Below, piece after piece: positions 1 to 64,000 of a stretch of DNA of 64,000 nt. Source of the DNA: Candidatus Komeilibacteria bacterium (GTDB lineage: Bacteria > Patescibacteriota > Patescibacteriia > UBA1558 > 2-01-FULL-52-15); contig JAZDLR010000022.1 of the NCBI GenBank assembly GCA_043801745.1, positions 1,960 through 65,959 on the forward strand, written 5' to 3'. Made by a program: the position numbers and the translations under genes. The notes under the pieces are model-generated. The model did no database searches. It saw only the letters and a list, made by a program, of their open reading frames with translations, and had not been told where the DNA came from. Within the stretch, counting starts at the first letter, position 1, and the number at the start of each line of letters is the position of its first letter.

Positions 1-1475
1 TCAAAAGCTAACTTGTTAAGGATGTTGGTAACTCGGGCGGCGTGTTTCTGAGATACGCAAAAAACTATTGATTTTCCAAATAATGGAACATTTTGTTTCT
101 GCGCAATTGGATCGAAAAGGCCATTATCAATAAACGCCTTACACATGGCAATATTCGTTTCCTCATTGAAAAATTTTCGCTCATAATCACGGCCTTCAAA
201 TACTTCGTCAATAGCTTCACCCTCGTCAGTAGTTTTGTGCACGGCTAATCCTTGCTCGGAGAACAATTGAGTTGTGATCTCAGTTCGAGCATCGACAATA
301 ACCGGATTTACTAAGTAGCCATCTTTGACACCCGCAATTAGATCATAGCGAAATGTCGGCTCACCTGATTCACAGCCAAAGGTTTTATAGGTGCTTAATA
401 AAACCCTACGCTCATACTCTCGTTGTGTGTCAGCCCCTTCAGCATCAAATCCTTTTAGATAATCCTTTGGCGTGGCTGTCAGGCCAAGCTTATATCCAAT
501 AAAATATTCAAAGACCACACGGCTATTACCCCCGATCGAACGATGAGCTTCATCAGAAATAACCAACTCAAAATCTGTTGGCGAAAATTCCTTTCTATAC
601 CTATCACCCGCGAGAAACGTTTGGACGGTCGAAACCACAATACTGGCTGTTTGCCAGGAGTCACGATTATCTTTATAAATGACACAACGAAAATCATGTC
701 CCAGTTGTTGAACAAAGGCCTTGTGTGCCTGATCTTCTAATTCTAGTCGGTCAACTAAAAATAAAACGCGGCGAGCGTTTCCCGTTTTAAGAAATAATTT
801 GATCAACGCCGCCGAAACCAAAGTCTTGCCTGTGCCAGTAGCCATTTCAAAAAGGAATCTCTGATTACCTTGAGCCGCAGATTTCTGCAAACTTTTTATG
901 GCCTTTATCTGATATGGCCTTAGTTGCTTCAAATTATTATTGCGCAAAAACTCTGATCTAGTATTCTCGTCCTGATACGCTGGATCTTTGGCAAAGCTAG
1001 GCATCTGTGAAGCCACAATGTAATTCTCATCAACCTCTGTATCCGCTAACTCATCTGTATTGGGTACATAAGCCTCATATTGTGTTATAGATTCAGGAGT
1101 GGGGAAACGCGATATTACATCTGGGTTGCCACGATTTGTATCCCAAAAATAATGAATATTGCCGTTCGACAATATAATAAATCGAGCGTCGGTATTACGT
1201 GCATAATTTCTGGCTTGCTCTTTAGCAGAAAGTGGATCAACTGATTCTTTTTTTGCTTCGACAACCACTAAGGGTCGCCCATCTTTATCTAATAACAAAA
1301 AATCAATAAAACCGTGTTTCTCATTTTCAAAATCGTCACCTAATTCTGAATACTTAATACCCGGCTCTAACTGAATATTGGCTTTACCTTCTTTACTATC
1401 TTCAAAGCGCCAGCCCGACTCTTCAAGCAACTTATTTATCTTAATACGGGCTTTTGCTTCCTTTGGATTTGGCAT
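1..1475 (-). CDS. HsdR-like restriction R-subunit: N-terminal PD-(D/E)xK nuclease (HsdR_N-like) plus SF2 DEAD/DEAH helicase; C-terminus lies beyond window start (partial)
   Basis: Reverse frame from ATG at 1473-1475 reads MPNPKEAKARIKINKLLEESGWRF.. with GFIDFLLLD..VVVEAKK (nuclease-like), LRPYQIKAIKSL, FEMATGTGKT (Walker A), VISDEAHRS (motif II). No stop before position 1, so it is absent from the supplied ORF track. Hand translation only. Confidence 0.7.
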   Translation of the reverse strand, partial: MPNPKEAKARIKINKLLEESGWRFEDSKEGKANIQLEPGIKYSELGDDFENEKHGFIDFLLLDKDGRPLVVVEAKKESVDPLSAKEQARNYARNTDARFIILSNGNIHYFWDTNRGNPDVISRFPTPESITQYEAYVPNTDELADTEVDENYIVASQMPSFAKDPAYQDENTRSEFLRNNNLKQLRPYQIKAIKSLQKSAAQGNQRFLFEMATGTGKTLVSAALIKLFLKTGNARRVLFLVDRLELEDQAHKAFVQQLGHDFRCVIYKDNRDSWQTASIVVSTVQTFLAGDRYRKEFSPTDFELVISDEAHRSIGGNSRVVFEYFIGYKLGLTATPKDYLKGFDAEGADTQREYERRVLLSTYKTFGCESGEPTFRYDLIAGVKDGYLVNPVIVDARTEITTQLFSEQGLAVHKTTDEGEAIDEVFEGRDYERKFFNEETNIAMCKAFIDNGLFDPIAQKQNVPLFGKSIVFCVSQKHAARVTNILNKLAF

Positions 1476-1499
1476 GTCCCTATTTCATAAATTATTGGC

Positions 1500-1960
1500 C
1501 TAAATCTAGCCAATTTCTGCCCCAATCATCGCATATCCAAGAGGAAAGTTCAAGTTGGGAAGGTCGTGGTGGGCCACCTGCCTGGGTTTGAGGAAAGTGC
1601 GGCTTTCGAGCAAACCCGAAACCCTAAACACGAAACCCTAAAGAAATCCAAAACACCAAACACAAAATCCAAAACTCTTCGCCCAGCACGCCCCGCCAAA
1701 GGCGAGGCTCCGCAAATGCGGGCCGTGGGAGGCGGATCGGCTTTTATTGAATTATAAGGTGGGCGAAAACAAGTTCAAGGAGTAAGTGAAAGTGGGTTGA
1801 TGGGGCGGATGGGAGTAGATGGGGTTGGAGGGGTGATTGAAGATTGGGGCTTGGTCGTCCAGCTGAGCTGGATGAGCTCGATGGGGCTTGGGACTCGGTG
1901 CTGGGGGCTTGCCCGCTCTATTTGACAAACCCTTTTGGGTGGCATAATATATAGCCATAC
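1500..1960. repeat. Mosaic non-coding repeat module A1 upstream of the HsdR-like gene; shares blocks with 2700-3140
   Basis: Shared blocks with copy A2: tctgccccaatcatcgca.. (1516-1556 vs 2711-2751); aaggtgggcgaaaacaagttcaaggagtaagtgaaagtgggttgatggggcggatgggagtagatggggt (1756-1825 vs 2893-2962); ccagctgagct..gatggg.cttgggact (1860-1895 vs 3083-3110). Low-complexity A/C-rich tract 1617-1676. Confidence 0.7.
1517..1556 (-). promoter_or_regulatory. Conserved ~40-nt promoter-proximal element, copy 1 (about 40 nt 5' of the HsdR-like start)
   Basis: Minus-strand aacttgaactttcctcttggatatgcgatgattggggcaga contains TTGAAC then 17 nt then a weak -10-like GATGAT. A near-identical element sits at the same distance upstream of the DUF3800 gene. 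Confidence 0.35.
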
Positions 1961-2022
1961 AAGTAATTCCTCATACGTGGGCTTCCGGATGGTTGCTCAT
2001 AAACAGCGTATGGGGTTTTGTT

Positions 2023-2661
2023 TTAGCCAAAAAGTGAGCGTTCCTCTATAATCAAATCCCGGATAATCGCATAATAACTGTCGTCTCCCCGCTCGTATTT
2101 TCTGAAAACAGCCCAACAGACGAAATCGGCTACCTGCAGACATTTCTCGGCTTCCGGCGTGGCAATAATGACCTTGATGGCGCTTCTATGATTGCGGCTG
2201 ATCTGGCTTCTCAGATAATTCTGGAAATTTTCATTAAAAAATTTATTGGTTTCGCGGCGTGAAGCGATTAATTCTATGGGCTGGCCGCTGGTCACAATAT
2301 TCTGGGAATAAATTCTATCAAGCAGGATATTGGTCACGTAATTATACAGAACCTGTTTCTCGTCACGGAGCTTGGTATAAACCTTGGCTTTATCAAGATA
2401 AATAACCATAACCGAGCATTGATATTTGATTAACCGGCGCAAAACCCTCTTTCTGGTAATTGGCCGCTCCTTTACCGCATGCAAAACGCCCCGCTTTTTT
2501 CCTAAGATGCGGTGCAACTCAAAGCTGGTCTTCTGAATGATTTTCTCAATTGGCCGCTTGGAAGTAGGCACGAACAAAAAGGCAATAACAAAATATCTTG
2601 ATGAACCTTTTTTCTTGGAAAAACCCAAGTCGCCGCTTTCGTCCAGAAAAATATATGCCAT
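2023..2661 (-). CDS. DUF3800-like protein (conserved N-terminal DESG motif)
   Basis: ATG at 2659-2661 gives MAYIFLDESGDLGFSKKKGSSRYFVIAF.., the N-terminal DE motif typical of DUF3800. The track ORF extends to 2808, but that extension crosses a hairpin and the repeat, so the start is trimmed to the first ATG before the DESG motif. Confidence 0.6.
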   Translation of the reverse strand: MAYIFLDESGDLGFSKKKGSSRYFVIAFLFVPTSKRPIEKIIQKTSFELHRILGKKRGVLHAVKERPITRKRVLRRLIKYQCSVMVIYLDKAKVYTKLRDEKQVLYNYVTNILLDRIYSQNIVTSGQPIELIASRRETNKFFNENFQNYLRSQISRNHRSAIKVIIATPEAEKCLQVADFVCWAVFRKYERGDDSYYAIIRDLIIEERSLFG

Positions 2662-2678
2662 ATTTTTTAAATAAAATA

Positions 2679-2698
2679 AAACAGGGGGTTCCCTGTTT
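2679..2698 (-). promoter_or_regulatory. Perfect 8-bp stem-loop AAACAGGG-ggtt-CCCTGTTT, 17 nt upstream of the DUF3800 start
   Basis: Inverted repeat read directly. On the minus strand it is followed by TTTTATTTTATTT then ATG (terminator-like geometry immediately 5' of a start codon). Same motif at 4385-4407. Confidence 0.5.
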
Positions 2699-2699
2699 A

Positions 2700-3140
2700 A
2701 TTGACTTCTTTCTGCCCCAATCATCGCACATCTGAGGGGAATTTTCAAGTTTCTCGCCCGTCTCGCCGCATCGCGGACGAGCGGGCAAGTATCAAGTGCC
2801 TCCGCCAAAGGCGGATCGCCATTTATAGATTTTAAAGGTGGGCGAAAACACGAAACCCTTCGCCCAGAGGGCGATCGCCGTTAATAGATTTTAAAGGTGG
2901 GCGAAAACAAGTTCAAGGAGTAAGTGAAAGTGGGTTGATGGGGCGGATGGGAGTAGATGGGGTGGGAAAGCGACCATTAAGCTAAAGTTCTAAGCTCCCC
3001 GCCCGACTGCGAAGCGCAGCGAGGCGGGCGGGTAAGTTCGAAATCCTAAACAATATCGAAGTTCAAAATTCAAAGTTCAATCCAGCTGAGCTCGATGGGT
3101 CTTGGGACTTGATAGAGCCAGACAGCACCGAGTCTAAATA
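2700..3140. repeat. Mosaic non-coding repeat module A2 upstream of the DUF3800 gene
   Basis: See A1. Contains an internal ~57-bp tandem duplication (gatcgcc.tt.atagattttaaaggtgggcgaaaaca at 2812-2850 and 2869-2907) and a small inversion relative to A1 (actcggtgctg vs cagcaccgagt). Confidence 0.7.
2711..2751 (-). promoter_or_regulatory. Conserved promoter-proximal element, copy 2 (about 50 nt 5' of the DUF3800 start)
   Basis: Minus-strand aacttgaaaattcccctcagatgtgcgatgattggggcaga; about 85% identical to the 1517-1556 element. Confidence 0.35.
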
Positions 3141-3180
3141 AAAACGCCCCGAACAATTTGTTACGAGACGTTCTATTTAT

Positions 3181-3530
3181 TTGTTAACTGATCGCCAAAG
3201 CTTCTTTGATCTTTTGCACCACTACGTGGTCTTGCTCCAGTCGGGAAAGACGCTGTCTTACTTCCTGAAACTCACGCTGCATTTCCACTTTGGTTGGAAC
3301 CAGCTCGAAGCGTTTATATACCTCTTCAAATCGTTTATCCACACCGTCAAAGCCCTGCTTGATCATCAGGGCTAAATCGTCGTTGGTAACGTTATGATAA
3401 ATGTTTGGCTTAGGCATTGGGATAGGTTAAATTATTAAATTCTGGTAGTCACGTCCCCAATGGACGGGTCAAACCATATCCCTGTTTGAGTCATTCTCTC
3501 ACCTCAGAGAAAATTTGGCAACTGTTCATA
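3181..3530. repeat. Duplicated ~350-bp module (small-protein gene plus conserved leader), copy 1
   Basis: About 93% identical by eye to 5219-5570. The leader contains conserved hairpins TCAAAC-agggatatg-GTTTGA and CGTCC-attgg-GGACG on the minus strand. Confidence 0.8.
3184..3417 (-). CDS. Small 77-aa protein of unknown function (copy 1), predicted helical/coiled-coil C-terminus
   Basis: ATG at 3415-3417. MPKPNIYHNVTNDDLALMIKQGFDGVDKRFEEVYKRFELVPTKVEMQREFQEVRQRLSRLEQDHVVVQKIKEALAIS. The second intact copy is at 5222-5455 with 3 substitutions, which supports a real gene. Confidence 0.6.
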   Translation of the reverse strand: MPKPNIYHNVTNDDLALMIKQGFDGVDKRFEEVYKRFELVPTKVEMQREFQEVRQRLSRLEQDHVVVQKIKEALAIS

Positions 3531-3667
3531 AAACAACTGGCTCAGTGGATCGGGCGGGTTACTAATTTGATATATTTGTTCGTCTTGCTATGCTTACTTT
3601 GGCGCTTGGAGGGCTTGGCCCTATCACGGTCAATGTTTTCCAAACCGTAACCAAGTGCCACAAGAAC

Positions 3668-3689
3668 AGCCGAATGTCGGCTTTTTTTG
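3668..3689 (+). terminator. Rho-independent terminator-like hairpin AGCCG-aatgt-CGGCT followed by T7 on the plus strand
   Basis: Read directly. No annotated plus-strand gene upstream. Confidence 0.45.
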
Positions 3690-3707
3690 TTTATCATCAA
3701 ATACCAT

Positions 3708-3735
3708 TTGACAGCCGAAATAGGCATGCTAATAT
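3708..3735 (+). promoter_or_regulatory. Sigma70-like promoter TTGACA-16 nt-TAATAT (plus strand)
   Basis: TTGACA at 3708-3713, TAATAT at 3730-3735. Followed only by a 21-codon ORF (MKKTLIEVSLYRGLFYFLTHH) that includes the next terminator; this reads as sRNA-like. Confidence 0.4.
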
Positions 3736-3755
3736 ATAGTCATTACCATGAAAAA

Positions 3756-3798
3756 GACCCTTATAGAGGTTAGTCTCTATCGGGGGCTTTTTTATTTC
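3756..3798. terminator. Bidirectional intrinsic terminator (stem cccttatagag/ctctatcgggg; T-run on plus, and a T-run on minus after the NYN gene)
   Basis: Stem-loop plus CTTTTTTATTTCTT on the plus strand. The minus strand reads AAAAAAGCCCCCGATAGAG..CTCTATAAGGGTCTTTTT. It lies 73 nt downstream of the NYN stop. Confidence 0.55.
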
Positions 3799-3826
3799 TT
3801 GACACACCATTAGGTTGTGCTATCAT
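3799..3826 (+). promoter_or_regulatory. Sigma70-like promoter TTGACA-16 nt-TATCAT (extended -10 TGcTATCAT) directed antisense into the NYN gene 3' end
   Basis: TTGACA 3799-3804, TATCAT 3821-3826. Confidence 0.4.
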
Positions 3827-3870
3827 ATATATGAATACACATAGAAAGATACCTCTTAACGGTTCCGTCC

Positions 3871-4380
3871 TTAAGCGGTATTTTTCTTTTTATACTCAAG
3901 TTTATTTCGTAAATTATCTATAAAAGCGATCTTTTCTCTGGCTGTCCGCCTAAGCAAAGTCGAGCAAGTTTTGTAGTAAGGACTAAGAACCCGGGCCAAT
4001 TTATCAGCATTATATAGAAATTTGACAACTGAATAAAAGTCACCATCGCTGGTAATTAATATGACTTGATCAAAATTGCCTTCATAGAAATCAGTGATGA
4101 TCTGCAGAACCATGTCAGCATCAACATTCCCCTTATGATTTCCGTCTGGACCGATAATGACTGGCTTAAACTTCAAAATATATCCATCTTGCTGTAAGCG
4201 GGAATACAGATCCTGATTCTCCGGAATGTAACCAAGAAACAAATAGCATATTTTGACACCATATTTTTCCGCCAAATAGACCCGAAATTTTCGATAATCT
4301 AATTTCCAGCCCAGACTCTGGATTCCTAGATTTAGGTTCTGACCGTCAATATAGGCAAAATTATTAGCATTTTTTATCAT
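3871..4380 (-). CDS. NYN-domain (LabA/PIN-like) ribonuclease family protein
   Basis: ATG at 4378-4380. MIKNANNFAYIDGQNLNLG..KGNVDADMVL..ILITSDGDF, which are NYN/LabA-like acidic motifs. The track start at 4476 is a GTG whose extension crosses the hairpin. Confidence 0.65.
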   Translation of the reverse strand: MIKNANNFAYIDGQNLNLGIQSLGWKLDYRKFRVYLAEKYGVKICYLFLGYIPENQDLYSRLQQDGYILKFKPVIIGPDGNHKGNVDADMVLQIITDFYEGNFDQVILITSDGDFYSVVKFLYNADKLARVLSPYYKTCSTLLRRTAREKIAFIDNLRNKLEYKKKNTA

Positions 4381-4384
4381 AATA

Positions 4385-4407
4385 AAACAGGGCTTTCTTC
4401 CCTGTTT
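4385..4407 (-). promoter_or_regulatory. Stem-loop AAACAGGG-ctttctt-CCCTGTTT, 4 nt upstream of the NYN start
   Basis: Same stem sequence as 2679-2698. The left flank is also similar (attttttA..ATAA.A.AAACAGGG). Confidence 0.5.
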
Positions 4408-4481
4408 ATCTGTATCCGCATTATTGCACTTCTCCTCACAATTGGCAATATGTTCCAAAATGGAACCAGCTGCCACTCAAC

Positions 4482-5114
4482 TTAACTATCCGGAATTTCC
4501 GAATAGTTGCATTTTTTGCAACAGTTGAACACGCCGAACTCATCCCAGAGCCTATTATTCCTATCCCGCAGCCAATTTTGGGGATTCTGGCGGATATATT
4601 CCCGGATTTCAATTAGCGCATCTTCATGGCGAATGATGTGATCATAAAAAGACCGATGCCAAGCAAAATCAGGCAGGCCGGATTGATGGATTGATTTGGA
4701 GGAAATGGTTTTGAAGGCGCAGATGATTTTAGATAAAAGCATATGCTGGCGATAGATTTTATATCTTCTGCAGGCTGCGGTACGGACAACCCTAGGGTTG
4801 TCCGTACGAAATCTTTCGGACTGCCCGAAAAAATCATCTGCGCCCTGCCCCCGATCTTTTATAATTATTATTCCATGCACATGATTAGGCATAATAATGA
4901 AAGCATCTAAAGCAATATAGTGCCAGCGCCTAAGCCAAAGCCAGTTCCTCCTGGCAATCCAGCCGTATTTATTTAGCTGCATCCTGCCATTAATGACTTT
5001 ACCGAAGAAATTTTCATAATTAGCAGTATTGATCGTAATAAAATAATAGCCCGGCTGACTGTAATCATAGCCCTTAAGGCGATTGGCTTTTCTCTGGGGT
5101 AAATCAAGATACAT
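4482..5114 (-). CDS. tnpA: IS200/IS605-family (RAYT-like) HUH tyrosine transposase TnpA
   Basis: MYLDLPQRKANRLKGYDYSQPGYYFITINT..PNHVHGIIII (HUH motif), about 210 aa. The C-terminal 8 codons are encoded by a palindrome. Confidence 0.7.
   Translation of the reverse strand: MYLDLPQRKANRLKGYDYSQPGYYFITINTANYENFFGKVINGRMQLNKYGWIARRNWLWLRRWHYIALDAFIIMPNHVHGIIIIKDRGQGADDFFGQSERFRTDNPRVVRTAACRRYKIYRQHMLLSKIICAFKTISSKSIHQSGLPDFAWHRSFYDHIIRHEDALIEIREYIRQNPQNWLRDRNNRLWDEFGVFNCCKKCNYSEIPDS
4484..4508. repeat. Palindromic element AACTATCCGGAATTTCCGAATAGTT (copy 1 of 2; second copy at 9357-9381)
   Basis: Near-identical palindrome AACTATCCGAAATGTCCGGATAGTT at 9357-9381. Confidence 0.6.
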
Positions 5115-5215
5115 AAAAACAAGGATTCTTAGGTCCCTGCTTGCCCCGCCCCGCTCATAAGCGTTTCGCGCATTGAGCGGGCGGTGGTTTTCACCGCCAG
5201 AAAAGCGGCTTGTCT
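4484..5215 (-). mobile_element. Putative IS200/IS605-like element (tnpA only), bounded by subterminal hairpins; limits approximate
   Basis: Palindrome AACTATCCGGAATTTCCGAATAGTT at 4484-4508 overlaps the tnpA 3' end. Upstream hairpins CCCGCTCA..TGAGCGGG (5150-5181) and GGCGGTG-gtttt-CACCGCC (5180-5198). The ~0.7-kb size fits IS200. No TnpB. Confidence 0.35.
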
Positions 5216-5218
5216 AAC

Positions 5219-5570
5219 TTGTTAGCTGATCGCCAAAGCTTCTTTGATCTTTTGCACCACTACGTGGTCTTGCTCCAGGCGGGAAAGACGCTGTCTTACT
5301 TCCTGAAACTCACGCTGCATTTCCACTTTGGTTGGAACTAGCTCGAAGCGCTTGTATACCTCTCCAAATCGCTTATCCACACCGTCAAAGCCCTCCTTAA
5401 TCATAAGGGCTAAATCGTCGTTGGTAACGTTCTGATAAATGTTTGGCTTAGGCATTGGGATAGGTTTTAAATAATTAAATTTCGGCAGACGCGTCCCCAA
5501 TGGACGGATCAAACCATATCCCTGTTTGAACCATTTTCTCACTTCAAAGAAAGTTTGGCAATTGCTAAAT
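5219..5570. repeat. Duplicated ~350-bp module (small-protein gene plus conserved leader), copy 2
   Basis: See 3181-3530. Confidence 0.8.
5222..5455 (-). CDS. Small 77-aa protein of unknown function (copy 2)
   Basis: ATG at 5453-5455. MPKPNIYQNVTNDDLALMIKEGFDGVDKRFGEVYKRFELVPTKVEMQREFQEVRQRLSRLEQDHVVVQKIKEALAIS. The longer track ORF is an upstream extension. Confidence 0.6.
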   Translation of the reverse strand: MPKPNIYQNVTNDDLALMIKEGFDGVDKRFGEVYKRFELVPTKVEMQREFQEVRQRLSRLEQDHVVVQKIKEALAIS

Positions 5571-5578
5571 TACACCCC

Positions 5579-5607
5579 TTGACAAAATGCATATAATATG
5601 ATAATAT
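5579..5607 (+). promoter_or_regulatory. Consensus sigma70 promoter TTGACA-17 nt-TAATAT driving the G+C-rich protease gene
   Basis: TTGACA 5579-5584, TAATAT 5602-5607. The 5'UTR has two hairpins: GCCCAA-tt-TTGGGC, and CCCCC-ata-GGGGG which overlaps the SD AGGGGGG. Confidence 0.55.
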
Positions 5608-5676
5608 ACTATATTACCAGGTTGTTCATTTTTTTGCCCAATTTTGGGCTTTAACCCCCATAGGGGGGTAACAGTC

Positions 5677-6447
5677 GTGAAGCAGATCTGGTCGCGTTTC
5701 TTGGATGTTCTCCTGCTGGTTAGCACGAGCCTTTTTACCTGGTGGGCCATTAGGGCCATCATTACCCCCATGCTGCAGCACAACACACACCTGGCCCACT
5801 GGAACCCCAGTTTCCTGGCAACCATTGTGGTGGTGTCGGTGTTGGGCCATGAACTGGGCCATGCCTTTTTCATGGAACGCTATGGCCTGAGGACGCGGAT
5901 CTTTCTGCTCGTCTTCATTGGCGGCGCGGTCATCGATCCCAAGAAGATGGCCAAACTGTCGTGGAGCAAGCAGAGCAACATCCTGCTCGCAGGAGTTTGT
6001 GTTAACTTCCTGCTGGGTGTGATTGGTCTTCTGCTTGGACTGTTCGGCATCATCACCATCAGCACGGCCAGCATGTTCGCTCTGGTCAACGGAAGCATGA
6101 TCATCTGGAACTTGATACCCGTTGGACTGTTCGACGGAGGTCGCCTCGCCAAACTGCTCTTCAACAGCATTCCGGAACACGATGACCTCCGTGTCGCCCG
6201 GTACCTGAGTCGCGCTGTGCTGCCGGCTTTCATTGGGCTGTTCGCCTGCGCCGTGATCGACATGATCATCCCTATGACACTCATGGTCTGGGGATTTGGC
6301 TATCAGGCCACTCACGATGACCCCGAGGGCAGCTACAACCCTCTGGCCATGACCAGGGAGGACGTGAGCCGGCTGAGCTGGATCTACCTCTTACTGGTCT
6401 ACGGCGGTGCAGCCCTGCTGCTGCTCTTCGAACTGGTCAGGAAGTAA
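5677..6447 (+). CDS. Peptidase M50 / site-2-protease-family membrane zinc metalloprotease (minimal form)
   Basis: GTG start 8 nt after the SD AGGGGGG. HELGHAF (HExxH) in a TM helix and NLIPVGLFDGGR (the LDG motif of S2P). Multi-TM. G+C visibly higher than flanks. Confidence 0.65.
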   Translation: MKQIWSRFLDVLLLVSTSLFTWWAIRAIITPMLQHNTHLAHWNPSFLATIVVVSVLGHELGHAFFMERYGLRTRIFLLVFIGGAVIDPKKMAKLSWSKQSNILLAGVCVNFLLGVIGLLLGLFGIITISTASMFALVNGSMIIWNLIPVGLFDGGRLAKLLFNSIPEHDDLRVARYLSRAVLPAFIGLFACAVIDMIIPMTLMVWGFGYQATHDDPEGSYNPLAMTREDVSRLSWIYLLLVYGGAALLLLFELVRK

Positions 6448-6457
6448 GGCAACTTAG

Positions 6458-6510
6458 GAACCCGCGCTAGTATCATCCTCTGGATGAGAACGCGCGGGTT
6501 CATTTTTTTT
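6458..6510 (+). terminator. Long intrinsic terminator: GAACCCGCGC-tagta-TCATCC-tct-GGATGA-gaac-GCGCGGGTTC then T8
   Basis: 10-bp outer stem, 6-bp inner stem, T-run. Same architecture at 11148-11200. Confidence 0.7.
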
Positions 6511-6533
6511 ATTCAACAACGACTTGCCGACAT

Positions 6534-6857
6534 TTAGTGCGGAAAGCTAAACTCCCCGAGCAAAAACACGACAATAGTTATGAGGTAAATCAAAGCTAAA
6601 ATTTTCGCCACTGACCAGTCTTTATGTTTAATAACCGTATAGATGCCGAAAATTAATGACAGCGGACCGGATAAGGTAAAGATAATTGACAAAATATTAG
6701 CCAATACTTCTAGCCCGAAATTAGCTTCAATCACCTGCAGATTTCCCCTGATGGCCAAGGCAAAAATAAACTCGAAAATTAACGTGGCGGCCAGAGCCAG
6801 AGCGAACCAGATCGCCCACTGACCGGAACGGCTCTGGGGTTTAAAAGACAATTTCAT
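6534..6857 (-). CDS. Small hydrophobic membrane protein (about 3 TM), co-transcribed downstream of the CARDB protein
   Basis: ATG 6855-6857, 6 nt after the CARDB stop. Hydrophobic segments. Confidence 0.45.
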   Translation of the reverse strand: MKLSFKPQSRSGQWAIWFALALAATLIFEFIFALAIRGNLQVIEANFGLEVLANILSIIFTLSGPLSLIFGIYTVIKHKDWSVAKILALIYLITIVVFLLGEFSFPH

Positions 6858-6863
6858 AGTTTA

Positions 6864-9311
6864 TTACAGCTTGGGATAAACGGTGAAACGTTTAGTAGTT
6901 CTCTGAAAACAACTATTAATAAAAGATACTGACAGATTGTAGGAGGAATTTTTGACATCATATTTGTGCGTGGAAGTAAAATTATTACCACTATCTAAGG
7001 CCGGATGAGTATCTACCTGCCCCCAGGCAACGATAATAGGATCAAAGTAACGCGGCCCGGTACAGCCCGGGTAAGTACCCCAATAATCCATATGGCCACT
7101 AACTGTATAGGTTGCTAGACCGTCATTAGTCTCCGTGACTGTAATACTAGGATAACGGTCACCGGTTGGAGTTGTGGGCTCGGGCGTAACTACCGGATTC
7201 ACCGGTGTCACAGGCGGTGTAACCGGAGGCGTAACAACCGGCTCTGGTTCGGGTACGATTATGGTCGGCGGAGTAACTACTGGTACATCTACTTGCGGGA
7301 TTACGGGAATAGTAATATCGGGTACAGGATTAAGCACACCACCCGGAACATCAACACTGGGATTATTGGATCCGGTGTTATTATCGAAAATATAAGACAC
7401 TGGTGGGTGTTCTTGGATAAACTTCACTCTACCGGGTATCGGAGATGCTAAAGAATTATTATTCTCATTGCTTTCCCTAATCTGTGACTGCGGCGCATCG
7501 CCCGTGCCGTCACCCACGTCAACCGTGGCCTTAAATTTGGTGGCATATTTATAGGAATCATTATTACCGCAGAAAACGTCTTTCTGCGTATAGCGCTTAT
7601 TGCGTCCCAGCGTGCCCATAGTTTCATAACATCCGCCCAAACGCTCACCGAAAATGTTATACCAATCATAAGCCACCCGACTGTTTCTACTCGTGCCTTC
7701 CGTACCTTTATTAATAATAGTTACTTCCGGATGCAGATCGCTGCCGCGGAAATTCATGCCTTCAATTTTCAGATCCGGCGCCGGTAGGTCAATCGTTTTC
7801 GAATTATTACTTTCATTAGATTCGTGAACCAAATTTGAAGCCAGAGGTTCATTGGGATCCTCTGACATATCTAAAGTAACGCGCAGTTTGACTGCTTGTT
7901 CAGCAAATTCTGCCGGACAGGCACGGGCCACGGCTGTAGATGTACGACCCACCCCAAGAGATGCGACTCCAGCTCCGGAACCACAAGTATTGATCACACG
8001 ATTGTTGCTGTCCAGCCATTCAGAAACCAAGTTAAACCTCGGCGCTGTATCAGCTCTACCAGAGTTAATGAAATTAACATTACCAATGCGTTCGCCTCGT
8101 TCATTACGGGCCAGAGAAATTGACGTTATCCGCAAATCTGACAAAGGAATGGTCACTGTCTTAGAATTATTACTTTCATTAGACTCGTGAACTAGATTTG
8201 AAGCCAAAGGTTCATTGGGATCCTCTGACATATCTAAAGTAACGCGCAGTTTAACTGCTTGTTCGGCAAATTCAGGCGGACAGGCACGGGCCACGGCTGT
8301 AGATGTACGAGCTACGCCCAGCGGCTCCACACCAGCGCCAGAACCGCAAGTATTGATCACCCGGCCGTTACTTTCTAGCCATTCTGAAACCAAATTAAAT
8401 CTTGGTGAGGTAGAAAATCTGCCGGCATTAATGAAATTAACATTACCAATGCGTTCGCCTCGTTCATTTCGGGCCAGAACAATTGACGTTATCCGCAAAT
8501 CCGGCAAGGGAATACTGACTGTTTTCGAATTATTACTTTCATTGGACTCATGAACCAGATTTGAAGACTCCGGTTCATCCGGGTTCTCAGACCTGTCCAC
8601 AATCACCCGTAACTTAACAGCTTGTTCAGCGAATTCAGCCGGACAGGCACGGGCTACAGCAGTTGAAATCTCACCAAAACCCAAAGATTCTACTGCCGCG
8701 CCAGAACCGCAAGTATTGATCACCCGGCCGTTACTATCTAGCCATTCTGAAACCAGGTTAAAAAATGAAGGCGTAGAACCACGACCGGTGTTTACTATAA
8801 TTACATTACCAATGCGTTCACCCTGACTATTGCGAGCTAAAGTAAGTGAAGATATTTTCAAATCCGGCAAAGGAATGGTCACTGTCTTGGAATTATTACT
8901 TTCATTGGACTCGTGAACCAGATTAGTAGCCAAAGGATCATCGCTCTCATCTTTATCTATCGTCACGCGCAGTTTAACTGCCCGTTCAGCAAATTCAGGC
9001 GGACAGGCCCGAGCCACAGCTGTAGTTACCCTGGCAATACCCAAGGGTTCAACCGCGGCCCCAGAATCACAAGTATTGATCACCTGGCCGTTACTATCTA
9101 ACCACTCCGACATTAAATTAAACCTCGGACCAGTGGCGGCTCGACCGGCATTAATGATTACGACATTACCGATGCGTTCAGCTTGTGAGTTACGGGCAAT
9201 AGTAATGCTAAGAACCTGCAAATCTGGCAAATTTTCTGCTGCCGCCGGCGTCAGATTAGGCACTAATAAAAAAAATACCCAGAGCAGCGCGATTAGAAGT
9301 TTATATTTCAT
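6864..9311 (-). CDS. Secreted cell-surface protein: signal peptide, 5 tandem CARDB-like repeats (~121 aa each, ..NLVHESNESNNSKT..), Pro/Thr/Val-rich linker, C-terminal Cys-containing domain
   Basis: MKYKLLIALLWVFFLLVPNLTPAAA signal peptide. Repeats LPDL.V.SI.IARN..ERIGNV..IN.GR..T.PRFNL.SEWLDSNG.VINTCGSGA.VE.LG...T.TAVARACP.EFAE.AVKLRV. A PVVTPPVTPPVTP linker. Confidence 0.6.
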   Translation of the reverse strand: MKYKLLIALLWVFFLLVPNLTPAAAENLPDLQVLSITIARNSQAERIGNVVIINAGRAATGPRFNLMSEWLDSNGQVINTCDSGAAVEPLGIARVTTAVARACPPEFAERAVKLRVTIDKDESDDPLATNLVHESNESNNSKTVTIPLPDLKISSLTLARNSQGERIGNVIIVNTGRGSTPSFFNLVSEWLDSNGRVINTCGSGAAVESLGFGEISTAVARACPAEFAEQAVKLRVIVDRSENPDEPESSNLVHESNESNNSKTVSIPLPDLRITSIVLARNERGERIGNVNFINAGRFSTSPRFNLVSEWLESNGRVINTCGSGAGVEPLGVARTSTAVARACPPEFAEQAVKLRVTLDMSEDPNEPLASNLVHESNESNNSKTVTIPLSDLRITSISLARNERGERIGNVNFINSGRADTAPRFNLVSEWLDSNNRVINTCGSGAGVASLGVGRTSTAVARACPAEFAEQAVKLRVTLDMSEDPNEPLASNLVHESNESNNSKTIDLPAPDLKIEGMNFRGSDLHPEVTIINKGTEGTSRNSRVAYDWYNIFGERLGGCYETMGTLGRNKRYTQKDVFCGNNDSYKYATKFKATVDVGDGTGDAPQSQIRESNENNNSLASPIPGRVKFIQEHPPVSYIFDNNTGSNNPSVDVPGGVLNPVPDITIPVIPQVDVPVVTPPTIIVPEPEPVVTPPVTPPVTPVNPVVTPEPTTPTGDRYPSITVTETNDGLATYTVSGHMDYWGTYPGCTGPRYFDPIIVAWGQVDTHPALDSGNNFTSTHKYDVKNSSYNLSVSFINSCFQRTTKRFTVYPKL
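7630..9230. repeat. Intragenic tandem DNA repeat, period about 363 bp, about 4.5 copies, roughly 90% inter-copy identity
   Basis: Near-identical antisense ORFs 7852-8190 and 8215-8553 lie 363 bp apart. Repeated ESNESNNSKT-encoding units. Confidence 0.8.
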
Positions 9312-9356
9312 GCAAATATGGTTAATTAATTACGCGATAATTATAGCATAATTAAA

Positions 9357-9390
9357 ACTATCCGAAATGTCCGGATAGTTGTTTTTGAAC
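9357..9390. terminator. Palindrome AACTATCCG-aaatgtc-CGGATAGTT flanked by T-runs on both strands (bidirectional terminator-like); copy 2 of the tnpA-end palindrome
   Basis: Plus strand: stem plus GTTTTTG. Minus strand: stem plus TTTAATTAT. Lies between the 9412-9666 gene and the CARDB promoter. Confidence 0.5.
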
Positions 9391-9411
9391 AGCAGTGTCC
9401 TCCCGTGCCGG

Positions 9412-9666
9412 TTATTTAACCAACTTGTTATAAACCCAGGCAAAAAAACCAAAATGGCAGAAACCTTCAATGAAGCCCCAGATCACAGCCATAATCACTC
9501 CAAACCAACTCACCGAATAGCCATAGGCACTATAAAATTGCGCCAGCAAATCCGCAAAGGGCCTAAGACCGGGAATCCCAATTAGGGCAGCGATTGTCAC
9601 TAAGCCAAAGCACAGGGCACCATAAATGCCCGCGGCTAAGGCGAATTTGAGAGTATTAAGTTTCAT
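9412..9666 (-). CDS. Small membrane protein (2-3 TM), unknown function
   Basis: ATG 9664-9666. Hydrophobic segments. Confidence 0.4.
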   Translation of the reverse strand: MKLNTLKFALAAGIYGALCFGLVTIAALIGIPGLRPFADLLAQFYSAYGYSVSWFGVIMAVIWGFIEGFCHFGFFAWVYNKLVK

Positions 9667-9724
9667 ATCTTATGTTAGCTATTTAGATGCTAATTATAGC
9701 TTATTTTAGCGTTTATAGTTACCT

Positions 9725-9753
9725 CTTGACAAGGACATCAATATATGCTATTA
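9725..9753 (+). promoter_or_regulatory. Consensus sigma70 promoter TTGACA-17 nt-TATTAT for the G+C-rich two-gene cassette
   Basis: TTGACA 9725-9730, TATTAT 9748-9753. An about 75-nt 5'UTR ends in the SD GGAGGAG, 6 nt before the ATG. Confidence 0.6.
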
Positions 9754-9833
9754 TGATTTAATACTTAAGTCCTTTGAAATTCGGCTAATCACAGCCTTTT
9801 CAATGTTCACCATCCTACCCTACGGAGGAGTCA

Positions 9834-10766
9834 ATGAACTACGTGGAATTTGTTCGGACCAACAACGGTTTTGCCCAGGCCAAGTTGCAGAAGGCCGCTC
9901 TCGACATCGCCCAGCTGCTTGACAACAACGAGCTGCTGCCGGTGAATGGAAAGGACGGCTATACGCGCGAACGCCAGGCAAAGCTGCGCAGTCAGGTCTT
10001 CGATGACTTTTGCGTCGTCTGCTTCCGGGTCGGTGTGGCTGTCCCCGACCTCGAGCCCGCTCTCTACGAGGGCATGATCGAGGCACCCAAGAAGGAGCAG
10101 CTGGAGAAATTCACTGCTCTGAAGCGCCAAGTGTTCCAGCGCTTGCGCGGCCAGAACAGCCGCCAGGCCAAGGAAGCGCGCGCTCTGGTGCGCGCCATGT
10201 GCGTGTTGGCTAACTACCTGGAGGACAACTCCTTCAGCGGCGCCAAGCTGGACAACATGCTCGGCGTGCTGAACCAGCGCATCGTTGGACTCGGTCTGAA
10301 ACCGGTCCGCGACGACTACACCACCCGCGAGGTGCGCGTAAGGTTGGACGGGTCTGATCCCGGCAAGCCGACAACCGTCGTGGTTGTTGACGACTCCAGT
10401 GAGGAGCTCATCAAGACCGCACTGGCTCTGGCTGGCTGGCCCAACCTGCAGGTGGTTCTGTACCGGCAGCGACTTGAGGGCGAAGCCTACGGCCTCCGGG
10501 GTGAAAGAAAGACACAGGAGTTGAACCGGGCGGCGCAGGAGATCATGGCTTTTAACCCGGCAGTGATCCTAATGGACATGGGTCTTGCTGGTTTCGAGGG
10601 TACTGAGCTGGTTCGCCAGCTGCAGAGCCTGAGCAACAACATCCAGTACATTGCCAACACCGGCGGAACTCCTGATGAGCTTTACTCGGTCGGAGCGCTG
10701 GAGAACTGCGAAAAGGGACGAAACATGGCCGGCATGCGCCAGGCCATGAGAAATCTGGCTGCCTAA
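9834..10766 (+). CDS. Protein with a novel ~190-aa N-terminal domain fused to a C-terminal CheY-like receiver (REC) domain; no recognisable output domain
   Basis: C-terminus TTVVVVDDSSEELIK..AVILMDMGLAGFEGTELVRQLQ..YIANTG resembles the receiver acidic pocket and phospho-Asp region. The N-terminal 190 aa match nothing I recognise. High G+C codon usage. Confidence 0.5.
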   Translation: MNYVEFVRTNNGFAQAKLQKAALDIAQLLDNNELLPVNGKDGYTRERQAKLRSQVFDDFCVVCFRVGVAVPDLEPALYEGMIEAPKKEQLEKFTALKRQVFQRLRGQNSRQAKEARALVRAMCVLANYLEDNSFSGAKLDNMLGVLNQRIVGLGLKPVRDDYTTREVRVRLDGSDPGKPTTVVVVDDSSEELIKTALALAGWPNLQVVLYRQRLEGEAYGLRGERKTQELNRAAQEIMAFNPAVILMDMGLAGFEGTELVRQLQSLSNNIQYIANTGGTPDELYSVGALENCEKGRNMAGMRQAMRNLAA

Positions 10767-10805
10767 CCAAGGCCAGCCTCGGACTTTAGCGGAAAGGAGC
10801 TACAC

Positions 10806-11129
10806 ATGTTCTTGCTGTACGTAGTCCTCATTCTGGCGGGCTGGGGACTGGCTGGCGTGGCCGCCAACTACCTCCACGACTTTCTGCTCGGCAAAGGTAA
10901 GCCGGCAGGTTACGGCTGCTGTGAGGACTGGGACAAGGCTTGGGCTCAGTACCAGCACGACCGCGATCAGCGCGAAATTGCGCTGGTTGCACTGGGTCCG
11001 TTCGGCATTCTGCTCATTCTGGCGATCTGGCTGTTCTTCCAGATGATCAAGATCGCCTTCCAGGCCGTCTGCGCCGCCGTCGTTTTTCTGCGGCGCGTGT
11101 TCATCAAGCCGAGCCTGATGGCGCTCTAA
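10806..11129 (+). CDS. Small membrane protein (2 TM) with a Cys-pair-containing loop; second gene of the cassette
   Basis: SD AAAGGAG 7 nt upstream of the ATG. MFLLYVVLILAGWGLAGVAANYL..GPFGILLILAIWLFF hydrophobic segments. Confidence 0.45.
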   Translation: MFLLYVVLILAGWGLAGVAANYLHDFLLGKGKPAGYGCCEDWDKAWAQYQHDRDQREIALVALGPFGILLILAIWLFFQMIKIAFQAVCAAVVFLRRVFIKPSLMAL

Positions 11130-11147
11130 CACTGAGTGTCAACAACA

Positions 11148-11200
11148 GAACCCGCACTAGTATCATCCATCGGATGAGAACGTGCGGGTTCTTCTTTTTT
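11148..11200 (+). terminator. Long intrinsic terminator GAACCCGCAC-tagta-TCATCC-atc-GGATGA-gaac-GTGCGGGTTC then TTCTTTTTT
   Basis: Same design as 6458-6510, with a compensatory G:C to A:T change in the outer stem. Confidence 0.7.
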
Positions 11201-11217
11201 ACAAAAAAATATTACCC

Positions 11218-11892
11218 TTATGAACCGTAGCGCTGCAGCAGCTCTTCGCGGCTAATCGAGGCCAGAGCAGTATCACGCAGATCAATATCGTGGCTCTCAC
11301 CCTTTTCCTCGTCAGTTAACTGCCGCACAGTAAAACCCAGACGTTCCAGTAATGAACCACGACTGGCCACAATCCAGGAAATGCCAACTATATACTTGAT
11401 ATCCGGACTATTCTTAACAATAACAGCCAACTCCTTTAATCCTGACTTGATTAGATTGACCTTTTCTACTGCCGGCGTGGTCTCATTCGGCGCCACGTGT
11501 AAATATATAGTATCTCCATCAATACCGTAAGCGAGCAGCTGGTTAATGACCATAAAATCCTCGCGCTGCTGGAATTCTCTGCGCGCCACAACATCCCACC
11601 GTTTAGGATAATTTTTCTTTACAATCAGCAGAGGCTCTAGTATTTTAAAAACTGCGGCCACAAAATCATCTTTATTCTCTAAGCTCGCGCAAGTGGCAAA
11701 TTCAGCGGCCAGTTCCTCGGGCGAAATAATTAAAAGTTCGGCAAATCCTGTGAGCCGCTTTTGAATTTCCTTGATTGCTCCGGCCGCGCCTCCTTCTGAG
11801 TCATAACTGTCAGCAATTGATAATTTAACTCTTTGGGCCAGTTCTGCGTCATAGACCGGAGATTCTACTGGTTGTTCGGGCATTGATTCCAT
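11218..11892 (-). CDS. Hypothetical protein (224 aa)
   Basis: ATG start, 224-aa ORF. No recognised motifs. Confidence 0.35.
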   Translation of the reverse strand: MESMPEQPVESPVYDAELAQRVKLSIADSYDSEGGAAGAIKEIQKRLTGFAELLIISPEELAAEFATCASLENKDDFVAAVFKILEPLLIVKKNYPKRWDVVARREFQQREDFMVINQLLAYGIDGDTIYLHVAPNETTPAVEKVNLIKSGLKELAVIVKNSPDIKYIVGISWIVASRGSLLERLGFTVRQLTDEEKGESHDIDLRDTALASISREELLQRYGS

Positions 11893-11909
11893 AATAGCTA
11901 TTAAATAAC

Positions 11910-12467
11910 TTATTGAAGAAAAAATAGTTCCTTAATTTTATCAGCCTGAATCTTATCGTGACCGGCCAGTAATTTAGTATAGGCTACTTTAGCTGCTTGC
12001 TGTACCTCGGCAGACTGTATAACTTCAGGTGGAAAACTATATTTTTCCAAAATATCCTGCACCGTGTAGACGTCTTTGATATAATTTAAGGCTGATATTA
12101 AAGCCTCCAGAACAGCTTGCTGCAATTCACTGGCACTAAGCGGAAAGTCCTGTAACATTTCGTCATTAATATGATCATAACCATTAGACAAATTATAGAC
12201 AAATTGCTCGATTATAGCCTGACGGACTTCTTGGCTTTGCATAACCTCCGGCAATAGTTTACTTTTCAACCTAGCGGCTAAATCCGCTTTTCCGGCTTTA
12301 AGTTGGCTGAGTAATTCCTCCTTATAGCCTTTCTGCTCCTCAGTTAAACTGTCAGCGTCAAGTTGCTGTTCTGCACTGTCATAATCCAAGGCTTCTCCAG
12401 TTTCAACTTTCTGACTCAAAGTACTAGCTTCGTCTTGAGCTTTTTCCCAGGTATATTTTTCTATCAT
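11910..12467 (-). CDS. Hypothetical acidic protein (185 aa)
   Basis: ORF in an apparent operon with the flanking minus-strand genes. Confidence 0.35.
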   Translation of the reverse strand: MIEKYTWEKAQDEASTLSQKVETGEALDYDSAEQQLDADSLTEEQKGYKEELLSQLKAGKADLAARLKSKLLPEVMQSQEVRQAIIEQFVYNLSNGYDHINDEMLQDFPLSASELQQAVLEALISALNYIKDVYTVQDILEKYSFPPEVIQSAEVQQAAKVAYTKLLAGHDKIQADKIKELFFLQ

Positions 12468-12478
12468 TGGTCTAGCTG

Positions 12479-13105
12479 TTAGTTATTGACGTCCACAATT
12501 TCCATAGCATCATCTTTGATGTGGACATATTGATTATTCGTGAGTAGAAGTAATGGTACTTGGTTATCACGATAGACGATCTTCAATCGTTCATTCAAAT
12601 ACCTATCTTTAAAATTTTCAGAACCCCAATGAGGCAGAATAGTAAAATTCACAAAGTTATAACAGATTTGGTTTTCCAAATCAGCCGCTTCACTGGCAAA
12701 GTAATCCGGCAATTTCGGACCAGCGATTATCGAGCCAGCACTTGTTCCGATGTAGATTTTTCCTTTGTTGCGTATTAGATCCTTAATTACCGCTAAAAAT
12801 CCTGATTTTTGTGACTGCTCTAACAAATAGACAGTGTCTCCGCCACACATATAAATATAGGCAAATCCTTGGAGATCGTCGGCTAACTGTTTTTCCGCTT
12901 TCCCGGTAATAGTATAGTCAGTCACCTCGAATCCAGCTGTCACCAGCGCCTGCCGATCATTCTTAAGCCAGGTCATATCGCTCCGCTCCCATTTGGGCTC
13001 TGCGGCTGTATCAATAAAAACCAACTTATTTGACACGGGAAGATCAACTCTCTTGGCAATATCGTGGGCTACCGCATGAATTGACGAGGTAAGAAATAGT
13101 TCCAT
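12479..13105 (-). CDS. Peptidase S51 (dipeptidase E/cyanophycinase-like) family protein
   Basis: FIDTA.., CGGDTVYLL, IYIGTSAGSII (Ser nucleophile context). Confidence 0.6.
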   Translation of the reverse strand: MELFLTSSIHAVAHDIAKRVDLPVSNKLVFIDTAAEPKWERSDMTWLKNDRQALVTAGFEVTDYTITGKAEKQLADDLQGFAYIYMCGGDTVYLLEQSQKSGFLAVIKDLIRNKGKIYIGTSAGSIIAGPKLPDYFASEAADLENQICYNFVNFTILPHWGSENFKDRYLNERLKIVYRDNQVPLLLLTNNQYVHIKDDAMEIVDVNN

Positions 13106-13299
13106 ATTAGTAGCAGGTTAATTTAGGCATTAATAATTTCCTCCAGACTTTCTCGCATCATCGCCGGATGGTCGTTTTTATTTTCACTCGTCAGGTACAG
13201 GACATGAACAAATCGCCTACTATTCAGGGCAAGCTTATACTAAGTACTTTAGCACGGGCTTGCCATGAACCGGAGCGAACGCAGTGAGCGACTGGTTCA

Positions 13300-13373
13300 T
13301 GGCTCGGGGACATGGATTCGAACCATGATTGACGGCTCCAAAGGCCGCTGTCCTACCATTAGACGATCCCCGA
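13300..13373 (-). tRNA. tRNA-Gln (anticodon UUG) with genomically encoded CCA
   Basis: Hand fold: acceptor TCGGGGA/TCCCCGA, D-arm GTCTAATGGTAGGAC, anticodon stem GCGGC/GCCGT with loop CTTTGGA, T-arm CATGG-TTCGAAT-CCATG, discriminator G, CCA. Confidence 0.75.
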
Positions 13374-13526
13374 ATAGAATTCTAGAGATCAGCCGCGCCG
13401 AATCCGCCGGCTGGCGGAGTAGGCGGGCGATCCCCGAATAATTTATGACGTAGCAACTATAATATTTTATTAGCTAATTGTCAAAAATAGACGCCGCACC
13501 AGTCTTATGCTTTAATTATACTAATT

Positions 13527-14414
13527 ATGACTGAAGCTACCTTAGAGTACCGCGTTGGTCACCGGGAAAAGCCCGGCGATACTGCTATCCGTTTAATTAA
13601 ACAATTTGCCACCCAAACCAATGACCGTTTAGGTGGCAACATGCTTGATTGGGAAGGGCGTTTACGTTTGGATCAATTTACCTCAGGTGACGACTACGAT
13701 CCGGATGAAGTAATCCATGATATGGATCATTGCCGCCGCAAAGAACTACTACATACCGGACTGGATGTAGCCAGCGTCCGCGAATTTAAAATCAAACAGC
13801 AGGGCATTAATACTGCCGGATTGACTGAATCACAACTGACTGAACAGCTATTGGAAAAAGAACAACTTAACCGCTACAAACACCAAGGCAGTCAGGCAGA
13901 AGTCGTTATTCCTTTGATTATGCAGCGGGCTTTGGGTGACCGTTTTGTGATTGTCCGCACCAGTACTTACGACGATTATGAAGCCGGCGTGGATCATCTG
14001 ATTATTGACCGTGAATCCGGTCAGGTGATTTGCGGCATTGATGAAGTTCTCAGTGAGGCCGCGACAGGAAAGGAAAAATTTAAAATTGAACGGGCGGAAA
14101 AGAAAGCTCAACGTGGTGGCACAACGATTAGATATGGATTGACCTTTGACAACGGGCAATTAGTCAAGAAAGAGCTGGATCATTTACTGACCATGATTTT
14201 ACCTATTAGCACCACCGACTTAGCAGCCTCACTGCAGGAATTAGGCCAGAACGTTCCGGCCGCTGCTTGCCGGCGGATCTATGATTCGCTGCGTACAGCC
14301 TTATCAGAACAACTACAACATCTGGGCACATTAAATTTATCACCAGCTATGAATCAGAAAGTCACCGAGTTCAAAACTTTGCTCAAACAATTTCCTTCAG
14401 CTACAGCTACCTAA
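13527..14414 (+). CDS. Hypothetical protein (295 aa)
   Basis: ATG start. No recognised motifs. Confidence 0.35.
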   Translation: MTEATLEYRVGHREKPGDTAIRLIKQFATQTNDRLGGNMLDWEGRLRLDQFTSGDDYDPDEVIHDMDHCRRKELLHTGLDVASVREFKIKQQGINTAGLTESQLTEQLLEKEQLNRYKHQGSQAEVVIPLIMQRALGDRFVIVRTSTYDDYEAGVDHLIIDRESGQVICGIDEVLSEAATGKEKFKIERAEKKAQRGGTTIRYGLTFDNGQLVKKELDHLLTMILPISTTDLAASLQELGQNVPAAACRRIYDSLRTALSEQLQHLGTLNLSPAMNQKVTEFKTLLKQFPSATAT

Positions 14415-14421
14415 AGATCAG

Positions 14422-15003
14422 ATGCTGCCTCTCAATTCTCAGCACTATCAACTGATCAAAGACTTAACCTGGGACGAGGTTTTTGAAATTTGGCGTGAAA
14501 ACGAGGAAACCAATCCGGCCTGGATCAATCACTGGCAAAGCAAGGGTTTTAAGTCCTGGCAGCAGTGGCGCCAGACCATGGCTGAACCCTGGGAATGTAG
14601 TCAGCGCCAGTGGTATCTTTATAAAGTCAATAATCCCCTAGTAGTCGCTCCCCAGTGGCGCGGCGGACCGTTCCGTACCTGGCGTAAATTTTTCTACCGT
14701 AATCAAAACTTTGCCACCTTTCACGACATTATTACCGGACCTCATATTGACCAACATCCGGGCTACCAAAAAATGTTAAGTTTATTTGACAATTTTCCCG
14801 GCAACACCACCATGACAGCTTTGCTGACCAATCAGGGCCCGGTTATTATTGAAGGCATGCACCGAGGCTGCGCTCTGGCTCTGGCTGCACTCAATAATAA
14901 AAAACTTAATACCAAAATATATTTGACCATAGCTTCGGCCCAGGGTGAAGAATTAGCTTTGTCCGGTCAAAAACCTGAAGACAGCGGAATTACACTAAAA
15001 TAA
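14422..15003 (+). CDS. Hypothetical Trp-rich protein (193 aa)
   Basis: ATG start, 8 nt after the upstream gene. Confidence 0.35.
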   Translation: MLPLNSQHYQLIKDLTWDEVFEIWRENEETNPAWINHWQSKGFKSWQQWRQTMAEPWECSQRQWYLYKVNNPLVVAPQWRGGPFRTWRKFFYRNQNFATFHDIITGPHIDQHPGYQKMLSLFDNFPGNTTMTALLTNQGPVIIEGMHRGCALALAALNNKKLNTKIYLTIASAQGEELALSGQKPEDSGITLK

Positions 15004-15047
15004 GGCCGCGCTGGCCCTTATAACCTAATTCAACAAGGCCTAACAGC

Positions 15048-16685
15048 CTATTTTTGTTTCTTGGCCGCTCTTAATAGTCCTACAAACAAAGGATGCGGCT
15101 TCATTGGCCGTGATTGAAATTCCGGATGAAACTGTGAAGCAATAAAATAGGGATGAACTGATGTCGGTAATTCAATAATTTCCACCAGATCATTATCAGG
15201 ACAAATTCCTGAAAAAATTAAGCCCGCTTTAGCTATAATTTTGCGGTATTGATTATTAAACTCATAACGGTGACGATGACGCTCGCTGATCCGCCGCGAA
15301 CCGTACAATTTGCGGGCCAAAGTACCTTCTTTCAACACGCAGTCGTAGGAACCCAAACGCATAGAATTGCCAAAATTACTTTCGGCCAAATTTTTTGCCT
15401 GTTTATCATTAACGTGAATCACCGCGTCTTTCGCTTGAGGATCAATTTCCACCGTGTCAGCTTTCTTAATGTTGGCAACATTTCTGGCAAATTCCACCGA
15501 AGCCAGCTGCATACCGTAACATAAACCTAAATAGGGAATTTTCTTCTTACGGCAATATTCAATGGCCTTAATAATGCCATTAATGCCCCGCGAACCAAAT
15601 CCACCCGGAACAATCACTGCATCAAGAGAATCTAAAGCCCTCAGGGAGGCCTTTGGCTTCTCAAATTCAGCCGAATCAATCCAGTGCAGTTCCGGTTTCA
15701 CTCCCACAGCTCCGCCGGCGTGTTTAATCGCCTCAATTACCGAAATATACACATCTGACAATACATAAGAACCGGAATAAAAATATTTACCCACAATTCC
15801 CACCCGCACTTTAGTTTTGGCGTGTTTAATCTGAGACAACATCCGGCGCCATTCAACCAAATCTTTCTTCTTGGTCTTCAAGCCAAATTTATCTAGAATC
15901 TTGTTACCTAATTGTTGTTTTTCAAAATTTACCGGCACATCGTAAATACTGGCCACATCCGGCGCCGAAATAGCGTCATCAGCATTGATATTGCAGAAAG
16001 TGGCAATTTTTTCCCGCCGTTTGCGGTCTAAAGGATGACTGGCACGACAAATAATAAAGTCAGCCTGAATACCCGCGCTATTCAGTGTGCGCGAAGCATA
16101 TTGCGTGGGCTTGGTTTTCATTTCTCCCACCTTGGCCGGAATCGGTAAATAACTAACCAGAATAAATAACACATCCCGGGGCGCTTTCAGCTTCATCATA
16201 CGAGCTGCTTCCAGAAAAATCAGATTTTGATATTCACCGATAGTACCCCCGACTTCCACAATGGTAAAGTCCGATTTGGCCAGACGTGAAGCGCGTTTGA
16301 CGCGCTGAATAATCTCATTCGGAACGTCCGGCACCACTTCCACGCATTTACCTTCATAACCCAAATTTCGCTCCCGTTGGATGACTGTCGAATAAACGCG
16401 GCCAGTCGTCATATAATTGGCGCACGGAATATCGACATTTAAAAAACGCTCATAATTACCAATATCCTGATCAGTCTCGTCCCCATCAATGGTAACGAAA
16501 ACCTCGCCATGCACCGTGGGATTCATCGTGCCGGCATCAACATTGACGTAAGGGTCAATTTTGATGGCCGTAACGCGGTAGCCTTTGCTTTGTAAAATTT
16601 TACCAATAGAAGCTGTGGTAATACCCTTACCAACCCCAGACATTACTCCGCCGACGACAAAAATGTATTTAGTATTAGTGGCCAT
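15048..16685 (-). CDS. pyrG: CTP synthase
   Basis: N-terminus KYIFVVGGVMSGVGKGI..; 545 aa. C-terminal glutamine amidotransferase domain with GLCYGMQ. Confidence 0.9.
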   Translation of the reverse strand: MATNTKYIFVVGGVMSGVGKGITTASIGKILQSKGYRVTAIKIDPYVNVDAGTMNPTVHGEVFVTIDGDETDQDIGNYERFLNVDIPCANYMTTGRVYSTVIQRERNLGYEGKCVEVVPDVPNEIIQRVKRASRLAKSDFTIVEVGGTIGEYQNLIFLEAARMMKLKAPRDVLFILVSYLPIPAKVGEMKTKPTQYASRTLNSAGIQADFIICRASHPLDRKRREKIATFCNINADDAISAPDVASIYDVPVNFEKQQLGNKILDKFGLKTKKKDLVEWRRMLSQIKHAKTKVRVGIVGKYFYSGSYVLSDVYISVIEAIKHAGGAVGVKPELHWIDSAEFEKPKASLRALDSLDAVIVPGGFGSRGINGIIKAIEYCRKKKIPYLGLCYGMQLASVEFARNVANIKKADTVEIDPQAKDAVIHVNDKQAKNLAESNFGNSMRLGSYDCVLKEGTLARKLYGSRRISERHRHRYEFNNQYRKIIAKAGLIFSGICPDNDLVEIIELPTSVHPYFIASQFHPEFQSRPMKPHPLFVGLLRAAKKQK

Positions 16686-17106
16686 GAGCTTCGGCTTTAA
16701 CTATTACGGTTAATATTGCTCGTTCCTGGCCATTTTTTATTGGCAGCTGAAAATGACCACTATGTTTTAAGGCTTTAAAATCAATTAGCTGCTTTTCCTG
16801 CAAATCAATGCCCAATTGCAGTTTAACCTGCTGAATGATTTCAGCCGCATTAATTCCGGCGTAAAGGTTTTTGGCACCGGTAACCTTAGCTGCTAAAGAA
16901 ATCGTCGCTCCGTTTAAACCCTTGATTGCCACAGTACTGACCGGAGCTATCACTGATTCACTAACAATCGGTGCTACAAAGGAATCCCCCACTGCCTGAG
17001 CTAATTTCTGCGGCAACAAAAAATTGGCCGCAAAACCATCGCGGACAATCTTGACTTCTCCTTTTTGACCAACATTGGGTATATGTTGCAGGAGCACTAC
17101 TTTCAT
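16675..17106 (-). CDS. rplI: 50S ribosomal protein L9
   Basis: MKVVLLQHIPNVGQKGEVKIVRDGFAANFLLPQKLA.. matches the L9 N-domain. 143 aa. Confidence 0.8.
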   Translation of the reverse strand: MKVVLLQHIPNVGQKGEVKIVRDGFAANFLLPQKLAQAVGDSFVAPIVSESVIAPVSTVAIKGLNGATISLAAKVTGAKNLYAGINAAEIIQQVKLQLGIDLQEKQLIDFKALKHSGHFQLPIKNGQERAILTVIVKAEAHGH

Positions 17107-18356
17107 GGCTGCTTTTGCTTAATTAGTTCCAGGGCTTTATCTAACTGCGGATCTTTATTGGCCTGCACATCGGCGTCAGTAAAAGGAACAACCACGTCCG
17201 GCTGAATGCCCTGATCCTGAATTGACCGGCCTTTCGGCGTCAGCCACTTAGCCACGGTGATTTTTACCGCTGAACCGTCGGGCAATTGTTCCAGATTCTG
17301 CACTGAACCCTTACCATAGGACTTTTCACCCACCACTGTAGCTAAGCCGTAATCTTGCAATGCACCAGCCAGAATTTCTGAAGCCGAAGCTGAACCGCCA
17401 TTAATCAGAACAACGGTGGGCACCTCCGGGGCGCGAACAAATTTGCGGGCCGCATAAGTAGTGTCTTTACCAGCGTCAATAAACGATTCCTTAACTACCA
17501 CGTCACCCTCTTTGACCCAGGCGCTGGCAATAGCCACCGCCTGATCCAGAAAACCACCGGGATTATTACGCAGATCAATAATTAGACCCTTAGGATTTTT
17601 CTTAGTAATGTCATTAAGCGCCGAAATAAATTTCTTCTCCACATCCTGATTGAAGCTGATTATACGAATAGTAGCGATATTACTGGCGTCAACCGAAGAA
17701 GAAATCACCGGAATATCAATCGTATCACGCTGGACAGTAATTTTCTCCGGCTTACTATTAGTAGAATCCTTATGAATTACCAGTAGCACAACTGAAGTAC
17801 CTTTGGGTCCACGTATTTTTGCCACCGCCTCATCAATATTCAGATTCTGAGCCGAGACATCATCAATGCTTAAAATTATGTCTCCCGCTTTTATTCCCGC
17901 CTTGGCCGCTGGACTGCCCGGCAAAGGCGCTACTACAACCAGATTACCGTCTTTGGCGCTAATTTCTGCTCCAATACCGTCAAAACTGCCATTCAAATCC
18001 TGAGAAAACTCCTGATTCTCCTGGGGAGCTAAAAATAAAGTGTGTGGGTCTCCCACAGCATCGACCATGCCCCTGATGGCGCCATAATATAGCTTTTGCT
18101 CATCCAGCTGGGAGCGGTCAACATATTCACCTTTCAGTAAATCCCAAACTTTCCAGAAAACAGAAAAATCCACAGCGTGTTCCTGTGCCAGTTGCTCGCT
18201 ACTCTGCCGAAACTGCCAAGGATCAAAAATTTTACTCCCCGCCTGTCCGTCTGATAAAGCCAAAAAATAACCAGCTAAAAAAGCCACAGCCACAACCACT
18301 AGCCAGCCCAGGCGATAACCCGGCCGCGGTCCTGATGAAATAGAAGTTGGTGCCAT
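17103..18356 (-). CDS. ctpA: C-terminal processing peptidase (S41 family) with PDZ domain
   Basis: PDZ GSPAAKAGIKAGDIIL. S41 core LIIDLRNNPGGFL and GGSASASEILAGALQ. Confidence 0.8.
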   Translation of the reverse strand: MAPTSISSGPRPGYRLGWLVVVAVAFLAGYFLALSDGQAGSKIFDPWQFRQSSEQLAQEHAVDFSVFWKVWDLLKGEYVDRSQLDEQKLYYGAIRGMVDAVGDPHTLFLAPQENQEFSQDLNGSFDGIGAEISAKDGNLVVVAPLPGSPAAKAGIKAGDIILSIDDVSAQNLNIDEAVAKIRGPKGTSVVLLVIHKDSTNSKPEKITVQRDTIDIPVISSSVDASNIATIRIISFNQDVEKKFISALNDITKKNPKGLIIDLRNNPGGFLDQAVAIASAWVKEGDVVVKESFIDAGKDTTYAARKFVRAPEVPTVVLINGGSASASEILAGALQDYGLATVVGEKSYGKGSVQNLEQLPDGSAVKITVAKWLTPKGRSIQDQGIQPDVVVPFTDADVQANKDPQLDKALELIKQKQP

Positions 18357-18412
18357 AATAAAATAATTACTTCGGTAGTATAACGTAATTTGTGCCCATA
18401 AGCAAAGAACAA

Positions 18413-19705
18413 TTAATCTCTTTTGATATTGGCACCTAGAGCCAACAAACGCTGATCAATAGCCTCGTAACCGCGGTCCACCTGACTAATATTAGTAATA
18501 GTGCTTTCACCCTGAGCAATCAGCGCCGCAATAATTAAAGTTGCTCCGGCGCGCAAATCATAGCTGGTAATTTCCTTGCCATAGAGCGGAGTTGGTCCGA
18601 CAATAGTGACGCGGTGAACATCCAGCAAAGTCATATCGGCTCCCATTTTCTGTAACTCCTGCACGTACTTCATACGGCCGTCATACATCCAATCATAAAT
18701 TAAACTGACTCCGCGGGCCTGTGTCAGCAGTACGGCCATTGGTTGTAGCAAATCAGGACTAAAGCCCGGTGCCGGCATGTCGTGCAATTTAACCAAGGGC
18801 AACAGTTCATCCGTCTGGCGAGTCAGCACGGAAAATAATTCATAATGATGTGAAGGATCCCAACCTTCAGATCGTAGTTCAAATTTCATACCAACTTCAC
18901 GGAATTTTTCTAATTCTAAATACAAAAATTCCCGCGGTAAATGCTTAATAGTAATAGCCGAATTACTGGCTCCGGCCATAATCATAAAAGTCCCGGCTTC
19001 TACCGGATCGGGCACAATGTGATAAGTAGAACCTTGAAGTTTACTACTGCCTTTAACCTTGAGTACCGCCGAACCAATGCCTTCAACCTGCGCTCCCAGT
19101 GATTGTAAAAACCAACATAAATCCTGAACCTGGTGATCCGAACCGGCAGCAATGCGTATTTCCAAGGGCTGGTCACTACCAGCCGCAGCCAACAATAATA
19201 ACTCTGTGGCTGTCACGCTAAACTCGCTGAGAATAACCCGCTCCGGCTGCTTCTGATCGCGGACAATATGCATCAGACGCTCTTCGTTCGTAATAGTGCA
19301 ACCAAATTGCTGGAGCGCACCCAAATGAGCGTCTAACGGCCGCGAACCAATTTGACAACCACCCGGCGTAGAAATTGTGATTTCCCGGAACCGGGCGACC
19401 AATGAACCGATAAGAATAATAGAAGCACGGATACGCTTAACTAAGGTTATATCCAATTTCCGCGGATCCAGCGAGTCATTATTGATAGTCAGTGAATGCT
19501 CGTCAGTCCAGCTGATCTTTGATCCCATACTGGCCAGCAGTTCAATCATAGTTAAGACATCACCAATTCTGGGGACATTATGCAGTTGACAGTCACCGGA
19601 AACTAGCACTGTAGCCGCTAAAATGGCCAAAGCCGAGTTTTTGGCCCCTCGGACCTCAATCTCACCCCGCAGGCGTTGATCGCCTTGAATAATGAAGGAA
19701 TCCAT
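18413..19705 (-). CDS. murA: UDP-N-acetylglucosamine 1-carboxyvinyltransferase
   Basis: MDSFIIQGDQRLRGEIEVRGAKNSALAILAA.. The start is trimmed to the ATG at 19703-19705 (the track start is an upstream TTG). Confidence 0.85.
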   Translation of the reverse strand: MDSFIIQGDQRLRGEIEVRGAKNSALAILAATVLVSGDCQLHNVPRIGDVLTMIELLASMGSKISWTDEHSLTINNDSLDPRKLDITLVKRIRASIILIGSLVARFREITISTPGGCQIGSRPLDAHLGALQQFGCTITNEERLMHIVRDQKQPERVILSEFSVTATELLLLAAAGSDQPLEIRIAAGSDHQVQDLCWFLQSLGAQVEGIGSAVLKVKGSSKLQGSTYHIVPDPVEAGTFMIMAGASNSAITIKHLPREFLYLELEKFREVGMKFELRSEGWDPSHHYELFSVLTRQTDELLPLVKLHDMPAPGFSPDLLQPMAVLLTQARGVSLIYDWMYDGRMKYVQELQKMGADMTLLDVHRVTIVGPTPLYGKEITSYDLRAGATLIIAALIAQGESTITNISQVDRGYEAIDQRLLALGANIKRD

Positions 19706-19767
19706 TGTAGTATGCGTCAATTAGGTTTATGATTGGTAGTATAATGCAGTCTACATAATAGCTCAAG

Positions 19768-21036
19768 ATGACCATTACGCAACGCCGAATTGTCTACAGT
19801 CTTTTCTTCCTGCTTTTTTTTATTATCTCGCCCCTGATCGTGCTTTACGCCACGGGCTACCGGCTAGATCTGACCTCGGGAAGTATCAGTAAAGTGGGCG
19901 CTTTATATATTAAGACCTACCCCTCAGGCGCCAAAGTCTACCGCAATAATCTATACACTAAGCGGAAAACTCCCACGCAAATAGTTAACATACCCAGCGG
20001 CTTACAAACTATTAGCGTGATCAAAGATGGCTATCAGCCCTGGACAAAAGAACTGCGGATTGAAGCCGGAAAAACCACCTTCGTCGAAGACATTGTTTTA
20101 TTCCGTGAAACATTTACCAGCGAAAAGTTAGGCGCCGGCGGTTCCCAACTAGTCTTATCACCCGACAGGGAACTGGCAGCCTATGCTGACAATAACAATA
20201 AGTTAGCTATCGTTAACCTGACTGCCGGCACTATTGATACCAGTATTATTCTGCCGGCGGCAAGTCGCATCAAGCGTTGGTCACAAGATCACAGCCGCCT
20301 AGCTTACCAGACGCGCGAACAATGGAATATTGTGGATATTGGCAGTCAAAAGGTTTGGCCCTTAGCCAACTACATTAAGGGTCCAATTTCCAACTTACAT
20401 TTCGGCAGCACTGGCGATGATATCTGGGTTCAAGCCGGCAGTAGTTTATGGCGACTCAATTTGCTAACTGGAAAAAAGCAGATCGCTGCTAACGAAACCA
20501 AAGATTTTTACATCACTGCCGACTCGCTGGTGCAATTATCTTCCGACAACCATCTGCTGCTGGCCAAAATCACCACTAACAGTCAACAGGTCTACGCTCT
20601 GCCCGCCGGCGATTATCAATATATTGCTGATTTCCGCAATGATGTGGTTTTACTGCAGGGCAACAATCAATTTTTTATCTGGAGTAATGAGCAGTTGCGG
20701 GACACTATTAGCGCCACCCAATTTGACTGGCGCAAAAATAAAATTATCTTAACCAATGGCTACGACATCTGGCGCTATGACACGGCCGATCAGTCCACAA
20801 CTCTGCTAGACCGCACCGGTTCACAGCCGCAGCTTATTCGCTGGCATCCCAGTGAAAGCTATATTACCGAAGTAGTGGGCGGCCAGATTCAAATAATTGA
20901 ATTAGACAACCGCGGTGAGAAACGCCACCTGATCACTATTGCCCCCTTATCCCAGGGCGATTATACTTTTGACCCCAAAGGCGAAAAAATCTATATCCTC
21001 ACGGACAAAGATTTTCAGCAGTTAACTATTCAGTAG
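19768..21036 (+). CDS. PEGA-domain membrane-anchored protein with a C-terminal beta-propeller-like region
   Basis: N-terminal TM, then YPSGAKVYRNN..IVNIPSGLQTISVIKDGYQPW (PEGA-like). Confidence 0.5.
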   Translation: MTITQRRIVYSLFFLLFFIISPLIVLYATGYRLDLTSGSISKVGALYIKTYPSGAKVYRNNLYTKRKTPTQIVNIPSGLQTISVIKDGYQPWTKELRIEAGKTTFVEDIVLFRETFTSEKLGAGGSQLVLSPDRELAAYADNNNKLAIVNLTAGTIDTSIILPAASRIKRWSQDHSRLAYQTREQWNIVDIGSQKVWPLANYIKGPISNLHFGSTGDDIWVQAGSSLWRLNLLTGKKQIAANETKDFYITADSLVQLSSDNHLLLAKITTNSQQVYALPAGDYQYIADFRNDVVLLQGNNQFFIWSNEQLRDTISATQFDWRKNKIILTNGYDIWRYDTADQSTTLLDRTGSQPQLIRWHPSESYITEVVGGQIQIIELDNRGEKRHLITIAPLSQGDYTFDPKGEKIYILTDKDFQQLTIQ

Positions 21037-21763
21037 TCCCGTTGCCACGGCGCAAACGGGCAATCAGATTAGAAGCCTCCAGTAAGGCGTCAAAAGTCCC
21101 GGTATCCAGCCAATGACCCTCAAAAATTTGTAGTTCCAAAGATCCTTCCCGCAGATAGAGATTATTAATATCCGTAACTTCCAACTCGTTTCTGGCCGAA
21201 GGCTTGAGCGACTTGGCTTTGGCCACCACAGTGGAATCATAGACGTATAATCCGGTAACAGCCAAATTACTTTTGGGCTCTGCCGGTTTTTCGCTAATTG
21301 CTACTACTTTCTTATCAGGACCAAACTCAACTACGCCGAACCGCTTGGGGTCAGTCACTTCTTTGGCAAATATCCGGCCACCCGAGGTAAAACTGGTAAT
21401 CGCATGCCGAATTTGCTCCTCATGACCTATAAACAAATTATCGCCCAGGATCATTGTCACCGGATCATTGTCAATAAAGTTTTCGGCAATTATAAAGGCT
21501 TGCGCTAATCCTTCGGGACGGTCCTGTACCTCATAGGAAATTTTTACACCCCAATCCCGACCGCTACCCAACAGTCTGACAAAATTGCCAATATTCTGCG
21601 GATCAGAAATAACTAGTATTTCTTTAATACCAGCCGCGATTAGGGTTTGCAGCGGATAATAAATCATTGGCCGATCAAAAATCGGCAACAGCTGCTTACT
21701 GGTAATTTTGGTCAGCGGATACAGGCGCGTACCAGCGCCCCCGGCTAAAATAATTCCTCTCAT
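21026..21763 (-). CDS. rfbA: Glucose-1-phosphate thymidylyltransferase (short form)
   Basis: MRGIILAGGAGTRLYPLTKITSKQLLPIFDRPMIYYPL. Confidence 0.75.
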   Translation of the reverse strand: MRGIILAGGAGTRLYPLTKITSKQLLPIFDRPMIYYPLQTLIAAGIKEILVISDPQNIGNFVRLLGSGRDWGVKISYEVQDRPEGLAQAFIIAENFIDNDPVTMILGDNLFIGHEEQIRHAITSFTSGGRIFAKEVTDPKRFGVVEFGPDKKVVAISEKPAEPKSNLAVTGLYVYDSTVVAKAKSLKPSARNELEVTDINNLYLREGSLELQIFEGHWLDTGTFDALLEASNLIARLRRGNGTTE

Positions 21764-21767
21764 TCGT

Positions 21768-22745
21768 TTATTGTTTATAGGCTCCCGACACTATAGCGCG
21801 CCACCAATTCTGCTGCTCCCGATACCAATCAATGGTGGCTTTCAGCCCTGATTCGAAATCATATTCCGGTTGCCAGCCTAATGTCAAGTTGCTGGCACTA
21901 CTGTCAATAGCATAACGCCAATCATGGCCCGGACGGTCAGTAACAAATTCTAGTACGTCATCTGTCACGCCCATCAGCGCTACAACCTTACGCGCCAGGT
22001 CAATATTACTCAACTCCTGACCGCCACCGAAAAGATAGGTCTGTCCCACTTGTCCTTTTTGTAAAACCAGCTCTATACCCCGTATATGATCTAGTACATG
22101 CAGCCAATCCCGCACGTTACTACCATCGCCGTAAATGGGAACTTTCTTAGACTGCAAAATATTAGTAATCATCAGCGGTAAAAATTTTTCCGGGAACTGA
22201 TAAGGACCGTAATTATTACTACAATTACTAATGGTTATAGGTAAGCCATAAGTATAATAATAAGCGCGCACTAAATGATCAGCAGCGGCCTTAGAAGCCG
22301 AATACGGACTATGCGGGTCATAGGGGCTATGTAAATTAAAAGTCCCTTGAGCCGAAAGACTGCCAAAAACTTCATCGGTGGAAACGTGATGAAATCTCTT
22401 GACTCCCAGCTCTTTGGCGGCCGCCAATAAAATACCCGTACCGACCACATTGGTCTGTAAAAAAGGCAGAGCATTTTTAATAGAGTTGTCGACGTGCGAC
22501 TCAGCCGCAAAATGAACAACTACGTCAACACCCGACATCGCCCGACCCACTGCTGCCGCATCAGTTATGTCTCCCAGAATAAAACTATAGTTGGCCAGGG
22601 ACTCAATTGCAGATAAATTGGCTTTATTACCGGCGTAAGTGAGAGCATCAAGATTTACAATCTGATCGGCCGGATGCTGACGCAGCCAATAGTGAATAAA
22701 ATTGCTGCCGATAAATCCGGCTCCGCCGGTTACCAGGAGTTTCAT
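21768..22745 (-). CDS. rfbB: dTDP-glucose 4,6-dehydratase
   Basis: MKLLVTGGAGFIGSNF.., YSASKAA (YxxxK), 325 aa. Confidence 0.8.
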   Translation of the reverse strand: MKLLVTGGAGFIGSNFIHYWLRQHPADQIVNLDALTYAGNKANLSAIESLANYSFILGDITDAAAVGRAMSGVDVVVHFAAESHVDNSIKNALPFLQTNVVGTGILLAAAKELGVKRFHHVSTDEVFGSLSAQGTFNLHSPYDPHSPYSASKAAADHLVRAYYYTYGLPITISNCSNNYGPYQFPEKFLPLMITNILQSKKVPIYGDGSNVRDWLHVLDHIRGIELVLQKGQVGQTYLFGGGQELSNIDLARKVVALMGVTDDVLEFVTDRPGHDWRYAIDSSASNLTLGWQPEYDFESGLKATIDWYREQQNWWRAIVSGAYKQ

Positions 22746-23140
22746 GACCTTAAGACATTCTTGATGGAGTCAGCCATAATAACGTCAGCGCCTTCCTGGT
22801 AAGCAGTTGTCGGCCAACCTTTAAACCCATCATTAAAATAACGCGGAATTAAATGAATATGAAAATGCGGCACGTCTGTGCCAACCACATTTACGACAAC
22901 GAAGTCAGCGCCGGTGGCCAATTTGATGGCTGGTAATAATTTCTTGGCTTTAATAAACAGCTGAGCTAATAAAGTATCCGGAGTTTCCGCCAATTGCGCG
23001 TGATGCTGCTTGGGTATTAATAAAACATGTCCCGGATGCACTGGCTTAATATCCAGAAAGGCTAAAGCTTGCTCATCTTCATAAACCTTGTTGGCCGGAA
23101 TAGTGCCGGACACAATGGAACAAAATAGGCAATCAGTCAT
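22742..23140 (-). CDS. HIT-family (histidine triad) hydrolase
   Basis: HVHFHIHLIP triad. 132 aa. Confidence 0.75.
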   Translation of the reverse strand: MTDCLFCSIVSGTIPANKVYEDEQALAFLDIKPVHPGHVLLIPKQHHAQLAETPDTLLAQLFIKAKKLLPAIKLATGADFVVVNVVGTDVPHFHIHLIPRYFNDGFKGWPTTAYQEGADVIMADSIKNVLRS

Positions 23141-23531
23141 TGTTCTGCGGTTTTTTAATGATTAATCTGATAACTGTCAATATAATAATAACCGCTACAG
23201 TCGGCCACCACAACCAGTTTGGCAGTACTGCTAAACGGATAATAATTTTATCAACAACCATAACGGCCGCCAGAAACCAGAACAAATAATACCAGCGCCA
23301 CCAACCACTTAGGCGCTGCTCCTCTACAACCAACCCGGCCACCACTACAATAACTATTGTCAGCAACACCATCAGATTGAGATCGGCTATATTACTAATA
23401 ATGCCGGGCTTGAGCCATTCCAGGCCAGCTGCCAGAACAGTGGTCAAACTACAGCTGACAGCTGCCTCCAAGGCCAATTGACGGAATTTAGGCTGATTTA
23501 ACCAAAGCATATAATTCTTGTTGTAGAGCAC
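23133..23531 (-). CDS. Small integral membrane protein
   Basis: Hydrophobic helices. In-operon overlap with neighbours. Confidence 0.4.
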   Translation of the reverse strand: MLYNKNYMLWLNQPKFRQLALEAAVSCSLTTVLAAGLEWLKPGIISNIADLNLMVLLTIVIVVVAGLVVEEQRLSGWWRWYYLFWFLAAVMVVDKIIIRLAVLPNWLWWPTVAVIIILTVIRLIIKKPQNND

Positions 23532-24054
23532 GCCAAACGGCTGATACCGAAGTTAGCGGCTGTTTATACAGACTAACGGTCAGCGCCTCAATAGTTAATT
23601 TATTTACCGACTGATCATAATTAGACAGTGACAACATAAAACGCAATGAGCGCTGTTCCACGGCAGCTGATGCTGGATCAAAAGTAACGCTAGCGCGACC
23701 ACTACTATCAGCCTGCAAAGTCTGTAAATAATAGTTCCAACCGGCAGTATCTTGCACTTGTAATCCCAGCTGGACCACTGATGGCTGCGGTTGTTGGTAA
23801 CGGATCGCCACAGTTACTTTATCGTACTTCTGCGGATAGCGTACCCGCCAATATACAGGTTCAGCCAAGACGTCCAGGCCACCGGCTGACGCAGTTAAAC
23901 GGCCAACCGGATACAAGCGAGAAATTTGCGGACTCTCCTGTTGCCAATCATAAGTAATAACTCGTACTCCCGATAGATTTAAATCATACAGCACGACTAG
24001 TGCAAAAAATACCAGAGGGATGGCAGCAATGATCCAGCGTAATACTCTAATCAT
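23488..24054 (-). CDS. Membrane-anchored hypothetical protein (N-terminal TM plus extracytoplasmic domain)
   Basis: N-terminal hydrophobic helix. 188 aa. Confidence 0.4.
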   Translation of the reverse strand: MIRVLRWIIAAIPLVFFALVVLYDLNLSGVRVITYDWQQESPQISRLYPVGRLTASAGGLDVLAEPVYWRVRYPQKYDKVTVAIRYQQPQPSVVQLGLQVQDTAGWNYYLQTLQADSSGRASVTFDPASAAVEQRSLRFMLSLSNYDQSVNKLTIEALTVSLYKQPLTSVSAVWRALQQELYALVKSA

Positions 24055-25633
24055 GGATTAATTCCAATTGATATAAGCCCAAATTTTCCGCCTCAAAAAG
24101 CGGCGGACCCAAACGTAGACCATAGTTATTCCATTGCTGATTAAAATAGTCCCGACGTTCACTTGTAACCTGCGGATTTAGAAAATAGACCGGCCAACCA
24201 GCGCGCACTAAAGCCGCCGTTGCTTCCAAATAGCCGCTATCGCCCTGAGGTGTTACAACCGCATAGGTTGGCCATAAATATTTATCCGCCTTCTGGGTCA
24301 TAATTATGGAGTCAGCCGGTATGATTGCTTTGACACGTTCCAAAGTTCTAGTATAAACCTGCAAGTCCCGCCTCTGCTGCCACCACCCCTCCTGCGGCTC
24401 CAGCATCACCCGCTGAAATGAGAACAAACCCAAAGTCAAAACAATACTGACGATAAATAATTTCTGATACCGCGGTAACAATTGCCGGCTTAAGCCAATA
24501 ATAGCCCAAGCAACATAAGGAGCCAATAAAATATAGAGCGGTAATAAATAACGCACATACGAGGTGCCAATAGTCACGGCTCCGGGCTCGGGATTATCTT
24601 GTAGGGCCCAGCTGCCGTAATAGCACAATAGAAAAATCCCCACAAAAAGTGTTAACCAACCATAACGACGATGCCGTTGCTCTTTAAAATTATGCCGTAA
24701 AGACAAAGCGCCGACCAAAGCTAACAGCAAAAAGGGGAACTGCCACCAGACAACATATTGCTCAACCACCCAAAGTATCAACCGCGGATGAAAACCAAAA
24801 GGGAAAAGTAGAGCCGAAACAAGATAAAAAATGCTAGTTGGACCAGTCGAAATTATCTGATTGCCACCGCCCCAAAGTACCGACCAGTGATCCACCACCG
24901 CCAGTAAGGCAACCAGCACGACAGGAATCACGCCTAAGGCTGCCAATAAAATATATTTGGCGAACAACCGCCGCCATTCAATGACAATAAAAGTAGCGAC
25001 AGCAGCTAATATCCAGACCGATTCCGAAGGTCTGACGATTATCGCCCCGGACAGAGTGACTCCCAGCAAAGCGTAATCCCACCAGCGGCGGCGCTGGGAA
25101 ATTTGGTATAAATAATAACTGGCCATCAGCAACAAACTAACAAACAATACGTTGGGCAATAAGCTGCGTTGAGTATAATAAAGCCAGGCCGGATGAAACA
25201 TGGCCACCAAAACTGACCACCAAGCCATTTGGGGCGAAAAAACTTTCTTGATCAACCAATAAAAATGCAGCAAACCTAATAAGGCGAAGAGCAAGGTCCA
25301 ATATGGTAGTAGCACCGTGGAAGTTAAACTACTTAAGAAACCATAGAAAGCAATTAGTCCGACAAATCCGGCCGGTAATAAATATCCGCCCCTGACAACC
25401 GCGCTGCGCGGTGTAACATATTCGCCGGCCACCGGTATGGTCACCGGCAAACCCAGCGGCTGACCCGTAGCCAAACGATAGGCAAAATGATAGTTAATAG
25501 TGGCATCGGGCGATTCAAAAATCTTGGCCGGCCCCCCATTCCAAATTAATATCAGCTGAAGAACAACAAAAATGCCAAAAATCACAAATAGGCCATATTG
25601 TGTCAAGAGTTGAATCTTAAGCTGGTGCCACAT
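24047..25633 (-). CDS. Polytopic membrane protein, possible GT-C-type glycosyltransferase or polymerase
   Basis: More than 10 predicted TM helices. Context in the glycan locus. Confidence 0.4.
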   Translation of the reverse strand: MWHQLKIQLLTQYGLFVIFGIFVVLQLILIWNGGPAKIFESPDATINYHFAYRLATGQPLGLPVTIPVAGEYVTPRSAVVRGGYLLPAGFVGLIAFYGFLSSLTSTVLLPYWTLLFALLGLLHFYWLIKKVFSPQMAWWSVLVAMFHPAWLYYTQRSLLPNVLFVSLLLMASYYLYQISQRRRWWDYALLGVTLSGAIIVRPSESVWILAAVATFIVIEWRRLFAKYILLAALGVIPVVLVALLAVVDHWSVLWGGGNQIISTGPTSIFYLVSALLFPFGFHPRLILWVVEQYVVWWQFPFLLLALVGALSLRHNFKEQRHRRYGWLTLFVGIFLLCYYGSWALQDNPEPGAVTIGTSYVRYLLPLYILLAPYVAWAIIGLSRQLLPRYQKLFIVSIVLTLGLFSFQRVMLEPQEGWWQQRRDLQVYTRTLERVKAIIPADSIIMTQKADKYLWPTYAVVTPQGDSGYLEATAALVRAGWPVYFLNPQVTSERRDYFNQQWNNYGLRLGPPLFEAENLGLYQLELIHD

Positions 25634-25837
25634 ATTATCAGTATACCCCGTGAGATAACTGATTTACAAGTTAATAATATCTTGGGCAGGTTGAGCAGAA
25701 AAACCTTTTTTTGTCGCAAATAAATCCTGCTTGTGTCTATATTTTATTAATTACCTTTTGTCCGGGAAAAATTGTGAAATTATTGGCACTTTTCTCTAAC
25801 AGGATAAATATGTTACACTGGGCGCATTGACAATACC

Positions 25838-27904
25838 ATGAAATTTCTGCTTATTTCCGCTGTATTATTTCTTCTGCTTATTATTCCCTGGCCCTGGACC
25901 GGCCTTCAGCTCCTGGTTACCGTCCTTTATTTGGCCGGTCTGAGTTATCTCTTAGGCTGCAAATATTCACCTACTAATGAGTTAATTTTTCGTTTAGCTC
26001 TAGGTTTATTATTAGTATTGTCATTAATAATGGTCGGCAGTACTATTTTTTTCTATCTGGCCAGCTTAAACTACTGGACTTTACTACTGACTGCAGCTTT
26101 GCCGCCGCTGGCACTGCTTTGGCCCTATCAGGCAAAAATAAAAAAAATTATTGAGCCTAGTAATTTAAAGACCCTACTCCTGCCACTAGTACAGCTTTTT
26201 CTAGGACTTGGTCTACTCTGGGTACTGCAACAACACGCCACGACTGAGCCAATTCAATCTCCCTGGCAAATTTTGCCTGCCTCAATCTGGCCAATCTATA
26301 CTGCTACTTGTTTACTCAGTCTAATTATCGCCACCAGCAGGAAAACTTCAGCCTGGATAAAAATCCTGTCGGCCAGCTGGCAATTATTTATGAGCATCAG
26401 CCTGGTTCTCTGGGTGTATTCTTTGGGCTTTGGTTTTGATCCTTTTATTCATCAGGCCACGGAAAAAATTATTGTGGCTACCGGGACTATCAGTCCCCGG
26501 CCGCTATATTACATTGGCTATTATGGCTTAGTTGTCTGGTTACATTACTGGAGTCAAATTTCCTTATCACTGATTGATAGTTGGCTCTTACCCTGCCTGA
26601 CCGCGCTATTGTTGCCGGCAACAATATATTTTAGCTTCCGCTGTAACTTCCGCAGCGAACCCCGCGCGCTAGCAGTTTTGCCTTTATTTTTTTTGCTACT
26701 ACCTTATCCTTTTTTTATTCAGTCAACGCCTCAAGGGTTATCTCTGCTCTGGAGTCTGCTGATTATTTTACTTAGTTTTTTTTATATTCAGCGTCAGCAA
26801 CTGCCGGCTGTCATAATCTTGTTACTGGCTATCGGCGCTTTAACACTGCATCCACTTTCCGGCATCCCGATGATATTTTACACTGCCATGCTGATTGTCT
26901 ATCACCGCTCTTGGGAAGCGTCTAAATTGCTGCGCTGGCTGCGTTTAACGGTCTATGGTTTATTGGCTGCCCTGGCAGCACTGGCCCTGCCGCTGGTTTT
27001 CACTCTGCAATCACAGCTGACGCCGCTAAATACTAACTCTTTATCTTCTGACGGAACCGGCGGGGTTTCCCTTTGGCAACTTCCGGCTTATTACCGCTTT
27101 ATCCGCTGGGACGACTTACTTTATCTATTTTCAGCTAATAGTAAATTACTGTTTATTTTGCTGGCGTTGCTGGGTTTCTGGTACGTTATCAAGCGCCACC
27201 GGGCTCATTATTTTATAAATTATTTAATTACTTATCTGGTAGTGATTGTTAATTATCTACTATTAAGCTGGTTTATTCCTTTTGATTGGCTGTTACCTTA
27301 TGAGCGTCAATCCTATCCTGAACGAATACTGACGTTAAGTTATTTCTTTCTCTGGCCTTTAGCCTTTATCACTTTCTATTGGCTGACGAAAAAAATACTA
27401 CGGTCGCCGCGGCTAATGCAAATGATCATTGGATTTTTCCTGGCCCTAACTATGACCATTAGCTGGTATCTTAGCTATCCCCGCTGGGATTATTATGCAC
27501 AAAATAAAGGCTTCAATACTAGCAGACATGATCTGGCGGCTGTTACCTGGATTCAAGCCCGAGCTGGTCAGGAATCCTATGTTGTGTTAGCCAATCAGGC
27601 GGTTTCGGCCGCGGCCATACAAACCTTAGGTTTTCAACCCTATTACCGCGGGCACTATCTCTATCCAATTCCGACTGGCGATCCACTGTATCAATCTTAT
27701 CTGGACGCGGTTTATAACCGTCAACCACTAACTAGTGTTTGTCAGGATGTTCAAGCTCTAACGGGAGTTTCCCAAGTGTATCTCGTGGTCAACGATTATT
27801 GGTCAGACTTCCCTGCCACGATTGAAAGATTAAAAAAAACCGCCACCTTGGCTGCGGTAATTGACGGCGGACGAAGCTATATTTTTATTTTGCCGGCAGG
27901 TTAA
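25838..27904 (+). CDS. Large polytopic membrane protein (688 aa), possible glycan polymerase/GT-C
   Basis: Many TM helices. Divergently transcribed from the 24047-25633 gene. Confidence 0.4.
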   Translation: MKFLLISAVLFLLLIIPWPWTGLQLLVTVLYLAGLSYLLGCKYSPTNELIFRLALGLLLVLSLIMVGSTIFFYLASLNYWTLLLTAALPPLALLWPYQAKIKKIIEPSNLKTLLLPLVQLFLGLGLLWVLQQHATTEPIQSPWQILPASIWPIYTATCLLSLIIATSRKTSAWIKILSASWQLFMSISLVLWVYSLGFGFDPFIHQATEKIIVATGTISPRPLYYIGYYGLVVWLHYWSQISLSLIDSWLLPCLTALLLPATIYFSFRCNFRSEPRALAVLPLFFLLLPYPFFIQSTPQGLSLLWSLLIILLSFFYIQRQQLPAVIILLLAIGALTLHPLSGIPMIFYTAMLIVYHRSWEASKLLRWLRLTVYGLLAALAALALPLVFTLQSQLTPLNTNSLSSDGTGGVSLWQLPAYYRFIRWDDLLYLFSANSKLLFILLALLGFWYVIKRHRAHYFINYLITYLVVIVNYLLLSWFIPFDWLLPYERQSYPERILTLSYFFLWPLAFITFYWLTKKILRSPRLMQMIIGFFLALTMTISWYLSYPRWDYYAQNKGFNTSRHDLAAVTWIQARAGQESYVVLANQAVSAAAIQTLGFQPYYRGHYLYPIPTGDPLYQSYLDAVYNRQPLTSVCQDVQALTGVSQVYLVVNDYWSDFPATIERLKKTATLAAVIDGGRSYIFILPAG

Positions 27905-29093
27905 TACAGTCCAACAGCCGTTGCAGATAATTTTTAACGGTAAAGCCAGCGACTGATTGCTGACAGGCTGTTGTCATGGCGCCGATATTTCCCCGACTGT
28001 CAGCCAACTTATTGATCAGTAGGTCTAATTGCCTCCAATTTCCGGCTTCAAAAATCCAGCCATTAAAATCAGGCTTTATTAATTCAGCGGCACCGCCAAT
28101 ATCTGAAGATATCACCGGGATACCCAGGCTTAAAGCTTCCAGAGTGACTGTCGGTGAATTCTCATAACAGGTTGAAGGCATAACTAAGATATCGGTGTGA
28201 GTCAAAATTTCCAACAAATCCTGACGACTACGCCAACCATAAAACTGTATCCGCTCATCTTGCCCGGCCAGTTCCAAAGCTTGATTTAATTTTGGTCCTA
28301 AACCAACTACCCGCAGTCGGACATCGGTCCGCTGTAAGCGGTGAACTAAATCAACTAGCTGCAGAATCCCTTTAGCTTCAGTGATTTGCCCAACGTAGGC
28401 CAAACGCAACTCAGCCGCCGTACTGCGCGTCAGGGCGCGATCGGGGAAATCCACTGGATTGCGCACGACCTGCAAGCATTCAGTCCGGGGGAAAAATCCC
28501 CGTTGCTGATAAAAATTAAGTAGGAATTGTGAGGGTGAAATGACCATTTTAGGTGATCCCAGCAAACGCCGCATCAAACGGGGATAACCCAACAAATTTA
28601 CCAAACGCTGCTGCCAATTATTTTCCTGACCTCTGATGATAATGCCCGAAGGATTATACAACTGCACATCATGAACCGTATGAATGTGAATAATGCCGTG
28701 CCGGCGCAATAAATAAGGGATCAAAAAGCCGATACCCATAAGATTATGAGTAATCACCATGTCGGGTTTTTCTTTAGCTATAACCGAACGGACTGCTAAA
28801 TAGGAATGTAAATTAAAAATATCCAGCAAGTGCCAAACCAAACGTATAATGGCCGGATAAGCGTAATCATTCAGGTAATAATAAAGATTCCAGGGATAAA
28901 AGCGGTAGACTTTGACGCCGCGCGTTTCGCGCGCCCTAGGCCACCAGGAAGACCAACCGGACGGCGGTTGAGTAGAAATAACAAAAACGTGATGCAGGTT
29001 ATCTTTCAAACCTTCGGCTAAGGTGCTGGCAATAATTTCAGCGCCACCACGGACAAAAGGCGGATAGAGATTGGAAATAATGCCTATTTTCAT
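27885..29093 (-). CDS. Glycosyltransferase family 4 (GT-B)
   Basis: C-terminal EALSLGIPVISSDIGGAAELI (EX7E-type motif). Confidence 0.7.
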   Translation of the reverse strand: MKIGIISNLYPPFVRGGAEIIASTLAEGLKDNLHHVFVISTQPPSGWSSWWPRARETRGVKVYRFYPWNLYYYLNDYAYPAIIRLVWHLLDIFNLHSYLAVRSVIAKEKPDMVITHNLMGIGFLIPYLLRRHGIIHIHTVHDVQLYNPSGIIIRGQENNWQQRLVNLLGYPRLMRRLLGSPKMVISPSQFLLNFYQQRGFFPRTECLQVVRNPVDFPDRALTRSTAAELRLAYVGQITEAKGILQLVDLVHRLQRTDVRLRVVGLGPKLNQALELAGQDERIQFYGWRSRQDLLEILTHTDILVMPSTCYENSPTVTLEALSLGIPVISSDIGGAAELIKPDFNGWIFEAGNWRQLDLLINKLADSRGNIGAMTTACQQSVAGFTVKNYLQRLLDCINLPAK

Positions 29094-30229
29094 ACAAATT
29101 CGTTATACACCTGTTCCAGCTTGCGGCCAACGACCCCCCAATCGTAAGTAGTCACCACTTTCTGCCGCCCAGCCTCACCGAACTTAGTGCACATTTGAGG
29201 ATTTCTTAGTAACCAGTCCATATACCTGGCCAAAGTGCCGACGTCTTTCGGTTTGACCAGAAAGCCATTGACCTTTTTTTCAATTAAACTCCGGACCCCG
29301 GGCAAATCGGAAGCAATCACCGCAATACCCGAAGCCATAGCTTCTAATAAAACCAAACCAAAAGCCTCCGAGCCGTCAATGGAAGGCAGAACCACAATAT
29401 CAGCCACGTTATAATACAGCGGCAACTGGTCATTGGCCACAAAACCGGTAAAAATAACTTTTTTCTCCAAACCAAAATTTTGCACTAAGCTAAAATAGCT
29501 GGACAACAAATCACCCGTACCCACAATCACTAAGCGGTAATCATCATGAGAAGCGACCATTTGAAACGCTTTGATCAAATAAGTAATACCCTTAAAATAA
29601 TGAGCCCGGTCTAAAGCGCCGATAAACAGAACAATACGTTTATTTTGCAAACCATGGCGGTCTAATAAACCTTTATCCTTGCGGCGGGGTCTAAAGGTAT
29701 CAGCATCAACGCCAAAAGGTATTTCCCGGAATTTCTGCGGCTCGCAGACTAAACGATTATGCAGTTGAGAGCGGAGCGCATAATCCAGCGACGAAACCAC
29801 GATGGCATCCGCACGGGTCAACACGCGCGGCATAATTTCTGCCGTATGCCAACGAAAAAATTTTTCCGACAGACCCTGACCATGGACATCCATATGGTAA
29901 TGGATGACTAAGGGCGCTTCACTGAAAAAATCCCGTAAATAAATTATTTCCGCCCCGCCGAAAAATGGATAATGTAAATCAATAATATCAAAACCTCTTA
30001 ACTGCCAAAGTAATTGCGGCAAGAAAGCGGCATTGCCATAACGGACCCAGGGCCGTAAACGCCGCACGCTAAAGGGATAAGTTTGATCCAACGTTGGTTT
30101 GGAACTGTACGGCGTAAAAACCGTAACAGCATGTCCCAGTCGGGACAACTGCCAACTCAAATGATAAACAACATTACCCATACCGGCTAAATAGGGCGGA
30201 AAAGTTGATACGATGTGCGCAATCTTCAT
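29090..30229 (-). CDS. Glycosyltransferase family 4
   Basis: LEAMASGIAVIASDLPGVRSLI. Start trimmed to the ATG MKIAHIVS. Confidence 0.7.
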   Translation of the reverse strand: MKIAHIVSTFPPYLAGMGNVVYHLSWQLSRLGHAVTVFTPYSSKPTLDQTYPFSVRRLRPWVRYGNAAFLPQLLWQLRGFDIIDLHYPFFGGAEIIYLRDFFSEAPLVIHYHMDVHGQGLSEKFFRWHTAEIMPRVLTRADAIVVSSLDYALRSQLHNRLVCEPQKFREIPFGVDADTFRPRRKDKGLLDRHGLQNKRIVLFIGALDRAHYFKGITYLIKAFQMVASHDDYRLVIVGTGDLLSSYFSLVQNFGLEKKVIFTGFVANDQLPLYYNVADIVVLPSIDGSEAFGLVLLEAMASGIAVIASDLPGVRSLIEKKVNGFLVKPKDVGTLARYMDWLLRNPQMCTKFGEAGRQKVVTTYDWGVVGRKLEQVYNEFV

Positions 30230-30231
30230 CC

Positions 30232-31290
30232 CTACCAATAGATAATTAGTAAAACCAACCGGCGATACCAGGCGAAAACCGGATTAGCAACGTATCGTAG
30301 CAACCAGGGAGCTAAAGGTTGGAATAATATTTGTCCGGTGAACTCCTGCAACATAACCCGATCGCTGACTTTGCGCTGGCGACCCAATTGCCGCCGTTGT
30401 CGCCAGAGCTTGCCCCACTGCGATCCGGAAAATAACCAAGAATAACTTTTCAATTTAGCCTTTAGCCACTGCCGCTTCCAAGCGAAGAATAACTGACCCA
30501 GCTCCATTACCAGCCAGGCCGGAAATAATAGAACCAAAGTCCCTAAGCGATAATTTTTGGCTCCGACCCATAAACGGTTACGTTCAAAATAGAAGATCTG
30601 GCGCAGGCTGCGCTGAAACTCGTACTGATGATAAACTACGGCGCTAGGTACTAAATAGTTGCGATAACCCGCCAAACGCAAGCGCCAGCCCAAATCTAAA
30701 TCCTCGTGATACATAAACATTTCCGGATCAAACAAGCCACTACCCAACTGTTCAATTACTTCCGGCCGCAACAAGACTGCAGCGCCAGTACAATAATTTA
30801 TTGACCTCGGCGCTACGGCAATCTGCTGATCCGGCCAGCCGTTACCCTCAGTGTAGCCGAAACCTAAATAGTGAATGCGGTTACCCAGTGAATTAATCAA
30901 ACTCTGGTCCGGCCAGAGCAATAATTTAGGCTGCACCGCAGCCGCATCGCTATGCTGCTCCAAAAAATCGACTAATTGGGTCAAGACCCGGTCAGTCAGA
31001 TAAGCATCCTGATTTAATAAAAAAATGTAATCAGCTTGACCCTGTTTAATTATAGCCTCCCAACCCAACTGATTACCGCCGGCAAAGCCCAGATTAGTTT
31101 TCGCTTGAATTAGCCGCACCTGCGGATAGTGCTGCCGGATATAATCAACCGATGTATCAGTTGAATTATTATCAACCACATAGACTAGCCGTTCAATATC
31201 CGGCTGCAGAGTTGTAAAAACAGCCGACAAGCACTGGGGCAAATAGGCTAGACCGTTATAATTGACGATCAGTAGGGCGACGGTTTTCAT
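30232..31290 (-). CDS. Glycosyltransferase family 2 (rhamnosyltransferase-like)
   Basis: LLIVNYNGLAYL..VVDNNSTD. Start trimmed to the ATG. Confidence 0.65.
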   Translation of the reverse strand: MKTVALLIVNYNGLAYLPQCLSAVFTTLQPDIERLVYVVDNNSTDTSVDYIRQHYPQVRLIQAKTNLGFAGGNQLGWEAIIKQGQADYIFLLNQDAYLTDRVLTQLVDFLEQHSDAAAVQPKLLLWPDQSLINSLGNRIHYLGFGYTEGNGWPDQQIAVAPRSINYCTGAAVLLRPEVIEQLGSGLFDPEMFMYHEDLDLGWRLRLAGYRNYLVPSAVVYHQYEFQRSLRQIFYFERNRLWVGAKNYRLGTLVLLFPAWLVMELGQLFFAWKRQWLKAKLKSYSWLFSGSQWGKLWRQRRQLGRQRKVSDRVMLQEFTGQILFQPLAPWLLRYVANPVFAWYRRLVLLIIYW

Positions 31291-31606
31291 GGTCACGCAA
31301 AGCCAGCTCCCGAGTTAAGGTAGTTATTGATCGGTCTAAGGAGTCAAGACGAACAAACAGACGAAACACAGCATACAACAAAACAATGATGGCACCATAA
31401 GTGACTACATCGGCGCCTCGTCCAATATGTAGTAAATCAGCCAAACGGTTCGTCAACTCCGGCCACCAGAAAACAACAGCTACAGCCAGCCAAATAATGG
31501 TCCAGATCCAAGCTAAGCCCAAAGAGATTCTAACCACCCGGCGGCGGCGCCAGATAGCTACTAACGCCAGTAGAGTAATTAAGGAAACCAACAGTGATAA
31601 AGCCAT
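31256..31606 (-). CDS. Small 2-TM membrane protein (DUF2304-like, commonly paired with a GT2)
   Basis: Two hydrophobic helices plus a charged tail. Position immediately upstream of a GT2. Confidence 0.4.
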   Translation of the reverse strand: MALSLLVSLITLLALVAIWRRRRVVRISLGLAWIWTIIWLAVAVVFWWPELTNRLADLLHIGRGADVVTYGAIIVLLYAVFRLFVRLDSLDRSITTLTRELALRDHENRRPTDRQL

Positions 31607-31612
31607 AAATTG

Positions 31613-32287
31613 TTATTTAATTAATCTCTGCTTAAGTAAATCCCCAATAATACGCAAGCCGCCAACCAGACCCTGTCCATAATCATAATAGCGGATTGTG
31701 ACCGGAACTTCCTGATAGCGCCAACCGTGACGCTTAATTTGCATGATTATTTCTGAGGCGTGAGCCATGCGGTCCTGACGGATATCTAGTCGCGCGGCAG
31801 CAGTCGCTCTAAAAGCGCGGAAACCGTTGTGAACATCCGTTAAGCGTAAACCGGAGGTTAAATGTTGAAAAATCAAAGCTGGTTTTTGCAGCAAATATTT
31901 TTTTGTCCAGGGTATATTGTTGACCTGTAAAAAGCGTGAACCCAGCACCAGGTCTAATTCCTCGTTTTGCTGCAAAGGAGCGATCATGGCGGCAATATCA
32001 TTAGGATCCATCTGACCGTCAGCATCAAAATGTACAATAATTTCTGCACCCTGCTGTAAAGCATAGCGCATCCCCGTCAGCAGAGCCGCGCCCTGGCCGC
32101 GATTAAGCGGATGACTTATAACCGTGGTAAACTCCCGGGCAATCTCAGCCGTAGCATCGCCGGAACCATCATCAACCACTACAACTTGATAAGGTAATGT
32201 TCGCAACTGCTCCAAAACCGCCCGCAACCTCCGGTCAGCCACGTTATAAGCCGGTATAACAATATAGATTGAGCTAGTGTTTTCCAT
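31613..32287 (-). CDS. Glycosyltransferase family 2 (polyprenyl-phosphate glycosyltransferase-like)
   Basis: IVIPAYNVADR..VVVVDDGSGDATAEI. Confidence 0.7.
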   Translation of the reverse strand: MENTSSIYIVIPAYNVADRRLRAVLEQLRTLPYQVVVVDDGSGDATAEIAREFTTVISHPLNRGQGAALLTGMRYALQQGAEIIVHFDADGQMDPNDIAAMIAPLQQNEELDLVLGSRFLQVNNIPWTKKYLLQKPALIFQHLTSGLRLTDVHNGFRAFRATAAARLDIRQDRMAHASEIIMQIKRHGWRYQEVPVTIRYYDYGQGLVGGLRIIGDLLKQRLIK

Positions 32288-33416
32288 GAACCTGATTTAG
32301 CACGTTTTGTGTTTGCGCCAGAACTACTTCGGGTGTAAAAGCCGACAAACTGGCCACTCTGTTAGCATTAACAGTTTGTGCCAGTGATTGATCAGTCAGG
32401 GCTCGGACCAAAGCGTCAACCATAGCCGGCCGGTCGCCAATAGTCACCAATAAACCATTCTGACCCGAAGTAATAATTTCAGCATTACCGCCAACAGCTG
32501 TGGCCACAGGTATTAAACCGGCATTCAAAGCCTCCAGCAGCACGTGTGACAATCCCTCATAGGTGCTATTGAGAACAAAAACCCGGGCCGTAGCTAGGCG
32601 CTGCAAGACTTGGTCGTGTGACAATTGACCCAAAACCTCAATAGTAGGGCTAACTTGCGCTGCCTTGACCTGGACTGCTTCCAGCTCCGGACCGTCGCCG
32701 ATCAAGCACAAACGAGCCTCTGGCATCCGGACTAAGACCTCGGGCCAATAACTAATCAACTGCTGGTACTGCTTCCAGGGTACCATACGGCCCACTGACA
32801 CAATTAGCGGCTGCCGTTCTAACCCGGCCACAACCTTCGGCTCAACCGGAGTAAAAGCATTAAAAATAACGGCTATGTCCGCCTCGGCCACTTTCCAACT
32901 TTTAACAATCCCGGCCAAATACTGACTGGGCACTATTACTTTGTCCGCGCGGCGTACCACCCACTGCTGCAATAAACGCATAATTCTTATTCGAACGGGC
33001 AGATTCAGAGCGGTTGAAAACTGCTCTAAAGAATCACGATAACCATATTGCACACCAGCCTGTTCCCAGGCATAATCTCCGGTAACTTTTACGGCCACCG
33101 GTATACCCCACATACCGCCCAGTATTATTGACTGCCAACCGCCGGCAATAGGATTCTGCGCATAAATAACCCCTGCGCCTTGGCAGACACGCCAAAGAGC
33201 CAAAAAATAACGCCAGTGACTGATGATTTTGGAACCGCGCTTTACCCGGATTACAGTAAAAGCAGCGTGAGTTTCGGGAATAATTTCCTCCGAAAAACAG
33301 ACAACTGTTACTTGCTGTCCGTGATTGGCTAACCAACTAGCTAATTTATTACTGAAAATGGCTGGACCGCCGACATCAGGCGGAAAAATACCGGCAGCAA
33401 TAATTACGCGGCTCAT
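32274..33416 (-). CDS. Glycosyltransferase family 4
   Basis: EGLSHVLLEALNAGLIPVATAVGGNAEII. ATGA overlap with the upstream gene. Confidence 0.65.
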   Translation of the reverse strand: MSRVIIAAGIFPPDVGGPAIFSNKLASWLANHGQQVTVVCFSEEIIPETHAAFTVIRVKRGSKIISHWRYFLALWRVCQGAGVIYAQNPIAGGWQSIILGGMWGIPVAVKVTGDYAWEQAGVQYGYRDSLEQFSTALNLPVRIRIMRLLQQWVVRRADKVIVPSQYLAGIVKSWKVAEADIAVIFNAFTPVEPKVVAGLERQPLIVSVGRMVPWKQYQQLISYWPEVLVRMPEARLCLIGDGPELEAVQVKAAQVSPTIEVLGQLSHDQVLQRLATARVFVLNSTYEGLSHVLLEALNAGLIPVATAVGGNAEIITSGQNGLLVTIGDRPAMVDALVRALTDQSLAQTVNANRVASLSAFTPEVVLAQTQNVLNQVHGKH

Positions 33417-34327
33417 AAAGATTGCTTCTGCCAATTATAAGTGCGACGCAATCCTTCATTTAAATTCACCCGCGGCTCCCAGAGTAACTGCTGCCGGGCT
33501 TTCTGAGCGCTGTAAACAAAACGTTTGACTTCTCCTACAATAGGCTCACTATGACGTCTGATAATTTCTTTCTCGTGCAGGGTCTCCAACATTTTTACCA
33601 GATCCATAATCGAGGTTTCCTGATTCGTGCCGAGATTATAAATACCTTCGCGCTCTAAACCTTGAACCAAACCAGTAACCATGTCATCAACGTAGGTATA
33701 ATCTCTGGTCTGCTGACCGTCACCATTGACGACAAATTCCTGACCTTTCAAAGCACAATTAATGAGCAGACTGATGACCCCGGCTTCTCCGGCCGGATCC
33801 TGCCTGGGACCATAGACATTAGCAAAACGGAAAATAGTAACTGGTAAACCGTGAGTCAGTTGATAGAAAAGTAAATAATGTTCCAGGGTCTTTTTGGTAA
33901 TACCGTAAGGATTTATGGGGTGGGTCTGATCACCTTCTTCGGGACGTAAAGTATGCTCCCCGTAAACAGCCGCAGAGGAAGAAAAAATAAGGCGCGGTTT
34001 TCTGGCAGCTGCCGCCTGTAATAACCGCAAGCTGCCAATAACGTTAATCTGCGCGTCGGCAATTGGATCAGCTAAAGCCAGACGTAAATTTTTCTGCGCC
34101 GCCAAATGGTAGATAACCTCCGGCTCAAACTCCTCAATGCACTGCTTGAGGTCAGCGGTCAAAAGATCAATATTGTAGAAAACCGCTTCTGGGGGCACAT
34201 ATTCCCGCTTACCGGTGGACAAATTATCCAAAACAGCCACTTGGTGGCCAAGGGCTAGTAAACGCTCAACAAGATGAGATCCAATGAATCCGGCGCCTCC
34301 GGTGACTAATATTCGCATAATTCTCAA
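33413..34327 (-). CDS. NAD-dependent epimerase/dehydratase (UDP-hexose 4-epimerase-like SDR)
   Basis: ILVTGGAGFIGSHL, YGITK (YxxxK). Confidence 0.7.
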   Translation of the reverse strand: MRIMRILVTGGAGFIGSHLVERLLALGHQVAVLDNLSTGKREYVPPEAVFYNIDLLTADLKQCIEEFEPEVIYHLAAQKNLRLALADPIADAQINVIGSLRLLQAAAARKPRLIFSSSAAVYGEHTLRPEEGDQTHPINPYGITKKTLEHYLLFYQLTHGLPVTIFRFANVYGPRQDPAGEAGVISLLINCALKGQEFVVNGDGQQTRDYTYVDDMVTGLVQGLEREGIYNLGTNQETSIMDLVKMLETLHEKEIIRRHSEPIVGEVKRFVYSAQKARQQLLWEPRVNLNEGLRRTYNWQKQSL

Positions 34328-34387
34328 TAAAAATCGGGCTCGTAATCCAATACTATACGAAACCCGAAAAAAATCAACCTGTCAAAG

Positions 34388-35428
34388 CTATTCTTTTCTA
34401 TCTCCTATCACACCATAAGAAACGTTAAGCGTCAAGGAAGAACGAGCATAGGCAATAGTCTCCGCCAATCCCTGATCTAAACTGACCAAAGGAAACCAAC
34501 CTAGTTTATCCTTGGCCAAGGCTATGTCCGGCAAAGCCTGGCGATGGGTAAAAGCCAAACTCTCGGCAAAGCTAATTTCTGAATGAGATTTGGTCAGTTC
34601 AACAATCTTCTGAGCAACTTCCAACAAAGTATGAAAAGAGTCGCCACCAAGATTAACCGGATCAGTTATAGCACCGTGCATCAAAGCCACTAAACCCTCG
34701 ACCATATCTTTCACATAGCAAAGTGATGAGCCGGTAGTTTCGGCACCATGAATCACAATCGGCTGATTGCGCAAGGCGTTATTAATAAAATCCGGGACAT
34801 TACGGCCACTGGAAAGCATCATGCGCGGACCGTAAGCTGTAAACACGCGGGCAATACGCGTCGGCATTTTATAATGATCACGCCAGCTGCTGACTAATGT
34901 TTCGGCAAACCTTTTACCCTCATTGTAACAGGCCCGCGGCCCGATAAAACTGACATTGCCTAGATAATTTTCATTAATCATGTCCGCTTCATCCGGTGGC
35001 CGGCCGTAAACCGCCGAGGATGAAACCAACAGATACTTAGCATTGTACTGACGCGCTAATTCCAAACTATTAATCACGCCTAGTGAATTAGCCTTAGCCG
35101 TTTCTATCGGCAGTTTAGTAAAGTCCTCCGGCGATGTGGGGCAAGCCAAATTATAAATCTCCTGAATCCCCTGAGCCTTGACTTTAAATTTCTTCAATTC
35201 CGGCAAGTCATCCAGTTCCAACTTTTCAGTAATATCATGGCGGATAAATTCGAAGCTGGGAAATTCCAGCATCATCTTAATATTCTCCACATCGGAGGTA
35301 ATAAAATTATCCACGCAGATAACCTGATCCCCGCGCTTAAGCAAAAATTCACATAAATGCGAGCCCAAAAAACCGGCCCCGCCCAGGACTAGGATATTTT
35401 TCCTCTCAATAGGATAACGTACTGTCAT
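34388..35428 (-). CDS. UDP-glucuronate decarboxylase (UXS)-like extended SDR
   Basis: VLGGAGFLGSHL; YNLACPTSP..; SSSAVYG..; CYNEGKRFAE matches the UXS family core. Confidence 0.6.
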   Translation of the reverse strand: MTVRYPIERKNILVLGGAGFLGSHLCEFLLKRGDQVICVDNFITSDVENIKMMLEFPSFEFIRHDITEKLELDDLPELKKFKVKAQGIQEIYNLACPTSPEDFTKLPIETAKANSLGVINSLELARQYNAKYLLVSSSAVYGRPPDEADMINENYLGNVSFIGPRACYNEGKRFAETLVSSWRDHYKMPTRIARVFTAYGPRMMLSSGRNVPDFINNALRNQPIVIHGAETTGSSLCYVKDMVEGLVALMHGAITDPVNLGGDSFHTLLEVAQKIVELTKSHSEISFAESLAFTHRQALPDIALAKDKLGWFPLVSLDQGLAETIAYARSSLTLNVSYGVIGDRKE

Positions 35429-36126
35429 AGTTTATAGCGATGGGTCCAATAGTTATATTGTACACTAAAAACTGCCAGCAGAGTAGTGATATAGGACCAG
35501 GGCTTAACTTTGGAAGCAAAATTGTTAACCCAGCGGACCGGCAGCTCGGAAATAACCAGGCCTTTTTTACGAGCCAGAAATAACAGCTCAAAATCAAAAG
35601 CCCAATCATCCCTGGTCTGCAACTGAAACAAAACCCGACAGCTGGAGCGGAACATTTTAAAGCCGCATTGCGTATCACTTATGCCCGGTACCAACAAGAG
35701 CCGGATCAGGCCATTGCCGAGACGTCCCAGCGTACGCTTGAGCCAGGGTTGTGCTACTAGAACATTAGCCTGAGCTATCTGACGTGAACCAATAACAATG
35801 TCAGCCCGGTCTAAAGCTGACAAAAACGCCGGCAAATGGTCAATGTCCGTGGAATTGTCAGCATCAGTAAATAAAATCACCTGACCCTGTGCCGCTAGAA
35901 CGCCACTACGCACGGCTGCTCCTTTACCACGGTGTGGTAAAGGCAAAAGTTTAACCGGCTGAAAGGTAGATACCAGTTGGGCCGTGGAATCGAGGGAACC
36001 GTCATCGGCAACAATAATCTCAAAATTACCGGCATAATGCTGATCCAAAAAACTAACCACACGTCGTAATGTGGTGGCAATAACTGAGGCCTCATTATAG
36101 GCAGGTATGACAACACTAAGCAACAT
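35425..36126 (-). CDS. Glycosyltransferase family 2 (polyprenol-phosphate sugar transferase, ArnC/DPM1-like)
   Basis: VVIPAYNEASVI..IIVADDGSLDST. Confidence 0.7.
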   Translation of the reverse strand: MLLSVVIPAYNEASVIATTLRRVVSFLDQHYAGNFEIIVADDGSLDSTAQLVSTFQPVKLLPLPHRGKGAAVRSGVLAAQGQVILFTDADNSTDIDHLPAFLSALDRADIVIGSRQIAQANVLVAQPWLKRTLGRLGNGLIRLLLVPGISDTQCGFKMFRSSCRVLFQLQTRDDWAFDFELLFLARKKGLVISELPVRWVNNFASKVKPWSYITTLLAVFSVQYNYWTHRYKL

Positions 36127-36129
36127 AGA

Positions 36130-36570
36130 TTAACGGAAAGTCCAAATCTTATTAAGAGAAAAATTCCATAACATGACAATGATGGCAATTATAAATTTTG
36201 CCAATAAATCGTTCCAGCTCCAACCACTAACAAAAATAAATAGTAAGACGGAAGTTAAAAACAGACCAACAATATTTACTGACAAAAACTTAAAATACTG
36301 CTGTCCCAATGGCTGACTAACCGCTGTCCGGAAAGTCCAGCGTTTATTCCAGTAAAAACTCCAAGCAGCCGAAATCAAGAAAGATAAAATATTGGCCAGC
36401 AAATAATAGAGGCCAGTTAATCTAGTCAATACAACGTATACCAGCATGTCAACTATGAAGCTGGAGACACCAATTAACGCAAACTTTGTCAGTTGTGCTA
36501 AAATCGGCCAGCGCCGAAATAAGAAGAAATTCACCCACCAACGATGTATTTGTGTGTACCAGGACTTCAT
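36130..36570 (-). CDS. GtrA-family membrane protein
   Basis: 4 TM helices; C-terminal WNFSLNKIWTF typical of GtrA. ATGA overlap with the S8 gene stop. Confidence 0.6.
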   Translation of the reverse strand: MKSWYTQIHRWWVNFFLFRRWPILAQLTKFALIGVSSFIVDMLVYVVLTRLTGLYYLLANILSFLISAAWSFYWNKRWTFRTAVSQPLGQQYFKFLSVNIVGLFLTSVLLFIFVSGWSWNDLLAKFIIAIIVMLWNFSLNKIWTFR

Positions 36571-38591
36571 TGACCCAATAAGCTTAACGACCAACCACGG
36601 CTGTTGACTAATTTGGCTGCCAAGCGGTTCAGAATCTGACCATTGTAGTCATAGGTATCAAGGCTGGTTACTGACCGCTCGGCCGGGAAAACTACCAGGT
36701 CAGCCAAACCATCACCCGTGGTATCACCAGCCAAAAAATTCACGCGGTAGGATTTGGGTTTTAATTGCGGAAACATTGGCCAGGTATTTTTTTGTTTGCC
36801 AGTGCCAGCAAAAATACGGATATTAGTTTTATTGCCGCTAAAATCAGCCACAATGATATCCGGACTTAAATCATGATCCAAATCACCGACGGTCAGAGCA
36901 TAACCACCCCGGGAATTAGAATCAAAAGCCATAAACTGCGCTTTGACTTTACCCTGACCATCGAAGATCCGAACATGCGGTCCGCCCTGTTGGCGAGGCA
37001 TAGTTACAATATCAGCAACACCGTCGGCATCAACATCACCAATAGCAACTAAGCTACCGCCACGGAAACGGTGATCATAAGCTAGGAACTCACCTTTTTT
37101 ATTACCCCGACTGTCAAAAACGCGGACTGTACTGGCAGCTCCGCCGTTAGGCACTACCACAATCTCATTAACGCCGTCAGCATCAACATCACCAATAGCA
37201 ATATTATAGCCGGTCCGCCATTTACCCTCGTAAGCCATAAATTGCCCCTTGAGAACGCCCCGAGCGCTAAAAATACGTATATGCGGACCACCATTACTAT
37301 AAGGAGCGGTCACAATCTCCACTTGCCCGTCACCATCGACGTCACCGCTGGCCACATTAACTCCACCAGAAAATAACGGCGCATAAGCCAGAAATGACGA
37401 TTGCACGACTCCTTGGCGATCAACGAATGATAATTCTGGCCGGCCCGACAGAGGCGCCACGGCGAATACTTCTGAATTCTGCTGAGCCAAACGGTCAGCT
37501 ACCTTGAGAGCCGCTCCCATATTCAGTAGGCCGGCACCCACAGCCTGCGGGTTAGAGGGATTAGATGACTGCACATTAACGGCATTAGCGGTAATGATGT
37601 TATAAATCGTATCCAGAATCAACTTGGGCGCAATACGTTTGATGTTAGCTATAGTTGCCGCAACCATCGGAGCCGCCACCGAAGTACCAGTCCAACCACC
37701 ACTGTAATTCTGAGAAAATTGCGTGCTACCGGGAATAATCGGCGCTGTAGAAAAAATTCCGGTTCCAGGAGCAGAAATATCGACACACTGCGAACCGTAA
37801 TTAGAAAATGAACTGAGGGTATTATTATCGTCCACCGCAGCGACCCCCATAACCTGGTTAGCTCCCGAGGCATCACACACTGGATAGCGGGGAGAAGTAT
37901 TTAAATCAATACCATAGACTTCCTCGTTACCAGAGGCAGCCACGACCGCCACCCCGTGTGAGTTGGCTCGGGCTATGGCATCAGTCAGACGTGGATCTAA
38001 AACCTTTCCCACCAAACTCAAATTAATTACAGCGGCACGATTATCTACGGCATAATCAATGGCCTGAGATAGCACCAGGGTATTACCGGAACCGCTACTA
38101 TCCAGAGCCTTAATGGGCATAATCTTAACCTGGGGAGCCAAACCAGAAATACCAATACCATTATCAAAACCAGCAGCGATAATACCAGCCACAATCGTGC
38201 CATGACTAACTGCGTCACCATTCAAAGCTGACGATAGTGTTGGTTCGGGATCATTATTACCACTGATAAAATTCCAGCCATGGACATCATCAATATAACT
38301 GTTGTTATCATCATCAATACCATTGCCAGGTATCTCATTTTTATTCGTCCAGATAGAATTCAGTAAATCAGGATGATTTAAATCAACTCCGGTATCCAAG
38401 ACAGCAACGATAATCTCCCCGGTGCTGGGGCGTTTCAGTACATAATCCCAACCCTCAAAAGCATTAATACGCTGCAGATAACTCTGCTGCGGTAATTGCG
38501 GATCATTGGGAATATAAGCGTAAGCAGCTGGTGCAATTAACCAGCTACCAATAATAATACTACCTAACAAAACGAAGATTTTTTTGTGCAT
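36567..38591 (-). CDS. Secreted subtilisin-like serine protease (S8) with C-terminal FG-GAP/VCBS-like repeats
   Basis: Signal peptide. VAVLDTGVDLNHPDL (Asp), HGTIVAGIIAA (His), GTSVAAPMVAA (Ser). Repeated GDVDGDG..EIV motifs. Confidence 0.75.
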   Translation of the reverse strand: MHKKIFVLLGSIIIGSWLIAPAAYAYIPNDPQLPQQSYLQRINAFEGWDYVLKRPSTGEIIVAVLDTGVDLNHPDLLNSIWTNKNEIPGNGIDDDNNSYIDDVHGWNFISGNNDPEPTLSSALNGDAVSHGTIVAGIIAAGFDNGIGISGLAPQVKIMPIKALDSSGSGNTLVLSQAIDYAVDNRAAVINLSLVGKVLDPRLTDAIARANSHGVAVVAASGNEEVYGIDLNTSPRYPVCDASGANQVMGVAAVDDNNTLSSFSNYGSQCVDISAPGTGIFSTAPIIPGSTQFSQNYSGGWTGTSVAAPMVAATIANIKRIAPKLILDTIYNIITANAVNVQSSNPSNPQAVGAGLLNMGAALKVADRLAQQNSEVFAVAPLSGRPELSFVDRQGVVQSSFLAYAPLFSGGVNVASGDVDGDGQVEIVTAPYSNGGPHIRIFSARGVLKGQFMAYEGKWRTGYNIAIGDVDADGVNEIVVVPNGGAASTVRVFDSRGNKKGEFLAYDHRFRGGSLVAIGDVDADGVADIVTMPRQQGGPHVRIFDGQGKVKAQFMAFDSNSRGGYALTVGDLDHDLSPDIIVADFSGNKTNIRIFAGTGKQKNTWPMFPQLKPKSYRVNFLAGDTTGDGLADLVVFPAERSVTSLDTYDYNGQILNRLAAKLVNSRGWSLSLLGQ

Positions 38592-38682
38592 CAAAATATT
38601 GTCAATTATACTAGAGTTAGGCCGGTTAATCAAATCTCATTTGACAAATATTTGGTTTCATTTTATATTATGGATGACCTTT

Positions 38683-40062
38683 ATGATTACTGCCAAAAAA
38701 ATACTACTTTTTCTGGGGGATATTATTCTGCTTTACGTAGCTCTATGGCTGACCCTGCTGCTACGCTACCAAGATCATTACTCCCCCCGATTATACCAAG
38801 AGCATCTTTTGCCCTTCACTTTAGTATTTTTTATTTGGATTACCATTTTCTTTATTAACGATTTATATAGTGTCCATTCATCGCAAAATGATTTCCGCTT
38901 TTACGGTTACTTATTACAAAATCAGTTCATCAATACTATACTGGGCTTTGCTTTTTTCTACGTCGTGCCTTCAGATTTTACCCACCTCAGACCACAGACG
39001 GTATTACTCATCCTAGTCATCGTCTATACTATTCTATTTTTACTCTGGCGGCGATTATTTTATTTCGTCAGCAGTAATTCTCGCTTAGCCAATTCAGTAC
39101 TATTTATCGGTGTTGACAAAGAGGTGACAAATTTAATCAATGAAATGCAGCGCAAGCCGCAGCTAGGATACAAAGCAGTGGCTCTTATCAATATTGCTAA
39201 TTATCCTTTGCCGGTTTCCTTGGCCACCATTGGCCAAAAAAGAGATTTAATCAATTTACGCCACTATATTGTTGACAATCATATTGCCACTGTTGTCACG
39301 GCGATTGATCAAAAAAACAGCGCTCAGGTTTCCAAATATTTATTTGATACCTTAGATCTTAAATTGCGCTATTATTCTTTTCCGGATTTTTACGAAGCCA
39401 TTACCGGCAAAGTTCCGGTTACCTCTCTGGAAAAAACCTGGTTTCTGGAGAACTTGACTCAAGGCAGAAAAAAAACTTATGAGGTCATCAAACGATTAGA
39501 AGACATTTTTCTGTCCCTGATTTTAGCCATTGTCACCTCGCCCATTTCACTTCTTCTGATACTAATAATCAAGCTGGAATCACCGGGTCCGATATTCTAC
39601 ACCCAGATCCGTACCGGTAGGGGCGGAAAAATCTTTAGGGCGATTAAATTCCGCTCTATGCGCCACAACGCCGAAAGCGCCGGCCAAGCTGTCTGGGCCA
39701 GCAAACAAGATCCCCGCATTACCCGCATTGGCCGCCTAATACGCACCAGCCGTTTAGACGAGATTCCCCAGGTAATTAATATTTTGCGTAGTGAGATGAG
39801 TTTTGTCGGACCGCGTCCCGAACGACCGGAATTTATTAAAATATTAGGTGAACAAATTCCTTATTATAATGAACGATTGTTAGTTAAACCTGGCCTGACC
39901 GGCTGGGCTCAAATCAATTATCCTTATGGCGATTCCATCGAAGACGCTCTGGTTAAACTGCAATTCGACCTATTTTATATCAAGAACCGCTCCTTTACCC
40001 TTGACGCCTCAATTATACTCAAAACCATTAATACGGTGCTAAACCGTTCCCTGGGACAATAA
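38683..40062 (+). CDS. Polyprenyl-phosphate sugar phosphotransferase (bacterial sugar transferase, WbaP/WcaJ-like initiating enzyme)
   Basis: C-terminal domain PGPIFYTQIRTGRGGKIFRAIKFRSM..MSFVGPRPERPEF. Start trimmed to the ATG at 38683. Confidence 0.75.
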   Translation: MITAKKILLFLGDIILLYVALWLTLLLRYQDHYSPRLYQEHLLPFTLVFFIWITIFFINDLYSVHSSQNDFRFYGYLLQNQFINTILGFAFFYVVPSDFTHLRPQTVLLILVIVYTILFLLWRRLFYFVSSNSRLANSVLFIGVDKEVTNLINEMQRKPQLGYKAVALINIANYPLPVSLATIGQKRDLINLRHYIVDNHIATVVTAIDQKNSAQVSKYLFDTLDLKLRYYSFPDFYEAITGKVPVTSLEKTWFLENLTQGRKKTYEVIKRLEDIFLSLILAIVTSPISLLLILIIKLESPGPIFYTQIRTGRGGKIFRAIKFRSMRHNAESAGQAVWASKQDPRITRIGRLIRTSRLDEIPQVINILRSEMSFVGPRPERPEFIKILGEQIPYYNERLLVKPGLTGWAQINYPYGDSIEDALVKLQFDLFYIKNRSFTLDASIILKTINTVLNRSLGQ

Positions 40063-41324
40063 TGACCCGTCTACAGCAGCAGGCCTATAGACTTTTACGC
40101 TGGAGCGAACGCCATACCAAAACTGATATGATCTATTTGGCGCGCGGTGGCTTCTGGCTGTTGGCCGGTCAAGTTGGCGGTGCCTTATTATCCTTGGGTG
40201 TAGCCGTAGTTTTAGCACACGCTTTATCCAGAGAAACCTACGGCGACTATAAATATATTTTGTCGGTTCTATCGCTTCTGACCATAACTAGTTTGCAGGG
40301 CCTAAGTCCGGCCATTACCCGTTCAGTAGCTCAGGGCAACGAAGGCGGTTTGACCCAAGCTTTAGTCTTAAGAATTAAATGGGGCCTCTTAGGATTAGGT
40401 ATTGGTATCCTTGGGGCAATTTATTCTTATTGGCAACACAATCAGACTCTGACACTGACCTATGCAGTTATTGCCCTAGCCGCGCCACTATTTGATAGTC
40501 TGAAAATTTACGATGCTTTCTTACGTGGAAAGAAATTATTTCAACCTTCCTCAATCCTGCAATTTATCAGTAAAGCCATCACTTCAGCCGCCCTGGTACT
40601 GACAGTTTTGATTAGCAAAAATTTAACCATCATTATCGCCAGCTACTGTCTGATTTTCATTATCTGTGAATTATTAATTTATCGCTACGTCAAAAATAAA
40701 TATGTTCAGAATTCTTACACTGATCCCGCAACTGCCAGTTATGGAAAACATCTCAGTCTCAACGCCCTGGTTGGAACCGCAGCCGCCTATTTAGATAAAC
40801 TGTTAGTCTATTATCTGCTAGGCCCAGTGCCTCTGGCAGTCTATTCTTATGCCATTGCTATACCCGAACAGCTCAAAGCCGGGCAAAAAGCTTTGGACCT
40901 ACTAATTTTCCCCAAGTTTGCCGCTAACCAAGCTGACGAAATTCAGGCCGGTATTGTTGGGAAATTTTGGCGCTTATTTCTACTTTACGCCACTTTGGCC
41001 GCGGCCTATATTATAGCCGCGCCCTGGCTATTTCAGTGGCTCTTTCCGCAATATAATGACGCCGTAATCTATTCTCAATTATTTGCCCTATCAATCGTGG
41101 GCGCGGCAATAAACCCCGCCTTTACCTACTTGCAAGCCAAGAAAAAAATTAAGGCTCAATACCTTAATAATACCCTCACCGCTGTATTCCAAATTGCTAT
41201 CATGATAGTAATGATTATCCAGTGGGGCTTGCTGGGCCTAATTATTGCCCGCATCATCACCCGCTTTGTCAGCGCCGGATTAAATTTATTCTTCTATCAC
41301 TACAGTAAGTCATCACTTGACTAA
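40062..41324 (+). CDS. Polysaccharide flippase-like (MOP/Wzx family) membrane protein
   Basis: About 12 TM helices. ATG overlaps the upstream stop (TAATG). Confidence 0.5.
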   Translation: MTRLQQQAYRLLRWSERHTKTDMIYLARGGFWLLAGQVGGALLSLGVAVVLAHALSRETYGDYKYILSVLSLLTITSLQGLSPAITRSVAQGNEGGLTQALVLRIKWGLLGLGIGILGAIYSYWQHNQTLTLTYAVIALAAPLFDSLKIYDAFLRGKKLFQPSSILQFISKAITSAALVLTVLISKNLTIIIASYCLIFIICELLIYRYVKNKYVQNSYTDPATASYGKHLSLNALVGTAAAYLDKLLVYYLLGPVPLAVYSYAIAIPEQLKAGQKALDLLIFPKFAANQADEIQAGIVGKFWRLFLLYATLAAAYIIAAPWLFQWLFPQYNDAVIYSQLFALSIVGAAINPAFTYLQAKKKIKAQYLNNTLTAVFQIAIMIVMIIQWGLLGLIIARIITRFVSAGLNLFFYHYSKSSLD

Positions 41325-41349
41325 CTCTTCTAGCGTCCAAATACTTTTA

Positions 41350-42465
41350 CTATTTAGACAAAAGTTGCTGATAAAGATCGAGCCACTGTTTACCAATAAC
41401 TGACCAATCATGCTGCTGAGCGTAACGATAACCGGCCTCACCCAAAGTAGTAGCTAAGTCGGGATTTTCCAGCAACCGTAAAATTGCCTGACTCGTTGCC
41501 TCGGGGTCGTTTTCAGGCACAATCAATCCTGTCTGACCATCAATTACCGCGTCAGGGACGCCTCCTGAGCGGGCGGCAATTATTGGTTTTCTGCAAGCTG
41601 AAGCTTCCAGATAAACAATACCGAAGCCCTCAAAATTTCCCCGGGTCAGACGAGCAGTATGAATATAGATATCACTGGCCTGAAAAATCCCAACCATTTC
41701 TTGGCCTGATCGCTCGCCCATAAAGGTCACAAATTCCTCCAGACCTTGATCAGCCACTATTTGCTTCAGTGTAGCCTGCTGATCACCCAGACCAACAATT
41801 AAATAGTGCCAATCGGTCCGCTGTTGCTTCACCAAAGCTAAAGCCCGCAAAACAATGTCTTGACCTTTGCGGCGCCGCAAAGCCCCGACTGTCAATAATA
41901 ACTTCTTACCTGGGTACACCTGGCGGATAGCGGCTGTATCCCGGGGAGTAGTAAATCTAGCAAAATTAACGCCATTATGTATAATGCGGACCGGCCTGGA
42001 CACGGAACACAAATTCAGAATGGAATCCCGAGTATAGGCACTGGTAGCAACTAAAGCGTCAGCCGCACGGTAAGCGCTTTTTACAAAAAAACTTTCTGGC
42101 CACAAAGTAAGGGGTTTAACGGCGTAGGTTCCTTGGGCCCCAATCACCAGTTTAGCGTTCTTCCGATTAGCAAGTTTCTGTGCCAACAGAGCATAAGGAA
42201 ATTCAAATAACGAGTGAATAATATCGGGCTGCCCGGGATAATTAAAAAAAAGATATTTCAAAAGTTGCCGACTTTTTAAGCGGAATATGTAGTCGGGTAA
42301 AACGTAGTCAATATTATATGTTGCGGCAGTATTGGCTCTTTTTTGTGATTTCGGCAGGAGCAATGTAAAGTCAAGTTTATCGGAGAAATAACAACACAAC
42401 TCGTGCGTAATATTTCCATAGCCGTTAGTAACAGAATTGGTCGAAGAAAGAAGTAGAACCTTCAT
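41350..42465 (-). CDS. Glycosyltransferase family 4
   Basis: MKVLLLSS.. and EGFGIVYLEASACRKPIIAARSGGVPDAV. Confidence 0.65.
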   Translation of the reverse strand: MKVLLLSSTNSVTNGYGNITHELCCYFSDKLDFTLLLPKSQKRANTAATYNIDYVLPDYIFRLKSRQLLKYLFFNYPGQPDIIHSLFEFPYALLAQKLANRKNAKLVIGAQGTYAVKPLTLWPESFFVKSAYRAADALVATSAYTRDSILNLCSVSRPVRIIHNGVNFARFTTPRDTAAIRQVYPGKKLLLTVGALRRRKGQDIVLRALALVKQQRTDWHYLIVGLGDQQATLKQIVADQGLEEFVTFMGERSGQEMVGIFQASDIYIHTARLTRGNFEGFGIVYLEASACRKPIIAARSGGVPDAVIDGQTGLIVPENDPEATSQAILRLLENPDLATTLGEAGYRYAQQHDWSVIGKQWLDLYQQLLSK

Positions 42466-42484
42466 GAATAAATTCTGACTGATT

Positions 42485-44254
42485 TTATTGCAGATTAACG
42501 CTGCTGATCTTCTTAGAGGTAAAAGCATTAGAAAATTCCACAGACAATATATTACCCAAAGCCGCCGTAATGTTCGGGCTGACGGTGCCGGACGGTTGAT
42601 AGATTCGTTGCCAGACAGCGGAATTATCTGCTACCAACCAGACCTTGCGGCTGGAATACTTGGGCTTCATATATAGAGCATCGCTCATATCCCGGGCAGC
42701 TAAGATTAACAGATCAGGCTTAATTGTATAGCTGCCCTGGCTGCAGTCCATATTTTTTACAACTTTATCCCCGGCATCATAAAGTCCGTCATTATTACTG
42801 TCAGCAACTAATTTGAGATGAGCAACACAGCTATCCAATAAATTGACAGTCAACTTATCCAGTCTAACCGAGCTGAAACCGCTGGTACCCAAGTCCAAAG
42901 AAATCTGGAGCTGTCCGGGTGTGTAACCGGTCGTTATAGAAGCAGTAGCATTTTTAAAATTATTTTTTAAAAATGCAATTTTATCCCGTAATTCTGCCCG
43001 ATACATTTTAATATAGCCTAGATAGCGCCAATCACTATCAACTTTCAACCAGTCCTTCAGAAAATCGATTCGGGTCAGATTATCTAAACGGTCATACTCC
43101 GCTAAATCATCCGTTAAATTATTATTGTTATCTAGGTAATCCCACAAGACCTCGTTCCGTTGCTGCAAAAATTCCGGATTGGCCAATATCCTATTAGTTA
43201 ACTTATTACTCTTATATTCCAGCAGAGCCGGAGGAGTAACGCTCAGAGAAACATCCCAAGGAAAAAACACAAATTTCTTTAGCTTCGAATCAAAATACAT
43301 TCTGATATTAGGACCCGTAGCGTGAGAACTGGTATTTAATACCTGCAAAATCTGCCAGCGGTAAAAGGAATCCATGTCCACCAGCTGCGGAATAGTGGCC
43401 GCAAAATCCTTATCGGACAGATTATTAACAGCATCAAGCAAGGCCTGAAGGTCAGACTTATTAGTGGCATCACGGCTCGGGTCTTGAGAAATCTTAGACC
43501 AAGCATCAGTAGAATCAAAATAATCAGTCAACCGGGCGGGAAAATCAACCGTATCAACTCCTGTATAAAAATTAACTTGCCCGTCAATTCCCTGCCGCTC
43601 CAATAAATCCGCATTGAAATCTTCTACCTGCCAGTAAACTCCTTGTCTCGCGCCATTAACAAAAAAATTGACAAACTTAGTTTGAGGAGCAGGTAAACCC
43701 AACTTTTTAGCTCTAAAATTGGAAATTTCCTCAACAAAGTATTTGCGGTCATCCGGGATAATTAAAGCAATTTTTTGATAGCCGTCAAAATAATCATCAT
43801 CAGGAAATTTAATCAGCCAGGATTTCTTAGCGTCGCGCCAATGATTATCTGTGCCGCCACGATAACGCACTTTAGTTGTAGTAGCTTCATAACCGGTAGC
43901 CGTAAAAACAGCCTTTTCAGTCTTTTTATATTGCTCACCCAATAAATTATCAGCATAGCCAGCGGGTAAATTATGATTTAAGGCATACCAATGATTGACA
44001 CTAATCTTGAGATCATAGCTCTCCAGCTGGGAAGGTAAAAAATAAACGGGCAAAAAGAAAATATTGGATAACTTCCTCACCAACTGAATCTCGGCATGGT
44101 AGTAGCGGTAAATGCCCACGCGGCCCAAACGGACAAAACTCCCAACAACCGGCACAACAATAATTATTATTCCCAGAGCCAGCCACAAAATTATCCGGCC
44201 TATTCGATATCGCTGACTCGGAGACAAAAACATAATTTTAAAAAAATTTCTCAT
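42485..44254 (-). CDS. CotH-like (atypical kinase fold) secreted protein
   Basis: N-terminal TM/signal. Central YQKIALIIPDDRKYFVEEISNFRAKKLGLPAPQTKFVNFFVNGARQGVYWQVEDF resembles the CotH core. Confidence 0.45.
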   Translation of the reverse strand: MRNFFKIMFLSPSQRYRIGRIILWLALGIIIIVVPVVGSFVRLGRVGIYRYYHAEIQLVRKLSNIFFLPVYFLPSQLESYDLKISVNHWYALNHNLPAGYADNLLGEQYKKTEKAVFTATGYEATTTKVRYRGGTDNHWRDAKKSWLIKFPDDDYFDGYQKIALIIPDDRKYFVEEISNFRAKKLGLPAPQTKFVNFFVNGARQGVYWQVEDFNADLLERQGIDGQVNFYTGVDTVDFPARLTDYFDSTDAWSKISQDPSRDATNKSDLQALLDAVNNLSDKDFAATIPQLVDMDSFYRWQILQVLNTSSHATGPNIRMYFDSKLKKFVFFPWDVSLSVTPPALLEYKSNKLTNRILANPEFLQQRNEVLWDYLDNNNNLTDDLAEYDRLDNLTRIDFLKDWLKVDSDWRYLGYIKMYRAELRDKIAFLKNNFKNATASITTGYTPGQLQISLDLGTSGFSSVRLDKLTVNLLDSCVAHLKLVADSNNDGLYDAGDKVVKNMDCSQGSYTIKPDLLILAARDMSDALYMKPKYSSRKVWLVADNSAVWQRIYQPSGTVSPNITAALGNILSVEFSNAFTSKKISSVNLQ

Positions 44255-46005
44255 GGTTGAAAACGATAAATCTTAATGCCATTAATCTCGGAAATCGCCT
44301 GTAGCCAGGGATATTGGTCCAAATTCCACTGTTGATCGCTCTGCTTATCCCACAGAGCGTAATCAAGACGATATTGCTGGAAAAATTGACGGCTGTCAAC
44401 TTTCTGCAACCATGTCAAATAGTCAGCTTTAACTTGATCTAGCTGAGCTTGAGTAAAACACCCCTCCTTACAAGCCCCGGTCTTTAATTGATAGCGGCCA
44501 AAAAGATACTCATAAACATCTTTATTTTTCTGACTGACAAAACTATCAATATTTCTATCGTTGGCTCCGGCCAAATACAGATTGGCATACAGCCGATCGC
44601 GGAAACGCTCCATAGGAACCAGGTAAAATTCACCCCAGCGTGATAAGTAACTATTGTCGTGGGTGTAAATAGGCAGATCAACGTTCAATTGTCCATGAGC
44701 TAAAACCACATCATCTGGAGAAGAATTTTTTTCAAGCCACTGATAGACTGCAGCGTAGCGCTGCGAATCCAAAGCTAATGCCTTATTTTTCTCATAACCC
44801 AGATATTGTCTGGTCACACCATTAGCGAAAACCAGTAGCAAAATAATAACTGTAATAAGGTAACGTAAAAAAAGGCTGCGGCCGGAGATAATCCTATATA
44901 AACACCAATAAACAAAGAAGATGGTTAAGGGAGCAATGTAATACCAGTGCCAGTGGCCCGGATAAAACCGCAGCCCGGTTATAACCTGTTGGTTAATCAA
45001 AAAAAACAGGGCAGCAAACTGACAAAGAAACCAATAAAACAGCCAATCTTTAGAGCGCCGCCCGTAAAAAGCCAGCAAGACGACAAAATCAAGAAATAAA
45101 ATATTACTCCAAATAAACTGATGAGAGGAATAAAAACCGTAACGCTTCTGTAACAGTGGATAAATTGGATCGGAAATAGATCGGAAAAAATTATACCAAT
45201 AGGGAAGAGAAATAATTAAAGCCCCGCCCAACAGCCAAAACATTTTTTTACGTGGCAAAGACAGATGAGTAACAGACGGGAAAAAGCTGGCCAGCAGCAA
45301 TAATACAATCAGACCAAACGCCAACATCCAAGAATAGATATAGGTATAAAACATCAGACCCAAAAATAATACCGCCACAAAATACTGACTATTTTTATGA
45401 GATTTTAGCCAGGAATAAAAAAAATACAGCCAGAAAAAAAATATCAACGAGCTCATTTGCGGATTAATAGGGCGGCTATAATCCACAATGGTGTTCAAGC
45501 CGGAAAAGTCGGCTCTCAATATGCCCAGAACACCGCCCGGACTTAATATAAAATTCGACGCCAAAATAACTGTTGCCGGGGCAACTAAAGACAACGAACG
45601 GCTGCGACTGATCAGATAAAACAGGCCGTATAAAACTAAAAATAACAGCGCAGGAAAAACAAATTTGCCTATGGTGACAATCTGCATTGCTGTCACTCCG
45701 AGTATTCTGGCTAACGTACCTTCAATAATTTCCATCAGCGGCGGCTGCGCATAGGGCTTAGCCTTATATTCAGAGAGGTCGGGGCTGGCAATATTCCAAT
45801 GTCCGTCATAAGCTTCTCTCACCCGGATAATATAGTATTCTTCCGTGTCAGTTCCGGTCATGTCAATCCCCCGATAGCTACTGCCGGCTTCCTGTAGCAA
45901 TAACAATTGCGGCATCAAAGTCACTAGACCAATGCCAAAAGCGATAATCAGTGCTGACCAATGTTGCTTACAGCGCGCTAGCAATATGGAGAAAACAGCT
46001 TGCAT
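44251..46005 (-). CDS. Large polytopic membrane protein (584 aa), unknown; possibly polymerase-like
   Basis: Many TM helices. Confidence 0.35.
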   Translation of the reverse strand: MQAVFSILLARCKQHWSALIIAFGIGLVTLMPQLLLLQEAGSSYRGIDMTGTDTEEYYIIRVREAYDGHWNIASPDLSEYKAKPYAQPPLMEIIEGTLARILGVTAMQIVTIGKFVFPALLFLVLYGLFYLISRSRSLSLVAPATVILASNFILSPGGVLGILRADFSGLNTIVDYSRPINPQMSSLIFFFWLYFFYSWLKSHKNSQYFVAVLFLGLMFYTYIYSWMLAFGLIVLLLLASFFPSVTHLSLPRKKMFWLLGGALIISLPYWYNFFRSISDPIYPLLQKRYGFYSSHQFIWSNILFLDFVVLLAFYGRRSKDWLFYWFLCQFAALFFLINQQVITGLRFYPGHWHWYYIAPLTIFFVYWCLYRIISGRSLFLRYLITVIILLLVFANGVTRQYLGYEKNKALALDSQRYAAVYQWLEKNSSPDDVVLAHGQLNVDLPIYTHDNSYLSRWGEFYLVPMERFRDRLYANLYLAGANDRNIDSFVSQKNKDVYEYLFGRYQLKTGACKEGCFTQAQLDQVKADYLTWLQKVDSRQFFQQYRLDYALWDKQSDQQWNLDQYPWLQAISEINGIKIYRFQP

Positions 46006-46007
46006 TT

Positions 46008-46379
46008 CTATTTAATTTGAAACAGAAAAAATAGTCCGACCAAAATTAGAGCTATGCCCAGAAACTGAACTGGCGCAATAGCCTCTTTAAAAAAGAAGAG
46101 CGATCCTAAAATTATCAAGATATAAACGCCGCTAAGAGATGAGTAGGCTACGGATAATTTAATTCGGGATAAAACATAGAGCCAACAAACGAAAGCCAGG
46201 CCGTAACAAACAACTGTTGACCAGAAGTATAGGTTACGGATTAAAAAAAGAAATAAACTGCCTAAGGCTTGCCACTGCAGTTCAAAGGAACCAAATGAGC
46301 TCATCAGCTTTTTCAACAGTAATTGAGCGCTGGCCGCTAAAAATACATCTATAATAAGCAATAAATAGGTGAATAACAT
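46008..46379 (-). CDS. Small 4-TM EamA/SMR-like transporter (ArnE/ArnF-like)
   Basis: 123 aa, four hydrophobic helices. Confidence 0.4.
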   Translation of the reverse strand: MLFTYLLLIIDVFLAASAQLLLKKLMSSFGSFELQWQALGSLFLFLIRNLYFWSTVVCYGLAFVCWLYVLSRIKLSVAYSSLSGVYILIILGSLFFFKEAIAPVQFLGIALILVGLFFLFQIK

Positions 46380-46433
46380 TACTTTATATTAAATAATAAG
46401 CGGTAAAAAAAATTCTTATCACAACTGACACTA

Positions 46434-47030
46434 TTACTTATCTAGAATGAAAACCTGGTAGGGACAAATTCCGCTCCACATAGAAAATGAACTGACCAGC
46501 TTTAGGTCCGGCGGCAACAGCCTCTGATACTCCTCTGCTGATCTAATATACTTACCCTCGTCGAAATTATGCATCAAGGTCGTCAACCAATATTTTTTAG
46601 CAACGCGCAAATCCTCCATTAATATCACCCGGCCACCGATTTTCACTACTCTCTTAATCTCGGACAATATCGCCCTACTAAGTGTATCATCTAAATGATG
46701 CAGCACGCCAATCATCAGAACCTTATCGAAACTCTGATCCGAAAAGGTCAATTGCGTAGCGTCACCGACCATAAATTGATAGGGCTGCTTTCTTTTAGCA
46801 TAAGCAATATAGTCAGGATTTATGTCCAAACCAAGATACTGCTCGGGCGGAAATAAACGGGAAAACTCTCCGGTGCCGCAGCCAATATCCAAAATACTGC
46901 CGCTAATCTCCCGGCTCCAATATTTGGCAATGACTGCTTTCTCGCCCGCGAAATTATTTTCTAGAATCCGGCGGCTGACCTCAAAAAAATACGGCCACCG
47001 GGCCAACAAGGATGTAATTTTACTGGCCAC
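46434..47030 (-). CDS. Class I SAM-dependent methyltransferase
   Basis: ILDIGCGTGEF (motif I), ..VLMIGVLHH. Confidence 0.65.
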   Translation of the reverse strand: MASKITSLLARWPYFFEVSRRILENNFAGEKAVIAKYWSREISGSILDIGCGTGEFSRLFPPEQYLGLDINPDYIAYAKRKQPYQFMVGDATQLTFSDQSFDKVLMIGVLHHLDDTLSRAILSEIKRVVKIGGRVILMEDLRVAKKYWLTTLMHNFDEGKYIRSAEEYQRLLPPDLKLVSSFSMWSGICPYQVFILDK

Positions 47031-47766
47031 TTCGTTTCTTCTTTACGACAATATTAACCCACAATCCGGCTAACTGCCATAAGGACCGAGCTACCCGCGG
47101 AAAATTGAAAAACTGTGATTGACCATAAATCCTATGATAATGAGAAACACCAACCTCGGCAAAACGAAATCCGGCGTCTTGAATTCTTTTTACCAACTCC
47201 ACACAGACTGTGCCCGTATGACTTTCTAACTTAACTACGTCGAATATCTTGCGGCGCATCAAACGGAAATCACAATCAACATCTCGAATTTTCAGTCCAA
47301 ACATTAGACTGACAAAAAAATGATAAATCTTACCGATTATCAAACGGTACCAGGGATCGTTACGCTTAATTTTAAAGCCGTTAACAATATCAATATCGTC
47401 CGTCAAAGCTGCGTATAGCAAAGGTAATTCCTTAACATCATACTGACCGTCGCCGTCAGTATAAAAAACTAAATCCTTAGTGGCGGCAGCAATACCGCTT
47501 TGGATAGCCGCGCCATAACCGCGATTATGATCGTGGAAAACCAAACGTAACATTTGATATTGGCTTTGTAATTCCCGTAAAAAATCCCTACTGCCGTCGG
47601 TAGAACCGTCGTCAATTACGATAATCTCATACTCATCAGTAAGTTTATCAAGTACCCCTTTGGCATCAATCACCAAACTTCCAATAGTTCCCTTATCGTT
47701 ATAACAAGGGAAAAATACGGAAATTGAAGGTCGAACAGACAACTGCATATTAGTATTCAATGTCAT
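47020..47766 (-). CDS. Glycosyltransferase family 2
   Basis: FFPCYND..EIIVIDDGSTDGS..YTDGDGQYD. Confidence 0.7.
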   Translation of the reverse strand: MTLNTNMQLSVRPSISVFFPCYNDKGTIGSLVIDAKGVLDKLTDEYEIIVIDDGSTDGSRDFLRELQSQYQMLRLVFHDHNRGYGAAIQSGIAAATKDLVFYTDGDGQYDVKELPLLYAALTDDIDIVNGFKIKRNDPWYRLIIGKIYHFFVSLMFGLKIRDVDCDFRLMRRKIFDVVKLESHTGTVCVELVKRIQDAGFRFAEVGVSHYHRIYGQSQFFNFPRVARSLWQLAGLWVNIVVKKKRSGQ

Positions 47767-48445
47767 TCTTGGCCGAAATTAAACTTACTTCTGAAATTCC
47801 AGTTACCCGACTCAATTCTGCTAAGAAGGCGTCACTTTGATTTTCTGACAGGAAGCGGACATTAAAGCTTAATTCTAATATCCGGCCGTGATCAACCGTA
47901 TTAATATTCAATAAATCCTTGACTTTGAGATACTTGTTAAAAATATCCCGATAAACATCCTGTGAAGTCTGGGAAGAATCCAAATGAAAAGTCACTATAT
48001 AGTCGTACTTCTTAATTGAGCCCAAATTGAATCTGTGCATCAAATATATAACTAAAATAACCAGAACTGTGGAAACTCCGGCAATAGCATAACTTCTGGT
48101 ACCAACGGCCATACCTAAGGCTAGAGCTAAAAACAAATAAATCATATCCCGAGCATCTTTGATGGCAGTGCGGAAACGGATGATAGAAAAAGCACCAAAA
48201 GCACCAAAAGCCCGAGTCAAACTGTCACCAATTACCATCATAATCATCGCAATGATGACTGTGCTCAAAACTAAAGCAGTGACAAAAGATTGTGAATAAG
48301 ACAACCCTTTATGAGTCTTGCGGTAGACCCAAGCTATTAAAAGCCCTAAGGCTGAAGCAATAACTATATTCAAAATAATCCCTGGGATTTCTAAACTCTG
48401 GGCGTATAAGGCTGTAGGTATAATCGGTGATGTTGACTGTGCCAT
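47750..48445 (-). CDS. DUF4956-like membrane protein
   Basis: TM helices plus FGAFSIIRFRTAIKD motif. Adjacent to a VTC-domain gene, a recurrent pairing. Confidence 0.45.
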   Translation of the reverse strand: MAQSTSPIIPTALYAQSLEIPGIILNIVIASALGLLIAWVYRKTHKGLSYSQSFVTALVLSTVIIAMIMMVIGDSLTRAFGAFGAFSIIRFRTAIKDARDMIYLFLALALGMAVGTRSYAIAGVSTVLVILVIYLMHRFNLGSIKKYDYIVTFHLDSSQTSQDVYRDIFNKYLKVKDLLNINTVDHGRILELSFNVRFLSENQSDAFLAELSRVTGISEVSLISAKNDIEY

Positions 48446-48466
48446 AGATATTATTAGAGCTAATGA

Positions 48467-49279
48467 TTAAGGTCTTGATGAATAAGTTTCTAAGCGGTTG
48501 ACAGCCTGCGTCCGTTCAACCGAGTAACAATACTTGGAATAAGGCAAAGCCGTTAATTTATATTTCTGAATAATCGCGTAAAACCAAGCAGGTACTATAT
48601 TATTGTATTTGACTTCCAAAATTATCAGACCCGGATACAAAGGTTTCATTGCTGTTCTGGTGCTATCTAAATCTCTGGCACTGGCGGCACAAATATCGCT
48701 ATCAAAAGTCACGCGGAAATCTTTTAAAACTTTCCCCTGCAAAGCTTTACGCCGGTAAGAAACGATGAGTTCGGGTTGCATAGAATTATACTCTTTTAAC
48801 CAAACAAATTCCTCCAAAACAGCCCGCTGCTCCGGTTTTAACCGCTGCTGCAGTGCTTGATAACCTCGGCGTTTAAGTAGGCCCCGGGCCTCATCAGCCG
48901 TCAGCCGCAACCGGTCTTTTAAAATCACCATACCCAGACGCCGCTTAATTTCTAAATAAATCGGGGTGGTATCACTTATTGTCGGTTCGTAAAAGCGCAG
49001 ACGCAGCTTCTTACGGTAATTCAGACCAGCCAGCTTTTCAAAGTAACAAGCTTTACCGATATTGTCCAAATATAGACTGCTAATCAAATAGTCCTTGGTG
49101 GGACAGAGCTCAGAAAATGGATCCCAAACCATATAATCTCTCAACTCCGGCATTATCTTCTCGGCCGTACCACGCGGCAGCTGATATTTAAACTCATAGC
49201 GGCGGAAGTGGTTCGGCGGAATAATTGAATCCATAGTAAGTAGAGTATATAATCTTGATTCAGAGTTCAATTTAAGCAA
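48467..49279 (-). CDS. VTC-domain (polyphosphate-polymerase-like / CYTH-like) protein
   Basis: RYEFKYQLP.. N-terminal signature, ..YLEIKRR. Confidence 0.45.
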   Translation of the reverse strand: MLKLNSESRLYTLLTMDSIIPPNHFRRYEFKYQLPRGTAEKIMPELRDYMVWDPFSELCPTKDYLISSLYLDNIGKACYFEKLAGLNYRKKLRLRFYEPTISDTTPIYLEIKRRLGMVILKDRLRLTADEARGLLKRRGYQALQQRLKPEQRAVLEEFVWLKEYNSMQPELIVSYRRKALQGKVLKDFRVTFDSDICAASARDLDSTRTAMKPLYPGLIILEVKYNNIVPAWFYAIIQKYKLTALPYSKYCYSVERTQAVNRLETYSSRP

Positions 49280-49375
49280 TAAAAGACCTTTTTGTCAATT
49301 CTAATGACCGGCCAACTCCTGGCTACTATTTTACCTTTAGCTTGAGGTCCGGTTACAAGCCACAGCTATTAAAAA

Positions 49376-50119
49376 CTACTTGGTATTCTTTCGGGACAAG
49401 AAAATAATAGATAATCCACAGGGAAACGAGATCCGGCTTATTAACTTAGATTCTAACCAGAGCCAAAAATACAACAAGCTATTAAGGCTGGGACGAATAA
49501 TAAAATACGATTGTTCCGAATTGAGATTTTTTCTCAGACGTTCGCTCAGCCGTACTAGCAAAGCTAGGGGAAATAAAAAGAAATTAATATAACTGGATCG
49601 GATAACGGTGAAACCAGCTTGCTGCAATTTATCTATCAACTCAGGTTTAGTAAAACGACGCTTAGTCCAAACTAAACGATCGTGTTCACTTCGCAACCAG
49701 TTGTAGGCGGCTTCGCGCAACAATAAGTGACCGCCGGGTACGAGTACACGTTGCAGCTCGCGCAGAGCCCGGTTGTCATCCTCAATACCCTGATGATATA
49801 GAACATCCGAACATAACACCAAGTCAAAACTATTATCAGGAAAGGGCAGATGATTAATATCGGCTACCATAACATCAGCTATACCCCGCTTAGCCGCCAG
49901 CTCAATTGCCTGGGTCGAAAGATCGACGCCGGTTATTTGTCCGAAAGGTAAAAGTAAGGAAAACATGCCGCCGGTAGCACAACCGGCATCCAAAATTTTT
50001 AGACCACTCTGAACCGGTAAATATTGTCTTAAAACTTTGGTGGTAATTTTCCGCATGCCTTTGTGCCACCAAAACCCATCTTCACGTTCCGACATGCCAC
50101 GATAGACTTCAGACTCCAT
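49376..50119 (-). CDS. Class I SAM-dependent methyltransferase
   Basis: [10 protein letters not shown].., LREAAYNW. Confidence 0.6.
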
Positions 50120-51224
50120 GCTTAAAAGAATTACAGACAGTAATTATTTTCGCTATCTCTTCTTCCGTCAGGCTAGGATAGAGCGGTAAACTAATGACAG
50201 TCCGGTGAATCTGTTCACTAATAGGATAACTCAACTGTGACCATTCACGGAAAGCCGGCTGCTTGTGCGGCGGAACCGGATAATGAATCAAAGTTTCAAT
50301 ACCGTTGGCTAATAAATGTTGGCCGAAAGCTTCTCTCTGCTCTGTGCGTACAACAAATAAATGCCAGACATGCGACTCTTCGCTAGCAGACGCAGGCAGA
50401 ATCAATCCGGGATTATTTATTCCCGCTAAATATTTATGGGCAATTTCCCGCCGTCTAGCATTCTCTTGATCTAAATATTTTAGCTTAACCGATAAAACCG
50501 CGGCTTGCAATTCATCCAGACGGCTATTAACTCCCTTGTAGTTATTATGATATTTTTTGTGACTGCCGTAATTCGCTAAAGCGCGAACAACCTCGGCTAA
50601 GTGGTCATCATTAGTTGTTACTGCGCCCGCATCTCCTAAGGCACCTAAATTTTTTGACGGGTAAAAACTAAAGCCACTAGCATCTCCGAGGTTACCGGTC
50701 TTCTTTCCCTGATATACGGCGCCGTGAGCCTGGGCTGAATCTTCAATAATTTTTAAGCCATGCCTATCGGCTATCTCTTTCATTTTAGCGGAATAACCAA
50801 CCTGACCATAAAGATGAACTACCATTATAGCCTTGGTTTTGGGGGTAATACTGGCTTCTAATAACTGAGGATCAATATTAAAAGTATTTATGTCCGGTTC
50901 AACCAAGACCGGCCGTAAAGCATTTTCTGTAATGGCTAGAATACTGGCAATATAAGTATTGGACGGAACAATAATCTCGTCACCTTCGTGAAAAATTCCT
51001 AATTCCTTATAAGCGCGCATGATTAAAGTGAGCGCATCCAAACCATTACCCGTACCAATGGTGTGCTTAACACCACAATATTTTGCGAATTCAGTTTCCA
51101 AAGTCCTTAATTTATTACCCAGAATAAACCAGCCCGAAGCAAAAACCTCGGTCATAGCATCGAGTAACTCCTGACGGTGCAAATCATTCAGCTTCTTTAA
51201 ATCTAAAAACGGAATCATTATCAA
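50109..51224 (-). CDS. DegT/DnrJ/EryC1/StrS-family PLP-dependent sugar aminotransferase
   Basis: ..[17 protein letters not shown].. (Lys-PLP region). 371 aa. Confidence 0.75.
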
Positions 51225-51257
51225 GTTATCAATAAGAAATGAGGTAACGCCAATAAA

Positions 51258-52514
51258 TTAGTCCACCACCTTGAATTCCGGTAGGGGCAAAACGAATTTT
51301 GATTTAACGCCCTTTTTACGCCAGCTGTCCATAATGAAGTCACCATAATGCCAAGCCAAGATCAAAATGTAATCTGGCTGTTCTTCAAGGATTATTTTAT
51401 TATCAACAATAGGAATATGAGTGCCAGGTAAATATTTTCCTACCTTTTCTGAACCCGGCAGCTGAGCAATGTAGGGCAAAAGATTCTTATCTAAACCGTA
51501 ATAATTAACTAACACAGCGCCACGGCCCGGGCAAGAATCAGCCACAAACCGTAATCCTTTCTTTTGAGCGTCGTGTACTAATTCCATCAGCCGGCTGCGG
51601 TTGTCAGCCACCCTGGCACGCCATTTGGCCCAAGTCTCGGGTTTAAATAACCCGGCCCTTTCTTCCTCAGCCAATAATTCCCCTACCCGTGAACTAGTCG
51701 GCTGAACCCCTTGACGCGCCACGTAAACGCGAATATTACCGCCGTAGCGGGAAGCCCGCTGGACATCGAATACTTCCATACCATAGTAAGGGAACAAGGT
51801 AACCAGAGCTTTCAGGCTGTAAGTGCGGATATGTTCATGGTATATTCCTTCGAACTGATTTCTTTCCAAAACATCCAACAAGTACTGACTCTCGGTAATA
51901 AAGATCCCGTCTTTATCCAATAACTGATTCAATCCGCGCATTACTTCGCCCAGAGGAGCCATATGCGCAAAAACATTAGTCATGGTAATTATTTTGGCCT
52001 GACCATAATCTTTGACAATATCGAGAGCTAATTTTTCCGTAAAAAATTCCTGGATAGTTTCTATATTATTTTCCGCTACGGCAATTTTAGCGATATTAGT
52101 CGGCTCAACACCCAAAGTGCGCATACCATTCCGTTTAAATCCGGTCAATAAAGTGCCATCATTAGAGCCAATATCGACACACAGCGACTGTGGGGGGATG
52201 GTAAATCTCTGAATAATATCGTCGGCAAAAGCGCGTTGATAAACTCTTAATGGCTCAGATATACCGCTGCGGTAAGGATAGTCAGCCGGATAAATAATAG
52301 AACCGTCAACGACAAAATCCAGCTGGGCCAGACCGGAGTCAGGACAGATCATCAAGCGCAAGGGGTAGGTTATTTCCGGCTGATTCAACATCTCCGGACT
52401 AAGCAAAGCATCGCAAGGTGGTTGGTGACCGAGATCAATAGCCTCAAATAAATTTGTGGAGCCGGTAATTTGACAATAATCTAATCTGCCTGGGGCCACA
52501 TCATGTTCAATCAT
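51258..52514 (-). CDS. NDP-hexose C-methyltransferase-like (TylCIII/NovU-type: N-terminal Cys-rich Zn-binding domain plus SAM MTase)
   Basis: N-terminal C..C..PPC motif, central SAM-binding region. Family assignment from memory. Confidence 0.45.
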   Translation of the reverse strand: MIEHDVAPGRLDYCQITGSTNLFEAIDLGHQPPCDALLSPEMLNQPEITYPLRLMICPDSGLAQLDFVVDGSIIYPADYPYRSGISEPLRVYQRAFADDIIQRFTIPPQSLCVDIGSNDGTLLTGFKRNGMRTLGVEPTNIAKIAVAENNIETIQEFFTEKLALDIVKDYGQAKIITMTNVFAHMAPLGEVMRGLNQLLDKDGIFITESQYLLDVLERNQFEGIYHEHIRTYSLKALVTLFPYYGMEVFDVQRASRYGGNIRVYVARQGVQPTSSRVGELLAEEERAGLFKPETWAKWRARVADNRSRLMELVHDAQKKGLRFVADSCPGRGAVLVNYYGLDKNLLPYIAQLPGSEKVGKYLPGTHIPIVDNKIILEEQPDYILILAWHYGDFIMDSWRKKGVKSKFVLPLPEFKVVD

Positions 52515-52602
52515 AAATCAATAGCAATTAGCTGTTTAAATAAAACACTGAAATTATAGTATATTGCGCCAAATTGTCAATGTTTAAGCGCCGAATTGAC
52601 GA

Positions 52603-53724
52603 TTAAACATTTAGAAAATTCCGAATAATGCTTTCCGCCCTATTACTCCACGAATATCCTGACGCTGCCCTCCGGTACTGGTGACTAATATCTCTGGTAG
52701 CTAAACCGACAGCAGCCACAAAAGAAGAGGCCTGATCAGGCTGAAAATAAAATACGCCCGCCTGTTCAGCCATAATAGAACGCAGAGATTCTACGTCGGC
52801 TGCCACCAGCGGCTTAGCCGTACTTAAATATTCGTACAATTTTAGCGGCGAGGTGTAGCGCCCGGAAGAACGGTAACGGCCGCTATTAGGAATAATTAAA
52901 ATGTCAGCCGCCTGCAAAACATCAGGAATTTGCTGGTGCGGCAGCCAGCCTAGCCACTGCACTTTAGCTAATTGATCCTGATAAAGTTGATCTGTCCACT
53001 GTTTAATTTCGGCCGTACTACCCCCGGCAATAACCAGCAAAAAATCCGCAGGTAATAATGACAATGATTCCATCATGACCGCCAATCCCTTTTCGCGGCT
53101 CAGACTGCCGGTATAAACCAGAAGTTTTTTTTCAGCCGGCAGCCGAAAAAGGCGGCGGCACTCCTCTGATGTTTTCTGAGAAGGAAACAATTCCAAATCA
53201 ACACCGTCCGGCGCCAGCAGCACCCGCTTTTCAGCTATACCCAATTGTTTCAGCTCGCTAACCAAAGCCTGACTGATGGCGACGAAAAATATGGGACGTC
53301 GAAAAAAAAGTTTATGCCACCATTTTAACTTACGGGGAAATTGATGAATTTCAAAAATTACCCTTCGGCCGGTGAAACTCAGGATATAGGCCGAAAAGGG
53401 ATCGCGTGAATATATTGCCGTATCCGCCGGGCAACGAACCAAAGAAAACCAGACGCCTATCATAAAAGTTAATGACTGCAGCCAAAATCCCAGAACCGGA
53501 ATCATACCCACCAGATCAACACAAGGAATATTGCGGATAGAAAAAAGCGGCTTCAGGTTATAAAACGAACCAATGGCTTCCGGCTGACTAAAGCGTCTCC
53601 GGGGCAAAACCAAAGTCACGGCCATCCCTTGCTGCGCTAAGGCCTGACACATAGCCACAGTTTGAATGCCATGCGCGCGGCTGGAAGGCAAACGATAATT
53701 AGCAATATACCAAAGTTTTAACAT
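52603..53724 (-). CDS. Glycosyltransferase family 4
   Basis: GT-B fold. C-terminal LKLYEYLSTAKPLVAADVESLRSIM. Confidence 0.55.
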   Translation of the reverse strand: MLKLWYIANYRLPSSRAHGIQTVAMCQALAQQGMAVTLVLPRRRFSQPEAIGSFYNLKPLFSIRNIPCVDLVGMIPVLGFWLQSLTFMIGVWFSLVRCPADTAIYSRDPFSAYILSFTGRRVIFEIHQFPRKLKWWHKLFFRRPIFFVAISQALVSELKQLGIAEKRVLLAPDGVDLELFPSQKTSEECRRLFRLPAEKKLLVYTGSLSREKGLAVMMESLSLLPADFLLVIAGGSTAEIKQWTDQLYQDQLAKVQWLGWLPHQQIPDVLQAADILIIPNSGRYRSSGRYTSPLKLYEYLSTAKPLVAADVESLRSIMAEQAGVFYFQPDQASSFVAAVGLATRDISHQYRRAASGYSWSNRAESIIRNFLNV

Positions 53725-53738
53725 TTTACATCGCGTCC

Positions 53739-54383
53739 TTATTGCAACTTCAACTGTACCCGCGCAAACTGAATTTTTAATACACCCCAGTCCTTCCTAA
53801 AGCAATCTTGAATCGGCAATACTTCAACCATAAATTTATTCCTATCAATGGCATCAACCACCAGCTTAGCGCCTTCTGTCATATCGCCCTTGCAACCCTC
53901 AGCCCAATAATCATCAAAAATCACTACCGTTTTCTCGTTCATGGCTTGCTGCGCATATAACCAATCATTAGCTACCGTCTCGTGAGAATGTCCGCCGTCA
54001 ATAAAAATAAGATCCATCTTCGGTAGAGAGGCGACAGTCTGAGGCAAAGTCTTTTGCGTAAACCCCTGATAAAGCTCGATCTTGGCTCCGGTTAACGCCA
54101 ACTTGGCTTGCACTTCAGCCTTGGACGGCGGCATCTTGGATATTTCCTTATCAAAGACTTCGGGATTCATCTCTTCAAACAGGTCATAGCCGTAATACTC
54201 CACCGCCGGGCTAAATTTCTGAGCTAACCTAATCATAGCCAGGGCTCGCTGGCCATTCCAAGTGCCAATTTCCATAAGACGTGTAGCGTGATTTCTCTTA
54301 ATTGTTTGAAAAAGATACTGATAACGCTGCGCCCCCAAAGAACGGCCTAAAAGTTTCTTAATAATGTTCTTAATTGTTCCCAT
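53739..54383 (-). CDS. Class I SAM-dependent methyltransferase (Methyltransf_24/CmcI-like)
   Basis: LMEIGTWNGQ.., LIFIDGGHSHE. Start trimmed to MGTIKN to avoid overlap with gmd. Confidence 0.55.
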   Translation of the reverse strand: MGTIKNIIKKLLGRSLGAQRYQYLFQTIKRNHATRLMEIGTWNGQRALAMIRLAQKFSPAVEYYGYDLFEEMNPEVFDKEISKMPPSKAEVQAKLALTGAKIELYQGFTQKTLPQTVASLPKMDLIFIDGGHSHETVANDWLYAQQAMNEKTVVIFDDYWAEGCKGDMTEGAKLVVDAIDRNKFMVEVLPIQDCFRKDWGVLKIQFARVQLKLQ

Positions 54384-54399
54384 TGATCTGTAATATCGC

Positions 54400-55389
54400 T
54401 TAATAACTTTTCTTAGATTCCTGCAGCCTGGCCAGATCAGCATCAACCATCATTTTGACCAACTGCTCAAAATGAACTTTTGGTTCCCAATGCAATTCTT
54501 TCCTGGCCTTAGAAGCATCGCCGCGTAAATGATAGACTTCGGCCGGCCGCAAAAATTGTTTATCCAGCTTAACATATTTCTTCCAATCCAAGTCCAAATA
54601 ACCAAAGGCGACTTCCACAAACTCCTGAACCGTATGCGGTTCACCGGTAGCAATGACGTAATCTTGGGGCACTTCTTGCTGCATCATCAGCCACATAGCC
54701 TCCACATAATCGCCCGCAAACCCCCAATCCCGCTTGGCTTCAAGATTACCCAGGAGTAATTCCTGACCCAATCCCAATTTAATTCGCGCAGCAGCGTCAG
54801 TAATTTTGCGGGTAACGAATTCCAGTCCCCGACGCGGAGATTCATGGTTAAACAGAATACCCGAAACAGTAAACATATTGTACGACTCCCGGTAGTTAAT
54901 AGTAATCCAATGAGCATACAGCTTAGCCACACCATAGGGACTGCGCGGATAAAAAGGAGTTGTTTCTTTCTGTGGCACCTCTTGTACCTTTCCGAACATC
55001 TCAGAAGAAGAAGCCTGATAAAATTTTACTTTAGGGTTCACTTGGCGCACGGCTTCTAATAGATTAGTAACTCCTAACCCCGTTACGTAGCCAGTATAAA
55101 CCGGCTGTTTCCAGGACTCGGCCACAAACGACTGCGCCGCTAAATTATATATTTCTTCCGCTTCAGAATAGCGTACGGCATTAACCAGGGAGCCAAAATC
55201 TGACAAATCACCGGATATCAATTCTATCTGATCAAGAATAGGTTTAATATTTCCGTAGCTCTTTTGACTGCTTCTCCGCTCCAAACCATACACCTTATAA
55301 CCTTTGGTCAATAAGAGCTCCGCTAAATACGAACCGTCCTGACCAGTAATGCCGGTAATTAAAGCTTTTTTTTGCTTAGTAGTATTCAT
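54400..55389 (-). CDS. gmd: GDP-mannose 4,6-dehydratase
   Basis: [35 protein letters not shown]. Confidence 0.85.
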
Positions 55390-55410
55390 ACAAATAAATA
55401 TAAAGGCAAA

Positions 55411-55965
55411 TTATTTTTTTCCCTGATAATATACAGCGCTATGAATCGGGCTACCTTGCGAAAGAAAATAACCGCTTTCCACTTCAGCAAAATCCTTCAT
55501 CCACTCCCGCAAACCCAGCTGGGTTACCCGCCAATAATCCTGGGGTGAGGGATGAAAGGGTTGACAAAAGGGGACTTCAATCCAAATCTCGCCACCCGGC
55601 TTCAACACACGCCGTAGCTCGGCAATGGCACGCCCGGGGTCGGGAACATGTTCTAACACCGCCGCACAAACCACCACATCAAAGACCTCATCCGGAAACT
55701 CCAGGTTCATTATATCATAGTGAAAATCAATATAATCAGACTTATCATATAAATCAACACTAACCCAAGCAGGCGAAAATTTCTGTTTGCGTACACCAAT
55801 TTGTAAACCTTTTCGCTCCTTAAAACGTTCAACCAATTTATAGAATGAGGCGTCTCTAGCTGAACGGTCATCCTTGATTAATCTAGAAAAAGTCTGACGG
55901 TATAAATGAAAGTACCATCCACTGGGAAAATATTTAATAATAATTTGTTTAATTGTCTTCAGCAT
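55411..55965 (-). CDS. Class I SAM-dependent methyltransferase (Methyltransf_11-like)
   Basis: VVVCAAVLEHVPDPGRAIAELRRVLKPGGEIWIEVPF. Paralogue of the 58156-58770 gene. Confidence 0.6.
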   Translation of the reverse strand: MLKTIKQIIIKYFPSGWYFHLYRQTFSRLIKDDRSARDASFYKLVERFKERKGLQIGVRKQKFSPAWVSVDLYDKSDYIDFHYDIMNLEFPDEVFDVVVCAAVLEHVPDPGRAIAELRRVLKPGGEIWIEVPFCQPFHPSPQDYWRVTQLGLREWMKDFAEVESGYFLSQGSPIHSAVYYQGKK

Positions 55966-55985
55966 CTTATTTAATAATACAATAA

Positions 55986-57107
55986 TTATATCCGCTCCTC
56001 ATAAGCGCCGCTTAATTCGTGATATATTTTTTCATAGCCCTGACGCATCATACTCCAATCCAGCTGCTGACTAAAGGTCCGCGAGTTCAGGCTTAAGGTT
56101 TGCTTGAGTTCGGAATTAGTCAAAATTTTCCGCACCGCGGCTTTAGCTGACTCCGGATCAGCTGGTGACACCAAATAGCCGTTAAAATCCTGCTGCAGAG
56201 CATCCTCGGCTCCGCTGTCTGTCGCTCCAATAACTGGTAAACCAAAACAGGCCGCTTCCACATAAACTAAACCAAAACCCTCAATATCGAAATTGTCATT
56301 TTGCGGCAGTAGCAGAAATAACTCGGCCGCCGAATACAGCTTAGCCAATTCTTGATCACTAATATTGTTTAAAATGATAACGGCATCTTCTAAATTGTAA
56401 TCCCTAATATAGGCCTGCATTTTTTGCCAATACTCTCCGCCGCCGCTACCGACAATAACATATTTTAATAAAGGAAACTCCTCCCTCAGCCGAACAAAAA
56501 CTTGCAAACTCTGCAAATACCCCTTGCGTGGCTTGAGCCGGCCAACGGATAATATAAAAGGCGATAACTTGGCATATTCATTGGGCTGACCGGAGATAGA
56601 CGCGGCTAAAGAAAGAAAATGGATCCGGTCAATACCCGGCCTGATGATTTCTACCTGCAAACCCGGAACTTTTTTAACAATCTCTCGGGCAGTAAAAGAA
56701 CTAATAGCAATAACTCTCTCCGCCCGTCGATATACCCCAGATAAAAGCCAACGGGACCAGTAAGATTGCAGCGGCTTAACTGAACCACTACCCACAACGG
56801 TGATAATAATCGGCTTATGCAATCCCCAGGCTAATATAGCGGCCAATAAACCGTAAGGTAAACCGTCAAAAACGTGGATCAAATCGCAGCGACGAATAAG
56901 CGAGCGTAATTGAAAAAACTTACCGAGGATAACCAATTTATTGGTTCCGATGACCAGACAATTCTCGTCGGCGCCAACAGCAGATTTAACCAAAATAGTC
57001 TGCTGCAAATCCGGCACCGCCAATTTTAATTGGCTAATCAGTTCACGACTAAAGCGACCGCCGCCATTTTTATAATCAAGATTATCAGTCAAATAAACTA
57101 CTTTCAT
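55986..57107 (-). CDS. Glycosyltransferase family 4
   Basis: EGFGLVYVEAACFGLPVIGATDSGAEDAL. Confidence 0.65.
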   Translation of the reverse strand: MKVVYLTDNLDYKNGGGRFSRELISQLKLAVPDLQQTILVKSAVGADENCLVIGTNKLVILGKFFQLRSLIRRCDLIHVFDGLPYGLLAAILAWGLHKPIIITVVGSGSVKPLQSYWSRWLLSGVYRRAERVIAISSFTAREIVKKVPGLQVEIIRPGIDRIHFLSLAASISGQPNEYAKLSPFILSVGRLKPRKGYLQSLQVFVRLREEFPLLKYVIVGSGGGEYWQKMQAYIRDYNLEDAVIILNNISDQELAKLYSAAELFLLLPQNDNFDIEGFGLVYVEAACFGLPVIGATDSGAEDALQQDFNGYLVSPADPESAKAAVRKILTNSELKQTLSLNSRTFSQQLDWSMMRQGYEKIYHELSGAYEERI

Positions 57108-58159
57108 AATTGTTTATATTGCTGTACAACTTTAGTTATTAACGCATCAATATTATGCTCATTAACAATCAATTCTCTTAACTTGCTCTGAAGTAATAAG
57201 CGATCCTCTGCCGACAACTGCAGGATTATTTCGGCCTTATTCAGCAGATCCGCATAGCTCTCAGCAAATAAATTTTCGTTAATATTATGGAAAAAATTTC
57301 GATAGGCGGTGTTGGTGGTTATAACGATTGTGCCACAGGCCATGGCTTCCAACACGACTTTATCTAAGCTGCCTGTCCGACTACAATTAACGAATAAGTC
57401 AGCGCCAGAATAAACCGCCGGTAATTCAATATTAGGCACCGCGGCAATAAATTCGACAAAATCAGCTAAACCCTCCTGCTTAATCTTCTGCTCTAACCCA
57501 CGTAAATACTGATCGTCTCCCGGCCGTGAAGTCTGCCCAACTAAGCGTAAGCGGACCTGCGGATATCCCAACTGGTGCAAATCTTTCACGAGATCGATTA
57601 ACCACTCTAGATTTTTACTCGGCGTTGTCCGCCCAACAGTTACTAGCGTAAATAATTGACCGGGCGTTTTTGGTTTAAAGCTGAATAATTCAGTATCAAT
57701 ACCCTGATGTAATACCAGCATTTTTTTCGAGGCCAAACGGAATCCTTCAGCTGATGAAGTAGCCACGACATTGACCAGACGTTCCATTAAACGCACTTTC
57801 CAGCTGACGGCGCCATGCGCATACCAGCTGATTAATTTTTTTTGAAATAGTCTAGCCCAGGGTGCGATCAAAATGGCGTATTCCGGATTCTGATGCGTCC
57901 AGACGCCATCAATGTGCGGCACAATCTTACCGGCTAATAACTGAAACCGCCAAAATTCCCGCCAGCGATTTTTGCCACACTCCTTACCCAGAGAATAAAC
58001 CTGACAGTTGGCCGGTAAATCGGAAATATCTCCCCTTTCTAAACAAATGACATCTAACTGATCAACTAACCGAGCAATCTTTTTCACCCATTGATAACTA
58101 AAGCCCGCTAAAGCGTCCTGTCGGTCAATTTTTCTGGTAATATACAGCAATTTCATCAC
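57104..58159 (-). CDS. Glycosyltransferase family 4
   Basis: GSLDKVVLEAMACGTIVITTNT. Confidence 0.6.
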   Translation of the reverse strand: MMKLLYITRKIDRQDALAGFSYQWVKKIARLVDQLDVICLERGDISDLPANCQVYSLGKECGKNRWREFWRFQLLAGKIVPHIDGVWTHQNPEYAILIAPWARLFQKKLISWYAHGAVSWKVRLMERLVNVVATSSAEGFRLASKKMLVLHQGIDTELFSFKPKTPGQLFTLVTVGRTTPSKNLEWLIDLVKDLHQLGYPQVRLRLVGQTSRPGDDQYLRGLEQKIKQEGLADFVEFIAAVPNIELPAVYSGADLFVNCSRTGSLDKVVLEAMACGTIVITTNTAYRNFFHNINENLFAESYADLLNKAEIILQLSAEDRLLLQSKLRELIVNEHNIDALITKVVQQYKQL

Positions 58160-58770
58160 TTCGTAAGAAAAATATTATAGCCGCTGGTCTGATTGGTGCT
58201 AGTTTTATGTAGCCACCTATCTAATAACCGCGTCAGTCCGCGTGTCAGACGCGATAACTTAACCGGATACAATTTATTAACCGTTTCCAGGGCGCCGCGC
58301 ACATTAACTGATTCAAAACCGGAAAATTCGCGTAATAAATAGCGCGCACCCTCAATCGTGTAGCGATAAAAATCCCCATAATAACCTGGCAGAGGATGAT
58401 AATAATAGAGAAACGGCAAATATATATAGGCGTAACCCCCGGGTTTAAGTACACGATGAATTTCTCGCGCGGCTTTCTGCGGTTCTTCCACGTGCTCTAA
58501 AACAGCAATACAAATGACCGCCTCAACTGAATTATCAGCTAAAGGTAACTGATGGATATCGCCGACAATATCCGGATGAAAATCAGCCACCTTGTCCACT
58601 ATTTTATAATTCACGCTGTTAATTTTATCTTTTAACCATAAACGCTGTTGCTCGCACCGATTACCCTGACCTGGCTGAATTCTTAATCCTCCGCCAATAT
58701 CAATAATATCTTTTTTTTCTTCAAAAATTTTGGTTAACTTTTCAACTTCAAATTTTTCCCAGGGTGTCAT
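58156..58770 (-). CDS. Class I SAM-dependent methyltransferase (Methyltransf_11-like)
   Basis: AVICIAVLEHVEEPQKAAREIHRVLKPGGYAYIYLPF. Confidence 0.6.
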   Translation of the reverse strand: MTPWEKFEVEKLTKIFEEKKDIIDIGGGLRIQPGQGNRCEQQRLWLKDKINSVNYKIVDKVADFHPDIVGDIHQLPLADNSVEAVICIAVLEHVEEPQKAAREIHRVLKPGGYAYIYLPFLYYYHPLPGYYGDFYRYTIEGARYLLREFSGFESVNVRGALETVNKLYPVKLSRLTRGLTRLLDRWLHKTSTNQTSGYNIFLTK

Positions 58771-59909
58771 GACAAATTATTTTCAGCTAGCTTTTGCCAC
58801 AAATTAATTATTTCAGAAATATTTCTCTCCCGGTCAAAGCGTTGTCGATACTGTCGCGCCGCCATCTGACCAAGACGATCACGTTCAGTTTTATCCGTTA
58901 AAAGCCTGTCAATAACTTCTACGGTTGATGACAAATCATTAAGTGGCACAACAACTCCTGTCTGACCGTCTTCAATGATTGTCCCGGCACCCAGTGTAGC
59001 CGACGCCACCGTTGCCACGCCGGCCGCGCCAGCTTCAATAATAACCTTGCCAAAGCTCTCATTAGTAGATAGCAGTAGCAATAAATAGGCCTGTTGATAA
59101 TAATCCACTAACTGCTCCGGCGTTTTATCGCCCTGGAAAAATACCACCCCATCTAAACCCAGCCGGTGGCTTTGACGTTTGATATCTTCCTCCAGCGGTC
59201 CTGATCCAATGATAGAAAGGTTGAAATCCTGCCTTTTCTGCCGTAATTCAGCCATAACCCGCAGCATAAAATCTAAATTTTTAGCTGCCACTAAACGCCC
59301 GACAAAAAGTAAAGTCTTAACAGCGCTTTCCGGCTTATTAATTACTGCGGAAAAACGTTCAACATCAACCGGCGTGTTAATAACAACAATTTTGTCAGCC
59401 GCCACACCCAGCTGCCGCACAGCTGCTACCAACCGATCAGAAACTACGCGGACAATATCCGCACGCGGCAGTACCCGGGATTGAATCCGGGCAAAGAGCT
59501 GGTTTTTCCAGGATTCAGCTAACCACTGACGATTACCGATAAAGTCACCGTGCAGATGAACCTCCAAGGGCAGCTGAAACTTTTTCTTCAGCCACCAGCC
59601 CAACAAACCGGTAGCGTGCGGATCTTGCGTATCGATCAGATCATAAGGCCGTTGGCGCAAAAGTCGGGCAGCAATCTTCCAACCAGTAAATAATTTGTTT
59701 ACCGCGCCAGGACCAGTAGAATAAACTGCGGCATTGGCAGCCAACGCACTTACAGTACGCTCCCTACCGCCCAGAACAACAATATCCAAACGAGCAACAC
59801 GCGCGGCGTATGCTTGATGCCGTTGACGCACATCACTGGCTGACCGCTCAATCAGTAATCCGTCATCCAGACTGATCATTAATATTGATAATTGATCGGC
59901 TGGTTTCAT
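58767..59909 (-). CDS. Glycosyltransferase family 4
   Basis: ESFGKVIIEAGAAGVATVASATLGAGTII. Confidence 0.65.
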   Translation of the reverse strand: MKPADQLSILMISLDDGLLIERSASDVRQRHQAYAARVARLDIVVLGGRERTVSALAANAAVYSTGPGAVNKLFTGWKIAARLLRQRPYDLIDTQDPHATGLLGWWLKKKFQLPLEVHLHGDFIGNRQWLAESWKNQLFARIQSRVLPRADIVRVVSDRLVAAVRQLGVAADKIVVINTPVDVERFSAVINKPESAVKTLLFVGRLVAAKNLDFMLRVMAELRQKRQDFNLSIIGSGPLEEDIKRQSHRLGLDGVVFFQGDKTPEQLVDYYQQAYLLLLLSTNESFGKVIIEAGAAGVATVASATLGAGTIIEDGQTGVVVPLNDLSSTVEVIDRLLTDKTERDRLGQMAARQYRQRFDRERNISEIINLWQKLAENNLS

Positions 59910-59910
59910 T

Positions 59911-61062
59911 TTAAGCCAAACAGCTAATAAATAATTTGTTCATGGCAACAGCGATTGTATTCCAATCATATTGAGCTCGGACTAACTGCTGGCCAGTAGT
60001 TTGAATGTGCCGATACAACTGCTGATCACAATAATAGCGTTGCAGTGCCTGGGCAATAGATAGAGGTTGACGCACCTGACAAACTAAACCGGTTTCACCA
60101 TCACGCAAAAAATCAACAATACCCCCAACCGGGGTAGCTATGATCGGCAAACCAAAAGCCATAGCTTCTAAAAATGAATTACCTAAGCCCTCAGATAAAG
60201 AAGGCCGGCAGAAGACATCGGCCGCTGCCAAATACTTAGGCATTTCCCGATGATCAATCTGACCAATAAAGGCAACGTATTGCGCGACACCTTTCTTAAC
60301 AGCCAAAGCTTCTAAAATTCTCTGGTCCGAGCCGGCACCGACAATTAATAAACGAGCCGGCACGCCCAACTTATAACGCGCGCAGTTGATGGCTTTGATC
60401 AAATCATCAATGGCATTCTTATAGACCAGACGACTAGTAGTAATAACCACAAACTCCTCATCAGCAATGGTTAGTTGATGACGGAAATCCCGGCACTGGG
60501 CAACAGAAAAGGAGTTAGTAAAAACGTCCAGATCAACACCGTTGGGTATAACAGCAATTTCTTTCTTTCTATGTCCAAATTTTTTAGCGCGACGGGCCAG
60601 ACTCTGACTAATAGCCTGCAAACGGACAGCCCGTTTATACATTGAACGGTAAATTGGCAGCCAAAACCAAACCCGTATCCAGATAAAAAAATCCGAGTCG
60701 CCACTTTGCTCGGTCAAGACATAGGGCACACGCGAACGCCAACGAAAAAGCCAGGCCGCTAATCCGGCGTAATTAGCCATCATGGCCCAAGCCAGATCAA
60801 ACTTCTGAAATGACTGCAATTGATAAGCGCGACGGGCGGCCCGGAAAGCATAAAGATACTTGTCCCAGATATTCCCCTGCCCCAGACGGATAACCTTAAT
60901 ACGACCCAACATCTCCTCCTTGGGCAGCTCCGGTTTAAGTTTAGCTGTCAGTAAAACAGCATCAAAATCAGTTATGCGGTCGGCGATTTCCTTGATAGCC
61001 ACCTCAGCTCCACCAACAAATGGATAGTAAGTCAAGGAAAATATCAGTAATCTTTTAGCCAT
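59911..61062 (-). CDS. Glycosyltransferase family 4
   Basis: EGLGNSFLEAMAFGLPIIATPVGGIVDFL. Confidence 0.65.
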   Translation of the reverse strand: MAKRLLIFSLTYYPFVGGAEVAIKEIADRITDFDAVLLTAKLKPELPKEEMLGRIKVIRLGQGNIWDKYLYAFRAARRAYQLQSFQKFDLAWAMMANYAGLAAWLFRWRSRVPYVLTEQSGDSDFFIWIRVWFWLPIYRSMYKRAVRLQAISQSLARRAKKFGHRKKEIAVIPNGVDLDVFTNSFSVAQCRDFRHQLTIADEEFVVITTSRLVYKNAIDDLIKAINCARYKLGVPARLLIVGAGSDQRILEALAVKKGVAQYVAFIGQIDHREMPKYLAAADVFCRPSLSEGLGNSFLEAMAFGLPIIATPVGGIVDFLRDGETGLVCQVRQPLSIAQALQRYYCDQQLYRHIQTTGQQLVRAQYDWNTIAVAMNKLFISCLA

Positions 61063-61193
61063 AGTTAGCCAATTTTTTGGCTTATTGAGATATTAGTATA
61101 CCGTATGACTATGCCAGATTATCCGTCATTTATCAAGCTTTTTTGTCTATACAAAAGGCCAACTATTTGTTAGAGTAAAAAACGAATATCTCT

Positions 61194-62354
61194 ATGATTA
61201 GCGGAAAAAAAATATTATACGTCATTACCCAGAGCAAATATGGCGGGGCACAAAAATACGTCCTGGATCTAGCTAAGGCTTTTACGTCTCACAACTCAGT
61301 AAGCGTGGCTGTTGGTGAGCTGAACGACCAGGACCAGACTTTTTTTCAACCTTTAGCTGATCAGCCTACTATTCAGGTACACCGTCTAATTTCTCTGCAG
61401 CGGGGAATTAATTTACTCAAGAACTGGCAAAGCGTCTGGGAATTAAAAAAACTTTATAAAACTATTGAACCAGACTTAGTTCACATTAACAGCTCTATGG
61501 CTGGTTTTACCGCCAGCTTAGCCGCCCATTGGTACAACCGAACTGCCGTAAAAAAAATTAAAGTAGTTTACACCGCTCATGGTTTTGTTTTCGATGAACC
61601 ACTGCCGGTCTTGGTTCGCCAGCTATATATTTTTATTGAACGCCTGGGCGCTCGCTGGAAAGACGCCATCATTACGGTCTCCGACCAATCAAAATTAAGC
61701 GGCGTCAAACATGGCCTAGCACTTAGCAATAAATTCACTACTATTCATAACGGAATCAGCCTGACGCCGGAAAATTTTTTTAGCCGTGAGCAGGCACGCC
61801 TCAAATTGCATCTTCCGCCCGACGCTTTAGTGGTCGGCAGCATTTCCTCCTGCTATCCAACTAAAGGCTTACGCTATCTGATTGAAGCCGCTTATCAGCT
61901 AGCACGACCGGAAGTTCAATTCATTATTATCGGCGGTGGTCCGGAAAAAGATTACCTGCAGGAATTAATCGGGAGACTAAAATTAACCAAGCAATTTTAC
62001 CTGGCGGGCGCTAAAGCCGAAGCCTGGCGCTATTTACCAGCCTTTGATCTTTTCGTTTTACCTTCAGTCAAAGAAGGACACCCCTATGCCATCTTAGAAG
62101 CTGGTCTGACTCCTCTACCGGTGATCGCCTCTAATGTTGGCGGCATACCCGAAATTATTAATCACGACCATAATGGCTGGCTAGTGCCGCCCGCCGATGC
62201 CGTATCTTTAGCTGCTGCCATAACCAAAGCTTTAGAACAACCAGCCGAACGAACACGTATAGCCCTAGCTTTACAACAAACCGTCCAAAGAGAATTTTCA
62301 CTCTCGGCTATGATTACTAAGACCGACCAGGTCTACCAGCGACTATTGATCTAG
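61194..62354 (+). CDS. Glycosyltransferase family 4
   Basis: EGHPYAILEAGLTPLPVIASNVGGIPEII. Confidence 0.65.
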   Translation: MISGKKILYVITQSKYGGAQKYVLDLAKAFTSHNSVSVAVGELNDQDQTFFQPLADQPTIQVHRLISLQRGINLLKNWQSVWELKKLYKTIEPDLVHINSSMAGFTASLAAHWYNRTAVKKIKVVYTAHGFVFDEPLPVLVRQLYIFIERLGARWKDAIITVSDQSKLSGVKHGLALSNKFTTIHNGISLTPENFFSREQARLKLHLPPDALVVGSISSCYPTKGLRYLIEAAYQLARPEVQFIIIGGGPEKDYLQELIGRLKLTKQFYLAGAKAEAWRYLPAFDLFVLPSVKEGHPYAILEAGLTPLPVIASNVGGIPEIINHDHNGWLVPPADAVSLAAAITKALEQPAERTRIALALQQTVQREFSLSAMITKTDQVYQRLLI

Positions 62355-64000
62355 GGCTGAAGACTGGGGAAATAGGGTATCAGCGCCGGCAATAAACTGG
62401 GATAATTATTTACCGCTTGTTGAGCACTGATCTCAGCTTTTTCCGTCTTCCCTTGTCCTAGCAGTAACAAGGCTGTTAACAGGGCAACATCGGCAGGCGA
62501 CTTTTGTCGTTGTTTTAAGATTTCTAGGTGTTTAGCTGCTAAATCATAGCTGCTAGTTCGTAAATCATATTGCGTTACAGCCAACAAATCAGCATACGGG
62601 GCAGTGACCAAATGCTGATTAAAATAATCATTGGCCTCCTTTAACCAACCCAGGTTAAGTAATTGCTTATAGTATTGAATATGAGTATCAAAAATTTCCG
62701 GCCGACGTTCGGCTACTTGCTGGAATAAATCCAAACCCGCCTGCTCCTGTCCGGAAGCTAGGCGTAATTGACCGGCAATGTAAAGAAATTGGGTCCGCTC
62801 CGGATTGTCACGAAGCAAAATTTCTGCCAGCTTCAAACCCCGCTCCCAATAAACGCTATCTATCCGGCCTGCCAGTAAATAAAAATTTGCCAGTTCAACG
62901 TAATTTACCGTGTCCCCAGGCTTCTTGCTGATATTTTTTAGCATAACGGATTCAGCATAAGCTATCTGTTGTTTTAGTGCTGCCACCTCCAAGGGTGAGC
63001 CGCGGGCAATTAAATCACTAACCAACAAAACATACTGATAACGCAGCTCGGATTTACCCAGCGTCGGCGCTGCAGCTGCGTCATACCTAATAGACTCCAA
63101 TTTCTCCGCCGTAATCAACTGCCAGTCAGAACGGACCGACATTAGACTGGTGGTGAAGCGGTAGTTAGCCAAAAGGTTCTGAACAAAAAAATTATAGATA
63201 AATAAGGCAGCGATCAAACATAACACAGAAAAAAATACTGGGCGTCTAAATGGCGTCTGTAGTGGCAAGCCATACTTGTCAACTTTATCTGAAAGTTCCG
63301 TCTCACGGCTCCAGATATAAGCCAGAAGAACGAAGAAGATCAGTTGATTATTGATCGTGTCAAAATAGAAAATACTTTGAATTTGATAAACCAAGGCTCC
63401 AGCTGCCAGAATGACCCAGGCTGTTCTTTCAGCCGGTTTCTGCCGCCACAAACGCAGCCAAGAACGAAGCAACAATAACCATAGTACTAAATATAATAAC
63501 AGTGCCACCAAACCGCCTTCCACCAAATGCTGAATAAAAATATTATGCGCTTTATCATACCAGATCGGCGAAACACCAGAGCGAAATATGCGGTCATCAT
63601 AATGCTGATTAAAGGCAAGGGAAAAATTTTCCGGACCCCAACCCAATATTGGCTTAGCCCGGAAAGCCTGCCAGCTAATATCCCAAACAACCAAACGGTC
63701 ATAAAATGAGTTATAGGGCTGTAAATCGTCCTTAGATAGGGTGAGTGACTGCCAATTGACAAATATCAGCCCAAGGCCCAAACAAGCCAACAGTATTATG
63801 GCCAAAATCAATCTCTGCTTAACTGATACCAGTCTTCGGCTCTGCTGCCAGGCGGCAATGATAAATAAAACCACCAAACCAAAGGCTGTAGCAACAACGG
63901 CGATGCGGGCTCCCGAAAGCCACAAAGCTGCTAATTGCAGCAACAATAGACTGCCGACGGCCAACCAACGTTGCCAAGATTTTTTATCTAAGCGATACCG
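62351..64000 (-). CDS. O-antigen-ligase-like (Wzy_C) membrane protein fused to C-terminal TPR repeats; 5' end beyond window (partial)
   Basis: The reading frame stays open from 63964 to 64000 (the track 'M' is a TTG). TM region plus WDISWQAFRAKPILGWGPENF (ligase loop), then TPR-like helical repeats. Confidence 0.55.
   Translation of the reverse strand, partial: RYRLDKKSWQRWLAVGSLLLLQLAALWLSGARIAVVATAFGLVVLFIIAAWQQSRRLVSVKQRLILAIILLACLGLGLIFVNWQSLTLSKDDLQPYNSFYDRLVVWDISWQAFRAKPILGWGPENFSLAFNQHYDDRIFRSGVSPIWYDKAHNIFIQHLVEGGLVALLLYLVLWLLLLRSWLRLWRQKPAERTAWVILAAGALVYQIQSIFYFDTINNQLIFFVLLAYIWSRETELSDKVDKYGLPLQTPFRRPVFFSVLCLIAALFIYNFFVQNLLANYRFTTSLMSVRSDWQLITAEKLESIRYDAAAAPTLGKSELRYQYVLLVSDLIARGSPLEVAALKQQIAYAESVMLKNISKKPGDTVNYVELANFYLLAGRIDSVYWERGLKLAEILLRDNPERTQFLYIAGQLRLASGQEQAGLDLFQQVAERRPEIFDTHIQYYKQLLNLGWLKEANDYFNQHLVTAPYADLLAVTQYDLRTSSYDLAAKHLEILKQRQKSPADVALLTALLLLGQGKTEKAEISAQQAVNNYPSLLPALIPYFPSLQP

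Follow-up and report, generated by a model that had tools for sequence, protein, structure and literature searches.

Gtr-type systems of Gram-positive bacteria and phages (the GtrA/GtrB/GtrC phage clusters, CsbB/GtcA/YfhO, GacI/GacJ/GacK/GacL and M. tuberculosis PpgS/Rv3632 with a GT-C) combine a small GT2 that makes a polyprenyl-phosphate sugar, a small membrane partner encoded beside it (GtrA, or DUF2304, which is the GacJ family) and a GT-C that transfers the sugar outside the membrane (PMC8035078). GacJ activates the GT2 enzyme GacI (10.1101/180810), and Rv3632 and PpgS show the same behaviour. The Wzx/Wzy loci for O-antigen, capsule and EPS encode a WbaP/WcaJ-type priming enzyme, many GT4 and GT2 enzymes, a Wzx and a Wzy_C-family enzyme, and their syntenic core is joined to a replaceable part, which varies from one close relative to the next. 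The locus described here, at 21026-64000 of a 64,000-nucleotide stretch of Komeilibacteria DNA (the window), shares the features of both. It differs from Gtr-type systems in having three sets per locus, two GT-C families without a Pfam model and one EamA/SMR partner with four transmembrane segments (TM). Unlike Wzx/Wzy loci, the window has no chain-length regulator, Wzz/PCP, OPX, tyrosine kinase or LCP ligase and no recognisable Wzy besides a Wzy_C protein with a long TPR domain, of which relatives have two copies; the locus sits in a monoderm whose genome is reduced.

Gene content and packing

The ORF survey of the window placed 42 genes in the locus, 38 of them on the minus strand. Neighbouring genes overlap at 24 of the 41 junctions (8 by exactly 4 nt) and only two gaps exceed 100 nt, in agreement with the tight packing described by a sequence-only reading of the same DNA. 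Each ORF of at least 100 aa within 21026-64000 was scanned with Pfam, and names were cross-checked with NCBIfam models and sequence searches against the PDB; the evidence base is computational and consists of MAG sequences. Pfam identified ten GT4s (Glycos_transf_1 and Glyco_transf_4 type, all but one on the minus strand), four GT2s, five class I methyltransferases and one C-methyltransferase, and an independent HMM made from the window's own glycosyltransferases (GTs) again returned 10 GT4 and 4 GT2. The sequence-only reading was therefore right about four GT2s and six methyltransferases, whereas its figure of about 12 GT4s was too high. The GT4s share only 22-34% pairwise identity and are therefore not recent duplicates. 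Eight GTs lie within ±10 kb of the priming enzyme, against a median of two across 36 loci around homologous priming enzymes, a density matched only by close relatives. The gene families uphold the earlier assignment to a cell-envelope glycan, and the locus is a genuine, very GT-rich cell-surface glycan cluster assembled from known types of machinery.

Five genes have no obvious glycan role, namely those for the HIT protein, the S8/FG-GAP peptidase, CotH, DUF4956 and VTC. All five were omitted from the sequence-only account, and we know of no established role for them in glycan synthesis.

The left edge and the core

The genes up to the end of Wzx are as follows.

21026-21763, minus: rfbA, short 245-aa form (NCBIfam 332 bits, cutoff 360)
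21768-22745, minus: rfbB (NCBIfam 454 bits, cutoff 365)
22742-23140, minus: HIT-family protein (Pfam HIT, E 1.9e-21)
23133-23531, minus: unk132, four TM predicted, no Pfam match
23488-24054, minus: unk188, N-terminal TM predicted, no Pfam match
24047-25633, minus: GT-C no. 1, PMT_2 family, at least nine TM (PF13231, 30.2 bits, cutoff 26.1)
25838-27904, plus: unk688, 12 TM and a C-terminal globular domain (AF2 model), probable GT-C no. 2
27885-29093, minus: GT4_a (Pfam)
29090-30238, minus: GT4_b (Pfam)
30232-31296, minus: GT2_a (Pfam)
31256-31606, minus: DUF2304 (Pfam)
31613-32287, minus: GT2_b (Pfam; best PDB match DPMS)
32274-33434, minus: GT4_c (Pfam)
33413-34327, minus: SDR304, GalE-like (Pfam and sequence search)
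34388-35428, minus: SDR346, UXS1-like UDP-glucuronate decarboxylase (PDB sequence search)
35425-36126, minus: GT2_c, soluble, DPMS/ArnC-like (PF00535, 100 bits; PDB matches)
36130-36594, minus: GtrA, four TM (PF04138 GtrA_DPMS_TM, 100.5 bits)
36567-38591, minus: secreted S8 subtilase with FG-GAP repeats (Pfam)
38683 (probable start)-40062, plus: priming polyprenyl-phosphate hexose-1-phosphate transferase (TIGR03025, 371 bits, cutoff 296)
40062-41324, plus: Wzx-type flippase (Polysacc_synt, 62.6 against 28.2)

The nearest relatives are Patescibacteria MAGs. A core from about 22.7 to 40 kb is syntenic at 49-90% identity in loci L001, L002 and L085, and at lower identity in L003 and L005. At its left edge the HIT protein is conserved (64% identity at the same position in L085), unk132 aligns at 50% identity to a stretch of L085 in which no gene was called, and GT-C no. 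1 has a 68% identical counterpart there. In unk188 we see an internally deleted form of a conserved 488-aa protein: its alignment to the L085 member covers residues 1-122 and 386-487 only. The GT block at 27885-33434 reaches 57-80% identity in L001 and L002, with lower values in L003 and L005; SDR346 (90% in L001 and L002) is better conserved than any other gene of the locus. GT2_c and GtrA, conserved across L001-L005, probably form a split polyprenyl-phosphate sugar synthase/flippase pair. The subtilase, which lies between GtrA and the priming enzyme, is syntenic at 51-75% identity in L001-L005 and has 674 aa in L085; its start is probably 38591 rather than 38633, with a signal peptide visible from M15. 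The priming enzyme has 459 aa in relatives. A conserved PEGA-domain membrane protein lies at the locus edge.

Two elements on this side are absent from the closest relatives. The rfbAB pair, which would supply dTDP-4-keto-6-deoxyglucose, is missing between PEGA and HIT in L085, the nearest relative in which this region can be compared, and SDR304 has no counterpart in L001 or L002 and is present in L003. The family names given in the sequence-only reading held up for rfbA (slightly under its cutoff), rfbB and both SDRs, as they did for gmd, the polyprenyl-phosphate sugar transferase, DegT, Wzx, GtrA and Wzy_C with TPR. The UXS-like call is good because SDR346 (346 aa) matches human UDP-glucuronate decarboxylase at E 3e-74 and 253 bits, against 94 bits for the next family, and it makes the previously proposed pentose branch plausible; no UDP-glucose dehydrogenase (Ugd) was found in the window.

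Three GT-C enzymes are encoded in the locus. Besides the PMT_2 member, unk688 is tentatively a divergent GT-C: its model (pLDDT 93, pTM 0.93) has meaningful Foldseek matches in the PDB only to STT3, AglB and ArnT (probability 0.93-1.0, E 1e-3 to 0.16, TM 0.37-0.45). Its family comprises 75 homologues, from Patescibacteria wherever a name is given. The third, unk584, is assigned firmly from its model (pLDDT 86), whose top 29 PDB fold matches are all GT-C. Neither the unk688 nor the unk584 family has a Pfam model. Each of the three small GT2s (GT2_b, GT2_c and GT2_d) has its best PDB matches among ArnC, GtrB and DPMS, and each adjoins a protein of 3-4 TM (DUF2304, GtrA or EamA/SMR). Among fusions in the unk584 family, an N-terminal extension of about 240 aa is a GT2 in 4/4 tested (one weak, under the Pfam cutoff) and an extension of about 145 aa is GtrA in 4/4 tested. 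Adjacency and counts suggest that the three GT2 modules pair one to one with the three GT-C enzymes, direct adjacency within a set being seen only for GT2_d/EamA/unk584.

The exchangeable right part

Because Wzx is merely 35-39% identical in relatives, the variable region begins there. After the priming enzyme, L001 carries a nitroreductase-like gene, a UDP-GlcNAc 2-epimerase and other GT4s, and L002 carries an ATP-grasp/CoA-binding/citrate-synthase-like trio, a hexapeptide acetyltransferase, FkbM, an APH-like kinase and an asparagine synthase. Comparison with homologous loci thus bears out a shared core, but not the region beyond the priming enzyme, which relatives have replaced. Here that region starts with a block of 12 genes (41350-53724).

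41350-42528, minus: GT4_d (Pfam)
42485-44254, minus: CotH (Pfam), type II membrane anchor, kinase domain predicted outside
44251-46005, minus: unk584, GT-C no. 3 (predicted structure)
46008-46379, minus: EamA/SMR, four TM (Pfam)
46434-47030, minus: class I methyltransferase MT_a (Pfam)
47020-47766, minus: GT2_d, ArnC-like (Pfam; best PDB match ArnC, 1.6e-24)
47750-48445, minus: DUF4956 (Pfam)
48467-49279, minus: VTC, polyphosphate-polymerase domain (Pfam)
49376-50119, minus: class I methyltransferase MT_b (Pfam)
50109-51224, minus: DegT aminotransferase (Pfam)
51258-52514, minus: 3-C-methyltransferase (Pfam)
52603-53724, minus: GT4_e (Pfam)

The same gene set recurs elsewhere in Patescibacteria, namely in other genomic surroundings in L081-L084 at 31-73% identity, and in part on shorter contigs (L089-L091 and L106). 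In L082-L084 its neighbours are restriction-modification, sigma-factor and TraG-like genes; it is embedded among other GT4 and methyltransferase genes in L081, and once adjoins rve integrases. DegT matches WlaRG (3e-139) and QdtB (2e-125), and the 3-C-methyltransferase matches MtmC/TcaB9, which favours the amino-deoxy sugars proposed earlier; a 3,4-ketoisomerase or 2,3-dehydratase serving a C-3 aminotransferase is absent from the window. The cassette couples a putative sugar-attaching GT-C/GT2/EamA/DegT module to a CotH kinase, VTC and DUF4956 trio.

Beyond the cassette lie the remaining genes.

53739-54446, minus: class I methyltransferase MT24 (Pfam)
54400-55389, minus: Gmd (TIGR01472, 436 bits, cutoff 415)
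55411-55965, minus: class I methyltransferase MT_c (Pfam)
55986-57107, minus: GT4_f (Pfam)
57104-58159, minus: GT4_g (Pfam)
58156-58770, minus: class I methyltransferase MT_d (Pfam)
58767-59909, minus: GT4_h (Pfam)
59911-61062, minus: GT4_i (Pfam)
61194-62354, plus: GT4_j (Pfam)
62351-64000, minus, cut by the window end: Wzy_C and TPR membrane protein of the polymerase/ligase/O-oligosaccharyltransferase family (PF04932, 72 against 31.7)

The GDP-sugar and methylation block (53739-58770) is missing from the equivalent position in both L001 and L002, and GDP-4-keto-6-deoxymannose reductase was not found in the window. The six methyltransferases of the locus make the heavily methylated glycan of the sequence-only reading plausible. 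GT4_h and GT4_i (51% and 75% identity at the end of L001) and GT4_j (49-51% identity adjoining Wzy_C in L087 and L088) form a semi-conserved right flank. The Wzy_C-TPR frame has no stop before 64000 and the full protein has 808 aa (P0091), which means that the gene extends past the window and that the locus probably does as well. Just upstream of it, relatives encode a further paralogue together with a TPR protein and a PMT GT-C. The family placement in the sequence-only reading stood, but its word "ligase" is merely a family name in an organism without LPS.

Readings of the locus and known systems

We favour, with a probability of roughly 0.6, a mosaic surface-glycan locus of a monoderm Patescibacterium that combines lipid-diphosphate assembly with three transmembrane glycosylation systems. 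In the order of steps that we infer, the WbaP/WcaJ-type phosphoglycosyltransferase would prime polyprenyl phosphate, and the ten mutually divergent GT4s and GT2_a would lengthen the chain on the cytoplasmic side. Their donors would be sugars activated with dTDP, GDP or UDP, some of them carrying amino, C-methyl or O/N-methyl modifications. Wzx would flip the finished unit, and the Wzy_C-TPR enzyme would polymerise it, hand it to the final acceptor, or both. In three parallel systems, a soluble ArnC/GtrB/DPMS-like GT2, assisted by its adjacent DUF2304, GtrA or EamA/SMR protein, would load one sugar onto polyprenyl monophosphate, and a GT-C (PMT_2, unk688 or unk584) would transfer it outside the membrane as a decoration. 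Within the clade, the core from HIT to the priming enzyme has probably been passed on vertically; the exchangeable parts, as in serotype-variable loci, are rfbAB, the GalE-like SDR and everything downstream of the priming enzyme. One of these exchangeable pieces is the 12-gene cassette, comprising an aminosugar GT2/GT-C module, an outward-facing CotH kinase and the VTC-domain/DUF4956 pair.

That all 42 genes form a single operon set for one heavily methylated heteropolysaccharide or S-layer glycan, close to the coherent unit seen by the sequence-only reading, is quite unlikely. The strand bias and overlapping junctions fit it, every block contains glycan genes, and rfbAB is found only where the dTDP-sugar-modifying cassette is. 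Relatives nevertheless keep the core without rfbAB, the cassette or the Gmd block, the cassette stands alone in L082-L084, and four plus-strand genes interrupt the minus strand, leaving at least four blocks. The S-layer or wall as target is a guess, because searching the window revealed no S-layer protein, no SLH domain and no LCP ligase. Alternatively, the cassette could be an autonomous island for surface modification that moves horizontally (its use might be, for example, to evade phage or host recognition), landed by chance in the variable region and has its own acceptor. Its recurrence elsewhere, its lower GC (0.424 against 0.453 in the core) and its own two GT4s, GT2, 4-TM protein and GT-C speak for such an island. 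We nevertheless consider it unlikely: neither repeats nor an integrase flank the cassette in the window, the L081 copy again sits among GT4 and methyltransferase genes, and the cassette lacks its own priming and nucleotide-sugar starter enzymes (rfbAB lies 20 kb away) and therefore depends on host supply.

Two further readings concern the acceptor. The Wzy_C family includes O-oligosaccharyltransferases, and the Wzy_C-TPR protein might be a PglL/PilO/WsaB-type enzyme that transfers the lipid-linked oligosaccharide in general O-glycosylation of surface proteins, for example type IV pilins, an S-layer protein or the PEGA protein, with no wall-attached polymer. This is somewhat unlikely, although a TPR domain suggests protein recognition, relatives have two tandem paralogues, Wzz/PCP and LCP were not found in the window, the organism offers no LPS acceptor and the PEGA protein is conserved at the locus edge; polymerase, ligase and O-oligosaccharyltransferase are not separable by sequence, the membrane domain has no match in the PDB sequence search, and the target protein is only putative. 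It is far less probable that the bacterium is a diderm, that the locus makes its LPS O-antigen and that Wzy_C-TPR serves as WaaL, as the NCBI protein name (O-antigen ligase family) and the titles of several relatives (uncultured Gammaproteobacteria) would suggest. The window protein has a counterpart of 100% identity in a Komeilibacteria MAG, and the Gammaproteobacteria labels look like placeholders because the relatives bearing them share MurA and PyrG at 83-84% identity with the window's genome. The unk688 family is confined to Patescibacteria, which to our knowledge are regarded as lacking LPS, and no Lpx, Lpt or Kdo genes were found in the window.

The mosaic locus that we favour also resembles three more specialised systems. 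With the S-layer glycan (slg) clusters of Geobacillus, Paenibacillus, Aneurinibacillus and Thermoanaerobacterium it shares a WsaP-like priming enzyme, a Wzy_C-family transferase, rml genes, methyltransferases and a QdtB-type 3-aminotransferase, QdtB itself coming from an S-layer glycan pathway; it is about twice their size and, in the window, has no S-layer gene or SLH domain, QdtA/FdtA isomerase, N-acetyltransferase or RmlC/RmlD. The cassette shares the logic and part order of the Arn pathway for L-Ara4N lipid A (ArnB, ArnC, ArnE/F, ArnT), with DegT, the ArnC-like GT2, the SMR/EamA protein and the GT-C as equivalents. It differs in lacking ArnA, ArnD and lipid A; its aminotransferase is QdtB/WlaRG-like (468 bits) and less ArnB-like (about 154-169 bits), its donor is probably a dTDP-deoxyhexose rather than a UDP-pentose, and ArnT is only a mid-rank fold match. 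CotH, VTC and DUF4956, all above Pfam cutoffs here, also occur as accessory genes in the extracellular-polysaccharide loci of Gram-positive pel systems (PMC7112168; PMC12345266) and C. perfringens NELoc-2 (PMC2879425), and CotH is predicted to face outwards, as proposed for S. intermedius SIR_1594. Here, by contrast, pel genes and DUF4832 are absent, four genes separate CotH from DUF4956-VTC, and the trio is tied to a GT-C/GT2/EamA/DegT module. Synteny of CotH, VTC and DUF4956 outside pel loci was stated as not found (PMC12345266); the cassette shows this trio linked to a GT-C module without pel genes.

Gene content and enzymes of the glycan locus

All open reading frames (ORFs) of at least 100 amino acids in 21026–64000 were scanned against Pfam, and selected ones also against NCBIfam and PDB sequences. 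Of the 42 genes in the interval, 38 lie on the minus strand. Neighbouring genes overlap at 24 of the 41 junctions, in eight cases by precisely 4 nt, and gaps longer than 100 nt number just two, which bears out the tight packing, 4-nt overlaps and prevailing orientation described in the sequence-only reading. The four GT2 glycosyltransferases and six methyltransferases of that reading were recovered with Pfam (five class I enzymes and one sugar C-methyltransferase in the latter case). Its GT4 abundance also stands, whereas its figure of about 12 gives way to 10, and an HMM built from the window's own glycosyltransferases again yielded ten GT4 and four GT2 enzymes. Recent duplication of the GT4 genes was rejected, as their mutual identity is only 22–34%.

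RfbB, Gmd and the priming phosphoglycosyltransferase exceeded NCBIfam equivalog or subfamily cutoffs; RfbA is of the short form and falls slightly under its cutoff. A 346-aa SDR matched human UDP-glucuronate decarboxylase at 253 bits among PDB sequences, with the next family at 94 bits (UXS-like SDR), and a 304-aa SDR is GalE-like. The C-methyltransferase matches the sugar 3-C-methyltransferases MtmC, TcaB9 and KijD1. For the DegT protein, the C-3 aminotransferases WlaRG (468 bits) and QdtB (422 bits) are the best matches, and ArnB (about 154–169 bits) and perosamine synthase are far poorer. Five genes had been passed over: those for HIT, a secreted S8 peptidase with FG-GAP repeats, CotH, DUF4956 and VTC. 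With these small corrections, the earlier observation of the locus is confirmed. An Rfam scan returned tRNA-Gln as the only RNA family.

GT-C candidates and proposed GT2 donor modules

Two polytopic proteins without a Pfam model were followed up by structure prediction and homologue searches:

44251–46005, minus strand: unk584, member of a large predicted GT-C family without a Pfam model (homologues P0001–P0015 and P0118–P0266)
25838–27904, plus strand: unk688, member of a second family without a Pfam model (homologues P0016–P0090)

No Pfam match to unk584 was found even at an E value of 5. Its AlphaFold model, built from 15 homologues (pLDDT 86, pTM 0.88), had GT-C proteins as all of its top 29 PDB fold matches (E values from 4.5e-7 to about 2e-2), including STT3, PglB, AglB, DPY19, AftA, ArnT, AftD, Pmt4 and ALG9. 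The family profile (search space of 1.84 billion) retrieved 2,232 cluster representatives when the E value was limited to 1e-3 and 772 when it was limited to 1e-30. Some members have N-terminal extensions, which contained GT2 in four of four tested (one weakly) and GtrA in four of four others; GT4 was present in one. These natural GT2 and GtrA fusions tie the family to three-component glycosylation logic. The model of unk688 (pLDDT 93) gave weak fold matches, though exclusively to GT-C proteins (STT3, AglB and ArnT). Every named one of its 75 detected homologues is from Patescibacteria, namely Komeili-, Buchanan-, Falkow- and Magasanikbacteria, and a GFGFDPFIH motif around D201/H205 is invariant. 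On these models, unk584 is predicted to be a GT-C enzyme and unk688, more tentatively, a probable divergent one; together with a PMT_2 protein that scores over its Pfam cutoff, they make three GT-C candidates in the locus. Two such families lacking a Pfam model, one of them comprising about 2,200 cluster representatives, some naturally fused to GT2 or GtrA, should be useful beyond this host.

Three small soluble GT2 enzymes (GT2_b, GT2_c and GT2_d) share 29–32% identity. The best PDB match of GT2_d is ArnC (1.6e-24), followed by GtrB and DPMS, and GT2_c and GT2_b match DPMS/ArnC. Each adjoins a small membrane partner: DUF2304 (80.3 bits) for GT2_b, GtrA (100.5 bits; present Pfam name 'GtrA/DPMS transmembrane domain') for GT2_c and an EamA/SMR protein with four transmembrane (TM) helices for GT2_d. 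GacJ, of the DUF2304 family, binds and activates the GT2 GacI, and the mycobacterial pair Rv3632/PpgS acts in the same way (10.1101/180810); the general scheme of glycosylation by a GT2, its partner and a GT-C has been reviewed (PMC8035078). We infer that these three GT2s form polyprenyl-P-sugars that are passed to an extracytoplasmic acceptor, such that three lipid-monophosphate sugar donors would feed three GT-C enzymes. Direct adjacency of GT2 and GT-C occurs only in GT2_d/EamA/unk584. As the UXS-like SDR lies directly upstream of GT2_c/GtrA and no gene of the locus is better conserved (90% identity), a pentose donor is a reasonable guess for that module; UDP-glucose dehydrogenase is absent from the window.

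A shared core, an exchangeable region and a proposed lipid-diphosphate line

We compared the window with loci of relatives (L001, L002, L003, L005 and L085, of which L085 and L002 are one contig). The housekeeping genes and the left boundary agree, with PyrG, L9, S41 protease, MurA and a PEGA protein. The conserved core then runs through HIT, a 488-aa protein, PMT_2, unk688 (plus strand), two GT4s, GT2, DUF2304, GT2, GT4, the UXS-like SDR, GT2, GtrA and the S8 peptidase to the priming polyprenyl-phosphate hexose-1-phosphate transferase (plus strand), with identities of 49–90% in the closest relatives. Both rfbA and rfbB are absent from L085, and the GalE-like SDR is absent from L001, L002 and L085 and carried by L003 at 56% identity. 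Past the priming enzyme, conservation ends: Wzx is 35–39% identical and the subsequent genes differ. L001 continues with a nitroreductase-like protein, a 437-aa protein, a 512-aa GT4, a UDP-GlcNAc 2-epimerase and a methyltransferase, and homologues of GT4_h (51%) and GT4_i (75%) come back further on. In L002, a trio of ATP-grasp, CoA-binding and citrate-synthase-like proteins is placed ahead of Wzx, which is followed by an acetyltransferase, FkbM, an APH-like kinase, methyltransferases, a GT4 and an asparagine synthase. Judged by gene order, the pattern is that of a serotype-variable glycan locus, with a fixed frame and a swappable middle. A dispersal of the genes over operons of unrelated function in relatives, the outcome that would have told against the sequence-only reading, applies only in part: it fails as regards function, but the genes do not form a single conserved unit either.

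Several features of the relatives stand beside this comparison. The L002 set (11407–14133, between the priming enzyme and Wzx; its ATP-grasp protein includes a citrate-binding match) resembles a set of the ATP-citrate-lyase or citryl-CoA type. It is unexpected beside glycan genes and may be there for an acyl or carboxylate substituent. The variable region of L001 opens (12692–15261) with a 418-aa protein of two nitroreductase domains, and the 437-aa protein that follows, without a Pfam match, is a possible Wzy candidate. The window protein unk188 (23488–24054, minus strand) matches residues 1–122 and 386–487, the two ends of a relative's conserved 488-aa membrane-anchored protein (L085 6850–8316), and about 260 internal residues have therefore been lost from the window copy. 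MurA and PyrG are 83–84% identical, in full synteny, between the window and a relative titled 'uncultured Gammaproteobacteria', so such titles of close relatives look like placeholders; the priming enzyme has its nearest relatives in MAGs, whose other labels include Patescibacteria, Parcubacteria and Falkowbacteria. Two window proteins match proteins of a Candidatus Komeilibacteria MAG at 100% identity (locus tags V1846_04735 and V1846_04815, 131,442-bp contig). At the left edge, the PEGA-domain protein (19768–21036) has an N-terminal TM helix, is 66% identical in a relative and could be exposed at the surface and serve as a target of glycosylation. Further upstream (3871–5114 and 6864–9311) lie a NYN-domain protein, an 815-aa CARDB-domain protein and a 210-aa ORF with a weak match to IS200-like Y1 transposases (E 9e-4). 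GC content is 0.53 in 10001–12000, where no Rfam RNA family matched, and about 0.44–0.46 elsewhere; ORFs of similar length occupy both strands of 10800–11132.

The priming enzyme scores 370.9 bits against TIGR03025 (cutoff 295.55) and matches Bac_transf at E 4e-64. A Wzy_C-TPR protein is the sole candidate for a Wzy polymerase in the window by Pfam, and relatives have two paralogues; its Wzy_C membrane domain had no match to PDB sequences. Among window ORFs of at least 100 aa, Pfam matched neither a chain-length regulator (PCP; Wzz, CpsC/D) nor an attachment enzyme (LCP, or WaaL with a lipid A core), although genes for them may be located beyond the window. The Wzy_C-TPR ORF, 808 aa at full length, has no stop before 64000; the locus is therefore cut by the window end and probably continues beyond it. 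In relatives, tandem Wzy_C-TPR paralogues of 832 and 810 aa (L087 3–10828; L088 1017–6704) come after genes for a small TPR protein, a GT-C of the PMT family and a protein of 1029 aa, and the same genes probably lie just past the window end. The longest-ORF starts of the priming enzyme (38584–40062) and the S8 peptidase (36567–38633) overlap head-to-head. Judging by relatives and by a visible signal peptide, the true starts are probably 38591 (S8 peptidase) and 38683 (priming enzyme), which would leave a 91-nt divergent promoter region between them. The reason for a conserved secreted S8/FG-GAP peptidase inside the glycan core is not obvious.

Surface polysaccharide loci of 25–45 kb are of ordinary length in bacteria. 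For glycosyltransferase density, we sampled 36 loci in which 20 kb or more surrounds a priming-enzyme homologue and counted GT4 and GT2 genes in about 21 kb with HMMs, tblastn being too insensitive. The window has 8 against a median of 2, an approximate contrast because the HMMs come from the window itself and favour its relatives; L001, L002 and L005 have 10, 7 and 4. On these counts the clade is dense in glycosyltransferases.

The recurrent cassette and the overall reading

In other Patescibacteria, homologues of unk584 lie within the same 12-gene set, which occurs in whole or in part as follows:

41350–53724, minus strand: cassette of the window, 12 genes
L081 1792–15818: cassette in another Patescibacteria locus
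L082 2481–15578: cassette in a second such locus
L106 1–2662: part of the cassette, on a shorter contig

The order in relatives is GT4, VTC, DUF4956, GT2, methyltransferase, C-methyltransferase (an SDR instead in L081), methyltransferase, DegT, EamA, GT-C, CotH (922–923 aa, with a beta-helix) and GT4. The gene content of the window cassette is identical, in slightly changed order, but its CotH is shorter, the beta-helix being absent. Against the L082 group, identities extend from 31% (GT4_e) to 73% (C-methyltransferase), and no counterpart of GT4_d was detected there at the threshold used. In L082–L084, restriction-modification/DUF3800 genes lie on one side of the cassette and sigma-factor/TraG-like genes on the other, and one copy is adjoined by rve integrases; the presence of the cassette in these other genomic contexts points to a portable unit. 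In the window its GC content is 0.424, against 0.453 for the core; no repeats were found flanking the window cassette. In a metagenome scan, all unk584 homologues of at least 38% identity on a sufficiently long contig were followed by CotH, a linkage seen in L081–L084, L089–L091 and L106 (ordered GT-C, VTC, DUF4956, CotH in the last of these). The locus of a 33%-identical homologue (L096) keeps EamA, GT2, methyltransferase and DegT without CotH, VTC and DUF4956, and the aminosugar/GT-C part is thus separable from the phosphate trio.

The chemistry of the cassette can be proposed in outline. RfbA and RfbB would supply dTDP-4-keto-6-deoxyglucose, to be modified by the C-methyltransferase, the QdtB-type aminotransferase and a neighbouring methyltransferase; the ArnC-like GT2 would load the sugar onto lipid, the 4-TM protein aid its flipping and the GT-C transfer it. 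A C-3 aminotransferase requires a ketoisomerase or 2,3-dehydratase, and neither is present, which leaves a gap in this scheme.

All three trio proteins are above their Pfam cutoffs (CotH 103.6 against 23.8 bits, VTC 145 against 23, DUF4956 69.2 against 30.6). CotH has a positively charged N terminus followed by one TM helix, so by the positive-inside rule its kinase domain should face outward. It aligns with Bacillus cereus CotH (5JD9) over 207 residues (E 3.7e-7), and the alignment pairs two candidate catalytic residues, N in 'HNY' and D in 'PWD'; the VTC protein had no match to PDB sequences. In Gram-positive pel loci, the trio adjoins as an accessory gene group of unassigned function (PMC7112168), and mutants in the CotH-like and DUF4956-like genes of Streptococcus intermedius show less Pel-dependent aggregation (PMC12345266). 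The authors of the latter study, in 2025, did not find the trio in synteny away from pel loci; VTC proteins, CotH and glycosyltransferase genes occur together in Clostridium perfringens NELoc-2 (PMC2879425). By gene order in the window and its relatives, the trio is linked to a non-pel glycan system, a module of GT-C, EamA, GT2, DegT and methyltransferase, which gives a broader comparative basis for working out its role. A literature search for a function of DUF4956 or the trio found none.

It is conceivable, although we consider it improbable, that the cassette is an undescribed route by which a polyphosphate-supplied CotH would phosphorylate a glycan or glycoprotein of the surface from outside. 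The yeast VTC complex makes polyphosphate and threads it across a membrane. Here, a cytoplasmic VTC-domain enzyme and the DUF4956 membrane protein would do likewise, and the outward CotH would use polyphosphate or its products on the sugar just attached by GT2/EamA/GT-C, with a putative carbohydrate-binding beta-helix in the 922–923-aa homologues. If true, this would explain both the phosphoryl donor of a secreted kinase where ATP is absent and the presence of the trio beside unrelated exopolysaccharide systems (pel, NELoc-2 and the Patescibacteria GT-C module).

For the locus as a whole, we favour, at a probability of about 0.6, a Wzx/Wzy_C-type assembly line whose product three GT-C systems would decorate, the right half of the locus being exchangeable. 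The sequence-only interpretation is partly supported: it holds as to a glycan locus with amino-deoxy and pentose chemistry and methylation, whereas the single unit is not borne out and the S-layer target and the unusual genome fraction stay conjectural. The locus is built from known kinds of glycan machinery; the cassette and the two Pfam-less GT-C families most merit follow-up. Patescibacteria live attached to other cells, and to our knowledge their surface chemistry is essentially uncharted; our literature search found no description of comparable loci in them. The locus offers a concrete parts list for this surface: a lipid-diphosphate line, three predicted systems for GT-C decoration and a swappable region. 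The last of these probably determines the surface identity of a strain and so bears on host recognition and phage resistance.

Other assignments fit less well. An antibiotic-sugar or secondary-metabolite cluster was rejected because PKS/NRPS genes are absent and the transferases are membrane-linked, and an LPS O-antigen locus because the host is a Patescibacterium. We also rejected a genuine Arn pathway: neither ArnA nor ArnD is there, no formyltransferase or deformylase family matched in the locus by Pfam, the UXS-like SDR sits outside the cassette in another block, and the aminotransferase belongs to another subfamily (WlaRG/QdtB-type, 468/422 bits; ArnB about 154–169 bits). The pel accessory module shares CotH, VTC and DUF4956 with the locus, but here the trio is not contiguous with pelDEA(DA)FG and DUF4832; no Pel or DUF4832 family matched, the neighbours are GT-C, EamA, methyltransferase, GT2 and DegT, and a pel locus was rejected accordingly.

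Further comparisons concern S-layer clusters, assembly lines and GT-C systems. As regards S-layer glycosylation (slg) clusters, the window has a Wzy_C domain, from which OTase activity does not follow, and it has neither an S-layer structural gene nor an SLH-domain target linked to the locus: Pfam matched none of these families in the window, and only the PEGA and CARDB proteins lie nearby. With Wzx/Wzy-dependent assembly, the locus shares a WbaP/WcaJ-type hexose-1-phosphate transferase and a Wzx with at least seven TM helices (PF01943, 62.6 bits; cutoff 28.2). With the GtrABC/GacIJKL systems, it shares a polyprenyl-phosphate-type GT2, a small multi-TM partner and a GT-C candidate.
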